Below, one piece after another: positions 1-64,000 of a DNA stretch of 64,000 nt. Below the pieces are notes generated by a model. That model saw only the letters and a program-made list of their open reading frames with translations. It did not search any database and was not told the DNA's origin. Position numbers and translations under genes: made by a program. The stretch comes from a virus (taxonomy: Duplodnaviria; Caudoviricetes): positions 2,712-66,711 of IMG/VR virus record IMGVR_UViG_2937460283_000002; one strand, given 5' to 3'. Each line of letters begins with the position of its first letter. Within the stretch, counting starts at the first letter, position 1.

Positions 1-2573
1 GATGATGTTGGTTTGTCATCTTCAAGTTTGCTACCAAACCAGTCACCTAAAAACCCACCTAGTGATTCACCACCAAACGAACCAATAGCACCGCCTATCG
101 CACCACCGATCAGGGTACCAACACCCGGAATGATAGAGCCTATAGCTGCACCCGCTGCTGCGCCCGCCATGGCACCACCTATGCCACCCGCAGCAGTACC
201 AATTTGCTGCGACTTTTCACGTTTGCTTAAACTATCATCGGCAAGCGTAGAAGCCATATCTGCTGCGCCCATAATGCTGCGCAATGGCCCAGTAAATCTA
301 CCGAGTGTTTTTGCTATTGGGCTACGCGCAAGGCCTTTAAATAAACCACCCGCTTTAAATTTTGGCTTATTCATTTTGCCAAAAATGGGGTCGTTCGCGG
401 CCATACCCTTACCCAACTTCAGTTTACTGACTTGCTTAACCGACTGCTTAGGTGAAGACTTAGTTGGTTTGTTGGCTGTTTGCTTTTTAGGTTGCTCATT
501 CAAGCCACCATCCAATACTTTTAACGCAGGCTTTGCTGATTTTGCCTTTGCTTTTGGTTTGGCTTGGGTAACATCACGACCTTCTTTAGCCCAAGGTTTG
601 TTATTACTACGATATTGAGTGTGCTTACGTTGAGCACCACCGCGTTTACCTTTACGGTTTCGAGTACGTTTTTTACGCTGTTTTTTCTTAGGCGCTTGCT
701 CCTCATCTCCCCCTAAACTAGAGAGAAACTCAGTGGCAGCATCTCCTACCGACGATAAATCGCCGTTTAAAATGCCTTTAAAGTCGAGCTTACCAATTGC
801 AGCGCCATGTTTTTTAAGCACAGAGGCTGCATCGCCAAAACCAAAAGAGTTCAGTAAATCAGGTGCAGCCTTAAGCAAAGACTGCAAGTCGCCATCCATG
901 ATCCCTTTTATATCCAACTGCTTTAATGCTGGTAACGCGGTTTTTAAAGCCTTGGCAGGACCTTTAAAGTCGGCTGCTTCCATTAAACCCGGTGCGGCAT
1001 CCAGTATTGAGGAGATATCGCCACTGGCGATACCTTGCATATCCAACTGCTTCAGCGCTGGTAACGCGGTTTTTAAAGCCTTGGCTGGACCTTTAAAGTT
1101 CGCCGCTTCCATTAAACCCGGTGCGGCATCCAGTATTGATGAAATATCGCCACTGGCGATACCTTGCATATCCAACTGCTTCAGCGCTGGTAACGCTGTT
1201 TTTAACGCCTTTGCAGGGCCTTTTAGGTTAGCCGCTTCCATTAAACCCGGTGCGGCATCCAGTATTGAGGAAATATCGCCGCTGGCAATACCTTGCATAT
1301 CCAACTGCTTCAGCGCTGGTAACGCGGTTTTTAATGCCTTTGCAGGACCTTTTAGGTTTGCCGCTGCCATTAAATCTGGTGCGGTATCCAGTATTGAGGA
1401 AATATCGCCACTGGCGATACCTTGCATATCCAACTGCTTCAGCGCTGGTAACGCGGTTTTTAATGCTTTAGCTGGGCCTTTTAGGTTGGCCGCTTCTAAA
1501 ACCTCAGGAGCTAAGTCAATTATGGATGATAGGTCCCCTTCAGTAAGGCTTTGTATATCCAGCTGATTAAGTGCATTGACTGGTGTTGCCGCTGGTTGCT
1601 TATATTTACTGACAGCGGTATTTTTAGTTTTGTTATGCTTTAACTTGGTTACCTTTAATGGCACTGGCTGCTTGTTGCGCCTTGCGCCCTTGCCATTTGT
1701 GCTCTGACGTTTCGCTTGCGGTTTTACCCGCTTTTTTGAAGTGTTTTTTGGCGCGAGCGCGCTGACCGATGGTGCAGCGTCTTGCAAAGTATCAGACAAG
1801 CCTATTTTATCTTTACTTGGCTGCGTCTGTTTGCCTTTTGGCTTGAGCGCCAATTGGTTATTTACCGTGATCTGCTGCTGTACAGACTTAACATTAACAA
1901 CTTTTAAGCTCGCTACCGTATTAAGCAAGCCACGAATAGCATTACCAACGCCTTGCTCAAAACGCTTGGGTAAGTCTTTACCCAGTCCAAGTATGGCGTT
2001 TTCAACCGCACCAATCGACCAATTTAGTTGCGTAAAACTCTCATCCAATGATGAAACATCAATGGCATTAAGTAAGTTGGCTGTGCTGAACTGCACCGAT
2101 GACAAGCTATCGCGCATCACACTTTGTGTAGCAAGTTGTCGTACAGCTGACTCTTGCGTATTGAGCAAACTACTCTCAATTTTTGCGCTGCTACCAGTTG
2201 CCCCCCCGGCGGATGTCGAAGTTGCCAATGCAAGATTATCACCTTTTGGTATAACACTCGTTTGCTCTACAAGCGTTGCATTAAGGTCAAGCAAGTAATT
2301 ACGCAGCTGCGACACATGTTCGGCCAACAGTTCATCCACATTAAACTGCGATAACAAGCCTAGTAATGATTCAAGCGGCTTGCTATCAAACGCAAGTGCT
2401 TCATTTTGAAGCTGTGCTATTACCTGTCCAAGCAATGCAGCACTGGCGCTAATGTCTTCATATGGCTGAACGTTTGGCAGCTTATTTTTCACCTTATTTT
2501 GGGCAGTTCCCTGCGCAGTTGAAGCGCCCACAGCTTGAGGGCGAATTTGATCAGAAGCGTCCTGATTTTTCAT
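1..2573 (-). CDS. Tape measure protein of the contractile tail (3' end beyond window edge)
   Basis: Absent from the ORF track because it runs off the edge. Translated by hand from ATG at 2573 (MKNQDASDQ...); the stretches read were open and in one frame. It follows tube and gpE/E'. It has a glycine-zipper segment (GTAAGGIGGAMAGAAAGAAIGSIIPGVGTLIGGAIGGAIG), 40-aa repeats and K/R-rich tracts. Confidence 0.8.
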   Translation of the reverse strand, partial: MKNQDASDQIRPQAVGASTAQGTAQNKVKNKLPNVQPYEDISASAALLGQVIAQLQNEALAFDSKPLESLLGLLSQFNVDELLAEHVSQLRNYLLDLNATLVEQTSVIPKGDNLALATSTSAGGATGSSAKIESSLLNTQESAVRQLATQSVMRDSLSSVQFSTANLLNAIDVSSLDESFTQLNWSIGAVENAILGLGKDLPKRFEQGVGNAIRGLLNTVASLKVVNVKSVQQQITVNNQLALKPKGKQTQPSKDKIGLSDTLQDAAPSVSALAPKNTSKKRVKPQAKRQSTNGKGARRNKQPVPLKVTKLKHNKTKNTAVSKYKQPAATPVNALNQLDIQSLTEGDLSSIIDLAPEVLEAANLKGPAKALKTALPALKQLDMQGIASGDISSILDTAPDLMAAANLKGPAKALKTALPALKQLDMQGIASGDISSILDAAPGLMEAANLKGPAKALKTALPALKQLDMQGIASGDISSILDAAPGLMEAANFKGPAKALKTALPALKQLDMQGIASGDISSILDAAPGLMEAADFKGPAKALKTALPALKQLDIKGIMDGDLQSLLKAAPDLLNSFGFGDAASVLKKHGAAIGKLDFKGILNGDLSSVGDAATEFLSSLGGDEEQAPKKKQRKKRTRNRKGKRGGAQRKHTQYRSNNKPWAKEGRDVTQAKPKAKAKSAKPALKVLDGGLNEQPKKQTANKPTKSSPKQSVKQVSKLKLGKGMAANDPIFGKMNKPKFKAGGLFKGLARSPIAKTLGRFTGPLRSIMGAADMASTLADDSLSKREKSQQIGTAAGGIGGAMAGAAAGAAIGSIIPGVGTLIGGAIGGAIGSFGGESLGGFLGDWFGSKLEDDKPTS
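900..1565 (-). repeat. 120-bp (40-aa) tandem repeat, about 5.5 copies, inside the tape measure gene
   Basis: Unit approx. QLDMQGIASGDISSILDAAPGLMEAANLKGPAKALKTALPALK; near-identical DNA recurs every 120 bp. Confidence 0.9.
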
Positions 2574-2746
2574 AGCAATACCTAGGAAATACAAAGAAAT
2601 GAGCGACGTGCCTGTGTTGGAAATGCATGTGTTGTTAAAAGCGTTTTAACTGGAGCAAACAGGCGTGATGTTGTTTAACCTTCGTAGAGGTCATTGAAGT
2701 TGGTTTTGTACTGCAAATAGCACTTCATTAATATTATTTGCAGTAC

Positions 2747-2909
2747 AAAAAAAGGCAGGTTAAAGCTCAATACCGAATAGCTCCTGACCTTCGTCAGGAT
2801 GACGGAAATCAGGGTCAGGATTGCGGAGTCATAGTTCGTCATCCTGAATTTGTTTCAGGATCATTTCAGAACCTAAACATGATCGGTACTAAGATAAAAA
2901 CCTGCCTTT
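2747..2909 (-). terminator. Terminator-like stem with a REP-like element in its loop
   Basis: aaaggcaggtt (2751-2761) pairs with aacctgccttt (2899-2909), with a U-tract on the minus strand. The loop holds tcctgaccttcgtcaggatgac and gtcatcctgaatttgtttcaggatc palindromes. Confidence 0.55.
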
Positions 2910-2926
2910 ATAAACTGAGACAAACC

Positions 2927-3087
2927 TTAGTTTGACTCAGTTGATTGTTTATAATCTACGGCTGCCTCAAACCATTCACATAGTTCAGGTTCAGTCAGCG
3001 CGTTGAGCTCGCTTAAGCCCCACCCAGTATATTTAGCCAGGGCAATAACCATGGCTTTTAAACGCTTGGGCGGGATACGAGAAAAGC
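2927..3087 (-). CDS. gpE'-like -1 frameshift extension of the tail assembly chaperone
   Basis: The -1 frame after GCT TTT C (3087-3081) reads FSRIPPKRLKAMVIALAKYTGWGLSELNALTEPELCEWFEAAVDYKQSTESN*, resembling the P2 GpE-family W..SEL..L...EL..W motif. Confidence 0.75.
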
Positions 3088-3315
3088 CTGTAGCTTCTCG
3101 CGTAATTTGACAAAGTCACTCCAGTCTAATTCTTCGATTACGTCTGGAGAAACTTCACACAGATTTGCAAAGTAGCGAATCTCACTCTCTGACTCACTCA
3201 AATCTGTTTTGTCCACCATTAAACGGTCACGTACTTTTGGTCGTCTCATTGTCAGTTGGGCATACTCATGCGCGTCGACCGTTACTGGGAAGTTTAGTTT
3301 AATGATATCTGTCAT
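3058..3315 (-). CDS. Tail assembly chaperone (P2 gpE / Mu gp41-like)
   Basis: LTMRRPKVRD...IEELDWSDF motif; lies between tube and tape measure. Confidence 0.85.
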   Translation of the reverse strand: MTDIIKLNFPVTVDAHEYAQLTMRRPKVRDRLMVDKTDLSESESEIRYFANLCEVSPDVIEELDWSDFVKLREKLQAFLVSRPSV

Positions 3316-3321
3316 AATTTA

Positions 3322-3831
3322 TTACGCTCCAATTGCAGCACGTAGTAGTGCCATTTGATCTTTACCGTTAATGATACGCGTGTCGTTGTATAGGTCGATG
3401 TCGTAGATAACATCTTGACCAATTTCAAGTTTGTACTTTTGAACCGCGTATTGAAGCGTTAGTTTTGCTTCTTCGCCATCTTTCCAGTTACCCATCTCAA
3501 CTTCTTTGAAGAAGCCTTCAAGTGTTACTTTAACTGGTACAGGCTCTTCACCTTGTGCTTGAATTGCACCACGCGCTGTAAGTGGTGTTGTTTTACCACT
3601 CCAGTCACCTAGTAGCTTCATCATGTCAGCGTTGTACTCAAGTAAAGTTACTGAACCTTCAAGCTTTTCAAGCTGACCCACATCAAGCTCAATAGGTGCT
3701 TGGAAACCCGATGTTACTTCACGAGTTTTAACCGTTACTTTTGGTAAAGTGATTTCGTCAGCAATACCTAAGTAGCCCTTACCATCAACGAATAACTTGA
3801 ATTTTTTTAAGATTTTAGGAGACATTGCCAT
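3322..3831 (-). CDS. Contractile tail tube protein (P2 FII-like)
   Basis: PKILKKFKLFVDGKGYLG...ITLPK...IDLYND..IINGKD, typical of FII. Confidence 0.95.
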   Translation of the reverse strand: MAMSPKILKKFKLFVDGKGYLGIADEITLPKVTVKTREVTSGFQAPIELDVGQLEKLEGSVTLLEYNADMMKLLGDWSGKTTPLTARGAIQAQGEEPVPVKVTLEGFFKEVEMGNWKDGEEAKLTLQYAVQKYKLEIGQDVIYDIDLYNDTRIINGKDQMALLRAAIGA

Positions 3832-4994
3832 TATACGATTTCCTCTAGGTAGTTGTTGGTTAGAATGCTCTTGAAGGTGATGTGCTCAGCCGGTGTTGGT
3901 GGTGTAAAATCAAAACTAAAGAACACTTTACCTGCTTGAATGTTTTCAGGGGTATTTAGGTCTTCATCCGCCCAAATTTGACCACCTAAAATCGCACCTT
4001 GTGCTTTTAATGAATCAAGGTAAGACTGCACGCTTTGCGTTACATCTTCGATGTAGGTTTTCGTGATGTTACGGTCAACCGCCCACATATGAGCACGTAG
4101 TAGTGAGTCGTTGATCATGTCCGCAGTACGAACGACTGATAGGAACGCCCATTTAGGGTCATCAGAACAGGTACGGTTACCCCACAGTTTAAAGCCGTTT
4201 TGACGGATAATCGTCGCCACTTCTTTTTCGTTTAGTAGGTTAGCGCGAGCGCTAGCATCGCCTAACTGGAAGTCAATTGGACGTGCTGTGCCAATAACAC
4301 CATTCATGTTAGTGTTGCTTGGGCTCCACCAAAAACCACGGTCGTTGTCAGATTTTGCAATCATACCCGCTACACGCGCACTGGCAGGCTCAACAACTGA
4401 ATTACCGTCTTTGAATACCTTAACGCCAGGGTCAACTACAAATACACGACGAGAGCCAAAGTCAGCACGGTACGCTTTAGCGTCATCATCATTTGTGTTA
4501 GGGCCGTCTGCGATAATTACGGCACGTAGACGTTCAGCAACGCCAATCATTTCTTTAACAACTGGATTTGCATTGCCCTCAGGACGTTGATGTGCATAAC
4601 CTGGCGCTACTAAAATACGCGGTGTAACACCCAGTACTGACTCTGCACCTAAGAATGCCTGTACACCTTCGTAAGTACCATCTGCAGCAACGCCACCAAC
4701 CATGTTAGACATAATTGCAGCTTCATCAGCACCTTCAACACGTACAACTACAACCACTGCACCAGCTTGGTCAAAAATACCATCCATTGCTGCTGGTAGT
4801 GTACCTTCTGTACCTAAAGGTGCGGCTTCAGCTCGTTTACCTGCAATTAATACAGGTGTATTAAGTGGAAATTTATCTGCATCTGCAGCTGGTGCTGTAC
4901 CAATAACACCAATTACTGAGCTTTTTACTGTTTTGATTGGACGAGTGCCTGATTGCGCCTCGATCACCTCTACACCATGTAGAAATTGTGACAT
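3831..4994 (-). CDS. Contractile tail sheath protein (P2 FI-like)
   Basis: FLHGVEVIE...SSVIGVIGTAP...GFWWSPSN...WGNRT...DFTPPTPAEHITF; AGGAG RBS before ATG at 4994. Confidence 0.97.
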   Translation of the reverse strand: MSQFLHGVEVIEAQSGTRPIKTVKSSVIGVIGTAPAADADKFPLNTPVLIAGKRAEAAPLGTEGTLPAAMDGIFDQAGAVVVVVRVEGADEAAIMSNMVGGVAADGTYEGVQAFLGAESVLGVTPRILVAPGYAHQRPEGNANPVVKEMIGVAERLRAVIIADGPNTNDDDAKAYRADFGSRRVFVVDPGVKVFKDGNSVVEPASARVAGMIAKSDNDRGFWWSPSNTNMNGVIGTARPIDFQLGDASARANLLNEKEVATIIRQNGFKLWGNRTCSDDPKWAFLSVVRTADMINDSLLRAHMWAVDRNITKTYIEDVTQSVQSYLDSLKAQGAILGGQIWADEDLNTPENIQAGKVFFSFDFTPPTPAEHITFKSILTNNYLEEIV

Positions 4995-5028
4995 ATGATT
5001 CTCCTTTAAGGGTATGTCAGTTAGAAAC

Positions 5029-5053
5029 AAAAAAACCACGCAAAGCGTGGTTT
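5029..5053 (-). terminator. Intrinsic terminator directly upstream of the sheath gene
   Basis: aaaccacgc-ttt-gcgtggttt followed by a U-run on the minus strand. Confidence 0.7.
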
Positions 5054-5097
5054 AAGATTTAAAAAATAATTGGGAGGTTAAGCCCAGTTTGTTGTGT

Positions 5098-5433
5098 TTA
5101 AACTTGAATGCCTTCAATTAACACGGGCTCGCCGTTAATTAAGTAAAGACCATTAATATCAATTGATAATTTTCCGCTACCAGCAGGTTGTACTGCTACC
5201 GACTCTAGGCGAAAACGTGGCTCCCACTTTTCTAATCCTTCAGAAATGGCGAGTGTAATGTCCCCAACCAAAGAGGTAGAAAAGGGTCTGTCGAGCAAGT
5301 CGAATAAACCACAGCCATAGTCACGGCGCATTACTCGACTACCGAGCGGCGTGGTGACTATATCGCGTATACTTTGTTTTAAATGCTCAACCCCAGAAAG
5401 AGGTCGGCCTGTTTGTGCATTCATGCCAATCAT
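5098..5433 (-). CDS. Baseplate protein gpW/gp25
   Basis: GMNAQTG...EHLKQSIRDIVTTPLGSRVMRRDYG...WEPR. Confidence 0.95.
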   Translation of the reverse strand: MIGMNAQTGRPLSGVEHLKQSIRDIVTTPLGSRVMRRDYGCGLFDLLDRPFSTSLVGDITLAISEGLEKWEPRFRLESVAVQPAGSGKLSIDINGLYLINGEPVLIEGIQV

Positions 5434-5448
5434 GCTTGGCCCTCCTTA

Positions 5449-5748
5449 CTAACCGCCAACGGTAAAGCTGCCCTCGCCTAACATCATTTTTCCACCGCAA
5501 TTTGTTGGGTCGCCTATTCTTGCGACGGCTTTACCCGCGATTGAAAAACTGCCAGCACCTTGAGATATTTTTTTACCAATGTGCTTTTGTTTAGGGTCAG
5601 CTATCATGCTGTGTGTACTTATTGAGTCGCCTTCACGTAAAGCAGACTTGCCTGCTACTGTAAACTTACTTTGCGTGGCGCTGGCACTGCCAGGTAAAAA
5701 ACCAACGTGCACATTAGTAATATGTCCATCCAATGAAATTGCTGGCAT
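5449..5748 (-). CDS. PAAR-like spike tip protein
   Basis: 99 aa with MPAISLDG, ALREGD..STH and VARIGDPTNCGG repeats; directly after gpV. Confidence 0.85.
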   Translation of the reverse strand: MPAISLDGHITNVHVGFLPGSASATQSKFTVAGKSALREGDSISTHSMIADPKQKHIGKKISQGAGSFSIAGKAVARIGDPTNCGGKMMLGEGSFTVGG

Positions 5749-5751
5749 AAG

Positions 5752-6462
5752 TTACTCCTGCGCACTAATGTGGCTACCATTAAGCTTAAGTGTTGCCGCT
5801 GCTTTAACAGCCACGTTGCCACCTGTAGATTCAATATTGACCACATCACCTTTGAGGTTAAGTGCATCCGTTGCCGTCACAGAAATGCTCCCCGTATTAG
5901 TGGTTAAACTGGCGTCCCCGTTTTCAACAGTAATGGTGGCGTTTTCCGTTACCGTGACATTGGCGTTGTTTTTCACAATCACGTTTAGGTCGTTGTCTGC
6001 TTCTAAAATAATGTCTTTGGCTGACTTGAGTTTAATTACCGCGGTATCTTGCTTAACATCAATTAAGTATTGGTGCTTGTTGCGGTCATACTCGAGCATT
6101 GAACCATCTTGGTACTTGGTGCGCTGTACATTAATACGCTCTTCCTTGGCAACATCACTCACCACTTTGTCGATGTTATGCGCTTTTTGATACACACTGC
6201 CGAGTACCACACCTTGGGCTAAGTCGCCACAGGGAGCTAATACCATCACTTGTTCGCCCACTTCGGGCGCTTGCCAAGTCATATCGTTAAACGCTTGATT
6301 GGTTAGCCATGGCAACCAAGTGGTGAGCCAATCACCAATTTTGACCCGTACCTTGGCTGTTTCGTAATCCACCTCATTCACAGTGCCAAGCGATATCAGC
6401 TTTGCCAAACGGCTTTGCATATCAGCCTGTGCTAGATTACTTTGCAGCGAATTAGCCAACAT
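5752..6462 (-). CDS. Baseplate spike gpV
   Basis: GTVNEVDYETAKVRV...TTWLPWL...APEVGEQVMVLAPCGDLAQGVVLGS OB-fold, then a beta-repeat C-terminus. Confidence 0.95.
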   Translation of the reverse strand: MLANSLQSNLAQADMQSRLAKLISLGTVNEVDYETAKVRVKIGDWLTTWLPWLTNQAFNDMTWQAPEVGEQVMVLAPCGDLAQGVVLGSVYQKAHNIDKVVSDVAKEERINVQRTKYQDGSMLEYDRNKHQYLIDVKQDTAVIKLKSAKDIILEADNDLNVIVKNNANVTVTENATITVENGDASLTTNTGSISVTATDALNLKGDVVNIESTGGNVAVKAAATLKLNGSHISAQE

Positions 6463-7060
6463 TATCCACCTCCGCAATCACCACTTCACCTTCAGCATTG
6501 ACGGTTGCCACATGATGATGCTCGCCCCCTTGTGGGCCTAAATACACGTCGGTAATGGTTGGCCCCGGCAACTCTTCTGGCGGCTCCACCTGATAGTAAA
6601 ACTCCCAAACTAGCTTGGCTTTGCCTATCATTGAGTCGCTTTGCTTGGTAAAAGCAAATTCGCTGTCTTTGGCAACAAAATGCTGCCAAGGAACGGGCAC
6701 ACCGTCTGCCTGCATCAAGGCTTCACCCGTATCAATCACAGTGTCCAAACGCTTAAGTAGCGCGATGCTATCGGCATCTTCCGCTTCTATGTCTAGTTGC
6801 AGCTTTAGCACTCTTCTATCGAGTGGGTTTGGGCTGAGGTTCTTGTTAGACGTAGGCCCATAGGTAACGCCTGAAGCGCTACCGGTACTTTGCAACTCAC
6901 TGGCTTGACGTTCTGATATCAGCGTGACACAAAGCTGCGCCACTTGCGTTAAATCTGGATACGGCAAGGTGTGTTTAATATGGCCAACTTGAGCCATACC
7001 TTGTAATCCAGACGTCAGGTACTCAAGCACCTTTTCAACTAGGGTACTGCGATGATTCAT
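6452..7060 (-). CDS. Hypothetical protein, possibly tail completion/terminator
   Basis: 202-aa ORF immediately upstream of gpV; the function call is positional only. Confidence 0.45.
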   Translation of the reverse strand: MNHRSTLVEKVLEYLTSGLQGMAQVGHIKHTLPYPDLTQVAQLCVTLISERQASELQSTGSASGVTYGPTSNKNLSPNPLDRRVLKLQLDIEAEDADSIALLKRLDTVIDTGEALMQADGVPVPWQHFVAKDSEFAFTKQSDSMIGKAKLVWEFYYQVEPPEELPGPTITDVYLGPQGGEHHHVATVNAEGEVVIAEVDNVG

Positions 7061-7139
7061 AGTGATTCTCTGATAAAATGCTCAGCGCTCAAAAAAGAGA
7101 GGCTGTAGGATTAACGGCGGACGATGTGCCCGAAGAGGG

Positions 7140-7391
7140 TTAAATAGCTGGCTTTTGTGGCCACACTACTTCGTCTGGGTTATCGAATGTTTGTGGTATA
7201 TCGCGAAGTGCTTGGCGGTAAGCTACAAACTCTTCAGGTAAAGCCTCTCCCACTTCTTGATGTTTTACCACAACCCAGTCTGTTGCTTTTAAATGTGCAT
7301 CGCGAATAGCTTTGACCGTTGCCCACTTACTTTCTGCTAACAATTGCTCTGCGGGCATTTGGTTTTCAAAATCGGATACTTGTGATTCCAT
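7140..7391 (-). CDS. Tail fibre assembly chaperone
   Basis: RDAHLKATDW...YRQALRDIPQ...VVWPQKP motif. Confidence 0.85.
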   Translation of the reverse strand: MESQVSDFENQMPAEQLLAESKWATVKAIRDAHLKATDWVVVKHQEVGEALPEEFVAYRQALRDIPQTFDNPDEVVWPQKPAI

Positions 7392-7393
7392 GA

Positions 7394-8200
7394 TTAGCTC
7401 TCCCAATGAGGTTTTTCTTGTGTAATGCGATTCGCTGACGGTTGTCCATTTAGAGATGTGTAATGTGTATCTACCGAGATTGCCCTAGTAGAGCCACAGT
7501 GTTGCCGCGTATCAACTTTAAGAGATACCCTTGCTATGCCATTATCATAACCTTGATTAATTGCTCTAAATAAAACTGGAATGGTCGTTCCTTCTAACTC
7601 ATTTGTCAGTAGAATTTCCTTTTCAGGATTCTCTGGCTCAGAAATAAAAATTGACACAGACTTATCATTAGCAACCTTCTTAACTTCTAGCTGACCAGCC
7701 ACAGAGTCATTAAAAGAGGTTCCTGTAAATATTAAATGGTCTGTATACCCATCAGAAGCAAACATTCCTCGGTGAGTCATCAAAAACTCAATTTTGAAAA
7801 AGTCGCCACCAGTCCCATATCCCGAATGAACAACCGAAGGTAGAAACTCCAACATGTTGATATAATAAGGTGGTTGTGGATTATTGCAGTATGGATAATC
7901 CGAGTCTGGACCATCCGCATCACCAGTCCAACCACCATTACCCAGTGTTGTTGCAAATGTAAAACGCTTTACATTTCCTTGTTTATAGACATTTATTCCA
8001 TTAATGTTTTCGACTAGTGATTCTTTCCACGTATCGAAAGCATTTTCAGCCGAAGTAACTTTTGTATCTACTTCAACCATTTTCGCCGACACTGTACTAT
8101 TAATCTCGCCGATTTTATCTTGTACTGTTTGGGTTAAGCCGTTGGCGGCGGTGACCACATCGGTCAACCGCTGCGTCATGGTTTTATCTTGTTCTGACAT
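7394..8200 (-). CDS. Putative fibre/receptor-binding protein (cassette 5)
   Basis: N-terminal coiled coil (LTDVVTAANGLTQTVQDKIGEIN) shared with other fibre genes, beta-rich C-terminus, followed by a chaperone. Confidence 0.65.
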   Translation of the reverse strand: MSEQDKTMTQRLTDVVTAANGLTQTVQDKIGEINSTVSAKMVEVDTKVTSAENAFDTWKESLVENINGINVYKQGNVKRFTFATTLGNGGWTGDADGPDSDYPYCNNPQPPYYINMLEFLPSVVHSGYGTGGDFFKIEFLMTHRGMFASDGYTDHLIFTGTSFNDSVAGQLEVKKVANDKSVSIFISEPENPEKEILLTNELEGTTIPVLFRAINQGYDNGIARVSLKVDTRQHCGSTRAISVDTHYTSLNGQPSANRITQEKPHWES

Positions 8201-8269
8201 GGGTATTCCTTATGTAAAATAAGTATTTTGTTTGCCGGTTTGCAATGCAAAAACGTGTAATTAGGCTTA

Positions 8270-8356
8270 GAGATCCTGACCTGCGTCAGGATGACGACGG
8301 GTGCGCCATATTCGTCATCCTAAACAACGTCACCCTGAACTTGTTTCAGGGTCATT
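8270..8356. repeat. REP-like palindromic elements
   Basis: gatcctgacctgcgtcaggatgac and gtcaccctgaacttgtttcagggtc; same family as other intergenic copies. Confidence 0.75.
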
Positions 8357-8401
8357 TTCAGCTTACTTCAAAGCTTTGGGTTAATCGTTCAGTGTATGTG
8401 T

Positions 8402-8444
8402 ATCTTACTGAATTTTATGATTTAAAACAGGTCAACTCTGACCT
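8402..8444 (-). promoter_or_regulatory. Conserved module promoter P1
   Basis: AGGTCAGAGTTGACCT, 21 bp, TAAGAT, 5 bp, TACACT. Confidence 0.7.
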
Positions 8445-8469
8445 CTAAAAAAGATTTAAAATCGGCCCT

Positions 8470-9015
8470 TTAAGCTTGCTCAAGCGCTACGATACGAAAC
8501 TCTTGCTCAACTTGGCGCTGCATGGTGTTCAATTGCACCATTGCCATATCGGCCAATTCTCTGTCGACAATAATATTGAGGTTATCAACCCCCACTTTCA
8601 CTTCAACACTGTTAGACGGTATTTGTGCCAGTGATAAGGTCAACCACTGCAATACTTTTACATCGGGTGTGCGGTAGCCAAGGGTGGTATCTGGTTGTGA
8701 ATACACGCCCAGTAAAATAAGCTCTCCTGTGTCATCTGGTGACTCGATATAAACACCGATTTCACGAATCGCATATTCTAACGGCGCATCAAACTTAGCA
8801 GCAATTTTTAGCTCGCTGGTTTCACCATCACTGTAGTCAGTATCAACAATGGCAACACGCTCTTTTTCGCCTTTTAATGCGGTTTGTGTTTTGCTTGGTG
8901 TATAGGCTGCATCACCAAAAGCCATATGACTAATTTTGCCTTTAAAGCCTCGGTGAGTTGCGCTAAGTAGCGCATTTAAACCTGCTTGGGTAAATTGCAA
9001 GGTAAGTGCTGACAT
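8470..9015 (-). CDS. Tail-collar fibre adaptor (DUF3751-like), cassette 5
   Basis: FTQAGLNALL...ISHMAFGDAAYTP...IREIGVY; only 181 aa, ending in a short coiled coil. Confidence 0.8.
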   Translation of the reverse strand: MSALTLQFTQAGLNALLSATHRGFKGKISHMAFGDAAYTPSKTQTALKGEKERVAIVDTDYSDGETSELKIAAKFDAPLEYAIREIGVYIESPDDTGELILLGVYSQPDTTLGYRTPDVKVLQWLTLSLAQIPSNSVEVKVGVDNLNIIVDRELADMAMVQLNTMQRQVEQEFRIVALEQA

Positions 9016-9956
9016 TAAGTCGCTCCTTGTAAAGTTAAATGATTAAATTGAATACGTGTAAGCAAAGCCGCAATACCTTGTGAGATTGCTGCAGGTTCTG
9101 GCTTTACCCCTAACCACGCAGCCTGATATTCGCAGTTTGCTATTGCGCTTTTACCTGCCAACGCACAGCCCAATGCAGCTGTTGAGCTTGCAGGCTTTAT
9201 ACCTTTAAACTGCGCATCGTTATCAATCGCTGCAATGCCTGCCTTAGCGCCAAAACCTGCCACTAAAAACCCGTTTGAACCGTTGGGTCTAACGCCCTCA
9301 AACTGAGCCTGTTTATCGCTTGCCCCAACGCCTTGTTTGGCCCCCAAAAAAGCCCCCGAGAATAACGCTCCATCATCGGGGTGTACGCCGTTAAATGCCC
9401 CATCCTTGCTGGCAAGTCCAATCCCTGCACCACTAAACAACCCGGTTCCAAATTGTTCTTTTAAAGAAATGCCCAGTTGCACTTCAACATGCACTGATGC
9501 GCGTTTGGCTGTCTCTACAATGCGTTTAACCTGCTGCAACATCGCTTTGGTAAGCAGGCCCTGCGCGTTGGTGTCTAGGTTTTGATTCACGAGCGCCTGT
9601 ACCACCACCGTGCCACGCTGTGCGTCTTCGCTTTGCCACCACTCTTGAATGTCAGTTTCAATGCCCAAACTATCAAGGGCTTTTTCAAGTGCGTATGGCG
9701 TGGCTTTATAACGATGTACTTCAAATGCATCAGCAATCACTTGGCGTTTATTTTTTTCGCTCCATGCATCATGCCAATCATCCACCGACAGCGACCACGC
9801 CAGCCATGGTAATAACTGTGCCGGGCACTTTTGTGGATGCCAAATATCATGTAAAAGCTGAGTCTGATCTGGATAGGTTAATAACTGCGTGAGTGCTTGT
9901 TGTAATTTGCTGGCATTGCTGGGCAGTAACTTGGGTAAGTTAGCAAAGTTATCCAT
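9015..9956 (-). CDS. Baseplate/tail protein gpI-like, cassette 5
   Basis: LLPSNAS...WHPQKCPAQLLPWLAWSLSVDDW...HRYKAT; repeated C-terminal F.GV.P units. Confidence 0.9.
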   Translation of the reverse strand: MDNFANLPKLLPSNASKLQQALTQLLTYPDQTQLLHDIWHPQKCPAQLLPWLAWSLSVDDWHDAWSEKNKRQVIADAFEVHRYKATPYALEKALDSLGIETDIQEWWQSEDAQRGTVVVQALVNQNLDTNAQGLLTKAMLQQVKRIVETAKRASVHVEVQLGISLKEQFGTGLFSGAGIGLASKDGAFNGVHPDDGALFSGAFLGAKQGVGASDKQAQFEGVRPNGSNGFLVAGFGAKAGIAAIDNDAQFKGIKPASSTAALGCALAGKSAIANCEYQAAWLGVKPEPAAISQGIAALLTRIQFNHLTLQGAT

Positions 9957-10847
9957 TTACTCCTCCACAGCCACTTGCGTATTGACTTTGATGCTGTTGC
10001 AAACAGCCACCTCATTCGCGGCCACCACAATATCCTCTGATGGGCTGATAATTTGGCCACTTTCAATACCCGGTTGATTAAGCGCTGCAAACAGTCCCAT
10101 TTGGTTGATATCTCGACCTAACATGCTTTGCTGAGCCAAATACTGCGCAAGCGCGGCTCTGACGGTTTGCTCTACTACTGATGCAGCAGGTCCAGGTGCA
10201 ATATTTATCGACACCTCTAAATCAAAGCTTTTTAGCTGTGGACCAGAAATCGTAACCCTATCACCCAGTGGGCGTACCTTTGACGCATCTTTTGCTAGGC
10301 TGCCATCACTTTTTAATCCAAAGTGTTTATACAAGGTATTGAGCAAATCATCTGACGGCACACCATCTTGCTCATGACTTAAAATGGTGAGGTGGATATC
10401 ACAAGGCTCAGGGCTGGTTACATAAACGTCTTTTACCCGAGAGTCTGCCGATAAAGCATGAAATTGATAGGCTTGTTTACTACCTGCGGTATTGAGCCCT
10501 TCAAACACCATTTGAACACGGCGGCGAAAGCGCTCATCTGATTCATCTGCTTGTCTATCTAAATTGTACCTTGCAGCAATCGCTTCTAAATCATTACCAG
10601 TAGCGCTTGCTAACATATTGCCTTTAATGGCGTTATTTAATTTGCTATCGAACAGCGTTTGTTGATACGCCATCATTTCAAGCAACACCAGTATAGGCTC
10701 CGACTCTAAAGTAAGGGCATCTTTATACTGTGGGTATTGCTCAACTAACTTTTGTTTAAGCTGTGATAGCTTTTGCTCAAAATCCAGCTCAGTAATGGTG
10801 TCAGGTAATGGCACCTTAGACATATCTAATAAATTAAAAACGCGCAT
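9957..10847 (-). CDS. Baseplate wedge gpJ-like, cassette 5
   Basis: LDMSKVPLPD...LESEP...TAGSKQAYQFHALSAD..VKDV...VRPLGDRV. Confidence 0.92.
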   Translation of the reverse strand: MRVFNLLDMSKVPLPDTITELDFEQKLSQLKQKLVEQYPQYKDALTLESEPILVLLEMMAYQQTLFDSKLNNAIKGNMLASATGNDLEAIAARYNLDRQADESDERFRRRVQMVFEGLNTAGSKQAYQFHALSADSRVKDVYVTSPEPCDIHLTILSHEQDGVPSDDLLNTLYKHFGLKSDGSLAKDASKVRPLGDRVTISGPQLKSFDLEVSINIAPGPAASVVEQTVRAALAQYLAQQSMLGRDINQMGLFAALNQPGIESGQIISPSEDIVVAANEVAVCNSIKVNTQVAVEE

Positions 10848-10865
10848 ATGCACCTCTGACGGCCA

Positions 10866-10894
10866 ATAAAAAAGCCCACTTGAATCAAGCGGGC
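10866..10894 (-). terminator. Leader terminator upstream of gpJ cassette 5
   Basis: gcccgcttgattcaagtgggc followed by tttttt. Confidence 0.75.
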
Positions 10895-10969
10895 TAATTG
10901 GTTGGATAATGGAACTGTTATAGTAAATGCTCGTGTTTAAGCATTTAGTTAATCATTCAGTATATGTGT

Positions 10970-11012
10970 ATCTTACTGAATTTTATGATTTAAAACAGGT
11001 CAATGCTGACCT
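10970..11012 (-). promoter_or_regulatory. Conserved module promoter P2
   Basis: AGGTCAGCATTGACCT, 21 bp, TAAGAT, 5 bp, TATACT. Confidence 0.7.
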
Positions 11013-11036
11013 GAGAAAAAGAATTAAAACTCACTA

Positions 11037-11669
11037 TCATCATTCTGACGCAGGTCAGAATCTCATTAGTTTTAACAACCAGTGCTGGGTGCTAGAAGAT
11101 CCTGAAACCAGTTCAGGAAGACAAAACAACCAAGTACAGGGTAACAAACACCCCGTCATTCTGACGCAGGTCAGAATCTCATTAGTTTTAGCAACCAGTG
11201 CTGGGTGCTAGAAGATCCTGAAACCAATTCTGGATGACAAACAACCAAGTTCAGGAAGACAAAACAACCAAGTACAGGGTAACAAACACCCCGTCATTCT
11301 GACGCAGGTCAGAATCTCGTTAGTTTTAGCAACCAGTGCTGGGGGCTAGAAGATCCTGAAACCAGTTCAGGATGACAAACCACCAAGTTCAGGATGACAA
11401 AACAACCAAATTCAGGGTTACAAACCCCCGTCATTCTGACGCAGGTCAGAATCTCGTTAGTTTTAACAACCAGTGCTGGGTGCTAGAAGATCCTGAAACC
11501 AATTCGGGATGACAAACAACCAAGTTCAGGAAGACAAAACAACCAAGTTCAGGGTAACAAACACCCCATCATTCTGACTCAGGTCAGAATCTCGTTAGTT
11601 TTTACAACCAGTGCTGAGTGCTAGAAGATCCTGAAACCAGTTCAGGATGACAAACAACCAAGTTCAGGA
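11037..11669. repeat. Tandem array (5 units of about 116-140 bp) of REP/BIME-like palindromes
   Basis: Each unit has gtcattctgacgcaggtcagaatctc, tagcaaccagtgctgggtgcta, gatcctgaaaccagttcaggatgac and caaccaagttcagg half-copies; linkers are near-identical. Confidence 0.9.
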
Positions 11670-11700
11670 AGGCTATAGTCGTTTTGAAACTCGATACCCC

Positions 11701-11732
11701 AAATAAAAAAGGCCTACCCAAGTAGGTAGGCC
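11701..11732 (-). terminator. Intrinsic terminator ending the P3 leader
   Basis: ggcctacc-tacttg-ggtaggcc followed by ttttttattt. Confidence 0.8.
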
Positions 11733-11763
11733 AAGAACTCAAAGATGGGAATACAACTGTGTT

Positions 11764-11870
11764 AACTCGGTTGAGAAACTCGGTTGAGAAACTCGGTTGA
11801 GAAACTCGGTTGAGAAACTCGGTTGAGAAACTCGGTTGAGAAGCTCGGTTGAGAAGCTCAACTGAGTTAA
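11764..11870. repeat. 13-bp tandem repeat x7 plus one inverted copy
   Basis: (aactcggttgaga)x7 at 11764-11854; ctcaactgagttaa at 11857-11870 is a near-perfect reverse complement. Confidence 0.95.
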
Positions 11871-11887
11871 TTAATCAGCTTATGTGT

Positions 11888-11930
11888 ATCTTACTGATTT
11901 ATAGCGTTTAAAACAGGTCAATACTGACCT
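11888..11930 (-). promoter_or_regulatory. Conserved module promoter P3
   Basis: AGGTCAGTATTGACCT, 21 bp, TAAGAT, 5 bp, TAAGCT. Confidence 0.7.
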
Positions 11931-11985
11931 GAAGTTAATATTTAAAACACACCTCCGTCATTCTGACGTAGGTCAGAATCTAACA

Positions 11986-12513
11986 TCAGGCAACTGTTTG
12001 CGCCTGCCTTATTACATAAAAGGTAATATTGCTGGCACTAAAGCGTGGCTGTGTAAACTCTTCATTGAGCAGTGTTGAAGACACTTCGAAACGACCCGAT
12101 GTCGGGAAATTAAACGTCGCACTAAACTGACCATTTTGTACTTCAATAGGAAAATACACACGGCGGCCATCATCACGAAGTACAGGCACCAAGAATGACT
12201 CATCGGCAATATCCAACAGCCCTGTTAAAGTGACATTCTGCCCTTCAGCCACAGTCACTTTAATCGCATCCAACGACTCGAAATTGCTTGGTATTTTTAA
12301 CGCACCTTCAACAGCTTGCAACGTAACCGTTTTAAGCTCAGGCGTGGCTCGTTGCGCAAGCTCTTCTTCGCGCGCTTGTTCTTGAGCCTCATATTCCATA
12401 TACCAAAGCTGCGCTTGTTGTTTTGATTCCCAACGTTCACCCGATTCAGGGTGCGTCAGTAAATACGTGCCATGCAAATAGATGGCGTGTTTTGTGTTGC
12501 TCCAATTAAACAT
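11986..12513 (-). CDS. Hypothetical fibre-associated protein
   Basis: N-terminal LTHPESGERW resembles 34275..34817; C-terminus resembles 28555..29073. Confidence 0.55.
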   Translation of the reverse strand: MFNWSNTKHAIYLHGTYLLTHPESGERWESKQQAQLWYMEYEAQEQAREEELAQRATPELKTVTLQAVEGALKIPSNFESLDAIKVTVAEGQNVTLTGLLDIADESFLVPVLRDDGRRVYFPIEVQNGQFSATFNFPTSGRFEVSSTLLNEEFTQPRFSASNITFYVIRQAQTVA

Positions 12514-12522
12514 AAAGGCTCC

Positions 12523-13902
12523 TTAAGCAAAGTAAACGCGGCAAGCTTGTTGTGTAAACGCACTACCTGTCGGAGTGAGAAATCTAAAATATTGACTAAC
12601 TAACAAAGCATTATGAATAGGTGAATACCCAACAATATAAGGATTACCATGACCATGATATACCGAATTATTAGAGTTATAATCATTGGATGGTGCCACA
12701 GACTCTAAAGTAGCCTTTATTGGTAAATTCATGGCAGGCAACAGAACTCTACTTTTAAAGCTCTTCGTATATGGGTAACTATTCGTGGCATGAGTAAGTA
12801 TCGATTGATTATACTTTACTAACTTTTGCTCACCAACCAATGGGATTTGTGAGTAACGTCCTTGGTGCAATGCTACTTCCAATTGAATCTGAGGACGTTT
12901 TACAAGCAAACAGTCATGAGCGTGGCCGAAACCTCGTAAATCATTACTGATTTGTTCCGAACTCGCCTTTGGTAATATTGTTTGCTCATGCAGTGGTAAT
13001 AACTGATGAGTAATCGCCCAGCTTTCGAACTGACTTTCGTTACTAAAAACATGCTCTGTTTTTTGTACCCAACGAGTCCCATCAAATTCATGTAAAATAC
13101 CAGCATCAACAGTAAATAACGATTTAGATGCTTTGTCTTGATAAATTTTGAAATAATCAGTTTCTTGCACTGATTCCACAGTAAAGCTATTTGCCTTATA
13201 TATAGTTAACTCTTTAGTGCTAGGAGCAAACGTAAATAACGCCGTATGATTACTTGGCAAGACCAGTATACCAAGTCTGTCTGCACCATTTAAAGAACTA
13301 ATAGAAGAGGGTTGAACAGCTTTCGAAACCGTTCCATCGGCTTCAATTAACACTATCGTTGCAGGATTTGCTGCTTTTGTTTGACTTCCGGCGTCATAGT
13401 AACCACAGAAAGTACTCTCATCATAGTTGACCAAGTTAATCGAGTTATATACCCCGTAGCCGTCACTCGATTTAAAAATACTTGAGGTAGTATTATCATA
13501 ATAATCCAATCTAAACTCGGGCTCACCCAACTTATAAGTTGGATCAATGAGCTGTTTAGGCAGATCAGCTAAGGTGTTAGCAACATTGGTCACTAAGCTT
13601 GATGTGATTTCATTAAACTTAGTCTCAAGCTCCGGTAGCAACCCTAAGTTATCACTTTGCTCAAGTAATTTAGCTTGTAACTCTTTAACAATATCACTGG
13701 CGCTGGTTAGGTGACCTGTCGCCTCATCCAAATGCTCTTCTGCCACAGCGACTAATGCGGCTTCTAAATTGGCGCTACTTGAGAGCTTTTGAATGGCGTT
13801 GCTAACTAGGGTTTGCTCTTCTGCCGTTAGCTTTTCATTGCTACGCATTTTGTCGACCAGATGGTCGACCATTTCCTGAATGGCGTTATTTATCGTTGCC
13901 AT
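12523..13902 (-). CDS. Putative fibre/receptor-binding protein
   Basis: Helical N-terminus (ANLEAALVAVAEEHLDEAT) paralogous to 34848..36161; beta-rich variable C-terminus. Confidence 0.55.
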   Translation of the reverse strand: MATINNAIQEMVDHLVDKMRSNEKLTAEEQTLVSNAIQKLSSSANLEAALVAVAEEHLDEATGHLTSASDIVKELQAKLLEQSDNLGLLPELETKFNEITSSLVTNVANTLADLPKQLIDPTYKLGEPEFRLDYYDNTTSSIFKSSDGYGVYNSINLVNYDESTFCGYYDAGSQTKAANPATIVLIEADGTVSKAVQPSSISSLNGADRLGILVLPSNHTALFTFAPSTKELTIYKANSFTVESVQETDYFKIYQDKASKSLFTVDAGILHEFDGTRWVQKTEHVFSNESQFESWAITHQLLPLHEQTILPKASSEQISNDLRGFGHAHDCLLVKRPQIQLEVALHQGRYSQIPLVGEQKLVKYNQSILTHATNSYPYTKSFKSRVLLPAMNLPIKATLESVAPSNDYNSNNSVYHGHGNPYIVGYSPIHNALLVSQYFRFLTPTGSAFTQQACRVYFA

Positions 13903-13911
13903 AATGTCCTC

Positions 13912-14208
13912 TTAAAGTGGGTAGATGGTTTCACCTAAAAGGTGATTGAGTTTTTGCTTGCGGTGGTGCTCGTGGTGAGCAGCTTGTTGCTGATTTAAAA
14001 GGGCTTTAAGCTCGGCCAAATTGGCATCGCCACTTTTTCCTTGTTGCTCAAGCATGGTTTGTAACTGGGTTAACCCTTGTTGCTGATTATCAACATCCAC
14101 ATCAATTTGCGTAAGCGCTTGAATTAGCCTTAGTACATCTTGTTCAAGTAAATTGCTTTGATGAGGAAGAGGGTAGTCACGATGGGGGGTGTTTATTTCA
14201 ACACTCAT
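13912..14208 (-). CDS. Small fibre adaptor-like protein
   Basis: TPHRDYPLPHQSNLLEQDVLRL..AL..ID motif, like fibre N-termini found next to DUF4815 genes; coiled coil. Confidence 0.55.
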   Translation of the reverse strand: MSVEINTPHRDYPLPHQSNLLEQDVLRLIQALTQIDVDVDNQQQGLTQLQTMLEQQGKSGDANLAELKALLNQQQAAHHEHHRKQKLNHLLGETIYPL

Positions 14209-14217
14209 GCTGACTCC

Positions 14218-15456
14218 TTAGGTTGAGAATGCCCGTAAGTTTTTCACTCTTGGGCGGTTGGCTTCAGTGCCACGTAATACCAATTTCAGTCGTACTCGCT
14301 TTAACAAGCTTTCATCTGGCGTATTGGTGCCTTCGCTAAAAGTGTGCACATAGTCAAATTGCTGCCAACCTCCTTCGCTGACCGAAGATTTACTCAGGGG
14401 GAGCAAAATAGGCTCGGGCTGTTCATCATCTAACAAGTACACTTCAACCGCTGCGGCACCTTCAAGTACTGCATCAAAACTCACGGTAAATTGTCCGCCA
14501 CTGTGACAACTTATCTCCCGGGTGATGTAGTCAGCGCTTTGCTCAACATCACCCAATGCACACTGGCTGCCTGCAAATAATACCGGGCTGAGTAACTCGC
14601 TGCCCGATAGGTTAGCCGTTACATTCAATTGCTTGTTAATAAGCTTTTGCTTAAGCTGACGTGGTGACCACTCTTGCACTTTTGCCAAAATCTCATTGCT
14701 ACCAGCCACTTTAAAGGTAAAGTCCACATCCGTTTGCGAACTTGGTCGCTGCACTACCGCTAATGCCATTAGGTCGCTAACGCTTTGAGCATTAACGCTA
14801 CCTAGGTTCACGCTGTGTGTTTGCTCGGTAAACTTGGCAGCTTTTAATCTAAAGGTTAGGTCTTTGCTTTGATGCGGTGTCCAGGTGCTGGCATTGCTTG
14901 ATGACAATAAAACCCCAACTTGATACGGCTGGCTGGTTACCCAACCATATTGCTGGTCAAATTGACCAAGCTCAGCAATTGCAACCTCATGCTCGGCACC
15001 ATCGGTCAGCACCACGATGGCGTATTCCTGTCCCGCTTGTAAAAATACAGGGGTAAAGGCAAATAACGTGGCTGCGTCTAAAGAAATGTCATCACTGCCA
15101 ACTCGGCTTTGCGCCAGTACAGTTTGTGTGGGTATACCTTGTACTACCTCACGTATTTGTACTTGCACCGACTGCTCACCCTTGGCTGTAAAATACAATT
15201 CAACTGCCGCAATAAAGCGGCTTTGTTGCAAAGTAAATGTTTGTGCTAGCGGGTCAAAACGTTGCGTGGTAATGGTTGTTACTTGTGCCAAAGTTTCGGT
15301 ACGAATTTGCCCACTGCCGGTATACGTTGCAAACCCTTGTGAACCATTTTCACCCTTGCCTTGAAACACCACGGTTTTTTCACCAGCAGGGATCGTTTGT
15401 GCGGGAATAGTAAATCGACCCGATAACTCCCCTCTTTCATTTGCTTTAATCATCAA
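14218..15456 (-). CDS. DUF4815-family tail/baseplate protein, C-terminal part
   Basis: GRFTIPA...DPLAQTFTL...GVLLSSSNASTWTPHQSKDLTFRL...RPRVKNLRA. Confidence 0.75.
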   Translation of the reverse strand: MMIKANERGELSGRFTIPAQTIPAGEKTVVFQGKGENGSQGFATYTGSGQIRTETLAQVTTITTQRFDPLAQTFTLQQSRFIAAVELYFTAKGEQSVQVQIREVVQGIPTQTVLAQSRVGSDDISLDAATLFAFTPVFLQAGQEYAIVVLTDGAEHEVAIAELGQFDQQYGWVTSQPYQVGVLLSSSNASTWTPHQSKDLTFRLKAAKFTEQTHSVNLGSVNAQSVSDLMALAVVQRPSSQTDVDFTFKVAGSNEILAKVQEWSPRQLKQKLINKQLNVTANLSGSELLSPVLFAGSQCALGDVEQSADYITREISCHSGGQFTVSFDAVLEGAAAVEVYLLDDEQPEPILLPLSKSSVSEGGWQQFDYVHTFSEGTNTPDESLLKRVRLKLVLRGTEANRPRVKNLRAFST

Positions 15457-17480
15457 GCTTCCTCCGGCGTTAATTCAATGCCATCAAACAACACCCTGTC
15501 TAGTTCCTCATATTTTCCAAACCCTGTGATCGTAAAATGCACGGTTCTTTGGCGTAAAAACTCTGCTTGTTGGGTTTGTACTCCCACGCGCTGTGTATCC
15601 ACCCGTGTCACAATGCGCCGAACCAAACCGCCACCCCGTATAAAGCGGCGTGTGATAGGGCTACTCCAACGTTGGCGGGTCACTGTCCAGTGATCAACAT
15701 TCGGTGTTAATGTCACTTGTGCAGGAACAGGTTCAAATGCTTGATAAGGATTGACCTTCATTGAGCCCGTGCGTTTAGGCTGAGTAAGTACATCCTCTAG
15801 TTCATAAGGCAGTAATTGCGTTTGCTGCGCATCAAGCGCCTCAACTTTAGGCGTAATTGGCAACGTAAGCTCACCATCAATAATGGCCGCATTTTGCTCA
15901 AGCCCTTGGTCACGTAAGTCGTCGTCTAAAAATGGGTCAACAAACACACCATATTTGCTTGCTGATTCTTGCGAATTGGCATCGTTTCGCAAACGCTCAA
16001 TAGCAAGCAGTTGATATAAATCGCGAATTTGATGCTGCATATTTTGCAAGTCCAGCATGCTAAGCGCTTGAATAGCCACCGACTCAATCCGCGGAGCCGT
16101 GCCATCCCATACTTGATACACATATGCCAAAGGTAAGTGCTGCTCTGGCGCTGCTGGCGGCTGGGGGTATTCAAGTGAAGATGCACCTTTAATTCGCTCA
16201 ACAACGCCTTGCTTGGTCATTACAAATAAATCAATCCGAGGGTTAAACCTCTGATAATCCATTTCAATTTCTTCAGTAAGAATCGTTTCGTCAGCGCCTA
16301 TATCCGATGTATCAATTCTAAAGCTATTTAAGGTTTGCTCTTTGGTATTAACAACTCGAGAATACACATAGGTCACTTGATAGCTACTGCCCGCTGGCGG
16401 TCGCTCTTTTGGACCATCTAGCAACCAAACAATGTGATTGTCTTCTTGCTTGAAGTCTTGGCCTTCAATATATTCAATCTCGTTATACTCAACTTTTTCA
16501 ATATGAGTGACGCCTGTATTGTGAAAGCTTTTATCACGAAGTTGCCCTGCCTCTCTGGTTAAGCTACTTGTGGTGCGAATATCTATACTTGCGCGGTTGA
16601 CTTGTTTTAGAGGCGGAAAATCAACTTTAGCCCAAAGCTCTTCGCGGCCTTCTACAACAACTGGTACAAGGCTTGTTTTTTCAGCACCAATCACCTGCAC
16701 ATCAGGGTTTGCTGGTAGCGTCACTGGCAAAGCCATTGCGTAACTTAGTTCAAACCCAGCAATATGCGCTTTGCCTGATTGTAAGCTGAAGTGTTGTTGG
16801 CCATTATCGGTTTTAATGTAGTGTAGGCCCAAACCTTCTACGACGTAGTTACCACCATTAGACTCTCTATCATAACGCGCTAATGCGCTCGAAATAGAAT
16901 CTACCTGTGGAGGCGCTTCTTTTATTTCCAACACCCCCTGATTGATTTGATACACAGGGTAAAACTCTGTGCTGACAGTGTGTGCACCTTCTAACAGGCT
17001 CCAGCGGCCAGTTACTTGTAAACGCGCCGCGCCTGCTTCGTTGAAGTTATGATGCACTGTTGGCGAGCCTTCGCCTGCCGGGTCTCGCAAGTCAACATCG
17101 TGTTCTTCAGTGATAACGGTACTTTCTAACAATACGCCTATCACTGCATCTTTACTGATATCTAACTCAAGCGTCTTCTCAGGGATTGGCCTTACCGCAC
17201 CGCGAATATATACTGAAGCGGCAGCAAGTTTGGCGCGTGCGCCATTATTATCTTGCTCAACTTTAACACCACCACCTGAGACAATATTGCCATCTTTAAG
17301 CAAGGCATCTGCAACACCTTTAACTTGGTGGTTCAATTGCTGTTGTACATCGTTGAGTTCTCTGCTTTGCAAGCCTTTCCCGGCACGAAACAAAATTTGT
17401 TCGTACTGCTTGTTGGCATCAAACTTTTGGTAATAATCAGGATGCTCTGCCCTGATTTGATCATAAATATGTGGTTGCAT
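15453..17480 (-). CDS. DUF4815-family tail/baseplate protein, N-terminal part
   Basis: YYQKFDANKQYEQILFRAGKGLQSRELNDVQ...ARYDRESNGGNYVVEG...GVFVDPFLDDDLRDQG. Confidence 0.8.
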   Translation of the reverse strand: MQPHIYDQIRAEHPDYYQKFDANKQYEQILFRAGKGLQSRELNDVQQQLNHQVKGVADALLKDGNIVSGGGVKVEQDNNGARAKLAAASVYIRGAVRPIPEKTLELDISKDAVIGVLLESTVITEEHDVDLRDPAGEGSPTVHHNFNEAGAARLQVTGRWSLLEGAHTVSTEFYPVYQINQGVLEIKEAPPQVDSISSALARYDRESNGGNYVVEGLGLHYIKTDNGQQHFSLQSGKAHIAGFELSYAMALPVTLPANPDVQVIGAEKTSLVPVVVEGREELWAKVDFPPLKQVNRASIDIRTTSSLTREAGQLRDKSFHNTGVTHIEKVEYNEIEYIEGQDFKQEDNHIVWLLDGPKERPPAGSSYQVTYVYSRVVNTKEQTLNSFRIDTSDIGADETILTEEIEMDYQRFNPRIDLFVMTKQGVVERIKGASSLEYPQPPAAPEQHLPLAYVYQVWDGTAPRIESVAIQALSMLDLQNMQHQIRDLYQLLAIERLRNDANSQESASKYGVFVDPFLDDDLRDQGLEQNAAIIDGELTLPITPKVEALDAQQTQLLPYELEDVLTQPKRTGSMKVNPYQAFEPVPAQVTLTPNVDHWTVTRQRWSSPITRRFIRGGGLVRRIVTRVDTQRVGVQTQQAEFLRQRTVHFTITGFGKYEELDRVLFDGIELTPEEA

Positions 17481-17489
17481 AATGCTCCC

Positions 17490-17975
17490 TTAGAAGCTTA
17501 TTACAAATTCAAAAGATTCACGTACCCCTTGGTCGCGATAAATCGCGGGCCGATGCTCAAGTAGCATCAAGGTGCCAATTTGCGACACTTCACTGGGGAG
17601 TAAATACGGTTTGCCATTTGGCACATCGGCATTAGGCTTTGTGCCTACCATTAAACCCAACTCTCGAACGGTTTTTGATAAGCCATCTTCAAAGTCGTAG
17701 TTAAATTGGCAATACAAGTGCGGGGTTGGATAGTCGACAATTTTATAACGCCCATTGGGGACTTGAATTTCGCCGTTTTCTTGATCTACCTCGCAATACA
17801 ACACCCGAGTTGCTTTGCGATAACCTAAAGTTGAGGTCAGCTGTGTGCTAGCACTTTGCTCTGGCGGAAGTTGGTTATCCCACTCAATTGCACCTTGCCC
17901 CCACGCCAGATAAATATCTTCTTGCTTAATGGACTTAGCCAGTGCAATGCGCCCTGCACGAGTCAATATGGCCAC
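17490..17975 (-). CDS. Baseplate-associated protein preceding DUF4815
   Basis: GTG start with GGAG RBS; AILTRAGRIALA...LAWGQG...VRELGL...RESFEFVISF. Confidence 0.7.
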   Translation of the reverse strand: MAILTRAGRIALAKSIKQEDIYLAWGQGAIEWDNQLPPEQSASTQLTSTLGYRKATRVLYCEVDQENGEIQVPNGRYKIVDYPTPHLYCQFNYDFEDGLSKTVRELGLMVGTKPNADVPNGKPYLLPSEVSQIGTLMLLEHRPAIYRDQGVRESFEFVISF

Positions 17976-18018
17976 TGTGTACTCCTTAAAATAAATAATG
18001 TTGGCAAATAACGCGCAC

Positions 18019-18306
18019 AAAAAAGCCCGCCTCTGCGTTGTGCGAGTCGTTAAAAGGTCTTGAGATCCTGAAACAAGTTCAGGATAACGAACAATCCGTC
18101 ATTCTGACGAAGGTCTGAATCTCGCTGACGTTCAGCATTGGACGCTGAGAGAAAGAAGATCCTGAAACAAGTTCAGGATGACAAACAATCCGTCATTCTG
18201 ACGAAGGTCAGAATCTCGCTTACATTCAGCATTGGGCGCTGAGAGCAAGAAGATCCTGAAACAAGTTCAGGATGACGAACGACTCTAGTTGCGCAGTAGC
18301 GGGCTT
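18019..18306 (-). repeat. REP-like array inside a terminator-like stem
   Basis: aagcccgc (18023-30) pairs with gcgggctt (18299-306), with a U-tract. Three gatcctgaaacaagttcaggat and two gtcattctgacgaaggtc(a/t)gaatctc copies lie inside. Confidence 0.8.
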
Positions 18307-18326
18307 AAATCTGCATTAATAGTGAA

Positions 18327-19103
18327 TTATTGGCTAACCCACAATGCGGTTTGTTGCGCTGATGCAAATTTACAGGCCTCAAACAACTGCGCTTTACTCA
18401 CTTGCGCCACGTCATTGTTTGCCAATACCCATGATGTACTCTCATCGTTTTGCATGACCACCAGCGCGCGCGCCATACGTTGTTGGCTTAACTCATCTGC
18501 ATCAAACTCCATCCCGTCAACTTCTACGGTCAGTTTGGCAAGCTCTTGCATACGTGTTTGCTTAAAACGTTCACGCTTAACTTGTGCGATTTGCGCTTCA
18601 CTGTGTGCGTGCGTTGCTGGGTAGATATAAGCGACCAAAGCTTCGTCGTCATATTCAGTACGCGCGGGGGTTGCTTCGGTGGTTAATGCAAGGTCAACCT
18701 CAACATACTCTGTGCGATAACACTGGCGACGTAGCGATAAATCTAGTTGTGGTTGAGCTGGTAATTCAGGGACTTCCATCAACTCATCGCTATCAGCATC
18801 TAGGTTGGCATTGTGAGCCAGCGCAGCTTGACGCTCCGCCTCCACTTCGACCACTTCAAGTTCCCACGCTTGATATGCAGCAACATGGGCGGCTTGCTCT
18901 TGCTCAATAGCCGTTTTTAACGCTTGCTCGATTTGCTCTTGTGGGTGACGGAGTGCCATTTTTGTTAGCACATCGTCATAACTGATGCTTGGCTGCTCAA
19001 ACAATTGCTGCGCACTGTCAGTGCTTGCTTGTTCATTAATCGCTTGTGTTTCAGGCACAGTTGAGTCGACCGCTGACGCAGTCTCATTATTTGTTTGTTC
19101 CAT
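18327..19103 (-). CDS. Fibre chaperone-like protein with C-terminal DUF4376-like domain
   Basis: TVEVDGMEFDADELSQQRMARA...WVLANN...QTALW. Confidence 0.7.
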   Translation of the reverse strand: MEQTNNETASAVDSTVPETQAINEQASTDSAQQLFEQPSISYDDVLTKMALRHPQEQIEQALKTAIEQEQAAHVAAYQAWELEVVEVEAERQAALAHNANLDADSDELMEVPELPAQPQLDLSLRRQCYRTEYVEVDLALTTEATPARTEYDDEALVAYIYPATHAHSEAQIAQVKRERFKQTRMQELAKLTVEVDGMEFDADELSQQRMARALVVMQNDESTSWVLANNDVAQVSKAQLFEACKFASAQQTALWVSQ

Positions 19104-19112
19104 AATTTGTCC

Positions 19113-22100
19113 TTAGTGGCTGGCAATACCCAGCGGCAGTTGTGTGTGGTGGCAAAACACTTTCACCGTGTTGCCGTTTAAATCTGTTTTGGTGTTTTCA
19201 CCGTTAATGATTGGGATGGTTTGGTCGTCGCCCCATGATGCAGGGTCGATAGGAATTAAATATTCAAGTCTGTCTGGTGCATGATGAACACCCACAGTCC
19301 CATTGGCTAAAATCACCCAGTTTGATGCGTTCCAGTTAACATTAGACGATGTTTTACAATACCAATATCGCCCATCCATTGCGGTTGTACCTGCGTCGGG
19401 GTGCACATAGTAAAGAGTTCCCGCAATCATATTTGCGCCTAAGTTCGTATCTCTTATCTGTGTAAACTCAGGTGTACTGTACATCAACTCCGCTCCGTTA
19501 AACTGCAGATACAAAAGACCATTTTTTTCTATTACCGTGCTCAATGTTTTAACCGCACTAGATGGCTCGGTTTGGCTATCTAAATTCAGCGGCGCGTGTT
19601 TGGGTTCATCCCCTAGAGATTGTGTCCACGTCAATTGACCCGTTGGTGCATATCTACTGAGTTTATTAACCGCCACTTCTTCATGTATCAACGCTCCATT
19701 TGAACGTGTACCCACCTTACCTATTAAGCTTGGCTGTAAACGGTTGCCATAGGCAGTTTGGTTTGCTTGCGTAACGTAAATGTTACTTACATCGCCTAGT
19801 ATGCCGAGTTGGCTGGATGCTTCAGTAAACTGTGCAGGCGTTTTATAACTTAACAACGCGACGATATCCGGGTTCCAGCTGCCTGAACTGGTGTTTTTGA
19901 TTTGATCAAAACCTACGTTAGAGTTTGTCCATGTTTGACCTAAGTCTCTCGTATAACTTGCATTTAACACACCATCAGCCATTTTACGGTTTAACGGATA
20001 ACCAGAAGAGTTATCTGGTAGCTTTGGCAACCATTGACCAATCACACCATCAGGGAATGTTGCTGCGATACGTTCAGGGTGGCCGATAATATCAGTCCAA
20101 GGAAGCGAGTCGAATTCGCTGGATAATGGAACCCCTTTAATTACATAAATATCATCTCCAACTTGCCAATCTAAAAGCGTGCTTGAAGTAATTTTCTGAA
20201 AACTATTGTCAAGCAGTGTTCCATGCTTGTCAGAGGTGTAAATATTGCCACTGGGCTCTACATATGCAGCGTAAAGAAGGGTGCCGCGAGTGCTGTTATA
20301 CAAATAGCTGAACTTCCTACATTCAGGCTCTATTTCATAGCCGTTTTGTTGGTCAACGGTACCAAATAGATTGATATAGTATTTACCTGCATAAGTATTT
20401 GCTATTGCTAACTTTTTAGCTTTTACATTAGTAAACACTAGCTTGTTTTTACCACGCAACGTCCCTGCCACGGCTTTACGTATGGTGTCTTCGCGTAGTT
20501 GATTTACATCTAGCTTATTGGCGTTTAAGCGCAAGTCTTCTACTTGGCCTGCGTAGATGGCATCGTGATATTTATATTGGTCAGGGCGGCCTGAGTTATT
20601 GCCAATTGTCCCTAGACCATTGGGGGCCGAAGTTCTTTTCACAAATGCATCCAACGTAGATGTAGCATACATCCCCCAAGATTCATGCGTTCCAGCCGCA
20701 GACCATGGGTAACGATATGCAAGCTCATCACCGCCTTCAGAATTTCTCCCTCCCCACTGAGCAGTACCCATCGGATTGTAAACAGGATGATATGCCCCTT
20801 GGTTTAAGCGTTGAACTAATGCGATTGGGATCGCAAAACACTGACTTTTGTATGCGCATGTTCTATTTTGATTGTTTCTTGGCTGCCAGTGTGAACTATC
20901 TTTATCTGGAAAAAGGTCATAAGGTGATTTGCATACATACCCATTTACATAATCCCCCGATGTAACATTAGATACATCTAAGTTGGTGTCTAGTTGTCCT
21001 CTTGTTATTATACGGCTATTCGCTGCATTATCTGAGCCAAGATAGTGAAAATAACTTACCGTTTGCGGCGCAAGGAACCTATTGTTGTTCCAATTATCAC
21101 CCAACCCTTCAACCACTCTCACACGATACCGCACTTGAATATACGCTTTGGCTTCTGGGTCGTAGTAAATATTATGTTCGGGATTTTTTAAAAACTTAAC
21201 GCGGTTAGCGGCGGAAAGTGTTGACCATTTAACCCCGTACCCTTTGGTATTGGTGTCCCATTCACCGAAGGCAGAATACCCTTGTGCCACTAGGTTATTG
21301 GCAAGACCGATACCCTCGTAATTGCTCGCGCCAAATTGCACATTGCCCAGTGGGTACACCACATCTTTATCGGCAATTTTTTCATGCCATGATTCAAGAA
21401 ATACTAGATCTTTACGAGAGGTGATCACTTGTTCTGTAGCTGGTCGCAAGCATATTGAACTTATAGATACCTTTTGTTGCGCATTGTTGTTTTGCACAAT
21501 GATCCGTGCTTCACCTGAGGCTGGTGCTTTAAATTTAATTTTATGCGTACCCACAGAGTCGATATCTAAGCGCCCCCATGGGTTGGTGAATGATGCTTCG
21601 TTATTGACAGCGACTGAGATATTGCCCGAGTCAATACTGCTAACTGTAACCTCTAAAACATATTCATTATCGTTAACTAAAGGTTCGTTACTTAGACTTA
21701 CTGGCTTGTAATACTGCCCCCCCGTGCCATCATAAGACAACAGGTTATTGCCAATCTTCCAACCTTCAGGCAATACCCACCCTTCGCCAGAGTCAAAACT
21801 GCCACTTTTAATCAACCCAGTAAACGCCTCGACAGCACTGGCATATTGGGTTACTTTTCCCGTTGCAGAATCATAAGTTTTAGTGCCATCAGGAGCGGAG
21901 GGAAATTTTAAGGTTGTTTGTGTTGAACCATGAGCTACACCAAATACATGCTGCAAAGTGCCATCAATAACTACCTTTGGGTAAATGGATTTAGAAGCCC
22001 CATCTATGATATTTGTGGACACTTCCCCCATTATTAAGCCATTTTTAAAGCTCGGACTGAGCCACTGCCACATACCTTCATTGACTTTTTGGTTTGAAGA

Positions 22101-22484
22101 GGCTCGATTATGCTTCCCCCACTCCACAAACCCTGACCCTGCATATTGCTGCTTGCGCATCTCACGCAGCGCATCGAACTGGGCTTTGGTCATGACATCT
22201 GGGTGTGGGTTGATTTTTTGTGTGTCGTTAATTAAATCCGACAGGCTGTCTACTTGATAACTTTGACCGTTTAAATCTTTAAGCGACACTTTGCCGGTTT
22301 TGGTTTGCCAATCGTTAATGGCTTGGTGGTTTGCTTTGATCAAATCATGAGTGCCGTGCATATCGGCTTTTACTTGATCAATTTCATTAATACTATCGGT
22401 TACATCGGTTGCCAGTTTAACACTGGCATCGGTTTGCTCTGTCACCGCTTTTTGTAACAGAGCCAATTGTGCTTCTATGGTCAT
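19113..22484 (-). CDS. Large fibre/receptor-binding protein, paralogue C
   Basis: Shares conserved blocks with 22820..25987 and 51421..54375; N-terminal coiled coil; carbohydrate-binding-like insert. Confidence 0.7.
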   Translation of the reverse strand: MTIEAQLALLQKAVTEQTDASVKLATDVTDSINEIDQVKADMHGTHDLIKANHQAINDWQTKTGKVSLKDLNGQSYQVDSLSDLINDTQKINPHPDVMTKAQFDALREMRKQQYAGSGFVEWGKHNRASSNQKVNEGMWQWLSPSFKNGLIMGEVSTNIIDGASKSIYPKVVIDGTLQHVFGVAHGSTQTTLKFPSAPDGTKTYDSATGKVTQYASAVEAFTGLIKSGSFDSGEGWVLPEGWKIGNNLLSYDGTGGQYYKPVSLSNEPLVNDNEYVLEVTVSSIDSGNISVAVNNEASFTNPWGRLDIDSVGTHKIKFKAPASGEARIIVQNNNAQQKVSISSICLRPATEQVITSRKDLVFLESWHEKIADKDVVYPLGNVQFGASNYEGIGLANNLVAQGYSAFGEWDTNTKGYGVKWSTLSAANRVKFLKNPEHNIYYDPEAKAYIQVRYRVRVVEGLGDNWNNNRFLAPQTVSYFHYLGSDNAANSRIITRGQLDTNLDVSNVTSGDYVNGYVCKSPYDLFPDKDSSHWQPRNNQNRTCAYKSQCFAIPIALVQRLNQGAYHPVYNPMGTAQWGGRNSEGGDELAYRYPWSAAGTHESWGMYATSTLDAFVKRTSAPNGLGTIGNNSGRPDQYKYHDAIYAGQVEDLRLNANKLDVNQLREDTIRKAVAGTLRGKNKLVFTNVKAKKLAIANTYAGKYYINLFGTVDQQNGYEIEPECRKFSYLYNSTRGTLLYAAYVEPSGNIYTSDKHGTLLDNSFQKITSSTLLDWQVGDDIYVIKGVPLSSEFDSLPWTDIIGHPERIAATFPDGVIGQWLPKLPDNSSGYPLNRKMADGVLNASYTRDLGQTWTNSNVGFDQIKNTSSGSWNPDIVALLSYKTPAQFTEASSQLGILGDVSNIYVTQANQTAYGNRLQPSLIGKVGTRSNGALIHEEVAVNKLSRYAPTGQLTWTQSLGDEPKHAPLNLDSQTEPSSAVKTLSTVIEKNGLLYLQFNGAELMYSTPEFTQIRDTNLGANMIAGTLYYVHPDAGTTAMDGRYWYCKTSSNVNWNASNWVILANGTVGVHHAPDRLEYLIPIDPASWGDDQTIPIINGENTKTDLNGNTVKVFCHHTQLPLGIASH

Positions 22485-22567
22485 TTTCCTTTCCTTTACC
22501 TGCATTTAGGGCGCACTTTATTACCCAAGATACGGGTAACGTGCATGTATAAATGAAGGTCCAACGA

Positions 22568-22612
22568 GTAAATAGAAGGCTGAGTTTGGCTTCCAACAGA
22601 CCAAACTCAGCC
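22568..22612 (-). terminator. Leader hairpin/terminator after P4
   Basis: ggctgagtttgg...ccaaactcagcc followed by ttctattt. Confidence 0.6.
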
Positions 22613-22688
22613 CTTGAACAACACGCGAGCGCGTGCCGTGTATTTTTGTGGTGATTGCACACTTGGGTGCTTTTTCCACAATACGCAT

Positions 22689-22731
22689 ACTGTAACCAGA
22701 TTAAGGGCAAAATATCGGTCAACTTTGCCCT
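22689..22731 (-). promoter_or_regulatory. Conserved module promoter P4 (imperfect palindrome)
   Basis: AGGGCAAAGTTGACCG, 21 bp, TACAGT, 5 bp, TATTGT. Confidence 0.6.
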
Positions 22732-22819
22732 ATTAGCGCTCGGTTTACCCCAACGCCTGAATTACAGTCTTGTTTACTCGTTGTTTTAAAAGAAAGTACT
22801 TAGAAGCAATGGTTACCCG

Positions 22820-25800
22820 TTATTGACTGGCAATACCCAATGGCAACTGAGTGTGATGGCAAAAGACTTTCACCGTATTGCCGTTGAGGTCGGTTTTTAT
22901 GTCTTCGCCATTCACGATTGGGATAGTCTGGTCGTCACCCCAGTCTGTTCTATTGTGTTTTAGTTCTGCACCGTGGAATTGTAGGTAATACAAACCATTT
23001 TTCACTGTGAGAGTAGGTAACACTTTGACAGCAGGGGAATTGTTTACCGCATTAAGTTCTATAGGCGCATGGCGCCAGTTTTGGTAAATGGCACCAAATG
23101 ATTCATCACGAGGCTCTGATGATTCATTAAAGGAGTATGAAGTCGTTACAAGGTTATGTACCGCGTTATTTGTATTATTAATACCAATTTGTGACGTTAA
23201 ACTTGGCTGTAAACGGTTACCCAAATGTGTTTCTGAGCTGTTTGTAATGTAACAGTTACCCACATTCCCTATAACCTTCACCAGAGCATTCGCTTCTGTA
23301 CATATTGAAGGTGATTCGTAGTGCATTAACTGAACGCGATTAACTTCACAACCATTTGTAAAGTCGTTACTGACACTATGAAATGTCGATAACGTAACTC
23401 CCCATGATGCACCGTTATCTAACGTGAATACGCCAAACTGCCTGCCAGCGGCCTTTCGATTCGCCGTAAACCGTTCTATTTCTCCAGTTGGTAATTTTGG
23501 TATCCACTGCCCAACCACACCATCAGGGAACGTGGCCGCAATACGCTCTGGGTGGCCGATGATATCAACCCAAGGGAGTGAGTCGAATCCAGCAGATAAC
23601 TTTTTAACTTCTGCAAAGTAGCACACATCACTCATGTTAATGCCCAACGTTGTGGGGATAACATGACCACCTTTTCCTAAATTACTGGGGTTACCTGTTA
23701 ACATCATATGGCTGTTTGCTGTTGAAACTTGACCGTATAACGTCGTATTGGTCGACGGTTGCCACATCATAATGGGCGTGCCGCTTGGGAAGCCATTCGC
23801 GTACAAATCAAGAGATGTACCGTTATTTGGGGAATCTTTAAAAATCGCATTCTGCAAGTTTGAACCAGTGAGATAACCTTTATGTAGCGCCTTAAATTGT
23901 GTAAATAACGGGCCCTCTTTACCCCGCAACGTCCCCGCCACTGCTTTACGCATGGTGTCTTCACGTAGCTGGTTTACATCTAGCTTATTGGCGTTTAAGC
24001 GTAAGTCTTCCACTTGCCCTGCGTAGATGGCGTCGTAATATTTGTATTGATCAGAACGACCACAATACACCGAACCATTCTCAATATATGAAAAACCATG
24101 TTCTCCTTTATTCCCTCCACCATTATTCGCCTGACTATCGAAACAATCATACACCGAACGGATCTCAGTAAGCTGGTCGTGAGTTTGATACCACGTATAA
24201 TAGTACCCGCCGCTGATCCTTCTTCTACCAGTACCCATCGGGTTATAACTTGGATGATAAGCCCCTTGATTTAAGCGTTGGACTAAAGCTATCGGGATTG
24301 CAAAGCATTGGCCTTGGTGAGCAAAATCAGTGCGACTTCCTACCGAACCATCTTTTGAAGCCGCATATAAACCTAACTGAGGCTCGATGTTCATCTGAGC
24401 ATGATATCTATATGGTAAATAGTTTCCTTGTTCAGAGTAATTCATATAGTTTTTAGGACTAATTAAACTAGCACCTTGGGGCGGAACTTGGAAACGAGTA
24501 TTTACATTGTCATATCTACCTCCAAGACCTCTTGTATCTGCATTATTAGATACAAAACTCCCATGTCCGTCACCCAACCCTTCAACCACTCTCACTCGAT
24601 ACCGCACTTGGATATACGCTTTGGCTTCTGGGTCGTAGTAAATATTATGCTCGGGATTTTTTAAAAATTTCACGCGGTTGGCGGCTGATAGCGTGGACCA
24701 TTTAACCCCGTACCCTTTAGTATTGGTGTCCCATTCACCGAAGGCTGAGTAACCTTGGCCGACTAAGTTATTAGCAAGGCCAATGCCCTCGTAAGTGCTT
24801 GCACCGAATTGCACATTCCCTAAGGGGTACACCACATCTTTATCGGCAATTTTTTCATGCCACGACTCTAGAAATACTAGATCTTTACGAGAGGTGATCA
24901 CCTGCTCAGTCGACTTCTGAATCGACACCTGATTATATCGCGCCAAGCCATTATCACCCGCATATAAAATTATGTAATACGCGCCACCCTCAGGCCCAGT
25001 TGTAAACTCAAGTTCAAAGTAACCTGAATCACCGTTGGTGTGTGCAACAAAGCTAAACCTCTCAGTGCCCGCATTATTTACGATAAAGTTAATACCGTCG
25101 ACGCCACCTGAGCGTTGATACTCAGCTAAATAATATGTCGCTTTGTATGTTGTGTTTGGCTCTAAAGTAAAGTTTTGTTTTGCATAATTAACTCGCTCTT
25201 CTCCCCCTGTTCCATCATCAATTATCGTCAATTGTTTATTCAAGATAGAAGCGCTACCTCGTGATGGGTTTGCAAACATATGCCAAGGTTTTTCAGGCTC
25301 TGGGTAAACCGGCAAATCATAATCTACACTGAAGGCAGCCTGTTTGATTACGCCGCCAAAAGCAGGCTCAGCATTGCCATGCTCGGTTACCTTGCCCGTT
25401 GCAGAGTCATAAGTTTTAGTGCCATCGGGGGCTGGGGGGAATTTACAGCTTACGATACCGTATGGATAATCCACCGACTGAAGCTCATGAGATACGCCAT
25501 CAACCACCACTTTTGAAAATGGGCTAGATGACTTATCTTCACCAACCCAACCACTTGTTTTACCTGAACGTCCCAAATTCAATTTGTTCTGATATGCCCA
25601 CATACCATTATTGACTGCATTATTAGTCAAATCTCCGTAACCCCACTCCACAAACCCACTTCCTGCATATTGTTGCTTACGCATTTGGCGTAGCGCATCA
25701 AACTGGGCTTTGGTCATCACCTCTGGATGAGGATTGATTTTTTGTGTTTCATTGATAAGCGTTGCAAGCGTATCAACTTGGTATTCTGCATCGTTTAGGT

Positions 25801-25987
25801 CTTTAAACGTGACTTTGCCGGTTTTGGTTTGCCAATTGCGGGCGGCTTGGTGGTTTTGCTTGGCAAGCGCGTGTACTTTGTCTATTTCTTGCCAAGAGTC
25901 TTCAATGGCGGTTTTTAGGTTTGATACTTCGTTGGTTTGCTCAGTAACAATGGCATTAATTTCAGTTAGTTTTAAATCTATACTCAT
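22820..25987 (-). CDS. Large fibre/receptor-binding protein, paralogue B (cassette 4)
   Basis: MTKAQFDALR..RKQQYAGSGFVEWG, RKDLVFLESWHEK and KVFCHHTQLPLGIA blocks; follows a collar adaptor. Confidence 0.7.
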   Translation of the reverse strand: MSIDLKLTEINAIVTEQTNEVSNLKTAIEDSWQEIDKVHALAKQNHQAARNWQTKTGKVTFKDLNDAEYQVDTLATLINETQKINPHPEVMTKAQFDALRQMRKQQYAGSGFVEWGYGDLTNNAVNNGMWAYQNKLNLGRSGKTSGWVGEDKSSSPFSKVVVDGVSHELQSVDYPYGIVSCKFPPAPDGTKTYDSATGKVTEHGNAEPAFGGVIKQAAFSVDYDLPVYPEPEKPWHMFANPSRGSASILNKQLTIIDDGTGGEERVNYAKQNFTLEPNTTYKATYYLAEYQRSGGVDGINFIVNNAGTERFSFVAHTNGDSGYFELEFTTGPEGGAYYIILYAGDNGLARYNQVSIQKSTEQVITSRKDLVFLESWHEKIADKDVVYPLGNVQFGASTYEGIGLANNLVGQGYSAFGEWDTNTKGYGVKWSTLSAANRVKFLKNPEHNIYYDPEAKAYIQVRYRVRVVEGLGDGHGSFVSNNADTRGLGGRYDNVNTRFQVPPQGASLISPKNYMNYSEQGNYLPYRYHAQMNIEPQLGLYAASKDGSVGSRTDFAHQGQCFAIPIALVQRLNQGAYHPSYNPMGTGRRRISGGYYYTWYQTHDQLTEIRSVYDCFDSQANNGGGNKGEHGFSYIENGSVYCGRSDQYKYYDAIYAGQVEDLRLNANKLDVNQLREDTMRKAVAGTLRGKEGPLFTQFKALHKGYLTGSNLQNAIFKDSPNNGTSLDLYANGFPSGTPIMMWQPSTNTTLYGQVSTANSHMMLTGNPSNLGKGGHVIPTTLGINMSDVCYFAEVKKLSAGFDSLPWVDIIGHPERIAATFPDGVVGQWIPKLPTGEIERFTANRKAAGRQFGVFTLDNGASWGVTLSTFHSVSNDFTNGCEVNRVQLMHYESPSICTEANALVKVIGNVGNCYITNSSETHLGNRLQPSLTSQIGINNTNNAVHNLVTTSYSFNESSEPRDESFGAIYQNWRHAPIELNAVNNSPAVKVLPTLTVKNGLYYLQFHGAELKHNRTDWGDDQTIPIVNGEDIKTDLNGNTVKVFCHHTQLPLGIASQ

Positions 25988-25996
25988 GGTGATTCC

Positions 25997-26560
25997 TTAC
26001 AATCCGGCGTTTCTTAACCGTTTGTTCAGTAAAAAGTTTTGGTGAATTTGCTTGGTCAAGTTTTTACTTTGCAAGACTTGCGCGTAAGTCATGGTGAGCA
26101 GTTCTTCGGTTAAAAACACATTGGCGTTGTTAACCCCAACCGTACAGGTAATGTTGTCGTTCGGCAGTGCCGATACGCTGAGGTTAAACACCTCGAGCCA
26201 CGCGGCATCAGCTGATTTATAGTTCAACTGCTTATTGGGCACACTGTATACAGCCACTAAGGTTTGCTCAGTTGACCAAATACCAATTTCTTTTACTGGG
26301 TATTCTTGTGGGCCATCAAATAAGGCACTAAAGCGCAGCTGTTTGCCAAACTGGTCGTCGTCAATAATTTCAGCACCACCAATGGGGACTATTTGTAGCT
26401 GGTTGCGAAGTGCGGTTTGTGTGTTGCTAGGAGCATAGGCTTGATCTCCCGCCGACACATGGGTGATCGCCATACTAATGCCCTGCTGAGAGGCGCTAAG
26501 CAGTTTGCTCAAGCCTTGCTCAGTCCACACGATAGGCGTAAATGTGCTTGGGTCGCTCAT
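25997..26560 (-). CDS. Tail-collar fibre adaptor, cassette 4
   Basis: WTEQGLSKLL...ITHVSAGDQAYAP...VKEIGIW. Confidence 0.8.
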   Translation of the reverse strand: MSDPSTFTPIVWTEQGLSKLLSASQQGISMAITHVSAGDQAYAPSNTQTALRNQLQIVPIGGAEIIDDDQFGKQLRFSALFDGPQEYPVKEIGIWSTEQTLVAVYSVPNKQLNYKSADAAWLEVFNLSVSALPNDNITCTVGVNNANVFLTEELLTMTYAQVLQSKNLTKQIHQNFLLNKRLRNAGL

Positions 26561-26654
26561 GTTGGTTTCCAATGGATATTACAATGTGAAAAGGTAAGAA
26601 GGCGCGAACGCGCCAAAGGTTAATCGCCTGCGAATGTAGCCGAATGGCTTAGCG

Positions 26655-27593
26655 CTACTCGTTTGGCACTTTAGCTGTTAGGTTTAACGTGCCGTAGTTC
26701 ATTCGTCCGGTGCTTGCGCCCGAGAAGCTTAATGGTGCCACATTAGTGATGCGCTTATAGTTCATTTGCACGCTACATAATTGCTGTGATTGCCAATTGG
26801 CGTTTTGCCAACGGTCATGCCATGGACCTAACCACACCCGTTGTGCAAGGGTACGTTGTTGACTAAATAAACGACTCCGCACAATGATGTTAGGCAGATG
26901 CGATGGCTGGTTGGTGGTTAAGCAGTAGCGACCGGTCTCTTGAACATCTAAATGCTCACTTATTTGACTGCGTTTGCGCTGGTGAGCAAAGCTAATTTGC
27001 TCAACGCTTGCATCCACAAAGTGTTTTTGAGTTCGGCCAAAACTGGCTTTAACCAAGCCTTTGCCTTGATGCTTAAACATCACACCAGAGTAATCACTAA
27101 GCACATGACCAAACGCACACCCTTGGCTTGATAACGTTTGCTTGCGAATATCATAGCCATGATATACCCGCGTCAGTTCGCTGCTCACCGGCGCCGATAG
27201 CTGCGCTAAATTAACTACTTTGGTTAAGCGCTCATCACCGGGCACCGTGCCTGCATCAAGTTGATAGGTATAGTAATGCAGCCCCGGCGGGGTATTTTCT
27301 ATTTGCGCGTTATTGAGTTCGAGCCAACCAAGGGCGGTGGTTAAACTTTTTGGTGTACCACGTATACGTTGCCATGCAAGCCCGTCTTTTAGGGTTTTGC
27401 GCACGTCTTGGCTATAAGGCAAAATGCTTTCTAAACCATACTCCCACACCAGCCACATAAGTTGCGCGTCGTGCGGATTGGCTTTCATATTGGTTAGGTT
27501 AGCAATTGCGCCATCAAACAATGTTGCTTGATCCTGACTTTGCAAGCCTTTGAGCTGCAGCGGGCTATGATTAGGGGGTAAAAGTTGTTGCAT
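26655..27593 (-). CDS. gpI-like tail protein (divergent type), cassette 4
   Basis: QLLPPNHSPL...WLVWEYGL...WQRIRGTPKSL...RVYHGYDIR; lies between gpJ and collar genes. Confidence 0.8.
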   Translation of the reverse strand: MQQLLPPNHSPLQLKGLQSQDQATLFDGAIANLTNMKANPHDAQLMWLVWEYGLESILPYSQDVRKTLKDGLAWQRIRGTPKSLTTALGWLELNNAQIENTPPGLHYYTYQLDAGTVPGDERLTKVVNLAQLSAPVSSELTRVYHGYDIRKQTLSSQGCAFGHVLSDYSGVMFKHQGKGLVKASFGRTQKHFVDASVEQISFAHQRKRSQISEHLDVQETGRYCLTTNQPSHLPNIIVRSRLFSQQRTLAQRVWLGPWHDRWQNANWQSQQLCSVQMNYKRITNVAPLSFSGASTGRMNYGTLNLTAKVPNE

Positions 27594-27595
27594 TG

Positions 27596-28480
27596 TTACC
27601 TCACGCACAGTGTGAGTTTAATATCGCCCGGTACGGCACATTGCTCTGGCGTGATGTTAATTAACCCATCCGGCTTTTTAATTTCGACCTGACTTATCCC
27701 GCTTTTGTGCAGTTGTGCGCTTATCCAGCTCGGAGCTAAGTCCCAATCAAGCTTTGCCTCATTGCGCCATGCATCACGTAACAGCTGCTCTAGCTCGTTA
27801 AACACCTCTGCAGAAGTATTAGGCTGTAAATATATGTCAGCCTCAATATCAACCATTTTCATATCAGCAGGCTGCACAGTAACCGAATCGGTGAGCATTT
27901 TAACGCCATCGTCCAATACTTTGTCTTTAACACGTTCAACCGTGGTTTTGCTTGGTGGTGCATCTTGCGGTTGTGGCGTCTCACCAAGGGTTGTATCATC
28001 CAGCGCTTGTTTGGCGAGCACAGTAACAATCACTTTACCGCCTTCTTTGCTTATTACCGACACATCGGCAATCTCACTAGGTGCGGCATTAATGGCATGA
28101 TTACGATAGTGCTCGGCACTGCCTGCGGTGCTTGATGCAATGGTATTGTTGCGAATGCGCTGACGATAGTCATCATCTTGCTCATTGGTTACGCGCTCAA
28201 CACCATAGAAGGCACCAAGGTGTTCTAAATCAGCCCCTTTAGCAAAGGCCAATAAATTGGATTGCGCCGCTTGGTTTATGCGCTGGCGCAGTAGTAGTTC
28301 TTGATAGCTTTCTACCTGAAGCCACACAGTTAACGGGTCGCTCTCAAGTTCAAGCGCCTGCGCATAGTCTGGCGCAAGCTCTATAAAGCGCGCCTTACGC
28401 GCTTTATAGATGGCTTCAAATGAGAGTGATTCGATAATGTTGGGATCAGGGAGTTTGCTTAAATCGATATAACTGGTCAT
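27596..28480 (-). CDS. Baseplate wedge gpJ-like, cassette 4
   Basis: IDLSKLPDPNIIESLSFE...LESDP...STAGSAEHY...VKMLTDSV. Confidence 0.92.
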   Translation of the reverse strand: MTSYIDLSKLPDPNIIESLSFEAIYKARKARFIELAPDYAQALELESDPLTVWLQVESYQELLLRQRINQAAQSNLLAFAKGADLEHLGAFYGVERVTNEQDDDYRQRIRNNTIASSTAGSAEHYRNHAINAAPSEIADVSVISKEGGKVIVTVLAKQALDDTTLGETPQPQDAPPSKTTVERVKDKVLDDGVKMLTDSVTVQPADMKMVDIEADIYLQPNTSAEVFNELEQLLRDAWRNEAKLDWDLAPSWISAQLHKSGISQVEIKKPDGLINITPEQCAVPGDIKLTLCVR

Positions 28481-28554
28481 CGATTTGACTCCTTGAAAAG
28501 GTAATCGAGACTTAAACAACTAAGTCTTAGAGGACGTTTTGATACTTAGATTAA

Positions 28555-29073
28555 CTAAATAACTGAAAAGCGATATTCGCCCATCTCAAAAGGCATATCA
28601 GGAAAGTCAGTGTTAAACAGTTCTTGGTTAACTATCCAAATACCGTTTGTTTCAAACTTCAATGGCATGGTTAATTGACCGTTTACCACTTGAGCTGGCA
28701 TTAACTGAATACGCCCCGTATCGATGCGCTTGAACGGCACCTTAAATTTACGGTCAGGTATAGCCAGTTGCCCCGTTGCTATTACATCGTTTGATTGTTG
28801 GGGCACAGTAAATTCATTGTCATGGTTCACATAGCCATCTAACTGACCTGATACATTATCAATAACCACGCATTTCAATGCGTTTTCGTCATTGCGTTGC
28901 GTTAAAAATATATCAACATCAAAATCACTAACCAGTTGCTTATTACCTACGTAATCAGCAAATAAATAGGATTGTTCATCGATAGAAACAATTTCTTGCT
29001 GCTTAAACTGGACAGGGTCGTCCTGTAATTGCTCTTCAATACTGCCGCTATTAACTTTTATTAATACGCGCAT
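28555..29073 (-). CDS. Hypothetical fibre-associated protein
   Basis: C-terminus similar to 11986..12513 (F.VP..R...GR.......V.NGQ......F.T.G...V). Confidence 0.55.
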   Translation of the reverse strand: MRVLIKVNSGSIEEQLQDDPVQFKQQEIVSIDEQSYLFADYVGNKQLVSDFDVDIFLTQRNDENALKCVVIDNVSGQLDGYVNHDNEFTVPQQSNDVIATGQLAIPDRKFKVPFKRIDTGRIQLMPAQVVNGQLTMPLKFETNGIWIVNQELFNTDFPDMPFEMGEYRFSVI

Positions 29074-30042
29074 TTAAACTCCTAATCTCGCACCTGAAAA
29101 CGCATAAATACAATCACTCGCCCAACACTCAAGCGCGCTTCTTGTAAAATAGATTCTGCGATTATCGGTAACACTCCAAATTGAATAACGTTTTTTACTA
29201 CCAATAGACATAAACAAATCTTTGGATATTTGAACCAGCGGACCTGAAAAAGAGTTAAACGACAGGTTGTGAGTTGTACGAACTATACATTTGCTAGATT
29301 CACCATTCGTAGTATTAAAATTACGATTTACTGAGAAAGGGATGCTACAAACATCATATGAGAATCGCGCATCGCCCCCTGAACTTCCTACAAAAGAAGG
29401 CCCAAGCGTGACTGAACCGTTAAATAATGACACACCCTCTAAGTATACTGGACTGTTGTTATTTCTGCTGTGCGATAATGGCCCTATATAATTAGTATAT
29501 AGACGAGACTGAAATTTCATCGTATCAAAATCGATACTATATGTTGCAAATTCATGTGTACAGAACAGCGTATTATTTTCCAATATACCCAATGAAATTT
29601 GCACGACTGACAGTGTATCGCTACTCAGCACATACGTTCGATCATTCAAATTTACGCGGAGCAACCTGAAATGACTATTGCCATTTTCATGTAATGCCGT
29701 GATCAAATATGATACGCCATTTTTATTGTAAATCAGGTTAGGGAATTTAAAATCATCTAAATCTGTATAATAGAAACGATAGCTAGACAAATAATCTCGC
29801 ACATTCCATGTCCATTGCGCAATATTATCACTGTTAAAGTACGTTATGTTTGTCGCGCTGATAACTAGATAACCACCATTTAGATCATGCTCGTTCGGTA
29901 TCGCCATATCTAGCGCTACATCTAGACTACTGAGTGGGTTTCTAAATGTTGATTCAGGCCATGGAAGCAACTGAGAAGCTGCATTTGGAAATTCACCGTT
30001 TACAAAATTGTTTGATGCTATTTTATCTGTCAGTACAGTCAT
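29074..30042 (-). CDS. Hypothetical AT-rich protein, possible distal receptor-binding subunit
   Basis: Visibly AT-rich, beta/aromatic-rich ORF after two Mtd_N-like genes. Confidence 0.45.
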   Translation of the reverse strand: MTVLTDKIASNNFVNGEFPNAASQLLPWPESTFRNPLSSLDVALDMAIPNEHDLNGGYLVISATNITYFNSDNIAQWTWNVRDYLSSYRFYYTDLDDFKFPNLIYNKNGVSYLITALHENGNSHFRLLRVNLNDRTYVLSSDTLSVVQISLGILENNTLFCTHEFATYSIDFDTMKFQSRLYTNYIGPLSHSRNNNSPVYLEGVSLFNGSVTLGPSFVGSSGGDARFSYDVCSIPFSVNRNFNTTNGESSKCIVRTTHNLSFNSFSGPLVQISKDLFMSIGSKKRYSIWSVTDNRRIYFTRSALECWASDCIYAFSGARLGV

Positions 30043-30464
30043 AAAATCTCCCATTTCGCATTAGTAAAAATGGCGACGCGCTCAGTGAAAATCGAGGTGT
30101 GATATTCTGTTCCCACTTCGCTATCTTTGATTAGCCCATTTGTCGCCAAAATCTGTGCTTTGTTGTTGTCATCTACAGTTGAGCTACTAAGTACGCAAAA
30201 CTCAATACGCGAACCCTCGGCAGCTGTTGCGGGTAAGTGTAATTTGCACGGAGCTTTGAACGCATATTTACACCCGACAATTGCGTTTGTATCTGTTGTG
30301 ATAATGTGAGTACGAGCCATTTCAACAGGCACACCACCTAAAGTTTGCCCGTCACCAATAAACAACTGCTCAGCCTCTGGGGACCAACCCGGCTCGCCGT
30401 TGGCAAGCACGGTTTGTAGCCGTTCTGCCTCGGGGCCGCGTCTAAATTGAATCTTTCGACCCAT
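30039..30464 (-). CDS. Fibre subunit with Mtd_N/hyaluronidase-N-like domain
   Basis: KIQFRRG......VLANGEPGW......LFIGDG. Confidence 0.7.
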   Translation of the reverse strand: MGRKIQFRRGPEAERLQTVLANGEPGWSPEAEQLFIGDGQTLGGVPVEMARTHIITTDTNAIVGCKYAFKAPCKLHLPATAAEGSRIEFCVLSSSTVDDNNKAQILATNGLIKDSEVGTEYHTSIFTERVAIFTNAKWEIL

Positions 30465-31129
30465 TAAAATGTGCCTCCGTCAATGTCGCCGCCTTCAACC
30501 GCTAAGCCCAATGAATTAACCCAATCTTTTACCCATGCGGTGTTGGCAATATGAGTGCTATCGTCAGACAACGCGCGAGTGGGTGCTTTTGGGTTGCCTG
30601 TAAAGTTTGGTGAGGTAAATAACTGTGCTTTAGATTCATTAGTGACGTTGCTTAGACCAACATCGCTTTTATTAATTGTTACCGCACCCGTTTTGCCATT
30701 TACAGCTAAAACGTTATCGGTTGGGGTTCTGAGCAAAATCCAGTTTGAGAGCACGTTGGCAGGTGTGGCTTTTAGCACATATGACTTGTTTTCATCTGTA
30801 CGAATTGCCAAGTCGCCCGGCTGCGCCGTTAGAGCAAGCATCGCCGCTTGGTTTGCTACTTCAAACGGTTGACCAATGGCTAAGCTTGGCAGCACGCCTT
30901 CTGGAATTTTACCGCTGCCATCAAGGGTCAATACCTGATTTACACCTGTGCCAGCATCTTTATAAATGGCGCTGCCAAGGGTGTCAAAAATATCAATACC
31001 ACCAGGGGTTTGACCATCACCTACAAACAGCTTTTTGCTATCGGTAAGCCAAATGGGTTCACCACTTGCGGGGGTTACATTGGTTCTGTTGGCTGCAGGG
31101 CCGCGTCTAAATTGTAATTTGTTTGCCAT
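30464..31129 (-). CDS. Fibre subunit with Mtd_N/hyaluronidase-N-like domain
   Basis: KLQFRRG...SGEPIWLTDSKKLFVGDG; VNGKTGAV, SPNFTGNPKAPT and IANTAWV fibre motifs; ends IDGGTF. Confidence 0.75.
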   Translation of the reverse strand: MANKLQFRRGPAANRTNVTPASGEPIWLTDSKKLFVGDGQTPGGIDIFDTLGSAIYKDAGTGVNQVLTLDGSGKIPEGVLPSLAIGQPFEVANQAAMLALTAQPGDLAIRTDENKSYVLKATPANVLSNWILLRTPTDNVLAVNGKTGAVTINKSDVGLSNVTNESKAQLFTSPNFTGNPKAPTRALSDDSTHIANTAWVKDWVNSLGLAVEGGDIDGGTF

Positions 31130-31674
31130 TATAAAGTGCCTCCATCTAGGCTAGTTGCATTAGGATAAGAATCTGAAAAAGCACCACCATCAAGCGACAA
31201 TAGGCCCATAAATTTGTTGATTTCGTTGCTAACGTGCTCTTGCGTGGCATACACCATAGATGGGTCAACTTTTAAATTAACCGCATTTGCCTGTACCACA
31301 TCGATCACCGCTTTTATGCCAAGCTCGGCGCTGGCGTTGTCGGCAATATTGGGTTTGTATGTTTCTGGATATTTAACAATGGCAAATGCCACATCATCTT
31401 CAGTATAAAAGGCGGCTTCACGAACATAAAAGCCCCCTTCGGTTGAGGGTACTACCCCCACAATTTCGAGCATCGAAGGGCTTTCATCAAGGGTTTTAGA
31501 GCTATTGATTAGCCCCCTAAAGCGTTCATTCGTAAGCCCTTGTGCATCTGGCTGGATTAGGCCGTCGCCTACGGCAAATTTGGTTAAATTGATTTTTTGG
31601 CCTGTGCCAATGGCGTTGGCAATTTTAGCTCGACCTGCTGGGGTCAGCATGGTCCAGTATTGAGGCTGAGACAT
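31129..31674 (-). CDS. Tail-collar fibre adaptor (DUF3751), cassette 3
   Basis: LTPAGRAKIANA...KFAVGDG...GGFYVREAA...YPETYKP...DPSMVYATQEHV; ends in LDGG repeats. Confidence 0.88.
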   Translation of the reverse strand: MSQPQYWTMLTPAGRAKIANAIGTGQKINLTKFAVGDGLIQPDAQGLTNERFRGLINSSKTLDESPSMLEIVGVVPSTEGGFYVREAAFYTEDDVAFAIVKYPETYKPNIADNASAELGIKAVIDVVQANAVNLKVDPSMVYATQEHVSNEINKFMGLLSLDGGAFSDSYPNATSLDGGTL

Positions 31675-32296
31675 AACTACTCCGAGGATATACTTTGATT
31701 TGATTAAAAGATTGGTTAACAAGTGCAATACACAATGACGACTCACTGGTGATTTCACTGGCGTAGTATGGATAAACTGTGGCGGTGATACCTGATGTAG
31801 CAGCACTGGCAATCGTCAACTCAGACTCGCTAAGCAAACTCACCGATAAATCAAACTGCACACTTTCACGTTTGGTATTGGTGATGGTGTCATAGATCTG
31901 TTCTATCACCTCTTGATCTATGCCTTTGTCGGTCACCGACACATCAACTGAAAAGGTCCCCGCTTCACCCTGCGGTGTTTTTTCAAACCACTCTTTTAGG
32001 TCCGTTTTATAACCAAATGGGGTAAGGCCATTGATAATGGCAAAGCGGGTGCCTAAATGTTTATGCTGCTCATAGCTTTGCGATATCACCAAACGTTTGG
32101 TTGTATCACTCCAGCTTTCGTCCCATTGCGTCACACCTTGGCTCCAAGCAAGCCAAGGTAGCAAAGACGTTGGGCAACTTTGTGCATCCCAAAGTGTTGC
32201 TATAAAGTCTGTGCCATCAAAAATTGGCTGTAGAAGATGTTGCGCTGCAACTTGTAGTTCGCTTTGCAGTTGTGTGCCATTGTGCAATTGACTCAT
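31625..32296 (-). CDS. gpI-like tail protein, cassette 3
   Basis: LWDAQSCPTSLLPWLAWSQGVTQWD...HKHLGT...EWFE. Confidence 0.9.
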   Translation of the reverse strand: MSQLHNGTQLQSELQVAAQHLLQPIFDGTDFIATLWDAQSCPTSLLPWLAWSQGVTQWDESWSDTTKRLVISQSYEQHKHLGTRFAIINGLTPFGYKTDLKEWFEKTPQGEAGTFSVDVSVTDKGIDQEVIEQIYDTITNTKRESVQFDLSVSLLSESELTIASAATSGITATVYPYYASEITSESSLCIALVNQSFNQIKVYPRSSYVSASILDHADPSRSS

Positions 32297-33198
32297 GCCA
32301 CAACCTCAAAGGTGATGTTATCTAAACCGTTTTCACACCAGGCAACTTCATCTTGCGCCACAACAATGTTGCTATTTGGCTGAATAAGTTCAACTTCTTC
32401 AACGCCCTCTTGATGCAGCACCGCAAACAATGCCGAGCGTTTGATGCTTTGCCCAAGGCCATTCTGTTTCGCGATAAAGCGCGCTGTTTTTTCAAGTACT
32501 AGCTCTTTAACATGGCTGTTACCGGGGCCTTGCTCTAGTTTGATATGAGCTTGTAACGTAAACGACTTTATTTTTGCCGGCACAATGTCAACGCGATCGC
32601 CAATAGGACGAATTTTTTGCGCCTCTAACACATGCGAAACGTGCTCGGGCGCGCCCGCTTGTAGCCCAAATGCCTCGTGTAAGGTGTTCATTAAACCGCT
32701 TGATGGCAAGCCATTTTGTGACTCGTTACTTAATACCGTGAGCACAACGTGGCAAGGTGAGGGACTGGCAACATGTACATCTTTTACCCGCTCATCAGCG
32801 CTCAAAGTATGATAGCGGTAGCTTTTACCTGTACCTGCGGTGTTTAAGCTATGAAACGCCAGTTGCACTCGCTCGCGCAGCCGCGTGTCGTTTTCGTTTT
32901 GTTGACGTACCACGCCATACTTACTGGCAATATGATCTAAATCACTGCCCATTGCGCTACTGAGCATAGTAGATTTAGCCGCGTCGTTCACTCGTGCGCG
33001 CAGCAACATGGCATGATAGGCATAGGTGTTCAGCAACTGAGTAAGTGGCTCAGACTCAAGCCCCAAGGTTTGCTCAAGCGCTGGGTTTTGCGCTAATAAA
33101 TTGTTTTTTAACTCTGTAAGCAGTTGCTCGTAGTCTAACTGTTGTAACACATTAGGCGGCGGCAACTTTGATAAATCAATCAGTTTAGATTTTGACAT
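32293..33198 (-). CDS. Baseplate wedge gpJ-like, cassette 3
   Basis: IDLSKLPPP...LESEPL...TAGTGKSYRYHTLSAD...IRPIGDRV. Confidence 0.92.
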   Translation of the reverse strand: MSKSKLIDLSKLPPPNVLQQLDYEQLLTELKNNLLAQNPALEQTLGLESEPLTQLLNTYAYHAMLLRARVNDAAKSTMLSSAMGSDLDHIASKYGVVRQQNENDTRLRERVQLAFHSLNTAGTGKSYRYHTLSADERVKDVHVASPSPCHVVLTVLSNESQNGLPSSGLMNTLHEAFGLQAGAPEHVSHVLEAQKIRPIGDRVDIVPAKIKSFTLQAHIKLEQGPGNSHVKELVLEKTARFIAKQNGLGQSIKRSALFAVLHQEGVEEVELIQPNSNIVVAQDEVAWCENGLDNITFEVVA

Positions 33199-33218
33199 AA
33201 GCAGCTCGGCAAAGTGGT

Positions 33219-33923
33219 TTATTGGGCATCGTAAAAATAAATAGCAACGTTATTGGGCGCTAAAATTTGCCCATTACTAATGGTATTGGTGGCCACATTC
33301 AGGTTCATAGCATTGGTAGCGTCAAGCCAGCTTCCACCTTGATTGTAGGCACAAAAATTAGGCCCATCGGCTTGAGCTTGGCGAGTGAGATTAAACGCCG
33401 TGTTACTGCCATCGGGTACATGATTAAGGTTGTATCGACCCATTACCCCTTTGGGAAAGGTTTGCGCAAATTGATTTGGCGCAGCGATTACGTCCATTTG
33501 CGGCATGGCGGTAAACTCTTCCCCTTCACCGATGGTGGCAATCATAATATGCGCGGTAACTTGGCTGTGCTCGCTGATGGTATTTCCCGTACTAAACCAG
33601 TTATCGTCCCCGGTGTTTGGGTTAACCAAAGCAAGGTTTTCACCACCAACTACGATACACTCGTTTACTTGCAGCCATTCACCCAATTGGTGACCACCCG
33701 CAAAACTGCCTAAATTGGTATTACCAAATGAGGTGAATTTGATCAAGACGGGTTGAACAAGGGGCTGAACGAGCGAGTTAGCAAAATATTGCTCACGACC
33801 ATACACAGGCAAGTTTTGGGTAAGTGGATTGTTGACAGGCTCGGCTGCAATGCTATCAATAAAAATAGTACTGGTGGATGCTCGGCACACGTCAGCATGC
33901 ACCAAGGTAAAAGGATTGCTCAT
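33219..33923 (-). CDS. Hypothetical protein
   Basis: 234-aa ORF, first gene after P5; no recognisable family. Confidence 0.6.
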   Translation of the reverse strand: MSNPFTLVHADVCRASTSTIFIDSIAAEPVNNPLTQNLPVYGREQYFANSLVQPLVQPVLIKFTSFGNTNLGSFAGGHQLGEWLQVNECIVVGGENLALVNPNTGDDNWFSTGNTISEHSQVTAHIMIATIGEGEEFTAMPQMDVIAAPNQFAQTFPKGVMGRYNLNHVPDGSNTAFNLTRQAQADGPNFCAYNQGGSWLDATNAMNLNVATNTISNGQILAPNNVAIYFYDAQ

Positions 33924-33966
33924 AGTTTGGCTCTGCTTTTTAATGAATATTCAAAACCGCGCAAAC

Positions 33967-34002
33967 AAAAAATGGGCATAGAGTAAAACCCTATGCCCAT
34001 TT
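33967..34002 (-). terminator. Leader terminator after P5
   Basis: aatgggcatag...ctatgcccatt followed by ttttgttt. Confidence 0.8.
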
Positions 34003-34037
34003 CGTTACGGGAAAGACCACTGTTTCAATTTGCTGAA

Positions 34038-34080
34038 ATAGTAGCAATTATTTAGAAAAGAAAACGGTCAAGTTTGACCG
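34038..34080 (-). promoter_or_regulatory. Conserved module promoter P5
   Basis: CGGTCAAACTTGACCG, 21 bp, TACTAT, 5 bp, CAAATT. Confidence 0.7.
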
Positions 34081-34274
34081 TTTTGAAAAGGAAGTGGCAA
34101 CTAACTGAATTTAGTTACCTTGCTGTTGGAAATGCAAAGCCACTCGCATACTCGTACTAACTCAGGCACAGTCATTCGGAACATCTCAAAAGTGCTCTGT
34201 GAAGATATGCTTAAAACTATGTAGTGAGTGATTTAGCGAGGGCTTTGAATAGGAAGGAAAACAAGTATTAGTAA

Positions 34275-34817
34275 TTATAGGTAAGCGTCAAACTCAACGG
34301 TCTCGAATTCAAGTCTAAAATCAGCACCTATACGCGCTAAGCCACGGTTTACACGTGCAGCGCTGATGGTATAGTTGCCCGAGTTTACAAACTGACCGCT
34401 AAGCAACACTTTAGCATCTTTAATTGTTGCGATGTAACGCATATCATCTACAGGCAATTGGCCGTCGACCACACGCTCACACATTAGCATAAGTTCAGTA
34501 TCGTTTAACGAATCAGGCAGTGGCGCTTCTTCATCAGCAGCTTGCAGGTCAGCAGTTAATGTAAACTCCGTGCCTACTTTTACCCAATGAATATCACCCA
34601 CTAAGCGTGCGGCTTCACCCGTCACGGTTACATCAGTTAATGCAAGCTGTGCTAATGGTGCTTGCTCAGAGGCTTGTTGTATATCAGCCTGTGGCGCAAA
34701 GTAATCTGCTACTTCTTGCTCGTTTTGCCACACTTCGCCTGTGAGCGGGTTAGTTAAATGCGTTACCCCGTTTACCGTAACGCTCTGATTTTGGCTATCA
34801 AAAATAAAGTCTGTCAT
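34275..34817 (-). CDS. Hypothetical fibre-associated protein
   Basis: THLTNPLTGEVWQ resembles the 11986..12513 N-terminus. Confidence 0.55.
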   Translation of the reverse strand: MTDFIFDSQNQSVTVNGVTHLTNPLTGEVWQNEQEVADYFAPQADIQQASEQAPLAQLALTDVTVTGEAARLVGDIHWVKVGTEFTLTADLQAADEEAPLPDSLNDTELMLMCERVVDGQLPVDDMRYIATIKDAKVLLSGQFVNSGNYTISAARVNRGLARIGADFRLEFETVEFDAYL

Positions 34818-34847
34818 TGTAATATCCTTAAATTAATTGAGCGTGGT

Positions 34848-36161
34848 TTAAATTGCTTGCGCAATGCCTTCGGTGGTTTCGATGCGAGAAGAGCTGATAT
34901 AAATTATTTTGTTATGCTGGCGGCTAATAGCGGCTATGTGACAATCATACTGAGTAATATAAAAATCATTATCCTTTTTGCGGTAACCAATGGTTATTTT
35001 AACTTGACGTTCACCTGCATGTTTTGTTTTTGGTAGAAGGGCAACACCTGAATAACGACTAAAGCTACTGTAATCAGAGTTTGTCACGTCGTGATAAGGT
35101 AGCCAAGCATCCCCATGTAAATCAACCGGAAGACTAGTTTGGCCTAGCACTAAACCCTGCTCACGAGAAAATTCATATTGGCGTGCCCGCCAAACAAACT
35201 TTGGCGGAGTGCAAATAACTTGGTCTGAACTCCCTTGGAGACTACTTATATTTTCATTGCTATGTGAATAGGCCCGAATTTCGACTGAATAATAGCCTTT
35301 TTGAGTAGTAAACTCTTGCTCAAAAGCCGCTTTATTAGCAATTGCTTTACCCATTTCCGCTTCCCCTGACGATGTACGACTATATGCTTTACCACCACGC
35401 ACATAGATTAACGCTCTATCAGATTTACGCACTTTTAATGCAGAAAAGTCTACTAAAATAGAGGTATCTATTGACCAACTATTCGCTTTGTGAATGTTAA
35501 TCGTCAGCGCTGAAGCGCTATTGTAATTGGCATTACTCGTAAATAGCCTGGCAGTGTTGTCATGATATGGTAGTAACCCGTATCCATGACCACTCGCTGT
35601 CAACGAGATTTTTCGACTAATGACTTCTACTTCACCTTGAGCGTTTATTTTTCCTAATTTCGCGGAAACGTAGCGATATACATCACTTGTACTCCATGTT
35701 GTGTAGCCTCTATCGTAATAAAAATACATCTCTTTAGTATCAAAGTCTTCAATCGAAATATAGCTCGTTGGTGCTTGAGTAGATGTATTACTGTATTGTG
35801 AAGGGTGCTGCTGATAGTTCAAGTTTTGAATGGCATTCACTGGTGTTTGGCTAAAATAAAAGCTTTTTTGTGTCGCATTATTGATTGATTTAATCAACTC
35901 AGGAATTTTCGACAGCTCTTGTGTTGCTTGTACCGCAAAAGCGTCTTTTGCGCTATTCAGCGACGCGGTGCTTTGGCCTAGCGAGTCTGTGGCTGTATCT
36001 AAGTGTTGCTCTGCTACAGCAACCAGTGCGGCTTCTACATTTGCGCCAGAAGTGAGCTGATTAATAGCTACACCAAGTTGCGCGTTTTCTTGAGGGGTAA
36101 GTGTGCCGTTGACAATTTTATTGGTCAACGTTTGCACTGCATTTGCAATTGTATTAGACAT
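34848..36161 (-). CDS. Putative fibre/receptor-binding protein of the non-contractile module
   Basis: ANVEAALVAVAEQHLDTAT N-terminus paralogous to 12523..13902. Confidence 0.55.
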   Translation of the reverse strand: MSNTIANAVQTLTNKIVNGTLTPQENAQLGVAINQLTSGANVEAALVAVAEQHLDTATDSLGQSTASLNSAKDAFAVQATQELSKIPELIKSINNATQKSFYFSQTPVNAIQNLNYQQHPSQYSNTSTQAPTSYISIEDFDTKEMYFYYDRGYTTWSTSDVYRYVSAKLGKINAQGEVEVISRKISLTASGHGYGLLPYHDNTARLFTSNANYNSASALTINIHKANSWSIDTSILVDFSALKVRKSDRALIYVRGGKAYSRTSSGEAEMGKAIANKAAFEQEFTTQKGYYSVEIRAYSHSNENISSLQGSSDQVICTPPKFVWRARQYEFSREQGLVLGQTSLPVDLHGDAWLPYHDVTNSDYSSFSRYSGVALLPKTKHAGERQVKITIGYRKKDNDFYITQYDCHIAAISRQHNKIIYISSSRIETTEGIAQAI

Positions 36162-36180
36162 GATTTCTCCTTAATAAAAA

Positions 36181-39100
36181 TTAGATAAATGCGGCAGCAA
36201 TTGGGTTAGTTGCAGCCACAGCGGCTCTGACTGGGTCTTGAATATAGTCTTGCCACTCTTGTTCGGTTTTACCGGCAAATTTTTGGCTATCGCCAGAAGT
36301 TACTTGATTTGCTGATGCTTGAAGTTGTTGATTAAAGTTACCTTGGTGGATCACTTTTTGGTTGTAGTTGGGACCTGCGTAAATATCGCCTTTGACATAA
36401 GTAGGCCTGCCAAAGTAAAACTTTTCTCTGTCGGTATCAAAATGACACCAATTGCTGTTTTGCGGCCCTATATCAACATAACCATTATTGGTGATGGCTC
36501 TGACTGTATTGCTCACACCTTTTGCAAGCTTGGTATTTGAGTCTTGAAGTTGAATATCACTGCGAAACTTAACCCAGCGACTTTGATAATTCATCTGCAT
36601 AGCCCAGTTGTCAGCTATATTGTCTGATCCTAAGTTCCCCATACCAATATATGAGTAACCATCTCCTATATAGCTCAAATGCAGTGACGCTGAGTTATCT
36701 CGACCAGACTCACCAATTGAGATACCCGCAGCCTGCTCATTGGTATTCGAGCCGCTAGAGCTACTGTCCAATGTCAGCCACGGGTTGTTTTTGCTGATAT
36801 TAATATCAGCACCAAAGTCAAAGGCTTGGCTGTTGGTATACTTCATGGCCACTTTGTTAGTGTGCGAGTCGTAAATACCGGTATAGCCATTGGCCGTGTT
36901 TGGTGACCATATATAGCTATCAGTGCCCGACATTTTTAAGTCGCCACTGACTTTTACATCCCCAGTAAATGCCCATTCACCATTTGCGGCAACTTTTGAC
37001 CAGTCACTTCCATAGTTGATGTACAACTGATCAGTAGCCCCAACTAAAGCGCGTTTATCACGGATTTTAAGATCTTGCCCGCTATTGGTATCAACATGTG
37101 AGCTTTCAAAACGCGCGAGCTTGTCGCTTTTGCCGTGGTATTTATTGCTAAGTAACTTATCGCCTTCTTGTAATGCAGCTGCCTTGACCTTACCTCTAAA
37201 TTCCCAGTCGTTACTCAAATGTAAGTTTCTAGCAGTCCAATGAGTTTGTCCGCTAGAGCGTCTGAATAGGGTAAAATAATCTGCCCCTGAGCCGCTGGTC
37301 ACTGGACTATTGTCACCATTGTATTCAATACCGCCACCGTGATTTGGGCTTTGCCCCACATACACAATGCCAGTTGTTTGTGCATCCACTTCAGCGCATA
37401 CATTAAGTACCGCAGCGCCACTGTCATTGGCGCGAATATTTACCGTGGTATTGTCGCCGTTATCAAAGGTTGCATTACCATTAATTGCCAGCCCCGAGGC
37501 TGTAACATAACCTTTTACCTTAAGCCCCCAGTCTTTTAGTGACATCCACTCAGTGATTGAGCTTCCACTTCTGTGTTGCCATCTAAAATATTCATTTAAG
37601 TTATCTGAGGTTTCAAAATACAGGTAACTATTGGTATCTTGGTCCGAGGTATTTTGAAATCCAATCGCAGCACCATCAGAGTTTTCTACCCAGCGAAGTG
37701 CTTGATTAGTTAAATCAATACTTTCACCCTTAGCAACGGCACCAATCTCGCTTGGTGTGGGTTTATGACCTTCGTGGTAGACTTGGTTACCTTGCACCGT
37801 GATAGTAGCTTCTCGGTTATCAGCTGAGCTTAGGGCAATACCTGACTTTGTTCCTTCATGTATAAACTCTTGAGGATAACCTTCGGTATTAAAGTCACCA
37901 ATCTCTATCACTTCCTGCCCATAACTTTGTACAGTTATGTTCATAGCAATGGCACTTGGAGTGTCAACTTTTGCTTGGATTAAAAAGTGTTCATTGGTAT
38001 TTGAAAGCAGACGTAAAGTAACTTGTGAGTAAGGCCCACTGAGCGACTTGATTGTAAAATCACTGTGATGATTGACTATGATTTCAGCCGAAAACGCAAC
38101 AACCGTGCTATCAGTCGTTCCTTTTAAGTTTAGCCGGATCATTGAGGCAAGCTCTGCCCCCGTTACTTTTGCAATCGTTTTAAACTCACTTTTAGTCACA
38201 AGTGGCGTACGACCAGAGATAGAAGGTAATGCTTTTACATCTGAAGCTAAGGGCTTATTGCCTTCATGATAAACCCGTTGGTTATAACCTTCCCCTGCGT
38301 AAATGTCGCCCTTAACTTTTAATTCCTTGTTAAACCAATGGTTGGGTCTATCGGTCTCATAGTGGCAAAAGTTGTCATTTTGCGCACCTAATTTTAGATA
38401 CCCCCTGCCATTTGAGACTTTAAACGCCTTGTCACCATATTCACCGGTCGTAGTTTCTAAAGTGACGCCACTTACTTTTACAGAGTCAGAAAACGCCCAC
38501 GCGCCTTTGGCGGATACATTAGAAAAATCGCCATTGTAGTTGACGTACAGCATCTCGGGCGTGTGAGCTACAAGCGCACGACCACCTCTAAGTCTAAAGT
38601 CATTACCGTGAGTAAAGTCGAACTCAGAGTCCACCAAGCGCTGTAATTTGCTATCTGCTGCTTGCAGTCCTGCACGCGCTTCACTGACTACTTCCTCTTT
38701 GGTTTTGCCTCCTAAGCGCTGTGAATCAGGTGCTGTGCCCCCTGCAATTTCTGCCACTTCATTACGAATTGACTGTGCCTCAACAACAGAATTTGCAGCA
38801 CTATCTTCACTGGCTTTTGCCGCAACCTGACTGGCTTGTGCCGTTGCAGCCGATTGCGCTGCATTGCTTTCACTGGTTTTGGCTGCCGCTTTACTCGCAG
38901 CGGCTGCCGTAGCCGATGATGCGGCATTGGTTTCACTGGTTTTCGCCGCAGCTTTACTTGTAGCTGCAGCGCTGGCTGAGCTGGCTGCCGCTGATTGACT
39001 AGAGGCTGCTGCGGTTTTACTACTCGCTGCGCTACTTGCAGAATTTGCTGCTGCGGTTTCGCTGGCCTTGGCCGCTTCTTCGCTACCAAGCGCTGCCTCG

Positions 39101-41073
39101 GCTGACTCAGCAGCTGCGGCTTTACTTGATGCCGCCGCCGATTTGCTCAACCCCGCACTAATCGCAGAACCCGCCGCTGCACTTTGGCTTGCTTTGGCGG
39201 CATCTTCGCTGGCTTTAGCCGCCACTTTAGATGCTGCCGCATTGGTTTCGCTGGTTTTTGCCGCCGCTTTGCTAGCTGCTGCGCTACTTGCAGAACTGGC
39301 CGCTGCGGACTTACTTGACGCCGCTGCCGTTTTGCTACTCGCTGCGCTGCTCGCTGAGCTGGCTGCTGCGGTTTCACTGACCTTTGCCGCGTCTTCGCTG
39401 GCAAGTGCCGCACTTGCATGCTCGGCCGCTTTATCTTCACTGACTTTGGCTGCTGACTTACTGCTTGCCGCACTTGTTGCTGAAGCAGCCGCTGCGCTTT
39501 GGCTTGCTTTGGCGGCATCTTCACTGGCTTTAGCCGCCACTTTAGATGCTGCCGCATTGGTCTCACTGGTTTTAGCCGCCGCTTTACTCGCCGCGGCGCT
39601 ACTTGCGGAACTGGCCGCTGCGGACTTACTTGATGCCGCTGCCGTTTTGCTACTCGCTGCGCTGCTCGCTGAGCTGGCTGCTGCGGTTTCACTAGCCTTT
39701 GCCGCATCTTCGCTGGCAAGTGCCGCACTTGCATGCTCGGCCGCTTTATCTTCACTGGCTTTAGCAGCTGATTTACTGCTTGCCGCACTTGTTGCTGAAC
39801 CCGCCGCTGCGCTTTGACTTGCTTTGGCGGCATCCTCACTGGCTTTAGCCGCCACTTTAGATGCCGCTGCGTTGGTTTCGCTGGTTTTAGCCGCCGCTTT
39901 ACTTGCCGCGGCGCTACTTGCAGAACTGGCCGCAGCCGACTGGCTTGACGCCGCTGCTGTTTTGCTACTCGCTGCGCTGCTCGCTGAGCTGGCTGCTGCG
40001 GTTTCACTGACTTTTGCGGCGTCTTCGCTGGCAAGTGCTGCAGCTGCATGCTCGGCTACTTTATCTTCGCTGGCTTTGGCTGCTGACTTGCTGCTAGCCG
40101 CACTTGTTGCTGAACCCGCCGCTGCGCTTTGGCTTGCTTTGGCGGCATCTTCACTGGCTTTAGCCGCCACTTTAGATGCCGCTGCGTTGGTTTCGCTGGT
40201 TTTAGCCGCCGCTTTACTTGCCGCGGCGCTACTTGCAGAACTGGCCGCTGCCGATTGGCTTGACGCCGCTGCTGTTTTGCTACTCGCTGCGCTGCTCGCT
40301 GAGCTGGCTGCTGCGGTTTCACTGACTTTTGCGGCATCTTCGCTGGCAAGTGCTGCAGCTGCAGAATCAGCTGCCGCAGCTTTACTTGATGCTGCTGCCG
40401 ATTTGCTTAGCCCTGCACTAATCGCAGAGCCCGCCGCTGCGCTTTGGCTTGCCTTAGCTGCATCTTCACTGGCTTTGGCTGCCACTTTAGACGCTGCTGC
40501 ATTGTTTTCGCTGGTTTTCGCAGCTATCTTACTTGCTGCAGCAGCGCTGGCTGATGCTGCTGCATCATCTGCATTTTGTGCTGCTTGTGCTATAGAGGCC
40601 ACCATGGCTTCTAGCTCTTCAATTAATTGCGCTACTTTTACTGCATTGCGATTAATTTCAGCTGGCGTTGCTATTTCGCTTTGTTCACCTAAAAAATTGG
40701 TAACAGGGAATGTAGCTTCATTACTTTGAAACCAACCCGTCAGCTCCTTTTCACGGCGATGCCACTTTGTTTGCAGCTCTGTTAAGCTTTTTGCCAAACG
40801 CGCAGGTGTCGAATTATTGAAATTTTGAACCAAACCATAAGGCAGTTCACTGCCACTTTCTTGCGGGTTAAACCTCTGCCCATCGAGCAAAGCTAAACGC
40901 AATTGTGTATCACTGATCACTTGGGCAACTTGAAGTATCTGATTTTGTTGATTTAGCCTTAAATAAACGAGATCTCCCGTTTGTACTTTCGCCACGCTAA
41001 TAAATTGCGTATGCACACCCGTGATCGTCGCGTTATTTTTAGTAACGCTAATTTTGCCAATTGAATAGGCCAT
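36181..41073 (-). CDS. Side/L-shaped tail fibre with long Ala/Ser-rich coiled coil
   Basis: YSIGKISVT....ITG fibre anchor; Stf-like AAASK/SETNA heptads; VYHEG.KP fibre motifs. Confidence 0.85.
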   Translation of the reverse strand: MAYSIGKISVTKNNATITGVHTQFISVAKVQTGDLVYLRLNQQNQILQVAQVISDTQLRLALLDGQRFNPQESGSELPYGLVQNFNNSTPARLAKSLTELQTKWHRREKELTGWFQSNEATFPVTNFLGEQSEIATPAEINRNAVKVAQLIEELEAMVASIAQAAQNADDAAASASAAAASKIAAKTSENNAAASKVAAKASEDAAKASQSAAAGSAISAGLSKSAAASSKAAAADSAAAALASEDAAKVSETAAASSASSAASSKTAAASSQSAAASSASSAAASKAAAKTSETNAAASKVAAKASEDAAKASQSAAAGSATSAASSKSAAKASEDKVAEHAAAALASEDAAKVSETAAASSASSAASSKTAAASSQSAAASSASSAAASKAAAKTSETNAAASKVAAKASEDAAKASQSAAAGSATSAASSKSAAKASEDKAAEHASAALASEDAAKASETAAASSASSAASSKTAAASSKSAAASSASSAAASKAAAKTSETNAAASKVAAKASEDAAKASQSAAAASATSAASSKSAAKVSEDKAAEHASAALASEDAAKVSETAAASSASSAASSKTAAASSKSAAASSASSAAASKAAAKTSETNAAASKVAAKASEDAAKASQSAAAGSAISAGLSKSAAASSKAAAAESAEAALGSEEAAKASETAAANSASSAASSKTAAASSQSAAASSASAAATSKAAAKTSETNAASSATAAAASKAAAKTSESNAAQSAATAQASQVAAKASEDSAANSVVEAQSIRNEVAEIAGGTAPDSQRLGGKTKEEVVSEARAGLQAADSKLQRLVDSEFDFTHGNDFRLRGGRALVAHTPEMLYVNYNGDFSNVSAKGAWAFSDSVKVSGVTLETTTGEYGDKAFKVSNGRGYLKLGAQNDNFCHYETDRPNHWFNKELKVKGDIYAGEGYNQRVYHEGNKPLASDVKALPSISGRTPLVTKSEFKTIAKVTGAELASMIRLNLKGTTDSTVVAFSAEIIVNHHSDFTIKSLSGPYSQVTLRLLSNTNEHFLIQAKVDTPSAIAMNITVQSYGQEVIEIGDFNTEGYPQEFIHEGTKSGIALSSADNREATITVQGNQVYHEGHKPTPSEIGAVAKGESIDLTNQALRWVENSDGAAIGFQNTSDQDTNSYLYFETSDNLNEYFRWQHRSGSSITEWMSLKDWGLKVKGYVTASGLAINGNATFDNGDNTTVNIRANDSGAAVLNVCAEVDAQTTGIVYVGQSPNHGGGIEYNGDNSPVTSGSGADYFTLFRRSSGQTHWTARNLHLSNDWEFRGKVKAAALQEGDKLLSNKYHGKSDKLARFESSHVDTNSGQDLKIRDKRALVGATDQLYINYGSDWSKVAANGEWAFTGDVKVSGDLKMSGTDSYIWSPNTANGYTGIYDSHTNKVAMKYTNSQAFDFGADINISKNNPWLTLDSSSSGSNTNEQAAGISIGESGRDNSASLHLSYIGDGYSYIGMGNLGSDNIADNWAMQMNYQSRWVKFRSDIQLQDSNTKLAKGVSNTVRAITNNGYVDIGPQNSNWCHFDTDREKFYFGRPTYVKGDIYAGPNYNQKVIHQGNFNQQLQASANQVTSGDSQKFAGKTEQEWQDYIQDPVRAAVAATNPIAAAFI
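38950..40545 (-). repeat. 315-bp (105-aa, 15-heptad) tandem repeat, about 5 copies
   Basis: gcgctacttgc(a/g)gaactggccgc recurs at 315-bp spacing (about 39280, 39595, 39910, 40225). Confidence 0.9.
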
Positions 41074-41075
41074 AA

Positions 41076-44000
41076 TTATCCTCTTTTATAAATTACTGCG
41101 ACCTGTTTGATTTGATCAGGAGAGTCAAATGTGACGTTGTGACGTACTTGAGCGATGGTGTAACGCTCTTCACTTTGTGTTGGTTGACGCATCCCTTTGC
41201 CAGGCATGGAACTTGAGCAAATTAAATCGCCAGTTTGTAAATTGCCACCTTCGCCGCAGACATTCATTGCGCCTTCACCACCTGCGTTGATGCTTGCTAT
41301 ATCGTACAGGTAGGCCAGTTGCTCCCACTCTTCAAAGCCGACTAGGCCAGCAGGTTGCGAGTCTGTAAGCACTCGACGACGCGTGTAAATACCTCGCACT
41401 GTAATGTCCATCGGTGTGCTCGATAGTTTTGCCGTACAAATTGCATTTGAGATATTTGCAATGTGCATAAGCTCATCATCACAAAGAATATCACCGGGTT
41501 CTGGCTCTAACTCTTTGGGTAGGAGTGTTTCATGAGCAGATGTGTGAGGTCCTATTTCACCATTCTTTGCATAAAGGGCCCAAGAAGACGCGTCGACGTG
41601 AATAGCGTTACTATGATATTTAATTGCAATACCCCAAACATCTTCTGGCTTGCCATTATCCCAGACATATAGGTTACGCAGAAAACCTTCCCCATTCGCC
41701 ATAAACCTGGCGTTAAGGACCCCATCTTGCTTAATAGCAAGCATACCTGAACTCGCTGTAACGGTACTGCTTCCACCCGAATCCCATGTACATGATCGTA
41801 AAGTTGCATTACTAATTACACCACTAGACGCTTCAACTTTACCTCTAAAAGTACCACTCGTTGCCTCAACCTTACCCTTAAACGTTCCACTATCAGCTTC
41901 AACTCTTCCTTTAAATATACCGCTATTAGCATACACGTTGCCGGTGAACGACCCACTGGTTGCGTTAACATGCCCAGTGAACGACCCGCTACTCGCATTA
42001 ATATGCCCGTTAAACTTATATTTCCCCGCGCTGCTATCAAAATACACAGCACTGTTATTGCTATTATCGAGTAATTCAAAAACGCCAGCTTTTACCTGCA
42101 TTCGCCCGGGTGTTATCGTGAGCCCTGTTACATGGTTATTAACGTCTACACCAATTGAAACCCGCGCATCTAGCTCGTCTATTTGGTTCCCTTGTTCATC
42201 CAACTTCCTCGCATGCGTAGTCATAAGCTGAAATACGCTCGCAGTACCCGAGTCAGTTTCTACACTAACGTTTTTGACAAACGAGGCTAAAGCACCATTT
42301 GAGTCCGTCTTTGAGAAATAAATATCACCCAGCTTGGAAATTTTCCCGCCAAACTCTGTCGATAAAGACTGAGCTTTTAAGCCTATTGCCTTCTCAGTTT
42401 CTACTTTCGTATACGTATTACTTGCAAGGCTAGATATGTCGCCATTGAATTCAGAGCGCAAGGAGCTCTCTTTGGCACTAATTACACTATTTGTTTGCGC
42501 TGCGGTGTAAAAAGTTTGATCTAGATAAGCGCGATTACTATTAACTTTACTTTCTAGCTCAGTTTTAGCCTGTGAGACAGCGCTTTGTGCATCCGCTTTG
42601 GTAATATAATAGTGCTGCACATCAGCCTTGTTTTGTGCAACTTCAGAGGTTAGGCCGCTAATTTTTGTGGCAAGCGCTTGCTCTTTGGTTGCTAACGATT
42701 GCTCAACGTTAACTATCTGCGCACTGTTGCCATCTACAACTGCTTTAACCTCACTAATTTTATTCGCAAGCGCTTGATTTTGTGTGGCAGAAGCTTGCTC
42801 TACACTGACTATTTGCGCTTTGTTCTGCACAACCTGTGCTTCCACTTGCCTGATGTTTGTTGCAATAGCGCGTTCTTTATCTGCAAGGGACTGCTCAACA
42901 TTGACTATCTGAGCATTGTTTTCACCGACCAAGGCCTTAACTTCACTCACTCTTGTAGCCAATGCTTGATTTTCATCAGCTTGAACTGCAACAGCCTCAT
43001 TAATTCTTGCGTTAGTTTTGGCGGTTTTTTCCTCTAAAGTAAGCGTACTTGTTAAATCGGCCTCGAAAACTTGCTCAGTATCCAATGCTTGTTCAAGAAT
43101 ACTATTGGCAAGATCATCAATTTCTCTTATCTTCTCTTGCGTTTCTTTTAATTCGTTAACACTGAGCCCAGATACTGAAAATGCCTGCCTAACAACTTGC
43201 AACTCGTGGCGAGCTTCAACAATTAAGTTGCTGGTGGCCTGAGCCAAAAATTCAATTGCTAGCTCACTGTCTGTTACATTGCCTTTTTCTTCACCTAAAG
43301 CACCATACAGCACACCATCATCGCTCAACTCAACCTGTAAGGTTTGAAATGCTAACTCTTGTTGAGTTTGCAAATCTCGAAGTGATACGCGAACTTGGTT
43401 CACTATGCCCTCAGGCTGCCAACCAACACCCATACCTATCCAATTTGGGCTTTGGCTCATCTCAAATACAAGCGCGGTGCTGTGCTCATAAGTTGCTAAA
43501 TCGGCAGTTTTAACATCAAAACTCTTCCATTGGCTTTTGCCTGCCGCATTCAAGGTTCTAACACGTCCTTGGTAGCTTTTTGAAGGTAGTAATGAAGAAA
43601 CGGTGAGCACTTGGGAGATAACGGTTTTTTGCTCACCTTCCCCTGCAAACTGCCACTCATAATTGGTTTGCGTGGATGCGCCTGTTGTAGTTGCATACAG
43701 CACAACACTTGTCGGTGTGAGCGAGGTGATTTCAACAGTAGGTACCGCCGGCTCTGCAACAGTAAACAACAAAGTCGCTGCGCTACTTCGATAGCCGAGT
43801 ATATTGACCGCATAAATACTGATTTGGTACTCACCTGCATCCAGCGCTAACGAGATGTCATGTAAGGTCGTATTACCTGATTTTACAACTTTACCATTCC
43901 TGCGAACTTGGTACTCAAAGTCATTTGACGCTGATTGCCATTCAACCTTTAGGGTATTATCCTCTCCTACACTGGCTTGTAATCCTGCTGGGGCATCCGG

Positions 44001-45365
44001 CTTTCGTGAGCGATATACGGTATCTTCGATGATTGTTTGTGGTGCACTCGGCTCCCATGAAAAATGACTGGGCTGATGCTCAACTAAGCTTAAGTCAACT
44101 TCGCCACTGCCATTAAGCACCATATCATTGAGTACAAAAGGCTTTTTATCAAACCCTAGCAACTCATCACTAACGCGAATAACGTCACCAATTGCCAGTA
44201 AAGCCGCATCATCACGAGCCGTAAATTTAATGCTTAACTGTTCACGACTTTTACGCGCAATAAACTCCGCAATACGCTTTGCTTCATAGAAGCTGTTGAG
44301 CGTTTCAATTTTTACTTTTTTGGTTAAACGAATGTCGTTGTCTTGGGCTAACCATTGCGTATCAATCGCACTGCTTGGCTCTGGAAATACAGCATCTTGT
44401 AGCTTGCCATTGCGCTTTTCATCATAGTACTGAACCGTTACTTGGTTGTAGCGATCCTTTTTTGAGGCATCGTTAACCTCAATATCACTTACAATGGTTT
44501 GTTCATTGGCCTCCCATGATATCGGCGCCTTATTTTCTTCAAGCACTAACGTTAGTTTGCCATTAACCACAGGTAAGCTGGCACGCATCGAAGCCAAAAG
44601 CATTTCACAATTGGCTTTTACTGATTTACTGGTATTAAGTCGCACATTAGAGGTGTACAACGGGATGGTTGCTCCCCCCTCATAGCTCTCTACCTGCAAA
44701 TCACAAATATTGGCGGCACGTTTAAAGCTTTCGACATCTAGGTCAGAGCTGGGTAACCCTTTGCCATAGCGGGTGTTGGTTAAATAATCATATAGTTGCA
44801 GCGCAGGGTTAGAGGTAACATTACTTTTAGTTCCAGTTCGTACATCATGGATACGCGTTTGTTCAATGTCTGCGGTAATGTTTGGCCTTGAAGTAAAAAC
44901 AGGGTCATCAGCGCCCATCTCTAAACGTACATAGCTATACAACAAGCCTTCGGGTAAGTTTCTGTCAGGAGACCAGCCGCTAGCGTTTAAAAGAGGGTCA
45001 GAATAACGCCCCCCCTCAATATTACGTGTATAAGCCCACCAATGTGCCCCCTCATCATGGAACTTATCAGATGTGATTGGCTCATCATCAATGTAAATCT
45101 GCTTTACTGTTGCGCCATTTGCTTCACCCCAAACAATGATAAGGTGAAGTAGCTCATTTTCTACATCATTTCGCACCACATCATTCGTCGCGCGGTAGAT
45201 AATCGTACCACCTGTTCTTTTTACTTCTCCATAAAATACAGGTATAGCAGCGTCAGTTGCAGGTGCTGTAAAATCGACCCCTTGTACTTGCTTTTGAGGT
45301 TGCGGCTCTAAATCGACCCCCAAAATCTTAAAAAAGCCGCTAACGATATTACCTAAAAAACCCAT
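41076..45365 (-). CDS. Central tail fibre / tip attachment protein (gpJ-lambda-like) with FN3 domains
   Basis: IPVFYG, SNPALQLYDYLTNTRYGKGL, FN3-like repeats, coiled coil, SG.F.G.V.A repeats, chaperone-like C-terminus (GDLICSS..PGKGMRQ). Confidence 0.85.
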   Translation of the reverse strand: MGFLGNIVSGFFKILGVDLEPQPQKQVQGVDFTAPATDAAIPVFYGEVKRTGGTIIYRATNDVVRNDVENELLHLIIVWGEANGATVKQIYIDDEPITSDKFHDEGAHWWAYTRNIEGGRYSDPLLNASGWSPDRNLPEGLLYSYVRLEMGADDPVFTSRPNITADIEQTRIHDVRTGTKSNVTSNPALQLYDYLTNTRYGKGLPSSDLDVESFKRAANICDLQVESYEGGATIPLYTSNVRLNTSKSVKANCEMLLASMRASLPVVNGKLTLVLEENKAPISWEANEQTIVSDIEVNDASKKDRYNQVTVQYYDEKRNGKLQDAVFPEPSSAIDTQWLAQDNDIRLTKKVKIETLNSFYEAKRIAEFIARKSREQLSIKFTARDDAALLAIGDVIRVSDELLGFDKKPFVLNDMVLNGSGEVDLSLVEHQPSHFSWEPSAPQTIIEDTVYRSRKPDAPAGLQASVGEDNTLKVEWQSASNDFEYQVRRNGKVVKSGNTTLHDISLALDAGEYQISIYAVNILGYRSSAATLLFTVAEPAVPTVEITSLTPTSVVLYATTTGASTQTNYEWQFAGEGEQKTVISQVLTVSSLLPSKSYQGRVRTLNAAGKSQWKSFDVKTADLATYEHSTALVFEMSQSPNWIGMGVGWQPEGIVNQVRVSLRDLQTQQELAFQTLQVELSDDGVLYGALGEEKGNVTDSELAIEFLAQATSNLIVEARHELQVVRQAFSVSGLSVNELKETQEKIREIDDLANSILEQALDTEQVFEADLTSTLTLEEKTAKTNARINEAVAVQADENQALATRVSEVKALVGENNAQIVNVEQSLADKERAIATNIRQVEAQVVQNKAQIVSVEQASATQNQALANKISEVKAVVDGNSAQIVNVEQSLATKEQALATKISGLTSEVAQNKADVQHYYITKADAQSAVSQAKTELESKVNSNRAYLDQTFYTAAQTNSVISAKESSLRSEFNGDISSLASNTYTKVETEKAIGLKAQSLSTEFGGKISKLGDIYFSKTDSNGALASFVKNVSVETDSGTASVFQLMTTHARKLDEQGNQIDELDARVSIGVDVNNHVTGLTITPGRMQVKAGVFELLDNSNNSAVYFDSSAGKYKFNGHINASSGSFTGHVNATSGSFTGNVYANSGIFKGRVEADSGTFKGKVEATSGTFRGKVEASSGVISNATLRSCTWDSGGSSTVTASSGMLAIKQDGVLNARFMANGEGFLRNLYVWDNGKPEDVWGIAIKYHSNAIHVDASSWALYAKNGEIGPHTSAHETLLPKELEPEPGDILCDDELMHIANISNAICTAKLSSTPMDITVRGIYTRRRVLTDSQPAGLVGFEEWEQLAYLYDIASINAGGEGAMNVCGEGGNLQTGDLICSSSMPGKGMRQPTQSEERYTIAQVRHNVTFDSPDQIKQVAVIYKRG

Positions 45366-45366
45366 G

Positions 45367-45975
45367 CTATGGCTCCTGCTGCTGGTTGTTATTGCGCTTA
45401 TTTTTCGGTGCTTCAAAGCTCGATTTGGCAGAACGAGACTTCACCGTGCCATCACCTTCTTTACCCCAAGGCACTGAATCTGTTAAGAAAGGCGTGTGCT
45501 CAAACGGATCGGTATTTGGAAAAAACTTCTGATGACTTGCGGTATTTGTTTGCCGACCTGCGGATTTTTCAAAATCGGCCCAAATAGAGCTGACGGTAAA
45601 GCTCATGGTGCCAGACGAGTTCATATCCATTTTTGCAATAAGCCCTTTGTACAAAGACAAAGCCCCTACGGGTGCATCTGTGATGATCAGCTTGGATAAC
45701 TCAACACGACGGTTCATCCACTTTTCGCCAAGACCTAAGGCCACTACGGCTGAGTCCAAAGCATTAAAATTAAGCTTTAAATCACCAATGCGAATACCGC
45801 TACTGTGTTTTACCGAACTGAAACTTTTTAGCATGCCAGCAAGGTAAATGTTGCCACCATAGCTAATATCTTCATCCGCATCGGTCATATATATTGGACC
45901 CCAATCGAATTGGATTTTCAGTAAATGGCAAAATTGATAATCACCAGCAAGCGCTTGTTTTAATGCTGTAGACAT
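45367..45975 (-). CDS. Siphovirus baseplate hub protein (DUF2163-like)
   Basis: YMTDADEDISYGGNIYLA...SIWADFEKSAGRQTN..SHQ.FFP. Confidence 0.7.
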   Translation of the reverse strand: MSTALKQALAGDYQFCHLLKIQFDWGPIYMTDADEDISYGGNIYLAGMLKSFSSVKHSSGIRIGDLKLNFNALDSAVVALGLGEKWMNRRVELSKLIITDAPVGALSLYKGLIAKMDMNSSGTMSFTVSSIWADFEKSAGRQTNTASHQKFFPNTDPFEHTPFLTDSVPWGKEGDGTVKSRSAKSSFEAPKNKRNNNQQQEP

Positions 45976-46562
45976 TATTGCGTTACCTCCACCAGCTCTA
46001 CGCTCACAGGAATGGGTCGGCCAGCTGAAATAGAGATCTCCGTATCATCATCATCGCTGTACACTAAAAACTGTACATTTTCGCCACATTGAATCGCGCT
46101 GTTACCCGCCACATTCGTTTTCAACTTGGGATAAAAGTGAATAATGTCTGCGTCGCTATTAAACCCCGTAACCTGATATACCTTGTGGTGACCTAAAAAC
46201 TGAATAAAGTCACCTGCTGAAAATGCCACGCCTTCTCCTTTTGCAGACACCGCAACACGTACCGAGCTCTCACCTTGCGAAATTGACTCTGCAGTTTTTG
46301 CACTCAACACACTGCCAATTTGTGGTAGCGGGTTTGGCAACTTGGTTTTTTCAAATACCCCATCTAAGCTTGCCACTTCTGCATACACCGCCATGGCCTC
46401 TTGATAAGGCATCGCCGTTGAAGTGAGCTTAATGCGCCACCTTTGCGGTTGGCCGAGCTGACGTACCTGACGGGTAAAACTGTATTTGTTTTTGGTGACT
46501 AAGGTTTTTGTTTCTGAAGAGATTTTTGCTTTAGCAATTTGTGTTAATGCGGTTAATCCCAT
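45975..46562 (-). CDS. Distal tail protein-like
   Basis: Directly after the tape measure; QRW..., GDFIQF.GH.KVY.V...YP.L motif. Confidence 0.7.
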   Translation of the reverse strand: MGLTALTQIAKAKISSETKTLVTKNKYSFTRQVRQLGQPQRWRIKLTSTAMPYQEAMAVYAEVASLDGVFEKTKLPNPLPQIGSVLSAKTAESISQGESSVRVAVSAKGEGVAFSAGDFIQFLGHHKVYQVTGFNSDADIIHFYPKLKTNVAGNSAIQCGENVQFLVYSDDDDTEISISAGRPIPVSVELVEVTQ

Positions 46563-49534
46563 TCTCCTGACTCCATTGCATAACGTACATCTTGCATGAT
46601 TTTGGCGCGCTCACGCTTCATTACTTGCGCAACGCCCTCACTATCATTGGCATTGATGACGTAATTAAATTTGACTGATTTATCGATGTTTTGTGGTGTT
46701 TGTTCTGCTGCACTATTTGACGTATTCAACCCTGCGGTGGTGCGACGGCTGGTGACGTTAACCGGGCCTGCAATAAGTTCAGGCCCATATTCACCCACTA
46801 GGCCGATTTTACCGGCGGGGATCAGACCACCATGGTCATAGGCACCTGAGTAATTGGTTGATTTAATCGCCTGAACGTTAGCCATACCGGCAGCCACCGC
46901 AGCGGCTGCCGCAGCGATGCCCAAAGCAGGTCCTACATACGGAATACCCGCTAAAGAGGCATAAGCGTTGGTTGCCGATTCATACGTTTTAATTGTCGTT
47001 TGCGCGATTGCCGCGGCCTTTGCCGCTTTTGATTGTTTGCCACCAAATGCGGCGGCCACGCTGGCTACCCCACCAAAGAAGTCCGATGCCTGATTTAAAC
47101 GCTGCGACTGCTGCTCACGCTCGATATCTGCCATGGCCTTATTTTTTTGCTTGGTTTGGTCCACCTCAATTTGGGCTTGTTCTTCTGCAAGCGCTTGAGT
47201 TGCGGCAAGCTTTTCTTCGTTTTGGGCTTCAATGACCGAAGAATCCTGTTCATCGGTTTGTTCAGGATCCTCTTCTTCCCCTGTTCCTAAAAACAACTCA
47301 TCAATGATATTTTTACCTGACTCATATACTTCAACCATGGCCTGCACAGATGCTTCAACATTTTCAGGGTTTGTTAAGTCACCATTGAGCGAGTCACCCA
47401 AATTTTGCAACTGAGACATAAAACCTGAAGCTTCACTGGCAAGCTGCGCATTTTTCTGCCTTTCAAGCTGAATAATCTTTTCATGGCGCTTTTTAATTAA
47501 GTCTGTTTGAATTTGTGTTTGCTGATTTTCTGAGCTTTCTACTATTCCACGTTGACGCTCGCAGCTTTGTGTCAGCAGCTTTTCTGTTTCTTCGGCGTTT
47601 TTTTGCGCAGATGTATTGTCACTTTTTGGGTCTAATGCGCTAACAATTGTTTGCACATCGTTTTTTGCCCCTGCGCTAGTTAATCCAGAGCTTGCTTTTG
47701 GACCTTTCGCAGGTTTTAAACCAATTTCAGTATTGTTTTTTGCCTTATCGTAATTTTCGCCTTTTTTGTCGTAGGCCTCGCCAAGCTTTTGTGCTTCATC
47801 AAGCTTTTTATAAAGTTCTTCTGTGACCTTTTCTCTTTGCTTTAGCGCTTCATCCCAAGATTTCTTAATGCGCTCTTCAAATGTGCTACTGTCAAATTCA
47901 TCAAGCTTTTCAGATTTGTTACCTCTGAGGTTTTTAAGTTCCTCATCTCTTTGAACCTTATTTTGCGCAACCTTCTTTTTCTCTTCTTCATAATCAAATG
48001 AATCAGACCAAGGATTCAATGCACCAATCGAGTTTTTAAACTCGAGCATTAATGATTCACTGGCCGACGAAAGGTCATTCTTGATACTGGTAAAGGTATA
48101 GTCTGTCGCCGTATCAAAGTAATTCATCCAATGATCGAATTCTTTGCGTGCCATACCGAGCGCAGAACTGATACTCTGGGGAATTAGCAAGTAGTTTACA
48201 CCAAGCTTCTTCAGGCCTTCTTTGGCATCTCCTCCCCATTTTTCATACGCTTTAGAGAAAAAACTTGAAGCTCCATTTAATGCTGCTTCTAACTCATCTC
48301 CCATGGTGTACTGATAAAGACCGCTAAAGCCCGCTTTCAACGGACCTATGTAAGCATCAAAGTACTTTCCTAACTGACCTGATGCCAATGAGTCATTAAA
48401 CGTATCTAAAGCATCACTTCCTACACTAAATGCAGATTTTATAGCATCGCCAACTCCTCCCGAGCCGATATTTAAAAACAGCTCATCCCACTCAGACTTA
48501 AAACGGGCAACCTCACCACCCATTGTTCCCATTTGCTCAGCCATTGCCCCGGCAAAGTTGTTTTGAGCTAACTGATTGAAGTACCCTTGTATACTCTCAG
48601 CATTATCTTTGATGTTAGTCGTAACACCATTATAAGTAAGCGCTAAGCCATCTTTGGTTTCCTTCGCATTTATGCCAAGGTTTGCAAATGCATCAGCTTG
48701 AGTTTTCGCATTGTCAGACGTCGCATTAATTACATTATTTGCAACATCTTGTAAGCTCATACCCATGGCACTTGCTATATCACCATAGGCAGTCATCGCC
48801 TCTTTAGTCGGTATTAAACCGTTGTTGTAAAGCGCTAAAAAAGAATTGGTGGTTTGATCTATATTATGTGGCGTTTCTTCTGCCATTTCTTTGAGATTGT
48901 GGAAAATCTCTTTGCTTTTTTCAGAGCTCGCTGCAACAACATTGATTCTCGCTTCAAGCGCTTCAAATTGAGACGTTACAGCTATCGTTTTTTGACCTGC
49001 TGCAACCACAGCATCAGCTAACAACAATGGAGCCCCGGCAGCACCTGCAACACCTTTTGCAAAACTGCCTATACCCGCAAGTGATTTTTTAAAAGGTGAG
49101 CCTCCAACTTTTTTATTACTGGCAGCACTAACACTGCTGCTTGCTGAGCCGCTAGCGCCCATAGACGAGTTTAGATCTTTACTTGCTTTAATATTCTTTC
49201 GAAGTTGATCTTCTAAAGCTGCAAGTCTGCCTTTGGCTTTGTCTGAGCTTTGCTCTAGTTGGCTAAACGACTTACCTGCTTCTTTGCCAAAGTTTGAAGC
49301 TGATTTTTTTGCAGTTTTAAAATCTTGATGTAGCCATGTGAGATTTTTACTCGCGCCTTTAATATGCGATAAAAAGCCCGCTAGAGATTTTTTAGCCCAA
49401 TCTACATCATCAGCAAAATCAGACGTTGCTCTTGCGGACTTTTTTACTTGCTCTTCAAGCTTTGAGAGTTCACGCGTTGCGCTCGTGGTTTCTTTAATTA
49501 GCAACGATAGGGAAAGCTCAGCGTTAGTTGCCAT
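46553..49534 (-). CDS. Tape measure protein of the non-contractile tail
   Basis: Helical, Ala-rich; AYASLAGIPYVGPALG and GAYDHGGLIPAGKIGLVGEYGPEL C-terminal motifs. Confidence 0.92.
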   Translation of the reverse strand: MATNAELSLSLLIKETTSATRELSKLEEQVKKSARATSDFADDVDWAKKSLAGFLSHIKGASKNLTWLHQDFKTAKKSASNFGKEAGKSFSQLEQSSDKAKGRLAALEDQLRKNIKASKDLNSSMGASGSASSSVSAASNKKVGGSPFKKSLAGIGSFAKGVAGAAGAPLLLADAVVAAGQKTIAVTSQFEALEARINVVAASSEKSKEIFHNLKEMAEETPHNIDQTTNSFLALYNNGLIPTKEAMTAYGDIASAMGMSLQDVANNVINATSDNAKTQADAFANLGINAKETKDGLALTYNGVTTNIKDNAESIQGYFNQLAQNNFAGAMAEQMGTMGGEVARFKSEWDELFLNIGSGGVGDAIKSAFSVGSDALDTFNDSLASGQLGKYFDAYIGPLKAGFSGLYQYTMGDELEAALNGASSFFSKAYEKWGGDAKEGLKKLGVNYLLIPQSISSALGMARKEFDHWMNYFDTATDYTFTSIKNDLSSASESLMLEFKNSIGALNPWSDSFDYEEEKKKVAQNKVQRDEELKNLRGNKSEKLDEFDSSTFEERIKKSWDEALKQREKVTEELYKKLDEAQKLGEAYDKKGENYDKAKNNTEIGLKPAKGPKASSGLTSAGAKNDVQTIVSALDPKSDNTSAQKNAEETEKLLTQSCERQRGIVESSENQQTQIQTDLIKKRHEKIIQLERQKNAQLASEASGFMSQLQNLGDSLNGDLTNPENVEASVQAMVEVYESGKNIIDELFLGTGEEEDPEQTDEQDSSVIEAQNEEKLAATQALAEEQAQIEVDQTKQKNKAMADIEREQQSQRLNQASDFFGGVASVAAAFGGKQSKAAKAAAIAQTTIKTYESATNAYASLAGIPYVGPALGIAAAAAAVAAGMANVQAIKSTNYSGAYDHGGLIPAGKIGLVGEYGPELIAGPVNVTSRRTTAGLNTSNSAAEQTPQNIDKSVKFNYVINANDSEGVAQVMKRERAKIMQDVRYAMESGEWD

Positions 49535-49862
49535 GCATGACACTCCAATAAATTCGGTCTATTGAGCGCAAAAGATCGACCTCCCAGGAGCGGAGGTGTT
49601 TACGCGTTAGAGATGACCAGTGGTAAATTTCGGTAAAATTGATAGGTTTGTCGCTTTTCAGCTCTAAATACCATTGCCATAAATAAGCCAGCTCGTCTGG
49701 CAGAGCAACTTGCTCTGCCAGTTCGGCTGGCTTGTGACCTGTGGTTTTCCAGACCTGTTTAAGCGCTTGTTTACGGGTTAAGCGTGCGCCTTTAGGTATG
49801 GTGTTTAGTTGGAACTCGCTTTTGGCGTAGTCGGCGAACTGCTCAACCCTTTGGCGAAAAAA
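49524..49862 (-). CDS. gpGT-like -1 frameshift extension of the tail assembly chaperone
   Basis: Slippery T TTT TTC at 49862-49856. The -1 frame reads FFRQRVEQFADYAKSEFQL...LPDELAYLWQWYLEL...FTEIYHWSSLT...WEVDLLRSIDR...GN* and overlaps the tape measure start. Confidence 0.85.
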   Translation of the reverse strand, partial: FFRQRVEQFADYAKSEFQLNTIPKGARLTRKQALKQVWKTTGHKPAELAEQVALPDELAYLWQWYLELKSDKPINFTEIYHWSSLTRKHLRSWEVDLLRSIDRIYWSVMHGN

Positions 49863-50218
49863 AGCGCACGTTTGGCCGCAACTTTATCAATTTGTTCGCA
49901 AATTTGCGGCGCTTGATGCAAAAACTTTTTAACGGTTTCAAGTTCACAAGGTTCATCAAATGACCAATCGGCCACCAATGCAGCGATTAAACCTAAACGC
50001 TCATCAGCAAACGCCTCTGCACGTTTTGCTTCGTCTTCAATGGTAGCAAAAGCCATAGCGTTGCGTTTGGCTAGGGTTTCTGCATCTCTAAACGCATCTG
50101 AGTCAATACCACGTACTACGATGTAATGCTCTGATTGCGAGCCATCCGGTAAAGTCAGTGGCACTTTAATGCCTTCGTTGGCTTTTTCGCGGGTAAAAAA
50201 ATCTTCCATCATGCTCAT
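49805..50218 (-). CDS. Tail assembly chaperone (gpG-like)
   Basis: VRGIDSDAFR...LVADWSFDEP; lies between tube and tape measure. Confidence 0.85.
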   Translation of the reverse strand: MSMMEDFFTREKANEGIKVPLTLPDGSQSEHYIVVRGIDSDAFRDAETLAKRNAMAFATIEDEAKRAEAFADERLGLIAALVADWSFDEPCELETVKKFLHQAPQICEQIDKVAAKRALFFAKGLSSSPTTPKASSN

Positions 50219-51135
50219 GCTTTTGCTTTCCTTTCGATAATTAAATTGGTGCCTTCTGTTTCTGACAGCAAGCCTTGGAATGGCAGTGATACAATGATTG
50301 CACCCGTGCCTTCTACATCAGGCTGACCACCTGTGTAGCGCAGGTTTGGCACACTCACAACATATTGGTTGCCCGTAGGATCAGTCATCGAAAAACTGAT
50401 ATTTGACTGCTCACCGTTGAAAAACTTCTCAAGCAGGGCGTGGTTTTCAAAGTAAACACCCAGCGTACCAGTTAGGTTTGATAAACCAATTGATGGACGA
50501 ATTGTCTCGCTTGAGCCAATCACAAAACGCGGCTCAATGCCGTTTTCAAGGGTAAACCCAAGTTCAGTCGCAATGGCTAGGTTTTCGCCGCCTTCAGTAA
50601 CCTGACCGTTAAAGGTATCTACCGCCGGTACGGCTGCCGTGGCTTTTAACGTAGCACCCGCTGGCAACTCAGATAATGCTTCAACCGATTTACCTACTGC
50701 ACTAAATGTTGCGGTTGTTACACCTTCTGTGCCCAACTGAATATTGATATTGTTAAGCTCAATACCACGATAAAGTTGGTATGGCTTATCTGCTGCTGAC
50801 AATGTCGTAAAGTGGCGTAAGATGCTAAAGCTGCGACGTTTTGTGCCGCTTTTTAGCTTGTCGGCTTCCCAATCACCGCATACAGCCGCTGCTAGCAACA
50901 TGTCGATGGCTTGCCACTGTAATTCAGCTTTGATGTCACCACCAATTTGCTGAGTACCGTCTCTAAAGTCAGAGATCTGACGGTCGCTACGAATGGTGTT
51001 CGATTGACTGGTGTTTTTTGTTAGGCCCAAAGTTGTGCCTGTAATTGGCACTTCAATAAACTGTGCCGACGCTGGCGTAACGCCATACTCTGTTTCTTCT
51101 ACTAAATAAAACTTATGTGATGTGGATTGAGACAT
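50215..51135 (-). CDS. Non-contractile tail tube protein
   Basis: EETEYGVTP...SNTIRSDRQISD...GGDI...RRSFSILR...FTLENG; siphovirus tube type, no adjacent sheath. Confidence 0.88.
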   Translation of the reverse strand: MSQSTSHKFYLVEETEYGVTPASAQFIEVPITGTTLGLTKNTSQSNTIRSDRQISDFRDGTQQIGGDIKAELQWQAIDMLLAAAVCGDWEADKLKSGTKRRSFSILRHFTTLSAADKPYQLYRGIELNNINIQLGTEGVTTATFSAVGKSVEALSELPAGATLKATAAVPAVDTFNGQVTEGGENLAIATELGFTLENGIEPRFVIGSSETIRPSIGLSNLTGTLGVYFENHALLEKFFNGEQSNISFSMTDPTGNQYVVSVPNLRYTGGQPDVEGTGAIIVSLPFQGLLSETEGTNLIIERKAKA

Positions 51136-51227
51136 AGTGATTCCTAAAAGTAATAGGGTGATTTAAATACAGGTATTCGTGCCGCAACTAACAGTGCGAC
51201 AATAAGTGGTAATGTTTTTTGTAAATT

Positions 51228-51259
51228 AAAAAGGATGAAGTAAGCTGAATGCTTACTTC
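51228..51259 (-). terminator. Leader hairpin/terminator after P6
   Basis: gaagtaagc-attca-gcttacttc, then atccttttt. Confidence 0.55.
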
Positions 51260-51274
51260 TTCGATGATGAAATG

Positions 51275-51317
51275 ATTCTAATCAAATTTAGGGACAAAAA
51301 ACGGTCAAGTTTGACCG
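51275..51317 (-). promoter_or_regulatory. Conserved module promoter P6 (non-contractile tail module)
   Basis: CGGTCAAACTTGACCG, 21 bp, TAGAAT, 5 bp, CATCAT. Confidence 0.7.
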
Positions 51318-51420
51318 CTGTGTTAATTTATGGGAATTAGATATATAGGCTTAGTGGCAAAGTAACTGTTGATAATTACATTACAGTTAAGCCAAGTGTA
51401 TGTTCTGTCATAATTCAACC

Positions 51421-54375
51421 TTAGTTGTTATGGGCAATGCCAATTGGGAATTGACTATGATGACAGAACACTTTAACCGTATTGCCGTTAAGGTCGGTTT
51501 TAACATCTTCACCATTGACCAATGGAATAGCTTGATCGTCTCCCCAAGAGGTTTCTTCATAAGGGATTAAGTACTCGTTTCTATCGAGTCCTTTGGCGCT
51601 TATGCTGCCATTTGGTTTTTTAAGCCAAACATCATTATTCCAATCAACTGTAGAGTCTGTGGCACAGTACCAATATTGGCCGTCCATCACCGTTGTACCG
51701 GCTTTGTTTTTAACAAAGTACACCTGACCTTTCACCATATCGGTTCCAAGATTGGTCGAATCAATCACCTGTACTTGTGGCTTGTCAAACTTCAACTCAC
51801 TGCCGTTAAACTGCACATAGTACAAACCATTTTTTACCGTGAGTGAGTAAAGCGCTTTACAGCCTATATTACCTAGCACACCACCTAAATGCGGCAATAG
51901 CGCATGTTTTGGCTCTTCATCACGAACCAAACCATTACCCAGTATACTCGCCTGAGTTAGTGGCACACTGGCATTAGTGGTATATGTTATTGAAGTGGGT
52001 ACTTTATCAAGCAAACTCGTTTGTAAATTGGCACCAAATGACGCTCGCGCATCATTACCGCACCATACTTTGCTAACATCACTGACGAGTGAACTTAGCG
52101 ATGCAGGTGTTGTACTGTTAGCTTTTGTCTCATAGTAATATAACGCCACATTATCTTGTGCAAATATAGTAGGGTGTGAAATAGAGTTACTTTGGGCAAC
52201 AAGGTTCATCGCACTTTCACTGCTTTCCCACTGCTCACCGTTATAAAAAGTTACTAAATCGTTATCGCCAGATACTGCTTTTTTCGTTAACGCGAAGCGC
52301 TCACCTGAGCCGTCTGGAATATGATTTGGGTTCCACTGGCCCACGACGCCATTTGGAAAAGTTGCGGCTATGTTGTCGGCTGAGCCAATGATATCGACAT
52401 AGGGCAACACATCAAACTCACATCCTTGGTACTGCGTTGGCATGATGATCTGAGCTCGAATAGTGCTGGCCCGTCCAGAGCTAATCCAATTAGCACTGTT
52501 ATTGTTTGGGTTAACCAATGCAATGTGGTTACGGCTATTTAGTAAGCAGCCTCTATCAACTTGAATCCAAGTATTCAACGGGTGGCCGCCACCATAGGTA
52601 CCTAAATCAGTGTCACCGTAGTCTAAAAACTTGATTAAAACAGAGTCAATATCAAACTTATCATTGTCCCGATAGGCAAAATATCTGTCCCGATTGAATA
52701 GCGGTAAGTTTTTAGTTAGCAGATTAGCATTATCATTTTTTATATCCAGATAAATAGTCATCTCAGAGTCATGGCAATAATCACTGTTGATTAATGTAAA
52801 CGGTATCTTGCCCTTGGCACGCAACTGACCTGTAATGGCTTTTTGCATAGACTCATGTAGCAATTGTTGCTTATTTAGCTTATTGGAATTTAAGCGCAAG
52901 TCTTCTACTTGACCTGCATAAATTGCATCGTGATATTTATAGCTACCTGGTCGACCTGTTTGACCTGATGACAACGCACCGTGTGTAGTATGACGGCCTA
53001 TACGAGATGGTGTTGGTAATTCAAAGCACCCTGCTTTACTCGGATAATAGTTACTTGGCAACGTATTCCAATGAAAATTAGCAACATTGGTTTGGGTAAA
53101 CTGTGCGGTGCCCATTGGGTTATAAACTGGGTGATATGCGCCTTGGTTTAGGCGTTGAACGAGGGCGATTGGAAGAGCAAAGCCCTTATCTATTCCCTCA
53201 GTTGTGAACCTGCCCACATCTGGATATCCTGGTGAATCTAAATTATTAGGGGTCACAAAAACAGAATACGCCGCAGGATTATATTCCACTAAATCTCGAT
53301 CATTCCCCGTATAGCCAAATCTGCTACCAATAATTGAGTTAGGTTTACCATGAATACCAAGAAATTTATTGTAAGAAGATCCACCGTCGCTAGGTCTAGT
53401 TACCTTCCATGAATCACTTACTCCTTCTACCACACGCATACGATAACGTACTTGCACAAGCTTATTTGCTTTAGCATCATAATAAATATTGTGTTCTGGA
53501 CCACTTAAAAATACAGTTTTTTGCTCATCAGTCAGTGATGACCATTTAACACCATAACCCTTGGTATTTTGGTCCCACTCACCAAACGCGCAGTAGCCTT
53601 GTGCCACCAAATTATTAACGAGTGCAATGCCTTCATAGTTGCTTGCACCATATTGCACATTGCCAAGTGGGTAAACCACATCCTTTTCACTGATGTCTTC
53701 ACGCCAAGACTCTAAAAATACAAGGTCTTTACGTGTGGTGATAACTTTATTGGTCGCTGTTTCTGATGAAAAAGCCGCTTGTGCATCGCTATGCTGCGTA
53801 ACTGTGCCTGTGGCTGAGTCATAGGTTTTGGTGCCATCGGGTGCATCTGGGAGTAAAACTCTTGTCATTTCGAGTGGATTTTCAGCATCCCACGTTCCGA
53901 AAAGCTGGTGTATAACGCCGTCAATGACGACAACTGGGTAATCGTACAAACTATCCCCGCGACCAAGAGCAATTTTATTTCGCCACGCAGTTGTTGACTG
54001 ATACATCCACATACCGTCATTCACATGTTCTAAATCCGTGTGATGCTTGCCCCACTCAACAAACCCACTGCCCGCATATTGCTGCTTGCGCTGTTCACGC
54101 AAGGCATCAAACTGCACTTTTGCCATGGCTGGCATCCAAGGTTTAATCGCCTCTTCCATGCGCGTTTGAATATCTGCGTTTACCTTAGCCGCATCGCTTT
54201 TTACTTTATTAAGTGTGGTGGTAGTTGCCGATGACATCTCGTTCTTAGCATCCACTACTGATTTTTCAACACGCGATATTTGGCTTTGTACAGCTTGAGT
54301 TAGTGCATTACTTTTGTTGGCTAAGTCGGCATTGGTGGTATTGAGTTTTTGAATTTGTTGTTCGATTGTGCTCAT
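51421..54375 (-). CDS. Large fibre/receptor-binding protein, paralogue A (cassette 2)
   Basis: Same conserved blocks as paralogues B and C; translationally coupled to the collar adaptor. Confidence 0.7.
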   Translation of the reverse strand: MSTIEQQIQKLNTTNADLANKSNALTQAVQSQISRVEKSVVDAKNEMSSATTTTLNKVKSDAAKVNADIQTRMEEAIKPWMPAMAKVQFDALREQRKQQYAGSGFVEWGKHHTDLEHVNDGMWMYQSTTAWRNKIALGRGDSLYDYPVVVIDGVIHQLFGTWDAENPLEMTRVLLPDAPDGTKTYDSATGTVTQHSDAQAAFSSETATNKVITTRKDLVFLESWREDISEKDVVYPLGNVQYGASNYEGIALVNNLVAQGYCAFGEWDQNTKGYGVKWSSLTDEQKTVFLSGPEHNIYYDAKANKLVQVRYRMRVVEGVSDSWKVTRPSDGGSSYNKFLGIHGKPNSIIGSRFGYTGNDRDLVEYNPAAYSVFVTPNNLDSPGYPDVGRFTTEGIDKGFALPIALVQRLNQGAYHPVYNPMGTAQFTQTNVANFHWNTLPSNYYPSKAGCFELPTPSRIGRHTTHGALSSGQTGRPGSYKYHDAIYAGQVEDLRLNSNKLNKQQLLHESMQKAITGQLRAKGKIPFTLINSDYCHDSEMTIYLDIKNDNANLLTKNLPLFNRDRYFAYRDNDKFDIDSVLIKFLDYGDTDLGTYGGGHPLNTWIQVDRGCLLNSRNHIALVNPNNNSANWISSGRASTIRAQIIMPTQYQGCEFDVLPYVDIIGSADNIAATFPNGVVGQWNPNHIPDGSGERFALTKKAVSGDNDLVTFYNGEQWESSESAMNLVAQSNSISHPTIFAQDNVALYYYETKANSTTPASLSSLVSDVSKVWCGNDARASFGANLQTSLLDKVPTSITYTTNASVPLTQASILGNGLVRDEEPKHALLPHLGGVLGNIGCKALYSLTVKNGLYYVQFNGSELKFDKPQVQVIDSTNLGTDMVKGQVYFVKNKAGTTVMDGQYWYCATDSTVDWNNDVWLKKPNGSISAKGLDRNEYLIPYEETSWGDDQAIPLVNGEDVKTDLNGNTVKVFCHHSQFPIGIAHNN

Positions 54376-54914
54376 TACAGCACTCCTTTTTGAGCAAGTT
54401 CTTGATAAAGTTTTACGGTGGTGAGGTTGGTTTCTAGCTGCGAGGCCAGCATCTCGGTTTGTACTTGGGTCATATGTAAAAACACATCGTCGTAATACAG
54501 ACGCAAGTCGCCATCATGAGTCACGGTAATCGCATCATGCGGTGCTGCACTGAGTAATAAGTCAAACCCCTGCACCACGGTGGCCATTGGGGTAAGGTAA
54601 AACAGCACGTTTTCAGGGTGTGACCAAACGGCAAATAAAGTACCGTCTGATAAATAAAAGCCAACTTCTTTGACGCTATAGCTGGTGTCACTGGTAAATT
54701 TACCCGACACCCTAAATTGGCCGTTGTTATAATCAACGCCCTCGCCTGTTGGCACGCGGTCGCGTTCGTTTTGTAACTGGGTTTGTGTCCGGGTCGGCGT
54801 GTAGCCTTTATCACCCACAGCAATATGGCTTAGGTGCACACTCAACCCTTTTTCTTTAGCATTCACTGCGGCGTTCAAGCCCGCCTGTGTAATGATAGGT
54901 TGGTAAGAACTCAT
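54375..54914 (-). CDS. Tail-collar fibre adaptor, cassette 2
   Basis: ITQAGLNAAV...LSHIAVGDKGYTP...VKEVGFYLSDGTLFAV. Confidence 0.85.
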   Translation of the reverse strand: MSSYQPIITQAGLNAAVNAKEKGLSVHLSHIAVGDKGYTPTRTQTQLQNERDRVPTGEGVDYNNGQFRVSGKFTSDTSYSVKEVGFYLSDGTLFAVWSHPENVLFYLTPMATVVQGFDLLLSAAPHDAITVTHDGDLRLYYDDVFLHMTQVQTEMLASQLETNLTTVKLYQELAQKGVL

Positions 54915-55738
54915 GTTATTTCCATCGTTAATATTTGAAATGTGGTACTGCCTGACACTGTATCGACATACAAGTCAGACATATCGAATTGAATAGCTTG
55001 ATTTTGCTTTAAACTACTATGTGCAATGTGCAGTTGATTACCCCCACTGTTCGCATAAACCGTAACAGGCTCTAACAGCGACTCTGTATTTTGGCTAAGC
55101 TGTTGCGTTGCAAGTTGAATGTGGTTATTTCTGGCACTCACATACAGGTTGTTTTGCTCAAATTGCCCGTCGGCATTTTGCTCAAGCGCTGCTTGGGTAA
55201 TTTGTGTGGCCGTACTCACTGGCGAAAAATACAGCTGGTTTTGCACTATATTGCCAATGTGAAAGTCTATTTGCGTACGGGCTGGCTTGTTTGCCGCCAC
55301 TGCACGCCAAAGTTGGGCTTGCAGTTTTGGGGTGATAAAGGTATCACCATTTTCATCAAGGTTATGAGTGGCTAAGGCCACGATGGTTGCGGTGTGGGGT
55401 GCGCCCCCAGTTTGCCACCACTCTTGCAGCTCAAGCTCAGCATCTAGTGCGCTGAGTGATTGTTTTAAAGCACCAAATGTGCCCTTAATTCTGTGGCTCG
55501 GTACACTGTCTGCGATAACTTGGCGTTGAATATGCTCAGGCCAATTACTATCCCATGTATCTACACTCAAGCCATGGGCAAGCCAAGGTAAAAAGTGCGC
55601 AGGACACTGCCATGGGTTCCAAAGGTGCTGCAAGGGCACCGGCAGTTTTTCTATTCGCGCCGCTGCGCCCGATAAACCATGCTCTAACAGCGAACTACTT
55701 ACAGGCAATAATGGGTCATATTGTGTAGCATCAGACAT
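54911..55738 (-). CDS. gpI-like tail protein, cassette 2
   Basis: LWNPWQCPAHFLPWLAHGLSVDTWD...HRIKGT...EWWQ. Confidence 0.92.
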   Translation of the reverse strand: MSDATQYDPLLPVSSSLLEHGLSGAAARIEKLPVPLQHLWNPWQCPAHFLPWLAHGLSVDTWDSNWPEHIQRQVIADSVPSHRIKGTFGALKQSLSALDAELELQEWWQTGGAPHTATIVALATHNLDENGDTFITPKLQAQLWRAVAANKPARTQIDFHIGNIVQNQLYFSPVSTATQITQAALEQNADGQFEQNNLYVSARNNHIQLATQQLSQNTESLLEPVTVYANSGGNQLHIAHSSLKQNQAIQFDMSDLYVDTVSGSTTFQILTMEIT

Positions 55739-56732
55739 CTCGCTGTGCCTCAATTGATACCTCTATACTTTCGCAATGCGCCACTTCGTTTGCGGCAACA
55801 AAAATATCACTAGTAGGCGAGAGCAGCTCAACACGTTGCACGCCGGCGCCGTGTAAAACAGCATATAGACCCGACAGCGAAATATCATGGTTAAATTTAC
55901 GATGTTGTTTTAGCCAGTTTTTGCAGTTTGCCATCACCGAGGTATGAATTTCGTCGCTATTTATACCCGGATACAGGTGCAATTTAGCTTTGATAGCAAA
56001 TGGCTTAACCGTGGGTTTGAGTAAGTTAACCCTATCGGTCAAAGGGCGAATATTGTCTTGGTTAAGCACCTCGTAGACTTTTGCAATAACCATATCTGAT
56101 GGTGTGCCATCCCCTTCGTCACTGAGCAAAGTAATTGCCACGTCACCGGGCATAGGGTTTTCAAGTCCAGCATTATAAGTGTTGGTTAGCAACATAGTGC
56201 CGCTTGGCACTTGTTCTGCAAGCTCCGCTGGTGGCAACAGCATCACAAACTCTGGCGCTTCAATAAACACATCTTGAATATGGTTTGACGCTTTAAAACA
56301 ATGAAAGGCATACGCTCCTTCGGGGCCTGCGGTGCTAAACCCTTCTAATGCTAATTGAATGCGTGTACGAAAACGTTCGTCGCTTTCATATTCAATCTCA
56401 TCTGCAGGTAAATCATCACTGGCCTGATTAATAACAGCGCGCGTAACACCAAAGCGCTGACCTAAAAAGTCCAATTCTTCAGTGCTGGCTTTGGCAAGCA
56501 AAACAGCCTCTGCGCCTTCATTGATACGCTGACGAACTAACAGCTCTCTATATGTGAACGTTTCAATGAGTTTTACCACTGGATCACTTTCATAATTGAG
56601 CTGTGCGTCTGGATAACGAGTTGCAAAGTCAGCCATAATGGCTGTTTTTATTTCCTCGAAACTAAGTGGCTCAATAATCTCGGGCACGGGTAGTTGATTT
56701 AAGTCGATGGCACTAAAATTGGTTAAGCTCAT
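55731..56732 (-). CDS. Baseplate wedge gpJ-like, cassette 2
   Basis: IDLNQLPVPEIIEPLSFE...ESDP...FSTAGPEGAY...IRPLTDRV. Confidence 0.93.
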   Translation of the reverse strand: MSLTNFSAIDLNQLPVPEIIEPLSFEEIKTAIMADFATRYPDAQLNYESDPVVKLIETFTYRELLVRQRINEGAEAVLLAKASTEELDFLGQRFGVTRAVINQASDDLPADEIEYESDERFRTRIQLALEGFSTAGPEGAYAFHCFKASNHIQDVFIEAPEFVMLLPPAELAEQVPSGTMLLTNTYNAGLENPMPGDVAITLLSDEGDGTPSDMVIAKVYEVLNQDNIRPLTDRVNLLKPTVKPFAIKAKLHLYPGINSDEIHTSVMANCKNWLKQHRKFNHDISLSGLYAVLHGAGVQRVELLSPTSDIFVAANEVAHCESIEVSIEAQRDV

Positions 56733-56863
56733 AAAGCACTCAAAGTTGATAGCATGATAATTGGGAGTGGAATAATTGAAAGGGTTGCGGATTAGGTAGG
56801 AGAACCGTCCCTATCTGTGACTGCCCTTCAAATTATGTGTGACAAGTAGTACCTTACGCTAAG

Positions 56864-56960
56864 GAGATCCTGACCTTCGTCAGGATGACAAACGCGTGCA
56901 CATCAGTGCGCTTAGGAGATCCCGACCTTCATCGGGATGACTAACTTGTTTCAGGATCTC
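56864..56960. repeat. REP-like palindromic elements
   Basis: gagatcctgaccttcgtcaggatgac, gagatcccgaccttcatcgggatgac, aacttgtttcaggatctc. Confidence 0.75.
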
Positions 56961-56997
56961 GTGACTAAACGTTCAGGGTTACCTGCTGCAAGGCGTT

Positions 56998-57372
56998 TTA
57001 TTCGCCCTTAAGCACTTGGCTTACACCATTTGCACGTTGACTGATTTCATCCATCACTTGCGCTTGGCCTTTTACTTGATAAGGGAACTGTAAGCTGCCC
57101 TCAGTCACTTGTTGCTCGATACCACCAATGGCGGCTTTTAGTGACTCTGTTGACGCGCGCATTTCTGCAAGGCTTTGCGCAGTGCTTAGTTTGTTGATAA
57201 AGCCACTTAGCTCGTTGAGTAGGATGTGTGTGGTGTCTGAGGTGGTGCCCAGTAGAGAGTCACTGTCAGCTACTTTTTTATTGATATTATGTCTAAACGT
57301 TTGTGTTTGCTGCTGTTTTAAAATTTCTGCTTGTTGCTGTTCAGATACTAGCGTTGCGATATTTGTTTCCAT
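56998..57372 (-). CDS. Hypothetical helical protein, probable fibre chaperone
   Basis: Follows a fibre gene; DSLLGTTSD...FPYQVKG motif. Confidence 0.5.
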   Translation of the reverse strand: METNIATLVSEQQQAEILKQQQTQTFRHNINKKVADSDSLLGTTSDTTHILLNELSGFINKLSTAQSLAEMRASTESLKAAIGGIEQQVTEGSLQFPYQVKGQAQVMDEISQRANGVSQVLKGE

Positions 57373-57383
57373 GATAATGCTCC

Positions 57384-57965
57384 TTATAGTGTTTCTTGCT
57401 CAGATCGAATAATTTCAATATCGCCGTGTTTATACAATCGACCATTGCCAACCCGCATTGTGTCTACTGAAAGGGTTAAATAATATTGATTTGTAAAGCT
57501 TAAGCGGCCATAAATATGACCATCGGAACCTTTATAAACGTGGGGTGTATGAGTACCTACAGTATCAACGTTAATGACATTCTCGACGACTTTATAGCAA
57601 TAGCCAACTAGAGTGGCATCTACTATTTTTCCTTCTCCATATGCATAACCTGTTATGTGTAGATGAAACATTGCATGGTCTGTATCGGCCTTAAATGGCA
57701 GTTTAAAGTGTAGGTTCGTCACACCTGAATCATTGGTAAAAAAGTTAGCAACATTGATAGCACGGGAGCCATAGCCACCATTACCAATAATAGAAAGCTG
57801 GTTTAGTTTGTCGTCTACTTTGCTATTGGTGCTGGTAATGAGTGAGTCTACTTCTACCGATTTACTCGCGACTCTTGCATCTATATCTTGAATTTTATTT
57901 TCTACAACGGTGGTAAGCTCTTCTGCTTTACCGACTAGCGTTGCAATATCTTGTTCTAAAGCCAT
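57384..57965 (-). CDS. Short fibre/receptor-binding protein (cassette 1)
   Basis: MALEQDIATLV coiled-coil N-terminus shared with 58516..59394; HFKLP...MFHLHITGYAYG C-domain. Confidence 0.65.
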   Translation of the reverse strand: MALEQDIATLVGKAEELTTVVENKIQDIDARVASKSVEVDSLITSTNSKVDDKLNQLSIIGNGGYGSRAINVANFFTNDSGVTNLHFKLPFKADTDHAMFHLHITGYAYGEGKIVDATLVGYCYKVVENVINVDTVGTHTPHVYKGSDGHIYGRLSFTNQYYLTLSVDTMRVGNGRLYKHGDIEIIRSEQETL

Positions 57966-58018
57966 TTGTTTTCTCCAACTCATGGTTTGCCATACTGCAA
58001 AATTGGCAGGGTTAAAAT

Positions 58019-58170
58019 AAAAAACCCGCTCATAGCAAAACACCAGTCGCGTATAAGATCCTGACCTTCGTCAGGATGACGATGTGGGATATATTTCACA
58101 TATTCGTCATTCTGAACTTGTTTCAGAATCTCATAACACTTAAATGGGAAGATTGAGCTAGTAAGCGGGC
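58019..58170 (-). repeat. REP pair inside a terminator-like stem
   Basis: cccgct (58025-30) pairs with agcggg (58164-69), with a U-tract. Inside are gatcctgaccttcgtcaggatgac and gtcattctgaacttgtttcagaatctc. Confidence 0.65.
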
Positions 58171-58207
58171 TTGTTTGGTTTAAGGTTTAAGGTTTAAGGT
58201 TTAAGAA

Positions 58208-58513
58208 TTATTCAGGTTTCGCGTAAGTTGCTTTGATGGCGTTTCGCTGAGCCAGCCATGCGTCTTTTGCGGCTGTGGCTTGCTCTGATGATTCACCAAA
58301 CTCAGTCACAGCTGCCATATAGTCAAAGAAAAGGTAATCACTTTCTTTACTATACTGGGCGCGTCTTAGCGTTTGTATTTCTTGTTCATTAAAAATAAGC
58401 TCGTAGTCGTCTGCTGCAACTTCGGCTTGCTTTGCAATATGTTCTGCGTGAGTGGCGTCTTTAATACCACCAGCAAAAATTTTGTTTGTTGATACTTGCT
58501 TTAGTACTGCCAT
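58208..58513 (-). CDS. Probable fibre chaperone
   Basis: RRAQYSKESDYLFF...WLAQRNAIKATY motif. Confidence 0.65.
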   Translation of the reverse strand: MAVLKQVSTNKIFAGGIKDATHAEHIAKQAEVAADDYELIFNEQEIQTLRRAQYSKESDYLFFDYMAAVTEFGESSEQATAAKDAWLAQRNAIKATYAKPE

Positions 58514-58515
58514 GA

Positions 58516-59394
58516 TTATGCTCCTTCATCTAATGCTGGGGCGGTATGAGAATATGGGTGACCCACGCTATCCGCCCAAATCATATTGTCACCATGATCG
58601 CCTGTGCCAACGTAAGGTAAAGCAATAGCCACTTTCATTTTGCCTAAGCCTCTAAAGTAAGGCTGATGGCACCCCCCCCAACCAGTACGTGTGGCATGTT
58701 TGTACTGCCAGCCTTTGCCAACATCATTGGCACTAACTCGAATATTTGCCGAACGGTTTTGTGACGGGTAGAACGCAAGACTCCCCGATTGCTCAAGCAC
58801 GTTAACCCAGCAACTAGCCTGAGTTAAAAATTCCCCTTTACTCCAACCGGTGAATGTTGGGCAGCCTTGGTTTAAAACAAATAGCAGCCCTAAGTTTTCA
58901 TCCGTAGTCATCCCTTTGGTTAGGTCAACATCGAATACTAAAATTCTGAAATTACTGCCGTAATAAGTGTCATTATCTGAGCGGTAGTTACCTAAAGCAC
59001 GATGAAATTCATTGTTTGGCTCAAAGCCATGCTCTGAAAGCATTTTATTTGTAAGCTTTGTCACCGTTGCAGTGCCCTCCGTGCCTTGGTAATAAAAGCA
59101 GCTCCAAGGCGCAGAATGAGACTGCATCACATCTACTGGTGTGCCAAAATCTTGATCTGAGTTAATTTTTGAAAAGAGCTTAGTATCAGATAAGTTGTTC
59201 GGAGCCAATGGCAACGCTTTTTGAAAACTGGCTATTTTACTCTCAACGGCTTGCTCCTTAGCCGCAAGCCTACTATCAATTTCTTGCGATTTTTGATTCA
59301 GCGTGCTCGTAATGTCTGCAATCTTGCTGTCTACCGTGTCTGTAAGTCGATCGGTTGAATCTATCAAGCGACCAATATCTTGCTCTAATGCCAT
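58516..59394 (-). CDS. Fibre/receptor-binding protein (cassette 1)
   Basis: MALEQDIGRLIDSTDRLTDTVDSKI coiled coil, then a beta-rich domain. Confidence 0.65.
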   Translation of the reverse strand: MALEQDIGRLIDSTDRLTDTVDSKIADITSTLNQKSQEIDSRLAAKEQAVESKIASFQKALPLAPNNLSDTKLFSKINSDQDFGTPVDVMQSHSAPWSCFYYQGTEGTATVTKLTNKMLSEHGFEPNNEFHRALGNYRSDNDTYYGSNFRILVFDVDLTKGMTTDENLGLLFVLNQGCPTFTGWSKGEFLTQASCWVNVLEQSGSLAFYPSQNRSANIRVSANDVGKGWQYKHATRTGWGGCHQPYFRGLGKMKVAIALPYVGTGDHGDNMIWADSVGHPYSHTAPALDEGA

Positions 59395-59420
59395 GATATT
59401 TCCTTTTGGTTTTTAAAAAT

Positions 59421-59441
59421 AAAAAAACCGCTCAAAAGCGG
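59421..59441 (-). terminator. Intrinsic terminator
   Basis: ccgcttttgagcgg followed by ttttttt. Confidence 0.65.
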
Positions 59442-59464
59442 CCTCGTATATTTACTGCTTGTAT

Positions 59465-59779
59465 CTAATGTGAGTCGTCGCAATATCGTGCCTGAATCGC
59501 AGTACGTGCATCTAGCCATAGTTTTTTAGCGCTAACGGTTTGTTCGTGACTATCACCATATTGTGCTTGCATGGCCAGATATTTAAATGCAAGTCCGTCA
59601 GATTCCATTTGATATGCATGGCTTCTTGCTGCTTTACATTGTGCTCTTTTTTGGATCTGCTTGGCTTGTTCAAAGGCGGCTTTAGACGCTAAAGGCACAC
59701 ATTGTGCTCCTAATGTATGAGTATTATCATTACCTTGTTCAGTTTCCGCATTGATTATCATTTGTTGTAATTCCTGCAT
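59465..59779 (-). CDS. Probable fibre chaperone (paralogue of 58208..58513)
   Basis: RSHAYQMESDGLAF...WLDARTAIQARY. Confidence 0.6.
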   Translation of the reverse strand: MQELQQMIINAETEQGNDNTHTLGAQCVPLASKAAFEQAKQIQKRAQCKAARSHAYQMESDGLAFKYLAMQAQYGDSHEQTVSAKKLWLDARTAIQARYCDDSH

Positions 59780-59815
59780 CGCTATCCTTCCTCTCACTTA
59801 TTGATACAATATTAT

Positions 59816-60340
59816 TTAAAGTACACCCGCATCCATCAACGCAAATTTTTGCTTGAGGTGGCGGACCATATTGCCGATTTGTGCTGCGCCTAGTTTGGCA
59901 AGCTCGGGGGCAATTAAAATGTTGAGATTAACGCCTTGGTCAATCACCGTGATTGAGTCAGCGGGTACACCGGTTAGCACCAAGTCAAACGCCAGTAGCA
60001 AATCGACTTCGGCTGATTTATAAGCAATGGGTTTATCAGGATTTGAATAAACCGCAAACAAGGTGCCGTCTTCTAAGTAAAAGCCGACTTCGTTGACCCA
60101 AAAGTTATGGTCCGTGTCGTCAATCACACTCATATGAATTTGTGCGTTGCCTTTGTCTTCTCCACTGGCAACTGAAATTCGATGTACTTCTGCTTGTAAT
60201 GCACTGCGGCTTTGATCAGGCGTGTAGTTACCTGTGCCTAAGCCGATTTTGTTAATTTTGGCTTGAAAGCCATTTTTGTCTGAATTAAACACCGCCTCCA
60301 ATCCGGCGGTGGTGATGGTTGGCCGTAAAATTGTGCTCAC
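59816..60340 (-). CDS. Tail-collar fibre adaptor, cassette 1
   Basis: ITTAGLEAV...IGLGTGNYTP...VNEVGFYLEDGTLFAVYS; GTG start with GGAG RBS. Confidence 0.85.
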   Translation of the reverse strand: MSTILRPTITTAGLEAVFNSDKNGFQAKINKIGLGTGNYTPDQSRSALQAEVHRISVASGEDKGNAQIHMSVIDDTDHNFWVNEVGFYLEDGTLFAVYSNPDKPIAYKSAEVDLLLAFDLVLTGVPADSITVIDQGVNLNILIAPELAKLGAAQIGNMVRHLKQKFALMDAGVL

Positions 60341-60466
60341 TGCACTTACTCCTTGTTTCAATAGAAATAAAAGCAGTTACACGGCATGCACTGTGGTAAC
60401 TTACACCTAATTTGAAAGCCGCTGGGCAATGTGTGGGTAAACCAAAAAGCGATTGCCGAGAGGTAA

Positions 60467-61366
60467 CTACTTGTTTGGATATAGATAAAAGCGCCCAACG
60501 CTGATGCGCCGGTTACTAAAATGACAACCTGCTGCAAGCTGTGATTGCAAGTAGTAGCAACCCGCTGGCAGCTTTTGGTCGCTCGTCATATAAAATCGCC
60601 CTACCGTATGGCGCTGATTATTCAAATGTACGCCAAGCGCCACGGTATCTTGTAATCTTGCGTCAACCGCCTTTGTTGCCCCTCGCTGACGATTTACAGC
60701 GTAGCGCCCGTGGCTACTGACCGTTAAACCTGCCGTTATTTCGCTGGGGGCAGCCTTAGCAGGCAAGGTATTGTAGTTAATTCGCCCTACCTGCAAGCCA
60801 CTACTGGTGGTTGCAACCGTGATACCTAAATCTAGCTTAGCGCCAACTAAAAAGTTAAAGTGCGCTCGCTGTGGCTTGGTCTGGTTGGTCACTCGGTTAA
60901 TTGCTTTATAAAGCGCGTCAGATAGCGCGACTTGCTGACTGGTGTATACCTGCTCATTAGCCCAAGTGATAAAGGTAAAGGTATTTGGCTCTTTGCTATG
61001 TACTGGTATCAAAGCAGTGTTATCTACATCCTCAAACCATTCAAAAAATTCGATAACGACACCCAAAGACTTCAGTGCGCGTTTAACTGCGCCTACCGTG
61101 CCTTTGTGCTTATGAATGGCCACTGAGTTTTTGATCAGCGCACGTTTTGCCTCTACTGGCCACTGCTCATCCCAATCATCAACTGACAAACTCCATGCTA
61201 ACCAAGGCAATAATTTTTCAGGACAAGTATCAGGGTGCCAGTGCTTTGCAACATAATCAGGTATCGGTTTTACATCATCAAAGTAGGTCGCTCGCTCATG
61301 CGCTTGTTCAAACTTGCTGGCATTTGGCGCTAATAAAGACTTAAAGTCTTGTTTGGTGTTAGACAT
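60467..61366 (-). CDS. gpI-like tail protein, cassette 1
   Basis: LLAPNAS...WHPDTCPEKLLPWLAWSLSVDDWD...HKHKGTVGAV. Confidence 0.93.
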   Translation of the reverse strand: MSNTKQDFKSLLAPNASKFEQAHERATYFDDVKPIPDYVAKHWHPDTCPEKLLPWLAWSLSVDDWDEQWPVEAKRALIKNSVAIHKHKGTVGAVKRALKSLGVVIEFFEWFEDVDNTALIPVHSKEPNTFTFITWANEQVYTSQQVALSDALYKAINRVTNQTKPQRAHFNFLVGAKLDLGITVATTSSGLQVGRINYNTLPAKAAPSEITAGLTVSSHGRYAVNRQRGATKAVDARLQDTVALGVHLNNQRHTVGRFYMTSDQKLPAGCYYLQSQLAAGCHFSNRRISVGRFYLYPNK

Positions 61367-61375
61367 GCGCTGCTC

Positions 61376-62200
61376 CTACAAGTATTCAATGTTGATTGCA
61401 TCAGCCACTGCCGCTTCATCAATACCGCAAGGAAGATCATCCACAGGTTCAAAAAGCTTTACTTTACGAACGCCTGCCTGATGCAACATGTCGATAATTC
61501 CAGAATGGGGTATTTCTTGCCCTAGTTTGTAATGCTCACTAATAAAGGTCTTTAACTTGCGGTTGATTTGTTCACTGACCTGCGTTTTATCCGCTAACTC
61601 GTTTAAATAAACTTGTGCATTGATCTGGTAGGTCTTTGGCTCAACGTTATGCACTTTTACCAAGTCAGTTAATGGCCTAATGTCGTCATTATTTAAATGC
61701 GCTCTAACTTGGCTTATCACCTCAATTGGGTCGACGCCTTGTTGTGGTAACACTTTTACATCCACAACCCCTGGCATAGATGAATACACATAAACATCTT
61801 TTACATCTTGGCTAGCCGCCATGGTTTGGTATTCATAAGCGCCCATGGTGCCCGCCATACTATAACTCTCTAAAGACAGTGGAATACGCTGACGGTATCG
61901 CTCATCGTCTTCATTTTGTGAGCGCTCAACCCCAAATAAGCGACCTAAATGATCTAGGTCTTTACCTTTTGCGTAAGCTACCATCACTGAACGAGCCGCA
62001 TCATTGATACGTTGACGAAGTAATAATTCTCTTGTAGCCGCAATTTCTAACAATTTAACGGCAGGGTCAGACACCAACGGCGTATAATCCGGTAGTTCAT
62101 CGAGCAATGAATCGTACATTTGCTGATAGATTGCTTGGTAATCTAAATTTTCAATCACATCTGGCACCGCCAAGCGTGATAGCTCAATTGCATTGTTCAC
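61376..62200 (-). CDS. Baseplate wedge gpJ-like, cassette 1
   Basis: IELSRLAVPDVIE...SDP...RINDAA...SMAGTMGAYEY...IRPLTDLV. Confidence 0.93.
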   Translation of the reverse strand: MNNAIELSRLAVPDVIENLDYQAIYQQMYDSLLDELPDYTPLVSDPAVKLLEIAATRELLLRQRINDAARSVMVAYAKGKDLDHLGRLFGVERSQNEDDERYRQRIPLSLESYSMAGTMGAYEYQTMAASQDVKDVYVYSSMPGVVDVKVLPQQGVDPIEVISQVRAHLNNDDIRPLTDLVKVHNVEPKTYQINAQVYLNELADKTQVSEQINRKLKTFISEHYKLGQEIPHSGIIDMLHQAGVRKVKLFEPVDDLPCGIDEAAVADAINIEYL

Positions 62201-62306
62201 AAGTAACTCCTTTTGGGTATAACTAGGTGCCGCGTGTTCATTGAAGTACACACAATAAGATTAATAAATGATGTTTAGTGGTGGTGTTTGGTGTTTGGTG
62301 TGTTGT

Positions 62307-62555
62307 TTATTCGCTGCGAAGATTGCTACCAAGCAGAGTATCGAGCTTTTTATCGATAGAATCTAAGCGTTTTTCAATGCGTTTTTGGTCTTCATTGCGG
62401 ATTTGCTTTAGATGGTTTAATTCTTGCGAATTGGTTGTGATCCGTTTATCTAAATCCCCTAAATAGAGGATCCCTGATACCAGCAATGTTACCGTTGTAA
62501 TAATATGGGCTAAATTGAGCTCCTTCTTCATTTGCCAATGCTCTGGTTGACTCAT
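62307..62555 (-). CDS. Small single-TM lysis-cassette protein
   Basis: One hydrophobic helix plus a coiled coil (RLDSIDKKLD); follows the holin. Confidence 0.55.
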   Translation of the reverse strand: MSQPEHWQMKKELNLAHIITTVTLLVSGILYLGDLDKRITTNSQELNHLKQIRNEDQKRIEKRLDSIDKKLDTLLGSNLRSE

Positions 62556-62959
62556 TTAGCGACCCCTTTGATTTTTTCAACCGTTCGTAACCCCGCGAGC
62601 CCTAACATGCCTAAAGTTAGCTCAAGCATGACTTCTAGTGGGAGTTCTGGTGCGCCAACTTCTGGCCACAACCATTGCAAAATCGGATTCACCACAAAAG
62701 AGAACAAAAAGCCAAACCCACAAACCCAGAGCAAAAATGGTCGCGCGCCGGCAACAAACACACTGCGATGAGACGCACTTAACGCATTAATTTGTGCTTG
62801 CACCTGTGCAGATTTGGCGACGAGTCTTGCCTTGAGTAAATCTTGCTTTAGGACTTCTTCTTCACTTGTAAATAGTTCATCTAAAATATTGCCCACTGTT
62901 TGGATAGGATCTTGACTGGTTGTGCTAAATAACTTAGCCAGCAACCCCATCATTGCCAT
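62552..62959 (-). CDS. Holin (3TM gene-transfer-release type)
   Basis: FVAGARPFLLWVCG...GMLGLAGLRTVEKIKG. Confidence 0.85.
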   Translation of the reverse strand: MAMMGLLAKLFSTTSQDPIQTVGNILDELFTSEEEVLKQDLLKARLVAKSAQVQAQINALSASHRSVFVAGARPFLLWVCGFGFLFSFVVNPILQWLWPEVGAPELPLEVMLELTLGMLGLAGLRTVEKIKGVAK

Positions 62960-63366
62960 TCCCCTGTGAGCATCTGCTTAGCAAGCTCATTGGCTCGATT
63001 TGGCACTTGATTTGCCCAGCGGCTGTTAAGCATCTCTAATGCGGCTTGCTCATAATTGCCATTTTCAATGTGCTTGATCATTTTCTTAAAGCCCATTAAG
63101 CCATTAATGCCAAGATTGAATGCCATATTGATAAGTACAGCTAGACGTGCTTCATTGCATTTGCCGACATCAATACGGCGCTTTACGCCCGCTTTTGCCT
63201 CTTGCACATCATGAGCAAGCAGCTGCTCTGCTTCTTCCTCATCAACGCCGTTATCATCTAGGTTTCGCCCATAGCCAATGGTAAGCTTACCTCCCGTACA
63301 ATAATAAGGGTACTGTTTGTACCCTTCGTGCTTTTTGATCTGTTCGACCGTGATCATCAGCGACAT
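62950..63366 (-). CDS. Endolysin (T4-lysozyme-like, GH24)
   Basis: HEG....Y...GKLTIGYGRNL...NMAFNLG...EMLNSRWANQVPNRA. Confidence 0.92.
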   Translation of the reverse strand: MSLMITVEQIKKHEGYKQYPYYCTGGKLTIGYGRNLDDNGVDEEEAEQLLAHDVQEAKAGVKRRIDVGKCNEARLAVLINMAFNLGINGLMGFKKMIKHIENGNYEQAALEMLNSRWANQVPNRANELAKQMLTGEWQ

Positions 63367-63375
63367 AGTTACCCC

Positions 63376-63747
63376 TTATACACTATTAAGGTTGGCCGAA
63401 AACTCAGCCAACAAACTGCGCTCAGCTTTAACGAGCCAAAACTCTGCTGAACGTTTTGAGTCAAACCCAACCAATTTTGCCGCATCAGCCAAAGTGCCTG
63501 TCATCAAATAACGAGCACGAATTGCCCTTATACACTCTGGTCTAAGTGCCGCAATGAGTTGGGTGATTAACTCGATTTCGGTTGGTACAGACATAGACTC
63601 TGCACCTGCAAATCCCCCTGTCGGTCTACCAAACGATTCACTGATAGAAGTGCTTTTAAAACCTTTACCGAATTCTCTGGCTTTCCAAAAGTTGCCCCAG
63701 CGTTTAAGTGCACTACGAACTTGCTTAATCGTTATGTGAGTCGTCAT
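63376..63747 (-). CDS. Putative antitermination protein Q (phage 21/933W type)
   Basis: LKRWGNFW and LVKAERSL resemble Q21-family LERWGAW and LQKAEG; C-terminal HTH; directly upstream of lysis genes. Confidence 0.65.
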   Translation of the reverse strand: MTTHITIKQVRSALKRWGNFWKAREFGKGFKSTSISESFGRPTGGFAGAESMSVPTEIELITQLIAALRPECIRAIRARYLMTGTLADAAKLVGFDSKRSAEFWLVKAERSLLAEFSANLNSV

Positions 63748-64000
63748 GATTAATCTTTCCAATTACATCTAAAATATCGAGTAAATATACGTCTTCAACT
63801 AGGCTGATAACGTCATTCCAACGGGGGTCAAACTCTCTGTTTTCCCAACGTCTGAGCGTTCGCTCTTCAATCCCATAACTGGCTGCCGATTCAGCCTGTG
63901 TAAACCCCCTCAAGCGGCGAGCGAAGCGCAGTATTTCACCACCCCTAGGGGTTTTTCTTGAGGTAAAAATTCGCGCAGAGTTAACTGGTGATTGAGTCAT
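63725..64000 (-). CDS. XRE-family HTH regulator (start at window edge)
   Basis: LRFARRLRGFTQAESAASYGIEERTLRRWEN. Confidence 0.85.
   Translation of the reverse strand: MTQSPVNSARIFTSRKTPRGGEILRFARRLRGFTQAESAASYGIEERTLRRWENREFDPRWNDVISLVEDVYLLDILDVIGKINHDDSHND

Follow-up and report, generated by a model that had tools for sequence, protein, structure and literature searches.

Background

The R2 pyocin of Pseudomonas aeruginosa (PA0615-PA0628; 6u5b, 6u5f and 6u5h) is a headless contractile tail encoded on the chromosome with its own holin and lysozyme, and has one triplex set and one fibre. The R and F pyocins of P. aeruginosa are contractile and flexible modules in one locus with a common lysis and regulatory head, the F-type module being placed after the R-type module. 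The tail module of phage P2 (Peduoviridae), with the order V-W-J-I-H-G-FI-FII-E-T-U-D, contains exactly one J, and the P2 structure preprint describes a wedge of two gpJ and one gpI, in which the gpI C-terminus holds the gpH adaptor, with gpW touching J, I, gpX and the sheath. Other tailocins (kosakonicin, the Pseudomonas Rp clusters and carotovoricin with its invertible fibre) widen their target range with extra receptor-binding genes, and are described as multiplying fibres and chaperones or whole sheathed tails, or as inverting fibre tips by a recombinase. In T6SS with several VgrG/PAAR paralogues, alternative modules change the function of one contractile machine, according to PMC13373197.

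As with the R2 pyocin, the marine Pseudoalteromonas locus described here encodes on the chromosome a contractile tail that lacks a head, together with a holin and a lysozyme, and both comprise a collar/terminator, spike, sheath initiator, triplex, sheath, tube, chaperone, tape measure and hub. It differs in having five J/I/adaptor sets, in placing the hub genes V-PAAR-W after the wedge cassettes rather than before them, and in encoding PAAR as a separate gene and the fibre adaptors as separate proteins of ~180 aa. The protein families are those of the P2 module, and the wedge logic, with gpW at the wedge core, is that described for P2, but head, packaging, replication and integration genes are absent. 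Like the R/F pyocin locus it unites contractile and F-type modules with one lysis/regulatory head at one chromosomal site, but the F-type module is nested within the R-type wedge array; relative G045 shows the Pseudomonas arrangement, with this module placed after gpD. Compared with the other tailocins, the multiplied unit is the wedge with its adaptor and fibre; there is a single trunk and no recombinase. The alternatives are wedge modules with receptor-binding fibres, in contrast to the effector-bearing spike modules of the T6SS. The locus is an R-type (P2/pyocin R2-like) tailocin, headless and domesticated, which occupies a fixed site in the Pseudoalteromonas chromosome. Five wedge and fibre sets on a single sheath, tube and spike are a layout absent from sequenced phages (512-568 records) and the searched literature; the original prediction had named it a candidate for an undescribed system.

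Results and discussion

Genomic setting and regulatory head

The window, the whole stretch of 64,000 nt analysed, lies inside a 1.06 Mb contig, and the genes of the locus are all on one strand (minus, to which all window coordinates below refer). Pfam and PHROG searches detected no head, packaging or recombinase families in the window or within 20 kb of either end of it, nor any capsid, terminase or integrase families at the locus including its flanks, so that the predicted lack of head and packaging genes and of a recombinase was upheld. Host genes occupy the flanks, where capsid or terminase genes had been considered (LysR and aceK to the left; ABC-F ATPase, PilZ and recBCD to the right). 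Assembly chimerism had also been considered, but the 1.06 Mb contig and the recurrence of the layout in other species, on single contigs and one complete chromosome, exclude an assembly artefact. Five of the eight Baseplate_J matches in the genome are at the locus; the remaining three, on contigs C8 and C12, have tail genes of their own beside them.

The first gene of the locus (63725..64000) encodes a small HTH (Cro/CI-like) regulator with sub-threshold Pfam HTH_31/HTH_3 and PHROG repressor-family matches, and is kept at the same position in three of five compared relatives (G042, G043 and G044). It is followed by a 128-aa protein (63376..63762; phrog_27007, 1e-55), for which the nearest ESM Atlas cluster (score 0.97) has Phage_antitermQ on 12% of its members; Pfam gave no antiterminator support and only a weak HTH_28 match (E 0.066), and a role as regulator or Q-type antiterminator is a lead only. 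The head further comprises a phage lysozyme (62950..63366; Phage_lysozyme, 2.4e-17), a holin (62552..62959; GTA_holin_3TM, 1.6e-10) and, between holin and J1, a conserved 82-aa protein (62307..62555; phrog_24782, 4e-50) with 82-100% identity in five relatives.

Five wedge cassettes on a single contractile trunk

Adjacent ORFs matching Pfam Baseplate_J, Tail_P2_I and Phage_tail_fib (N-terminal collar/adaptor) occur five times, at the places where five gpJ-gpI-collar triplets had been predicted: cassette 1 (59816..62251; J1 61376-62251, I1 60467-61366, H1 59816-60361), cassette 2 (54375..56732; J2 55731-56732, I2 54911-55753, H2 54375-54914), cassette 3 (31129..33198; J3 32293-33198, I3 31625-32296, H3 31129-31812), cassette 4 (25997..28519; J4 27596-28519, I4 26655-27608, H4 25997-26572) and cassette 5 (8470..10853; J5 9957-10853, I5 9015-9956, H5 8470-9015). 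ORF starts are approximate; H3 and J4 probably begin at internal ATGs, for the H3 adaptor likely near 31674. All matches were above the curated cut-offs, with E-values of 5e-17 to 2e-22 for J, 2e-5 to 3e-37 for the collars and 1e-35 to 4e-39 for I, except I4, the weakest of the five (7e-10), whose family profile found no relative among solved structures. The J profile gave a full-length match to pyocin R2 triplex protein PA0618 (1.4e-86), and the N-terminal half, the part most conserved between the paralogues, is kept in all five J. All triplet ORFs are open frames and J pairs are 26-46% identical, consistent with the predicted intact and strongly diverged copies. Six of the ten J/I/adaptor junctions abut or overlap, and the largest gap is ≤105 nt.

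The trunk begins with a 202-aa protein (6452..7060), which is identified by its AF2 model (pLDDT 77) as a tail terminator/collar protein: Foldseek gave 45 matches in all at E ≤ 1e-3, including T5 p142, lambda gpU and the pyocin R2 collar 6u5f_A (2e-6 to 4e-4). The gene is present in 39 locus sequences, all from Pseudoalteromonas, and lies upstream of V where checked. It is followed by gpV spike (5752..6477; Phage_base_V, 2e-16), PAAR spike tip (5449..5748; PAAR_motif, 8e-11), a single-copy gpW/gp25-like sheath initiator (5098..5433; GPW_gp25, 1e-17), contractile sheath (3831..5039; Phage_sheath_1 and Phage_sheath_1C), FII tube (3322..3831; Phage_tube, 2e-45), gpE tail assembly chaperone (3058..3315; Phage_TAC_7, 7e-18) and a contractile-tail tape measure (1..2594; PHROG tape-measure families), which extends past the left end of the window. 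Just beyond this end lie gpU (L001:18573-19019; GpU, 2e-25), gpX (L001:18344-18592; Tail_X, 6.5e-18) and a gpD-like hub (L001:17290-18333) matching pyocin R2 chain 6u5h_C (9e-10). The gpW profile matched pyocin R2 PA0617 (6e-33), and its gene is among the most constrained (dN/dS 0.012 against the closest relative), which fits a protein obliged to serve several partners. Gene content thus bears out one contractile injector set common to five complete wedge-plus-fibre modules, with sheath, gpV, PAAR and gpW present once in the window; the claim that tube and tape measure also occur once did not hold, since a second tube and tape measure are present in a nested module.

This non-contractile, F-type/siphovirus-like tail module (34275..51135; Pfam and PHROG) comprises a tube (50215-51135; Phage_tube_2, 1.4e-42), chaperone (49805-50218), tape measure (46553-49543), distal tail protein (45975-46562), hub (45367-45975), lambda-J-like central fibre (41076-45416) and a 1630-aa fibre (36181-41073), as well as ORFs of 437 and 180 aa. 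Identical copies of a 20-nt terminator-like hairpin are found on both sides of the module (51298-51317 and 34061-34080). The original prediction did not include this module, the terminator gene, the gpU, gpX and gpD genes beyond the window, or the hairpins and repeats at the module junctions.

Fibre genes and module junctions

Pfam and PHROG confirmed that each triplet is followed by different fibre genes. Cassette 1 has fibre/chaperone pairs of 292+101 and 219+124 aa and a 110-aa chaperone-like ORF (56998..59797; phrog_8748 and phrog_2432), with a distal gene N-terminus of ~50 aa common to the cassette 5 fibre. The 984-aa fibre of cassette 2 (51421..54375; phrog_14489, 6e-193) has paralogues in cassette 4, in the form of two fibres of 1055 and 1130 aa (phrog_14489, 9e-223 and 1e-245). 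Ahead of J3 lies a 234-aa fibre-related protein (33219..33923; C-terminal part of phrog_14489, 4.5e-17), conserved in G041 with a dN/dS of 0.15, and the distal genes of cassette 3 (28555..31129) are Mtd_N-headed fibres of 221 and 141 aa (2.4e-10 and 1.7e-6; PHROG tail-fibre families) and ORFs of 326 and 172 aa. Cassette 4 has a long-fibre block (18327..25987) that contains, besides the two long fibres, an ORF of 101 aa and a DUF4376 protein of 258 aa; synteny shows this block to be inserted when compared with G042, G043 and G044. It is followed by a fibre-network module (11986..18020) of BW3TFN (17490-18020; 3.7e-56), DUF4815 (15453-17480; 3.2e-137) and ORFs of 412, 98, 459 and 175 aa. Cassette 5 ends with a 268-aa fibre and an 88-aa assembly chaperone (7140..8200; phrog_22727, 2e-132, and Phage_tail_APC, 4e-19).

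Terminator-like hairpins are located between modules at about 51232, 34059, 33972, 11710 and 10873, the last about 15 nt ahead of the J5 start, and therefore equal co-expression of the modules is not assured and read-through or antitermination would be needed. The non-coding junction between cassettes 4 and 5 (10854..11985) contains hairpin-repeat arrays (138-bp x4.1 and 13-bp x7.4, in tandem) and hairpins with T-runs at 11732-11711 and 10895-10873, and copies of a 117-nt element flank the cassette 5 triplet (10947-11063 and 8379-8495). The junction hairpin repeat family, of which 9 of the 24 genome-wide relaxed-motif copies are within the 64-kb window, was detected only in the strain studied and its closest relative, and is absent from G042-G045. 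A search of the locus for a promoter motif common to the cassettes found none.

Conservation and ancestry of the cassettes

The J, I and adaptor genes for which dN/dS was computed against the closest relative (five J, three I and five adaptors, with I2 and I3 outside the set) are under purifying selection, and all modules are selectively maintained. Values were 0.07-0.14 for J1-J5, 0.04-0.11 for I1, I4 and I5 and 0.02-0.17 for the adaptors (for example 0.14, 0.11 and 0.03 for J1, I1 and H1, and 0.08, 0.09 and 0.02 for J5, I5 and H5). In FastTree phylogenies J1, J2, J3 and J4 are ortholog clades (support 97-100), and J4 is the deepest-branching lineage, the deep branches being modestly supported.

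The proposed comparison of cassette number across relatives showed 2-5 J at the locus in 34 of 34 other Pseudoalteromonas genomes with the same sheath, and ortholog groups kept among species with sheath identities of 69-96%. Across the 35 genomes, five J genes were present in 12, four in 19, three in 3 and two in 1, with J1 found in 32, J2 in 31, J3 in 15, J4 in 33 and J5 in 33; as a counter-point to alternative use, the near-universality of four J types could mean that all are needed in every particle. Cassettes 2 and 5 are lacking in G045 and cassette 3 in G044, both loci being otherwise intact, and the closest relative carries a divergent cassette 2 allele (J2 62%, I2 40% and H2 52% identity), while the genes beside it are 76-100% identical. 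Presence, order and allele of whole modules thus vary between relatives, which agrees with the earlier view of wedge-plus-fibre modules as whole exchangeable units.

Outside Pseudoalteromonas, no further J-I set was present at up to 10 kb from the sheath gene in any of 46 sheath-relative loci, and 12 of the 13 examined in detail had the order (V)-W-J-I-(H)-...-sheath, L081 having W before V. Phage records with a J homologue (559, 565, 554, 512 and 568 records) contained exactly one J each and no second. The series J4type-I4type-BW3TFN-DUF4815-412-98 is the sole wedge module in Extensimonas and Tepidimonas loci (a betaproteobacterial element), where it adjoins a gpW 46-50% identical to that of the Pseudoalteromonas locus. 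The cassettes seem to descend from three or more P2-like phage lineages. In the window, Pfam/PHROG detected no remnant of a donor W, V, sheath or head at the cassettes.

Probable alternative wedges on one trunk

Alternative wedge-plus-fibre modules probably compete for one trunk, thereby widening the target range. The locus has a single head for regulation and lysis (HTH regulator, 128-aa protein, lysozyme and holin) and one contractile trunk with its hub (terminator, gpV, PAAR, gpW, sheath, tube, gpE, tape measure, gpU, gpX and gpD). The five putative alternative wedge modules form a tandem array placed upstream of the hub genes, each encoding triplex proteins gpJ and gpI, an adaptor matched to its own gpI, and its own fibres and chaperones. 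All modules would be co-transcribed with the trunk, and each would form its own J2-I wedges, and the tight J/I/adaptor junctions, six of ten of them contiguous or overlapping, would favour cognate assembly; that the three travel together would follow from the wedge composition and gpI-held adaptor described in the P2 preprint. The wedges may then compete for the same gpW, gpX, gpU and gpD docking sites, at which every type would be able to dock, giving particles that share an identical injector but differ in their receptor-binding periphery and, if so, a wider killing or binding spectrum. Single baseplates may be pure or mixed; the original prediction had named several particle types or mosaic baseplates as the possible products. 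The modules, apparently captured from the phage lineages, at least three, proposed above, are gained, lost, reordered or exchanged as complete units.

Phages with multiple receptor-binding proteins usually bear all of them on each virion. A fixed composite baseplate of this kind, with all J/I paralogues at defined positions in one multi-fibre particle type (wedge types alternating on a threefold hub, for example, or extra triplexes docking as a fibre-bearing outer layer), would explain why J1, J2, J4 and J5 are kept in 31-33 of 35 genomes, and the P2 preprint reports a threefold baseplate with two non-equivalent wedge environments. We nevertheless think it unlikely: cassette number ranges from 2 to 5 with different types absent from different intact loci, six positions cannot be filled symmetrically by four or five wedge types, the N-terminal half conserved in all five J is expected of a core wedge and not of a peripheral add-on, and the J4 set is the only wedge in other bacteria. 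A regulated choice, in which terminators, junction hairpins and a putative antiterminator would let the trunk be expressed with one or few cassettes per cell or condition, yielding pure particles as bet-hedging, could draw on the terminator-like hairpins at module borders and directly before J5, the enrichment of the repeat family at module junctions and the Q-type lead of the 128-aa protein. It is quite improbable given the single strand, the short or overlapping junctions inside cassettes, the lack of a common promoter motif at the locus, the narrow distribution of the hairpin family and the missing Pfam support for the antiterminator; moreover, read-through must occur anyway, because the trunk genes are downstream of all terminators.

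A locus with one working cassette, in which the other J/I/adaptor genes are remnants of former phage insertions that are decaying or retained solely through their linkage to useful fibre genes, would accommodate the heterologous ancestry of the cassettes and the insertion events suggested by the junction repeats. This is very improbable in view of the dN/dS values of 0.02-0.17 in the genes computed, the intact frames, the ortholog groups kept despite divergent sheaths and the absence of donor fragments, and the core-proximal cassette 5 is itself missing from an intact locus. Since G045 and G044 are intact without cassettes 2 and 5 or without cassette 3, respectively, no single primary wedge is evident among J2, J3 and J5.

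Organisation of the locus

The window corresponds to G000:C1:660021-724020, within a 1.06 Mb contig, and essentially all of its long ORFs are on the minus strand. Family annotation (64 ORFs against Pfam, 37 against PHROGs) places a small HTH regulator (63725-64000) first in the direction of transcription, followed by a 128-aa protein, the lysis genes of the locus itself (lysozyme and holin, with Pfam E-values of 2.4e-17 and 1.6e-10, respectively) and an 82-aa protein. These precede cassette 1, consisting of gpJ (J1), gpI (I1), a fibre adaptor (H1) and short fibre/chaperone pairs, and cassette 2, with J2, I2, H2 and a 984-aa fibre. A non-contractile tail module (34275-51135) and a 234-aa fibre-related protein separate cassette 2 from cassette 3 (J3, I3, H3 and Mtd_N-headed fibres), which is followed by cassette 4 (J4, I4, H4, two ~1100-aa fibres, then BW3TFN, DUF4815 and four further ORFs), a repeat-filled gap of 1.1 kb, and cassette 5 (J5, I5, H5, a fibre and a chaperone). 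The single contractile gene set, here called the trunk, comes last, with a 202-aa protein, gpV, PAAR, gpW, sheath, tube, gpE and the tape measure, which extends past the left end of the window and is followed by gpU, gpX and a gpD-like hub. The sheath, tube, spike, sheath initiator, triplex, tape measure and hub expected of an R-type tailocin are all present, as seen with Pfam and from sequence similarity to chains of pyocin R2 in the PDB.

Beyond the gpD-like hub, the left flank contains host genes (a LysR regulator and aceK), and the right flank contains an ABC-F ATPase, a PilZ protein and recBCD; the chromosomal site is fixed, with the same ABC-F flank in five related genomes. A family scan of the window and of 20 kb on each side detected no capsid, portal, terminase, integrase, replication or invertase families, which agrees with the original prediction of a tail locus without head or packaging genes, and a prophage head hidden in the flanks was rejected on this basis. 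An assembly chimera was also rejected, given the 1.06 Mb contig around the window and the recurrence of the layout in other species, on single contigs and on one complete chromosome. NCBIfam provided a family for none of 28 unassigned proteins, and a search of sequencing runs with positions 3000-12999 of the window listed no RNA run, the only match being a marine metagenome in which the share was small.

Five wedge sets and one trunk

Five Baseplate_J and five Tail_P2_I matches confirmed the five predicted gpJ/gpI/adaptor triplets at 59816-62200, 54375-56732, 31129-33198, 25997-28480 and 8470-10847 (cassettes 1 to 5, respectively), with I4 giving the weakest Tail_P2_I match (7e-10). The accompanying claim that tube and tape measure occur once was literally wrong, since the nested F-type module adds a second, non-contractile tube and tape measure. 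The five wedge sets, set against one sheath, one contractile tube and one gpW, depart from the rule of one wedge set per tail, and the paralogues are strongly diverged, with 26–46% identity between J pairs, lower values between I pairs and 26–39% between adaptor pairs. There are eight Baseplate_J matches genome-wide, five in the window, one on contig C8 and two on contig C12, of which the C8 gene belongs to a separate canonical tail cluster and both C12 genes are in other tail-like loci. As these other J genes are located in tail loci of their own, the four additional wedge sets of the window are without a sheath of their own.

Against G041, the closest related genome, in which the sheath is 96% identical, dN/dS was 0.07–0.14 for J1–J5, 0.04–0.11 for I1, I4 and I5, and 0.02–0.17 for the five adaptors. 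For comparison, the sheath and gpW gave 0.05 and 0.012, respectively, and none of the wedge copies looks like a relic. According to the ORF coordinates, 6/10 of the J-I and I-adaptor junctions abut or overlap, with the remainder 9–105 nt apart, and such tight junctions would favour cognate assembly. Conservation between the J paralogue groups was highest in the N-terminal half (about residues 41–160) and lowest in stretches of the C-terminal half, a pattern that would be compatible with a common docking surface combined with cassette-specific partners. The tail cluster on contig C8 (G000:C8:661-12861) is a second P2-like cluster with the order V-W-J-I-H-chaperone-sheath-tube-E-...-U-X-D, and its single J (51% identical to that of cassette 2, with 54% for the adaptor) forms an internal contrast to the multi-cassette locus.

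Tail terminator and matches to solved structures

The 202-aa protein upstream of gpV had no family match and its profile had no PDB sequence match, and it was identified by fold search only. An AlphaFold2 model based on 21 orthologues (mean pLDDT 77) gave Foldseek matches to tail terminators, including T5 p142, lambda gpU, the corresponding protein of Mu, and the pyocin R2 and diffocin collars (best E-value 2e-6, 45 matches at E ≤1e-3). The predicted fold matches that of a tail terminator or collar, and with this protein the list of contractile parts is complete. The profile of the five J proteins matched the pyocin R2 triplex protein PA0618 over the whole length (residues 2–288, 1.4e-86), gpW matched the R2 sheath initiator PA0617 (6e-33) and the gpD-like protein matched pyocin R2 chain 6u5h_C (9e-10). 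No PDB sequence matched the profile of the I4 family.

In the accessible text of a preprint on the structure of P2 (2026), the wedge consists of two gpJ and one gpI, the N-terminal adaptor of the gpH fibre is held by the C-terminus of gpI, and gpW is located at the wedge core, where it contacts gpJ, gpI, gpX and the sheath; the triplex is also contacted by gpU and gpD. Because the wedge architecture described there joins gpJ, gpI and the gpH adaptor, J, I and adaptor together can be taken as the unit that is multiplied in the window.

Conservation in Pseudoalteromonas

A search with the sheath, which also assigned the window to its genus, identified 34 Pseudoalteromonas loci (including those of P. 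piscicida, P. peptidolytica, P. luteoviolacea, P. rubra and P. citrea) and 46 loci of other taxa. Multiple J genes were present at the locus in 34/34 of these Pseudoalteromonas genomes, which were selected for the sheath, among the matches listed. J types were assigned on a tree of 147 J sequences, with eight further matches left out, and the 34 genomes and the window together gave a set of 35. Among the matches listed for these sheath-selected genomes, several of which are fragmented assemblies, five J genes were found in 12, four in 19 and three in 3, and one metagenome-assembled genome had two intact J genes and a split one. With the same restriction to listed matches, J1 was present in 32 genomes, J2 in 31, J4 and J5 in 33 each and J3 in 15, and two J proteins of the set fell outside the five types. 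In a random draw of 24 Pseudoalteromonas genomes, such clusters were present in four, and the other 20 had no J of this type.

Five related genomes (G041 to G045) share the chromosomal site, the head of the locus and the trunk, and vary in module content. The cassette order is 1-2-4-3-5 in G042 and G043, cassette 3 is absent from G044, and in G045 cassettes 2 and 5 are missing and the F-type module comes after gpD. Cassette 2 of G041 is a divergent allele (62%, 40% and 52% identity for J2, I2 and H2, respectively) with neighbours at 76–100%. The locus is also present, with four cassettes, in P. luteoviolacea HI1, a genetically tractable strain.

Origin of the cassettes

No additional J-I set was detected up to 10 kb from the sheath gene in any of the 46 loci from outside Pseudoalteromonas. 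Two of these, L036 (Rhodobacteraceae) and L038 (Veronia), have two adjacent-frame J matches beside the sheath, corresponding to one J gene, probably split or with a frameshift. Of 13 outside loci examined in detail, 12 show the order (V)-W-J-I-(H)-...-sheath, two of them with PAAR, and in locus L081 W precedes V. An IMG/VR search with the J4 family alignment gave 80 related loci, with two to four J genes in the 6 closest (50–88% identity) and one J in the other 74. Every record of the phage collection with a J homologue had exactly one such place (559 records for J1, 565 for J2, 554 for J3, 512 for J4 and 568 for J5).

A FastTree phylogeny to which 129 library representatives were added placed J1, J2, J3 and J4 each in a well-supported ortholog clade, and separated three deep lineages (J1+J2, J3+J5 and J4) with unrelated representatives between them, although the deep nodes are modestly supported. 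The nearest phage relatives are the ECOO78/ep3/Arya group for J1 and J2 (with Klebsiella phage KA2-1 as the single best match of J2), P2-like enterobacterial phages for J3, Acidithiobacillus phage AcaML1 for J4 and Vibrio phage VHML for J5, and the best of these relatives are 38–45% identical, about the same as between paralogues. The arrangement J4type-I4type-BW3TFN-DUF4815-412-98 constitutes the sole wedge module of Extensimonas and Tepidimonas elements, where it adjoins a gpW that is 46–50% identical to gpW of the window. Based on these sequence comparisons, the three lineages, their differing phage relatives and the separate use of the J4 set make the array look like a collection of captured modules, and not the product of in-place duplication alone.

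Interpretation of the multiple wedge sets

The architecture is real, conserved and so far undescribed, and consists of an R-type tailocin in which heterologous wedge-plus-fibre modules are arrayed in tandem, with an F-type module nested among them. Systems of this kind are known, and what is new is that the wedge is multiplied. Neither several J/I sets on one tail nor the Pseudoalteromonas locus itself, experimentally or otherwise, was described in the literature searched, which covered papers available without subscription. The accessible portions of that literature describe tailocins with more than one fibre gene and clusters made up of several whole tailocins, and one J was detected in particles of a Marinomonas R-type bacteriocin. 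Two papers with the phrase 'multiple baseplate' were rejected as precedents, as the phrase denotes ordinary baseplate components in their accessible text.

The five cassettes are probably alternative wedge-plus-fibre modules, which would compete for one trunk. It is possible, if doubtful, that heterologous J2-I wedges (two J, one I), captured from unrelated P2-like phages, all use one conserved gpW/hub as their docking site, and that single particles combine up to five wedge types. Mosaic baseplates would then sense several surface receptors at once, or one operon would yield a graded range of specificities, which would represent the first retargeting of a contractile injection system at the level of the wedge and not the fibre. 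The near-universal retention of four J types would fit a fixed composite baseplate, but this is unlikely in view of the variable cassette number, the absence of the core-proximal cassette from a locus that is otherwise intact, and the fact that the J4 set serves alone elsewhere; the same three observations argue against the additional sets being relic copies, which we consider very improbable.

Regulated choice of one cassette is rather improbable. Terminator-like hairpins with T-runs follow cassette 2 (about 51232), the F-type module (34059 and 33972) and cassette 4 (11710), and another (10895-10873) precedes the start codon of J5 by about 15 nt; since the trunk genes are downstream of all of these, their transcription requires read-through. 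The nearest ESM Atlas cluster of the 128-aa protein has the Q antiterminator family on 12% of its members, and Pfam gave no support at E-values up to 10, so that a Q-like antiterminator is a lead only. A motif search of the regions upstream of the cassettes for a common promoter-like motif gave hairpin elements only, and a generic promoter scan of window positions 1-20000 found fewer sites than in shuffled sequences.

Baseplate wedges are usually regarded as fixed, single-copy core parts of a contractile injection system, with changes in host range credited to fibres, fibre tips, chaperones and spikes. Should the alternative modules indeed share one trunk, with four or five heterologous wedge sets accepted genus-wide, the interface of gpW/hub and triplex would be far more permissive than assumed, and evolution could retarget these machines by exchanging whole wedge-plus-fibre units. 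The locus makes it testable how wedges are chosen and ordered in baseplate assembly and whether the baseplates formed are pure or mixed, and suggests a possible engineering route towards tailocins or related injectors with new or multiple specificities.

Repeats between modules

A family of nested hairpins with the core CGTCAGAATGACG and variants thereof is found at 2792, 8284, 11038-11968, 18063-18280 and 58069, in inter-module gaps only, and comprises 138-bp (4.1 copies) and 94-bp (2.3 copies) arrays. The 64 kb contain 6/9 of the exact copies and 9/24 of the relaxed copies of the whole 5.08 Mb genome, and the family is present in G041 and was not found in four other species. An element of 117 nt occurs in three copies (8379-8495, 10947-11063 and 11865-11981; 70–81% identical), each with a T-run hairpin, which flank the J5-I5-H5 triplet and the repeat array preceding it, and which could function as recombination linkers or attenuators. 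The gap after cassette 4 also contains a 13-bp unit, AACTCGGTTGAGA, repeated 7.4 times at 11764-11859 (98% identity). The only sizeable plus-strand ORF of the gap between cassettes 4 and 5 (10927-11211) lies wholly within the hairpin-repeat array, has no family match and is probably not a gene.

Nested F-type module and fibre genes

The F-type module (34275-51135) encodes a siphovirus tube, chaperone, tape measure, distal tail protein, hub, lambda-J-like central fibre and a 1630-aa fibre, and has no sheath according to Pfam and PHROG; its 437-aa and 180-aa ORFs, considered as a possible terminator or completion protein of the module itself, had no family match in Pfam, PHROG or NCBIfam. On either side of the module, at 51298-51317 and 34061-34080, is the same 20-nt terminator-like hairpin, CGGTCAAACTTGACCGTTTT, as if the module had been inserted as a unit. 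The gene of the 1630-aa fibre contains alanine-rich coding repeats (38795-40542) with a period of 315 bp, 5.1 copies and sub-units of 63 and 21 bp, and this is the only stretch of the window with >50% G+C. A coding repeat of 129 bp (772-1574, about 4.6 copies, 92% identity) is present in the contractile tape measure gene, and could vary the length of the tape measure and hence of the tail.

Two known routes to fibre variation were considered and rejected. For an invertible segment of the Mu/P1 or carotovoricin type, there is no recombinase family and essentially all long ORFs share one strand; inverted repeats of at least 30 nt at the locus consisted of short hairpin elements only. For a diversity-generating retroelement of the Mtd type, only the Mtd_N head domain was found, on two fibre proteins, and no reverse transcriptase family was detected among the ORFs scanned, which included part of the small plus-strand ORFs. 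Three fibres of ~1000 aa belong to phrog_14489 (19113-25987 and 51421-54375) and share segments with 69–89% nucleotide identity; the pair in cassette 4 is most alike, which suggests a recent duplication or gene conversion. A fourth phrog_14489 relative adjoins a lambda-J-like gene elsewhere in the genome (G000:C12:482518-491360).
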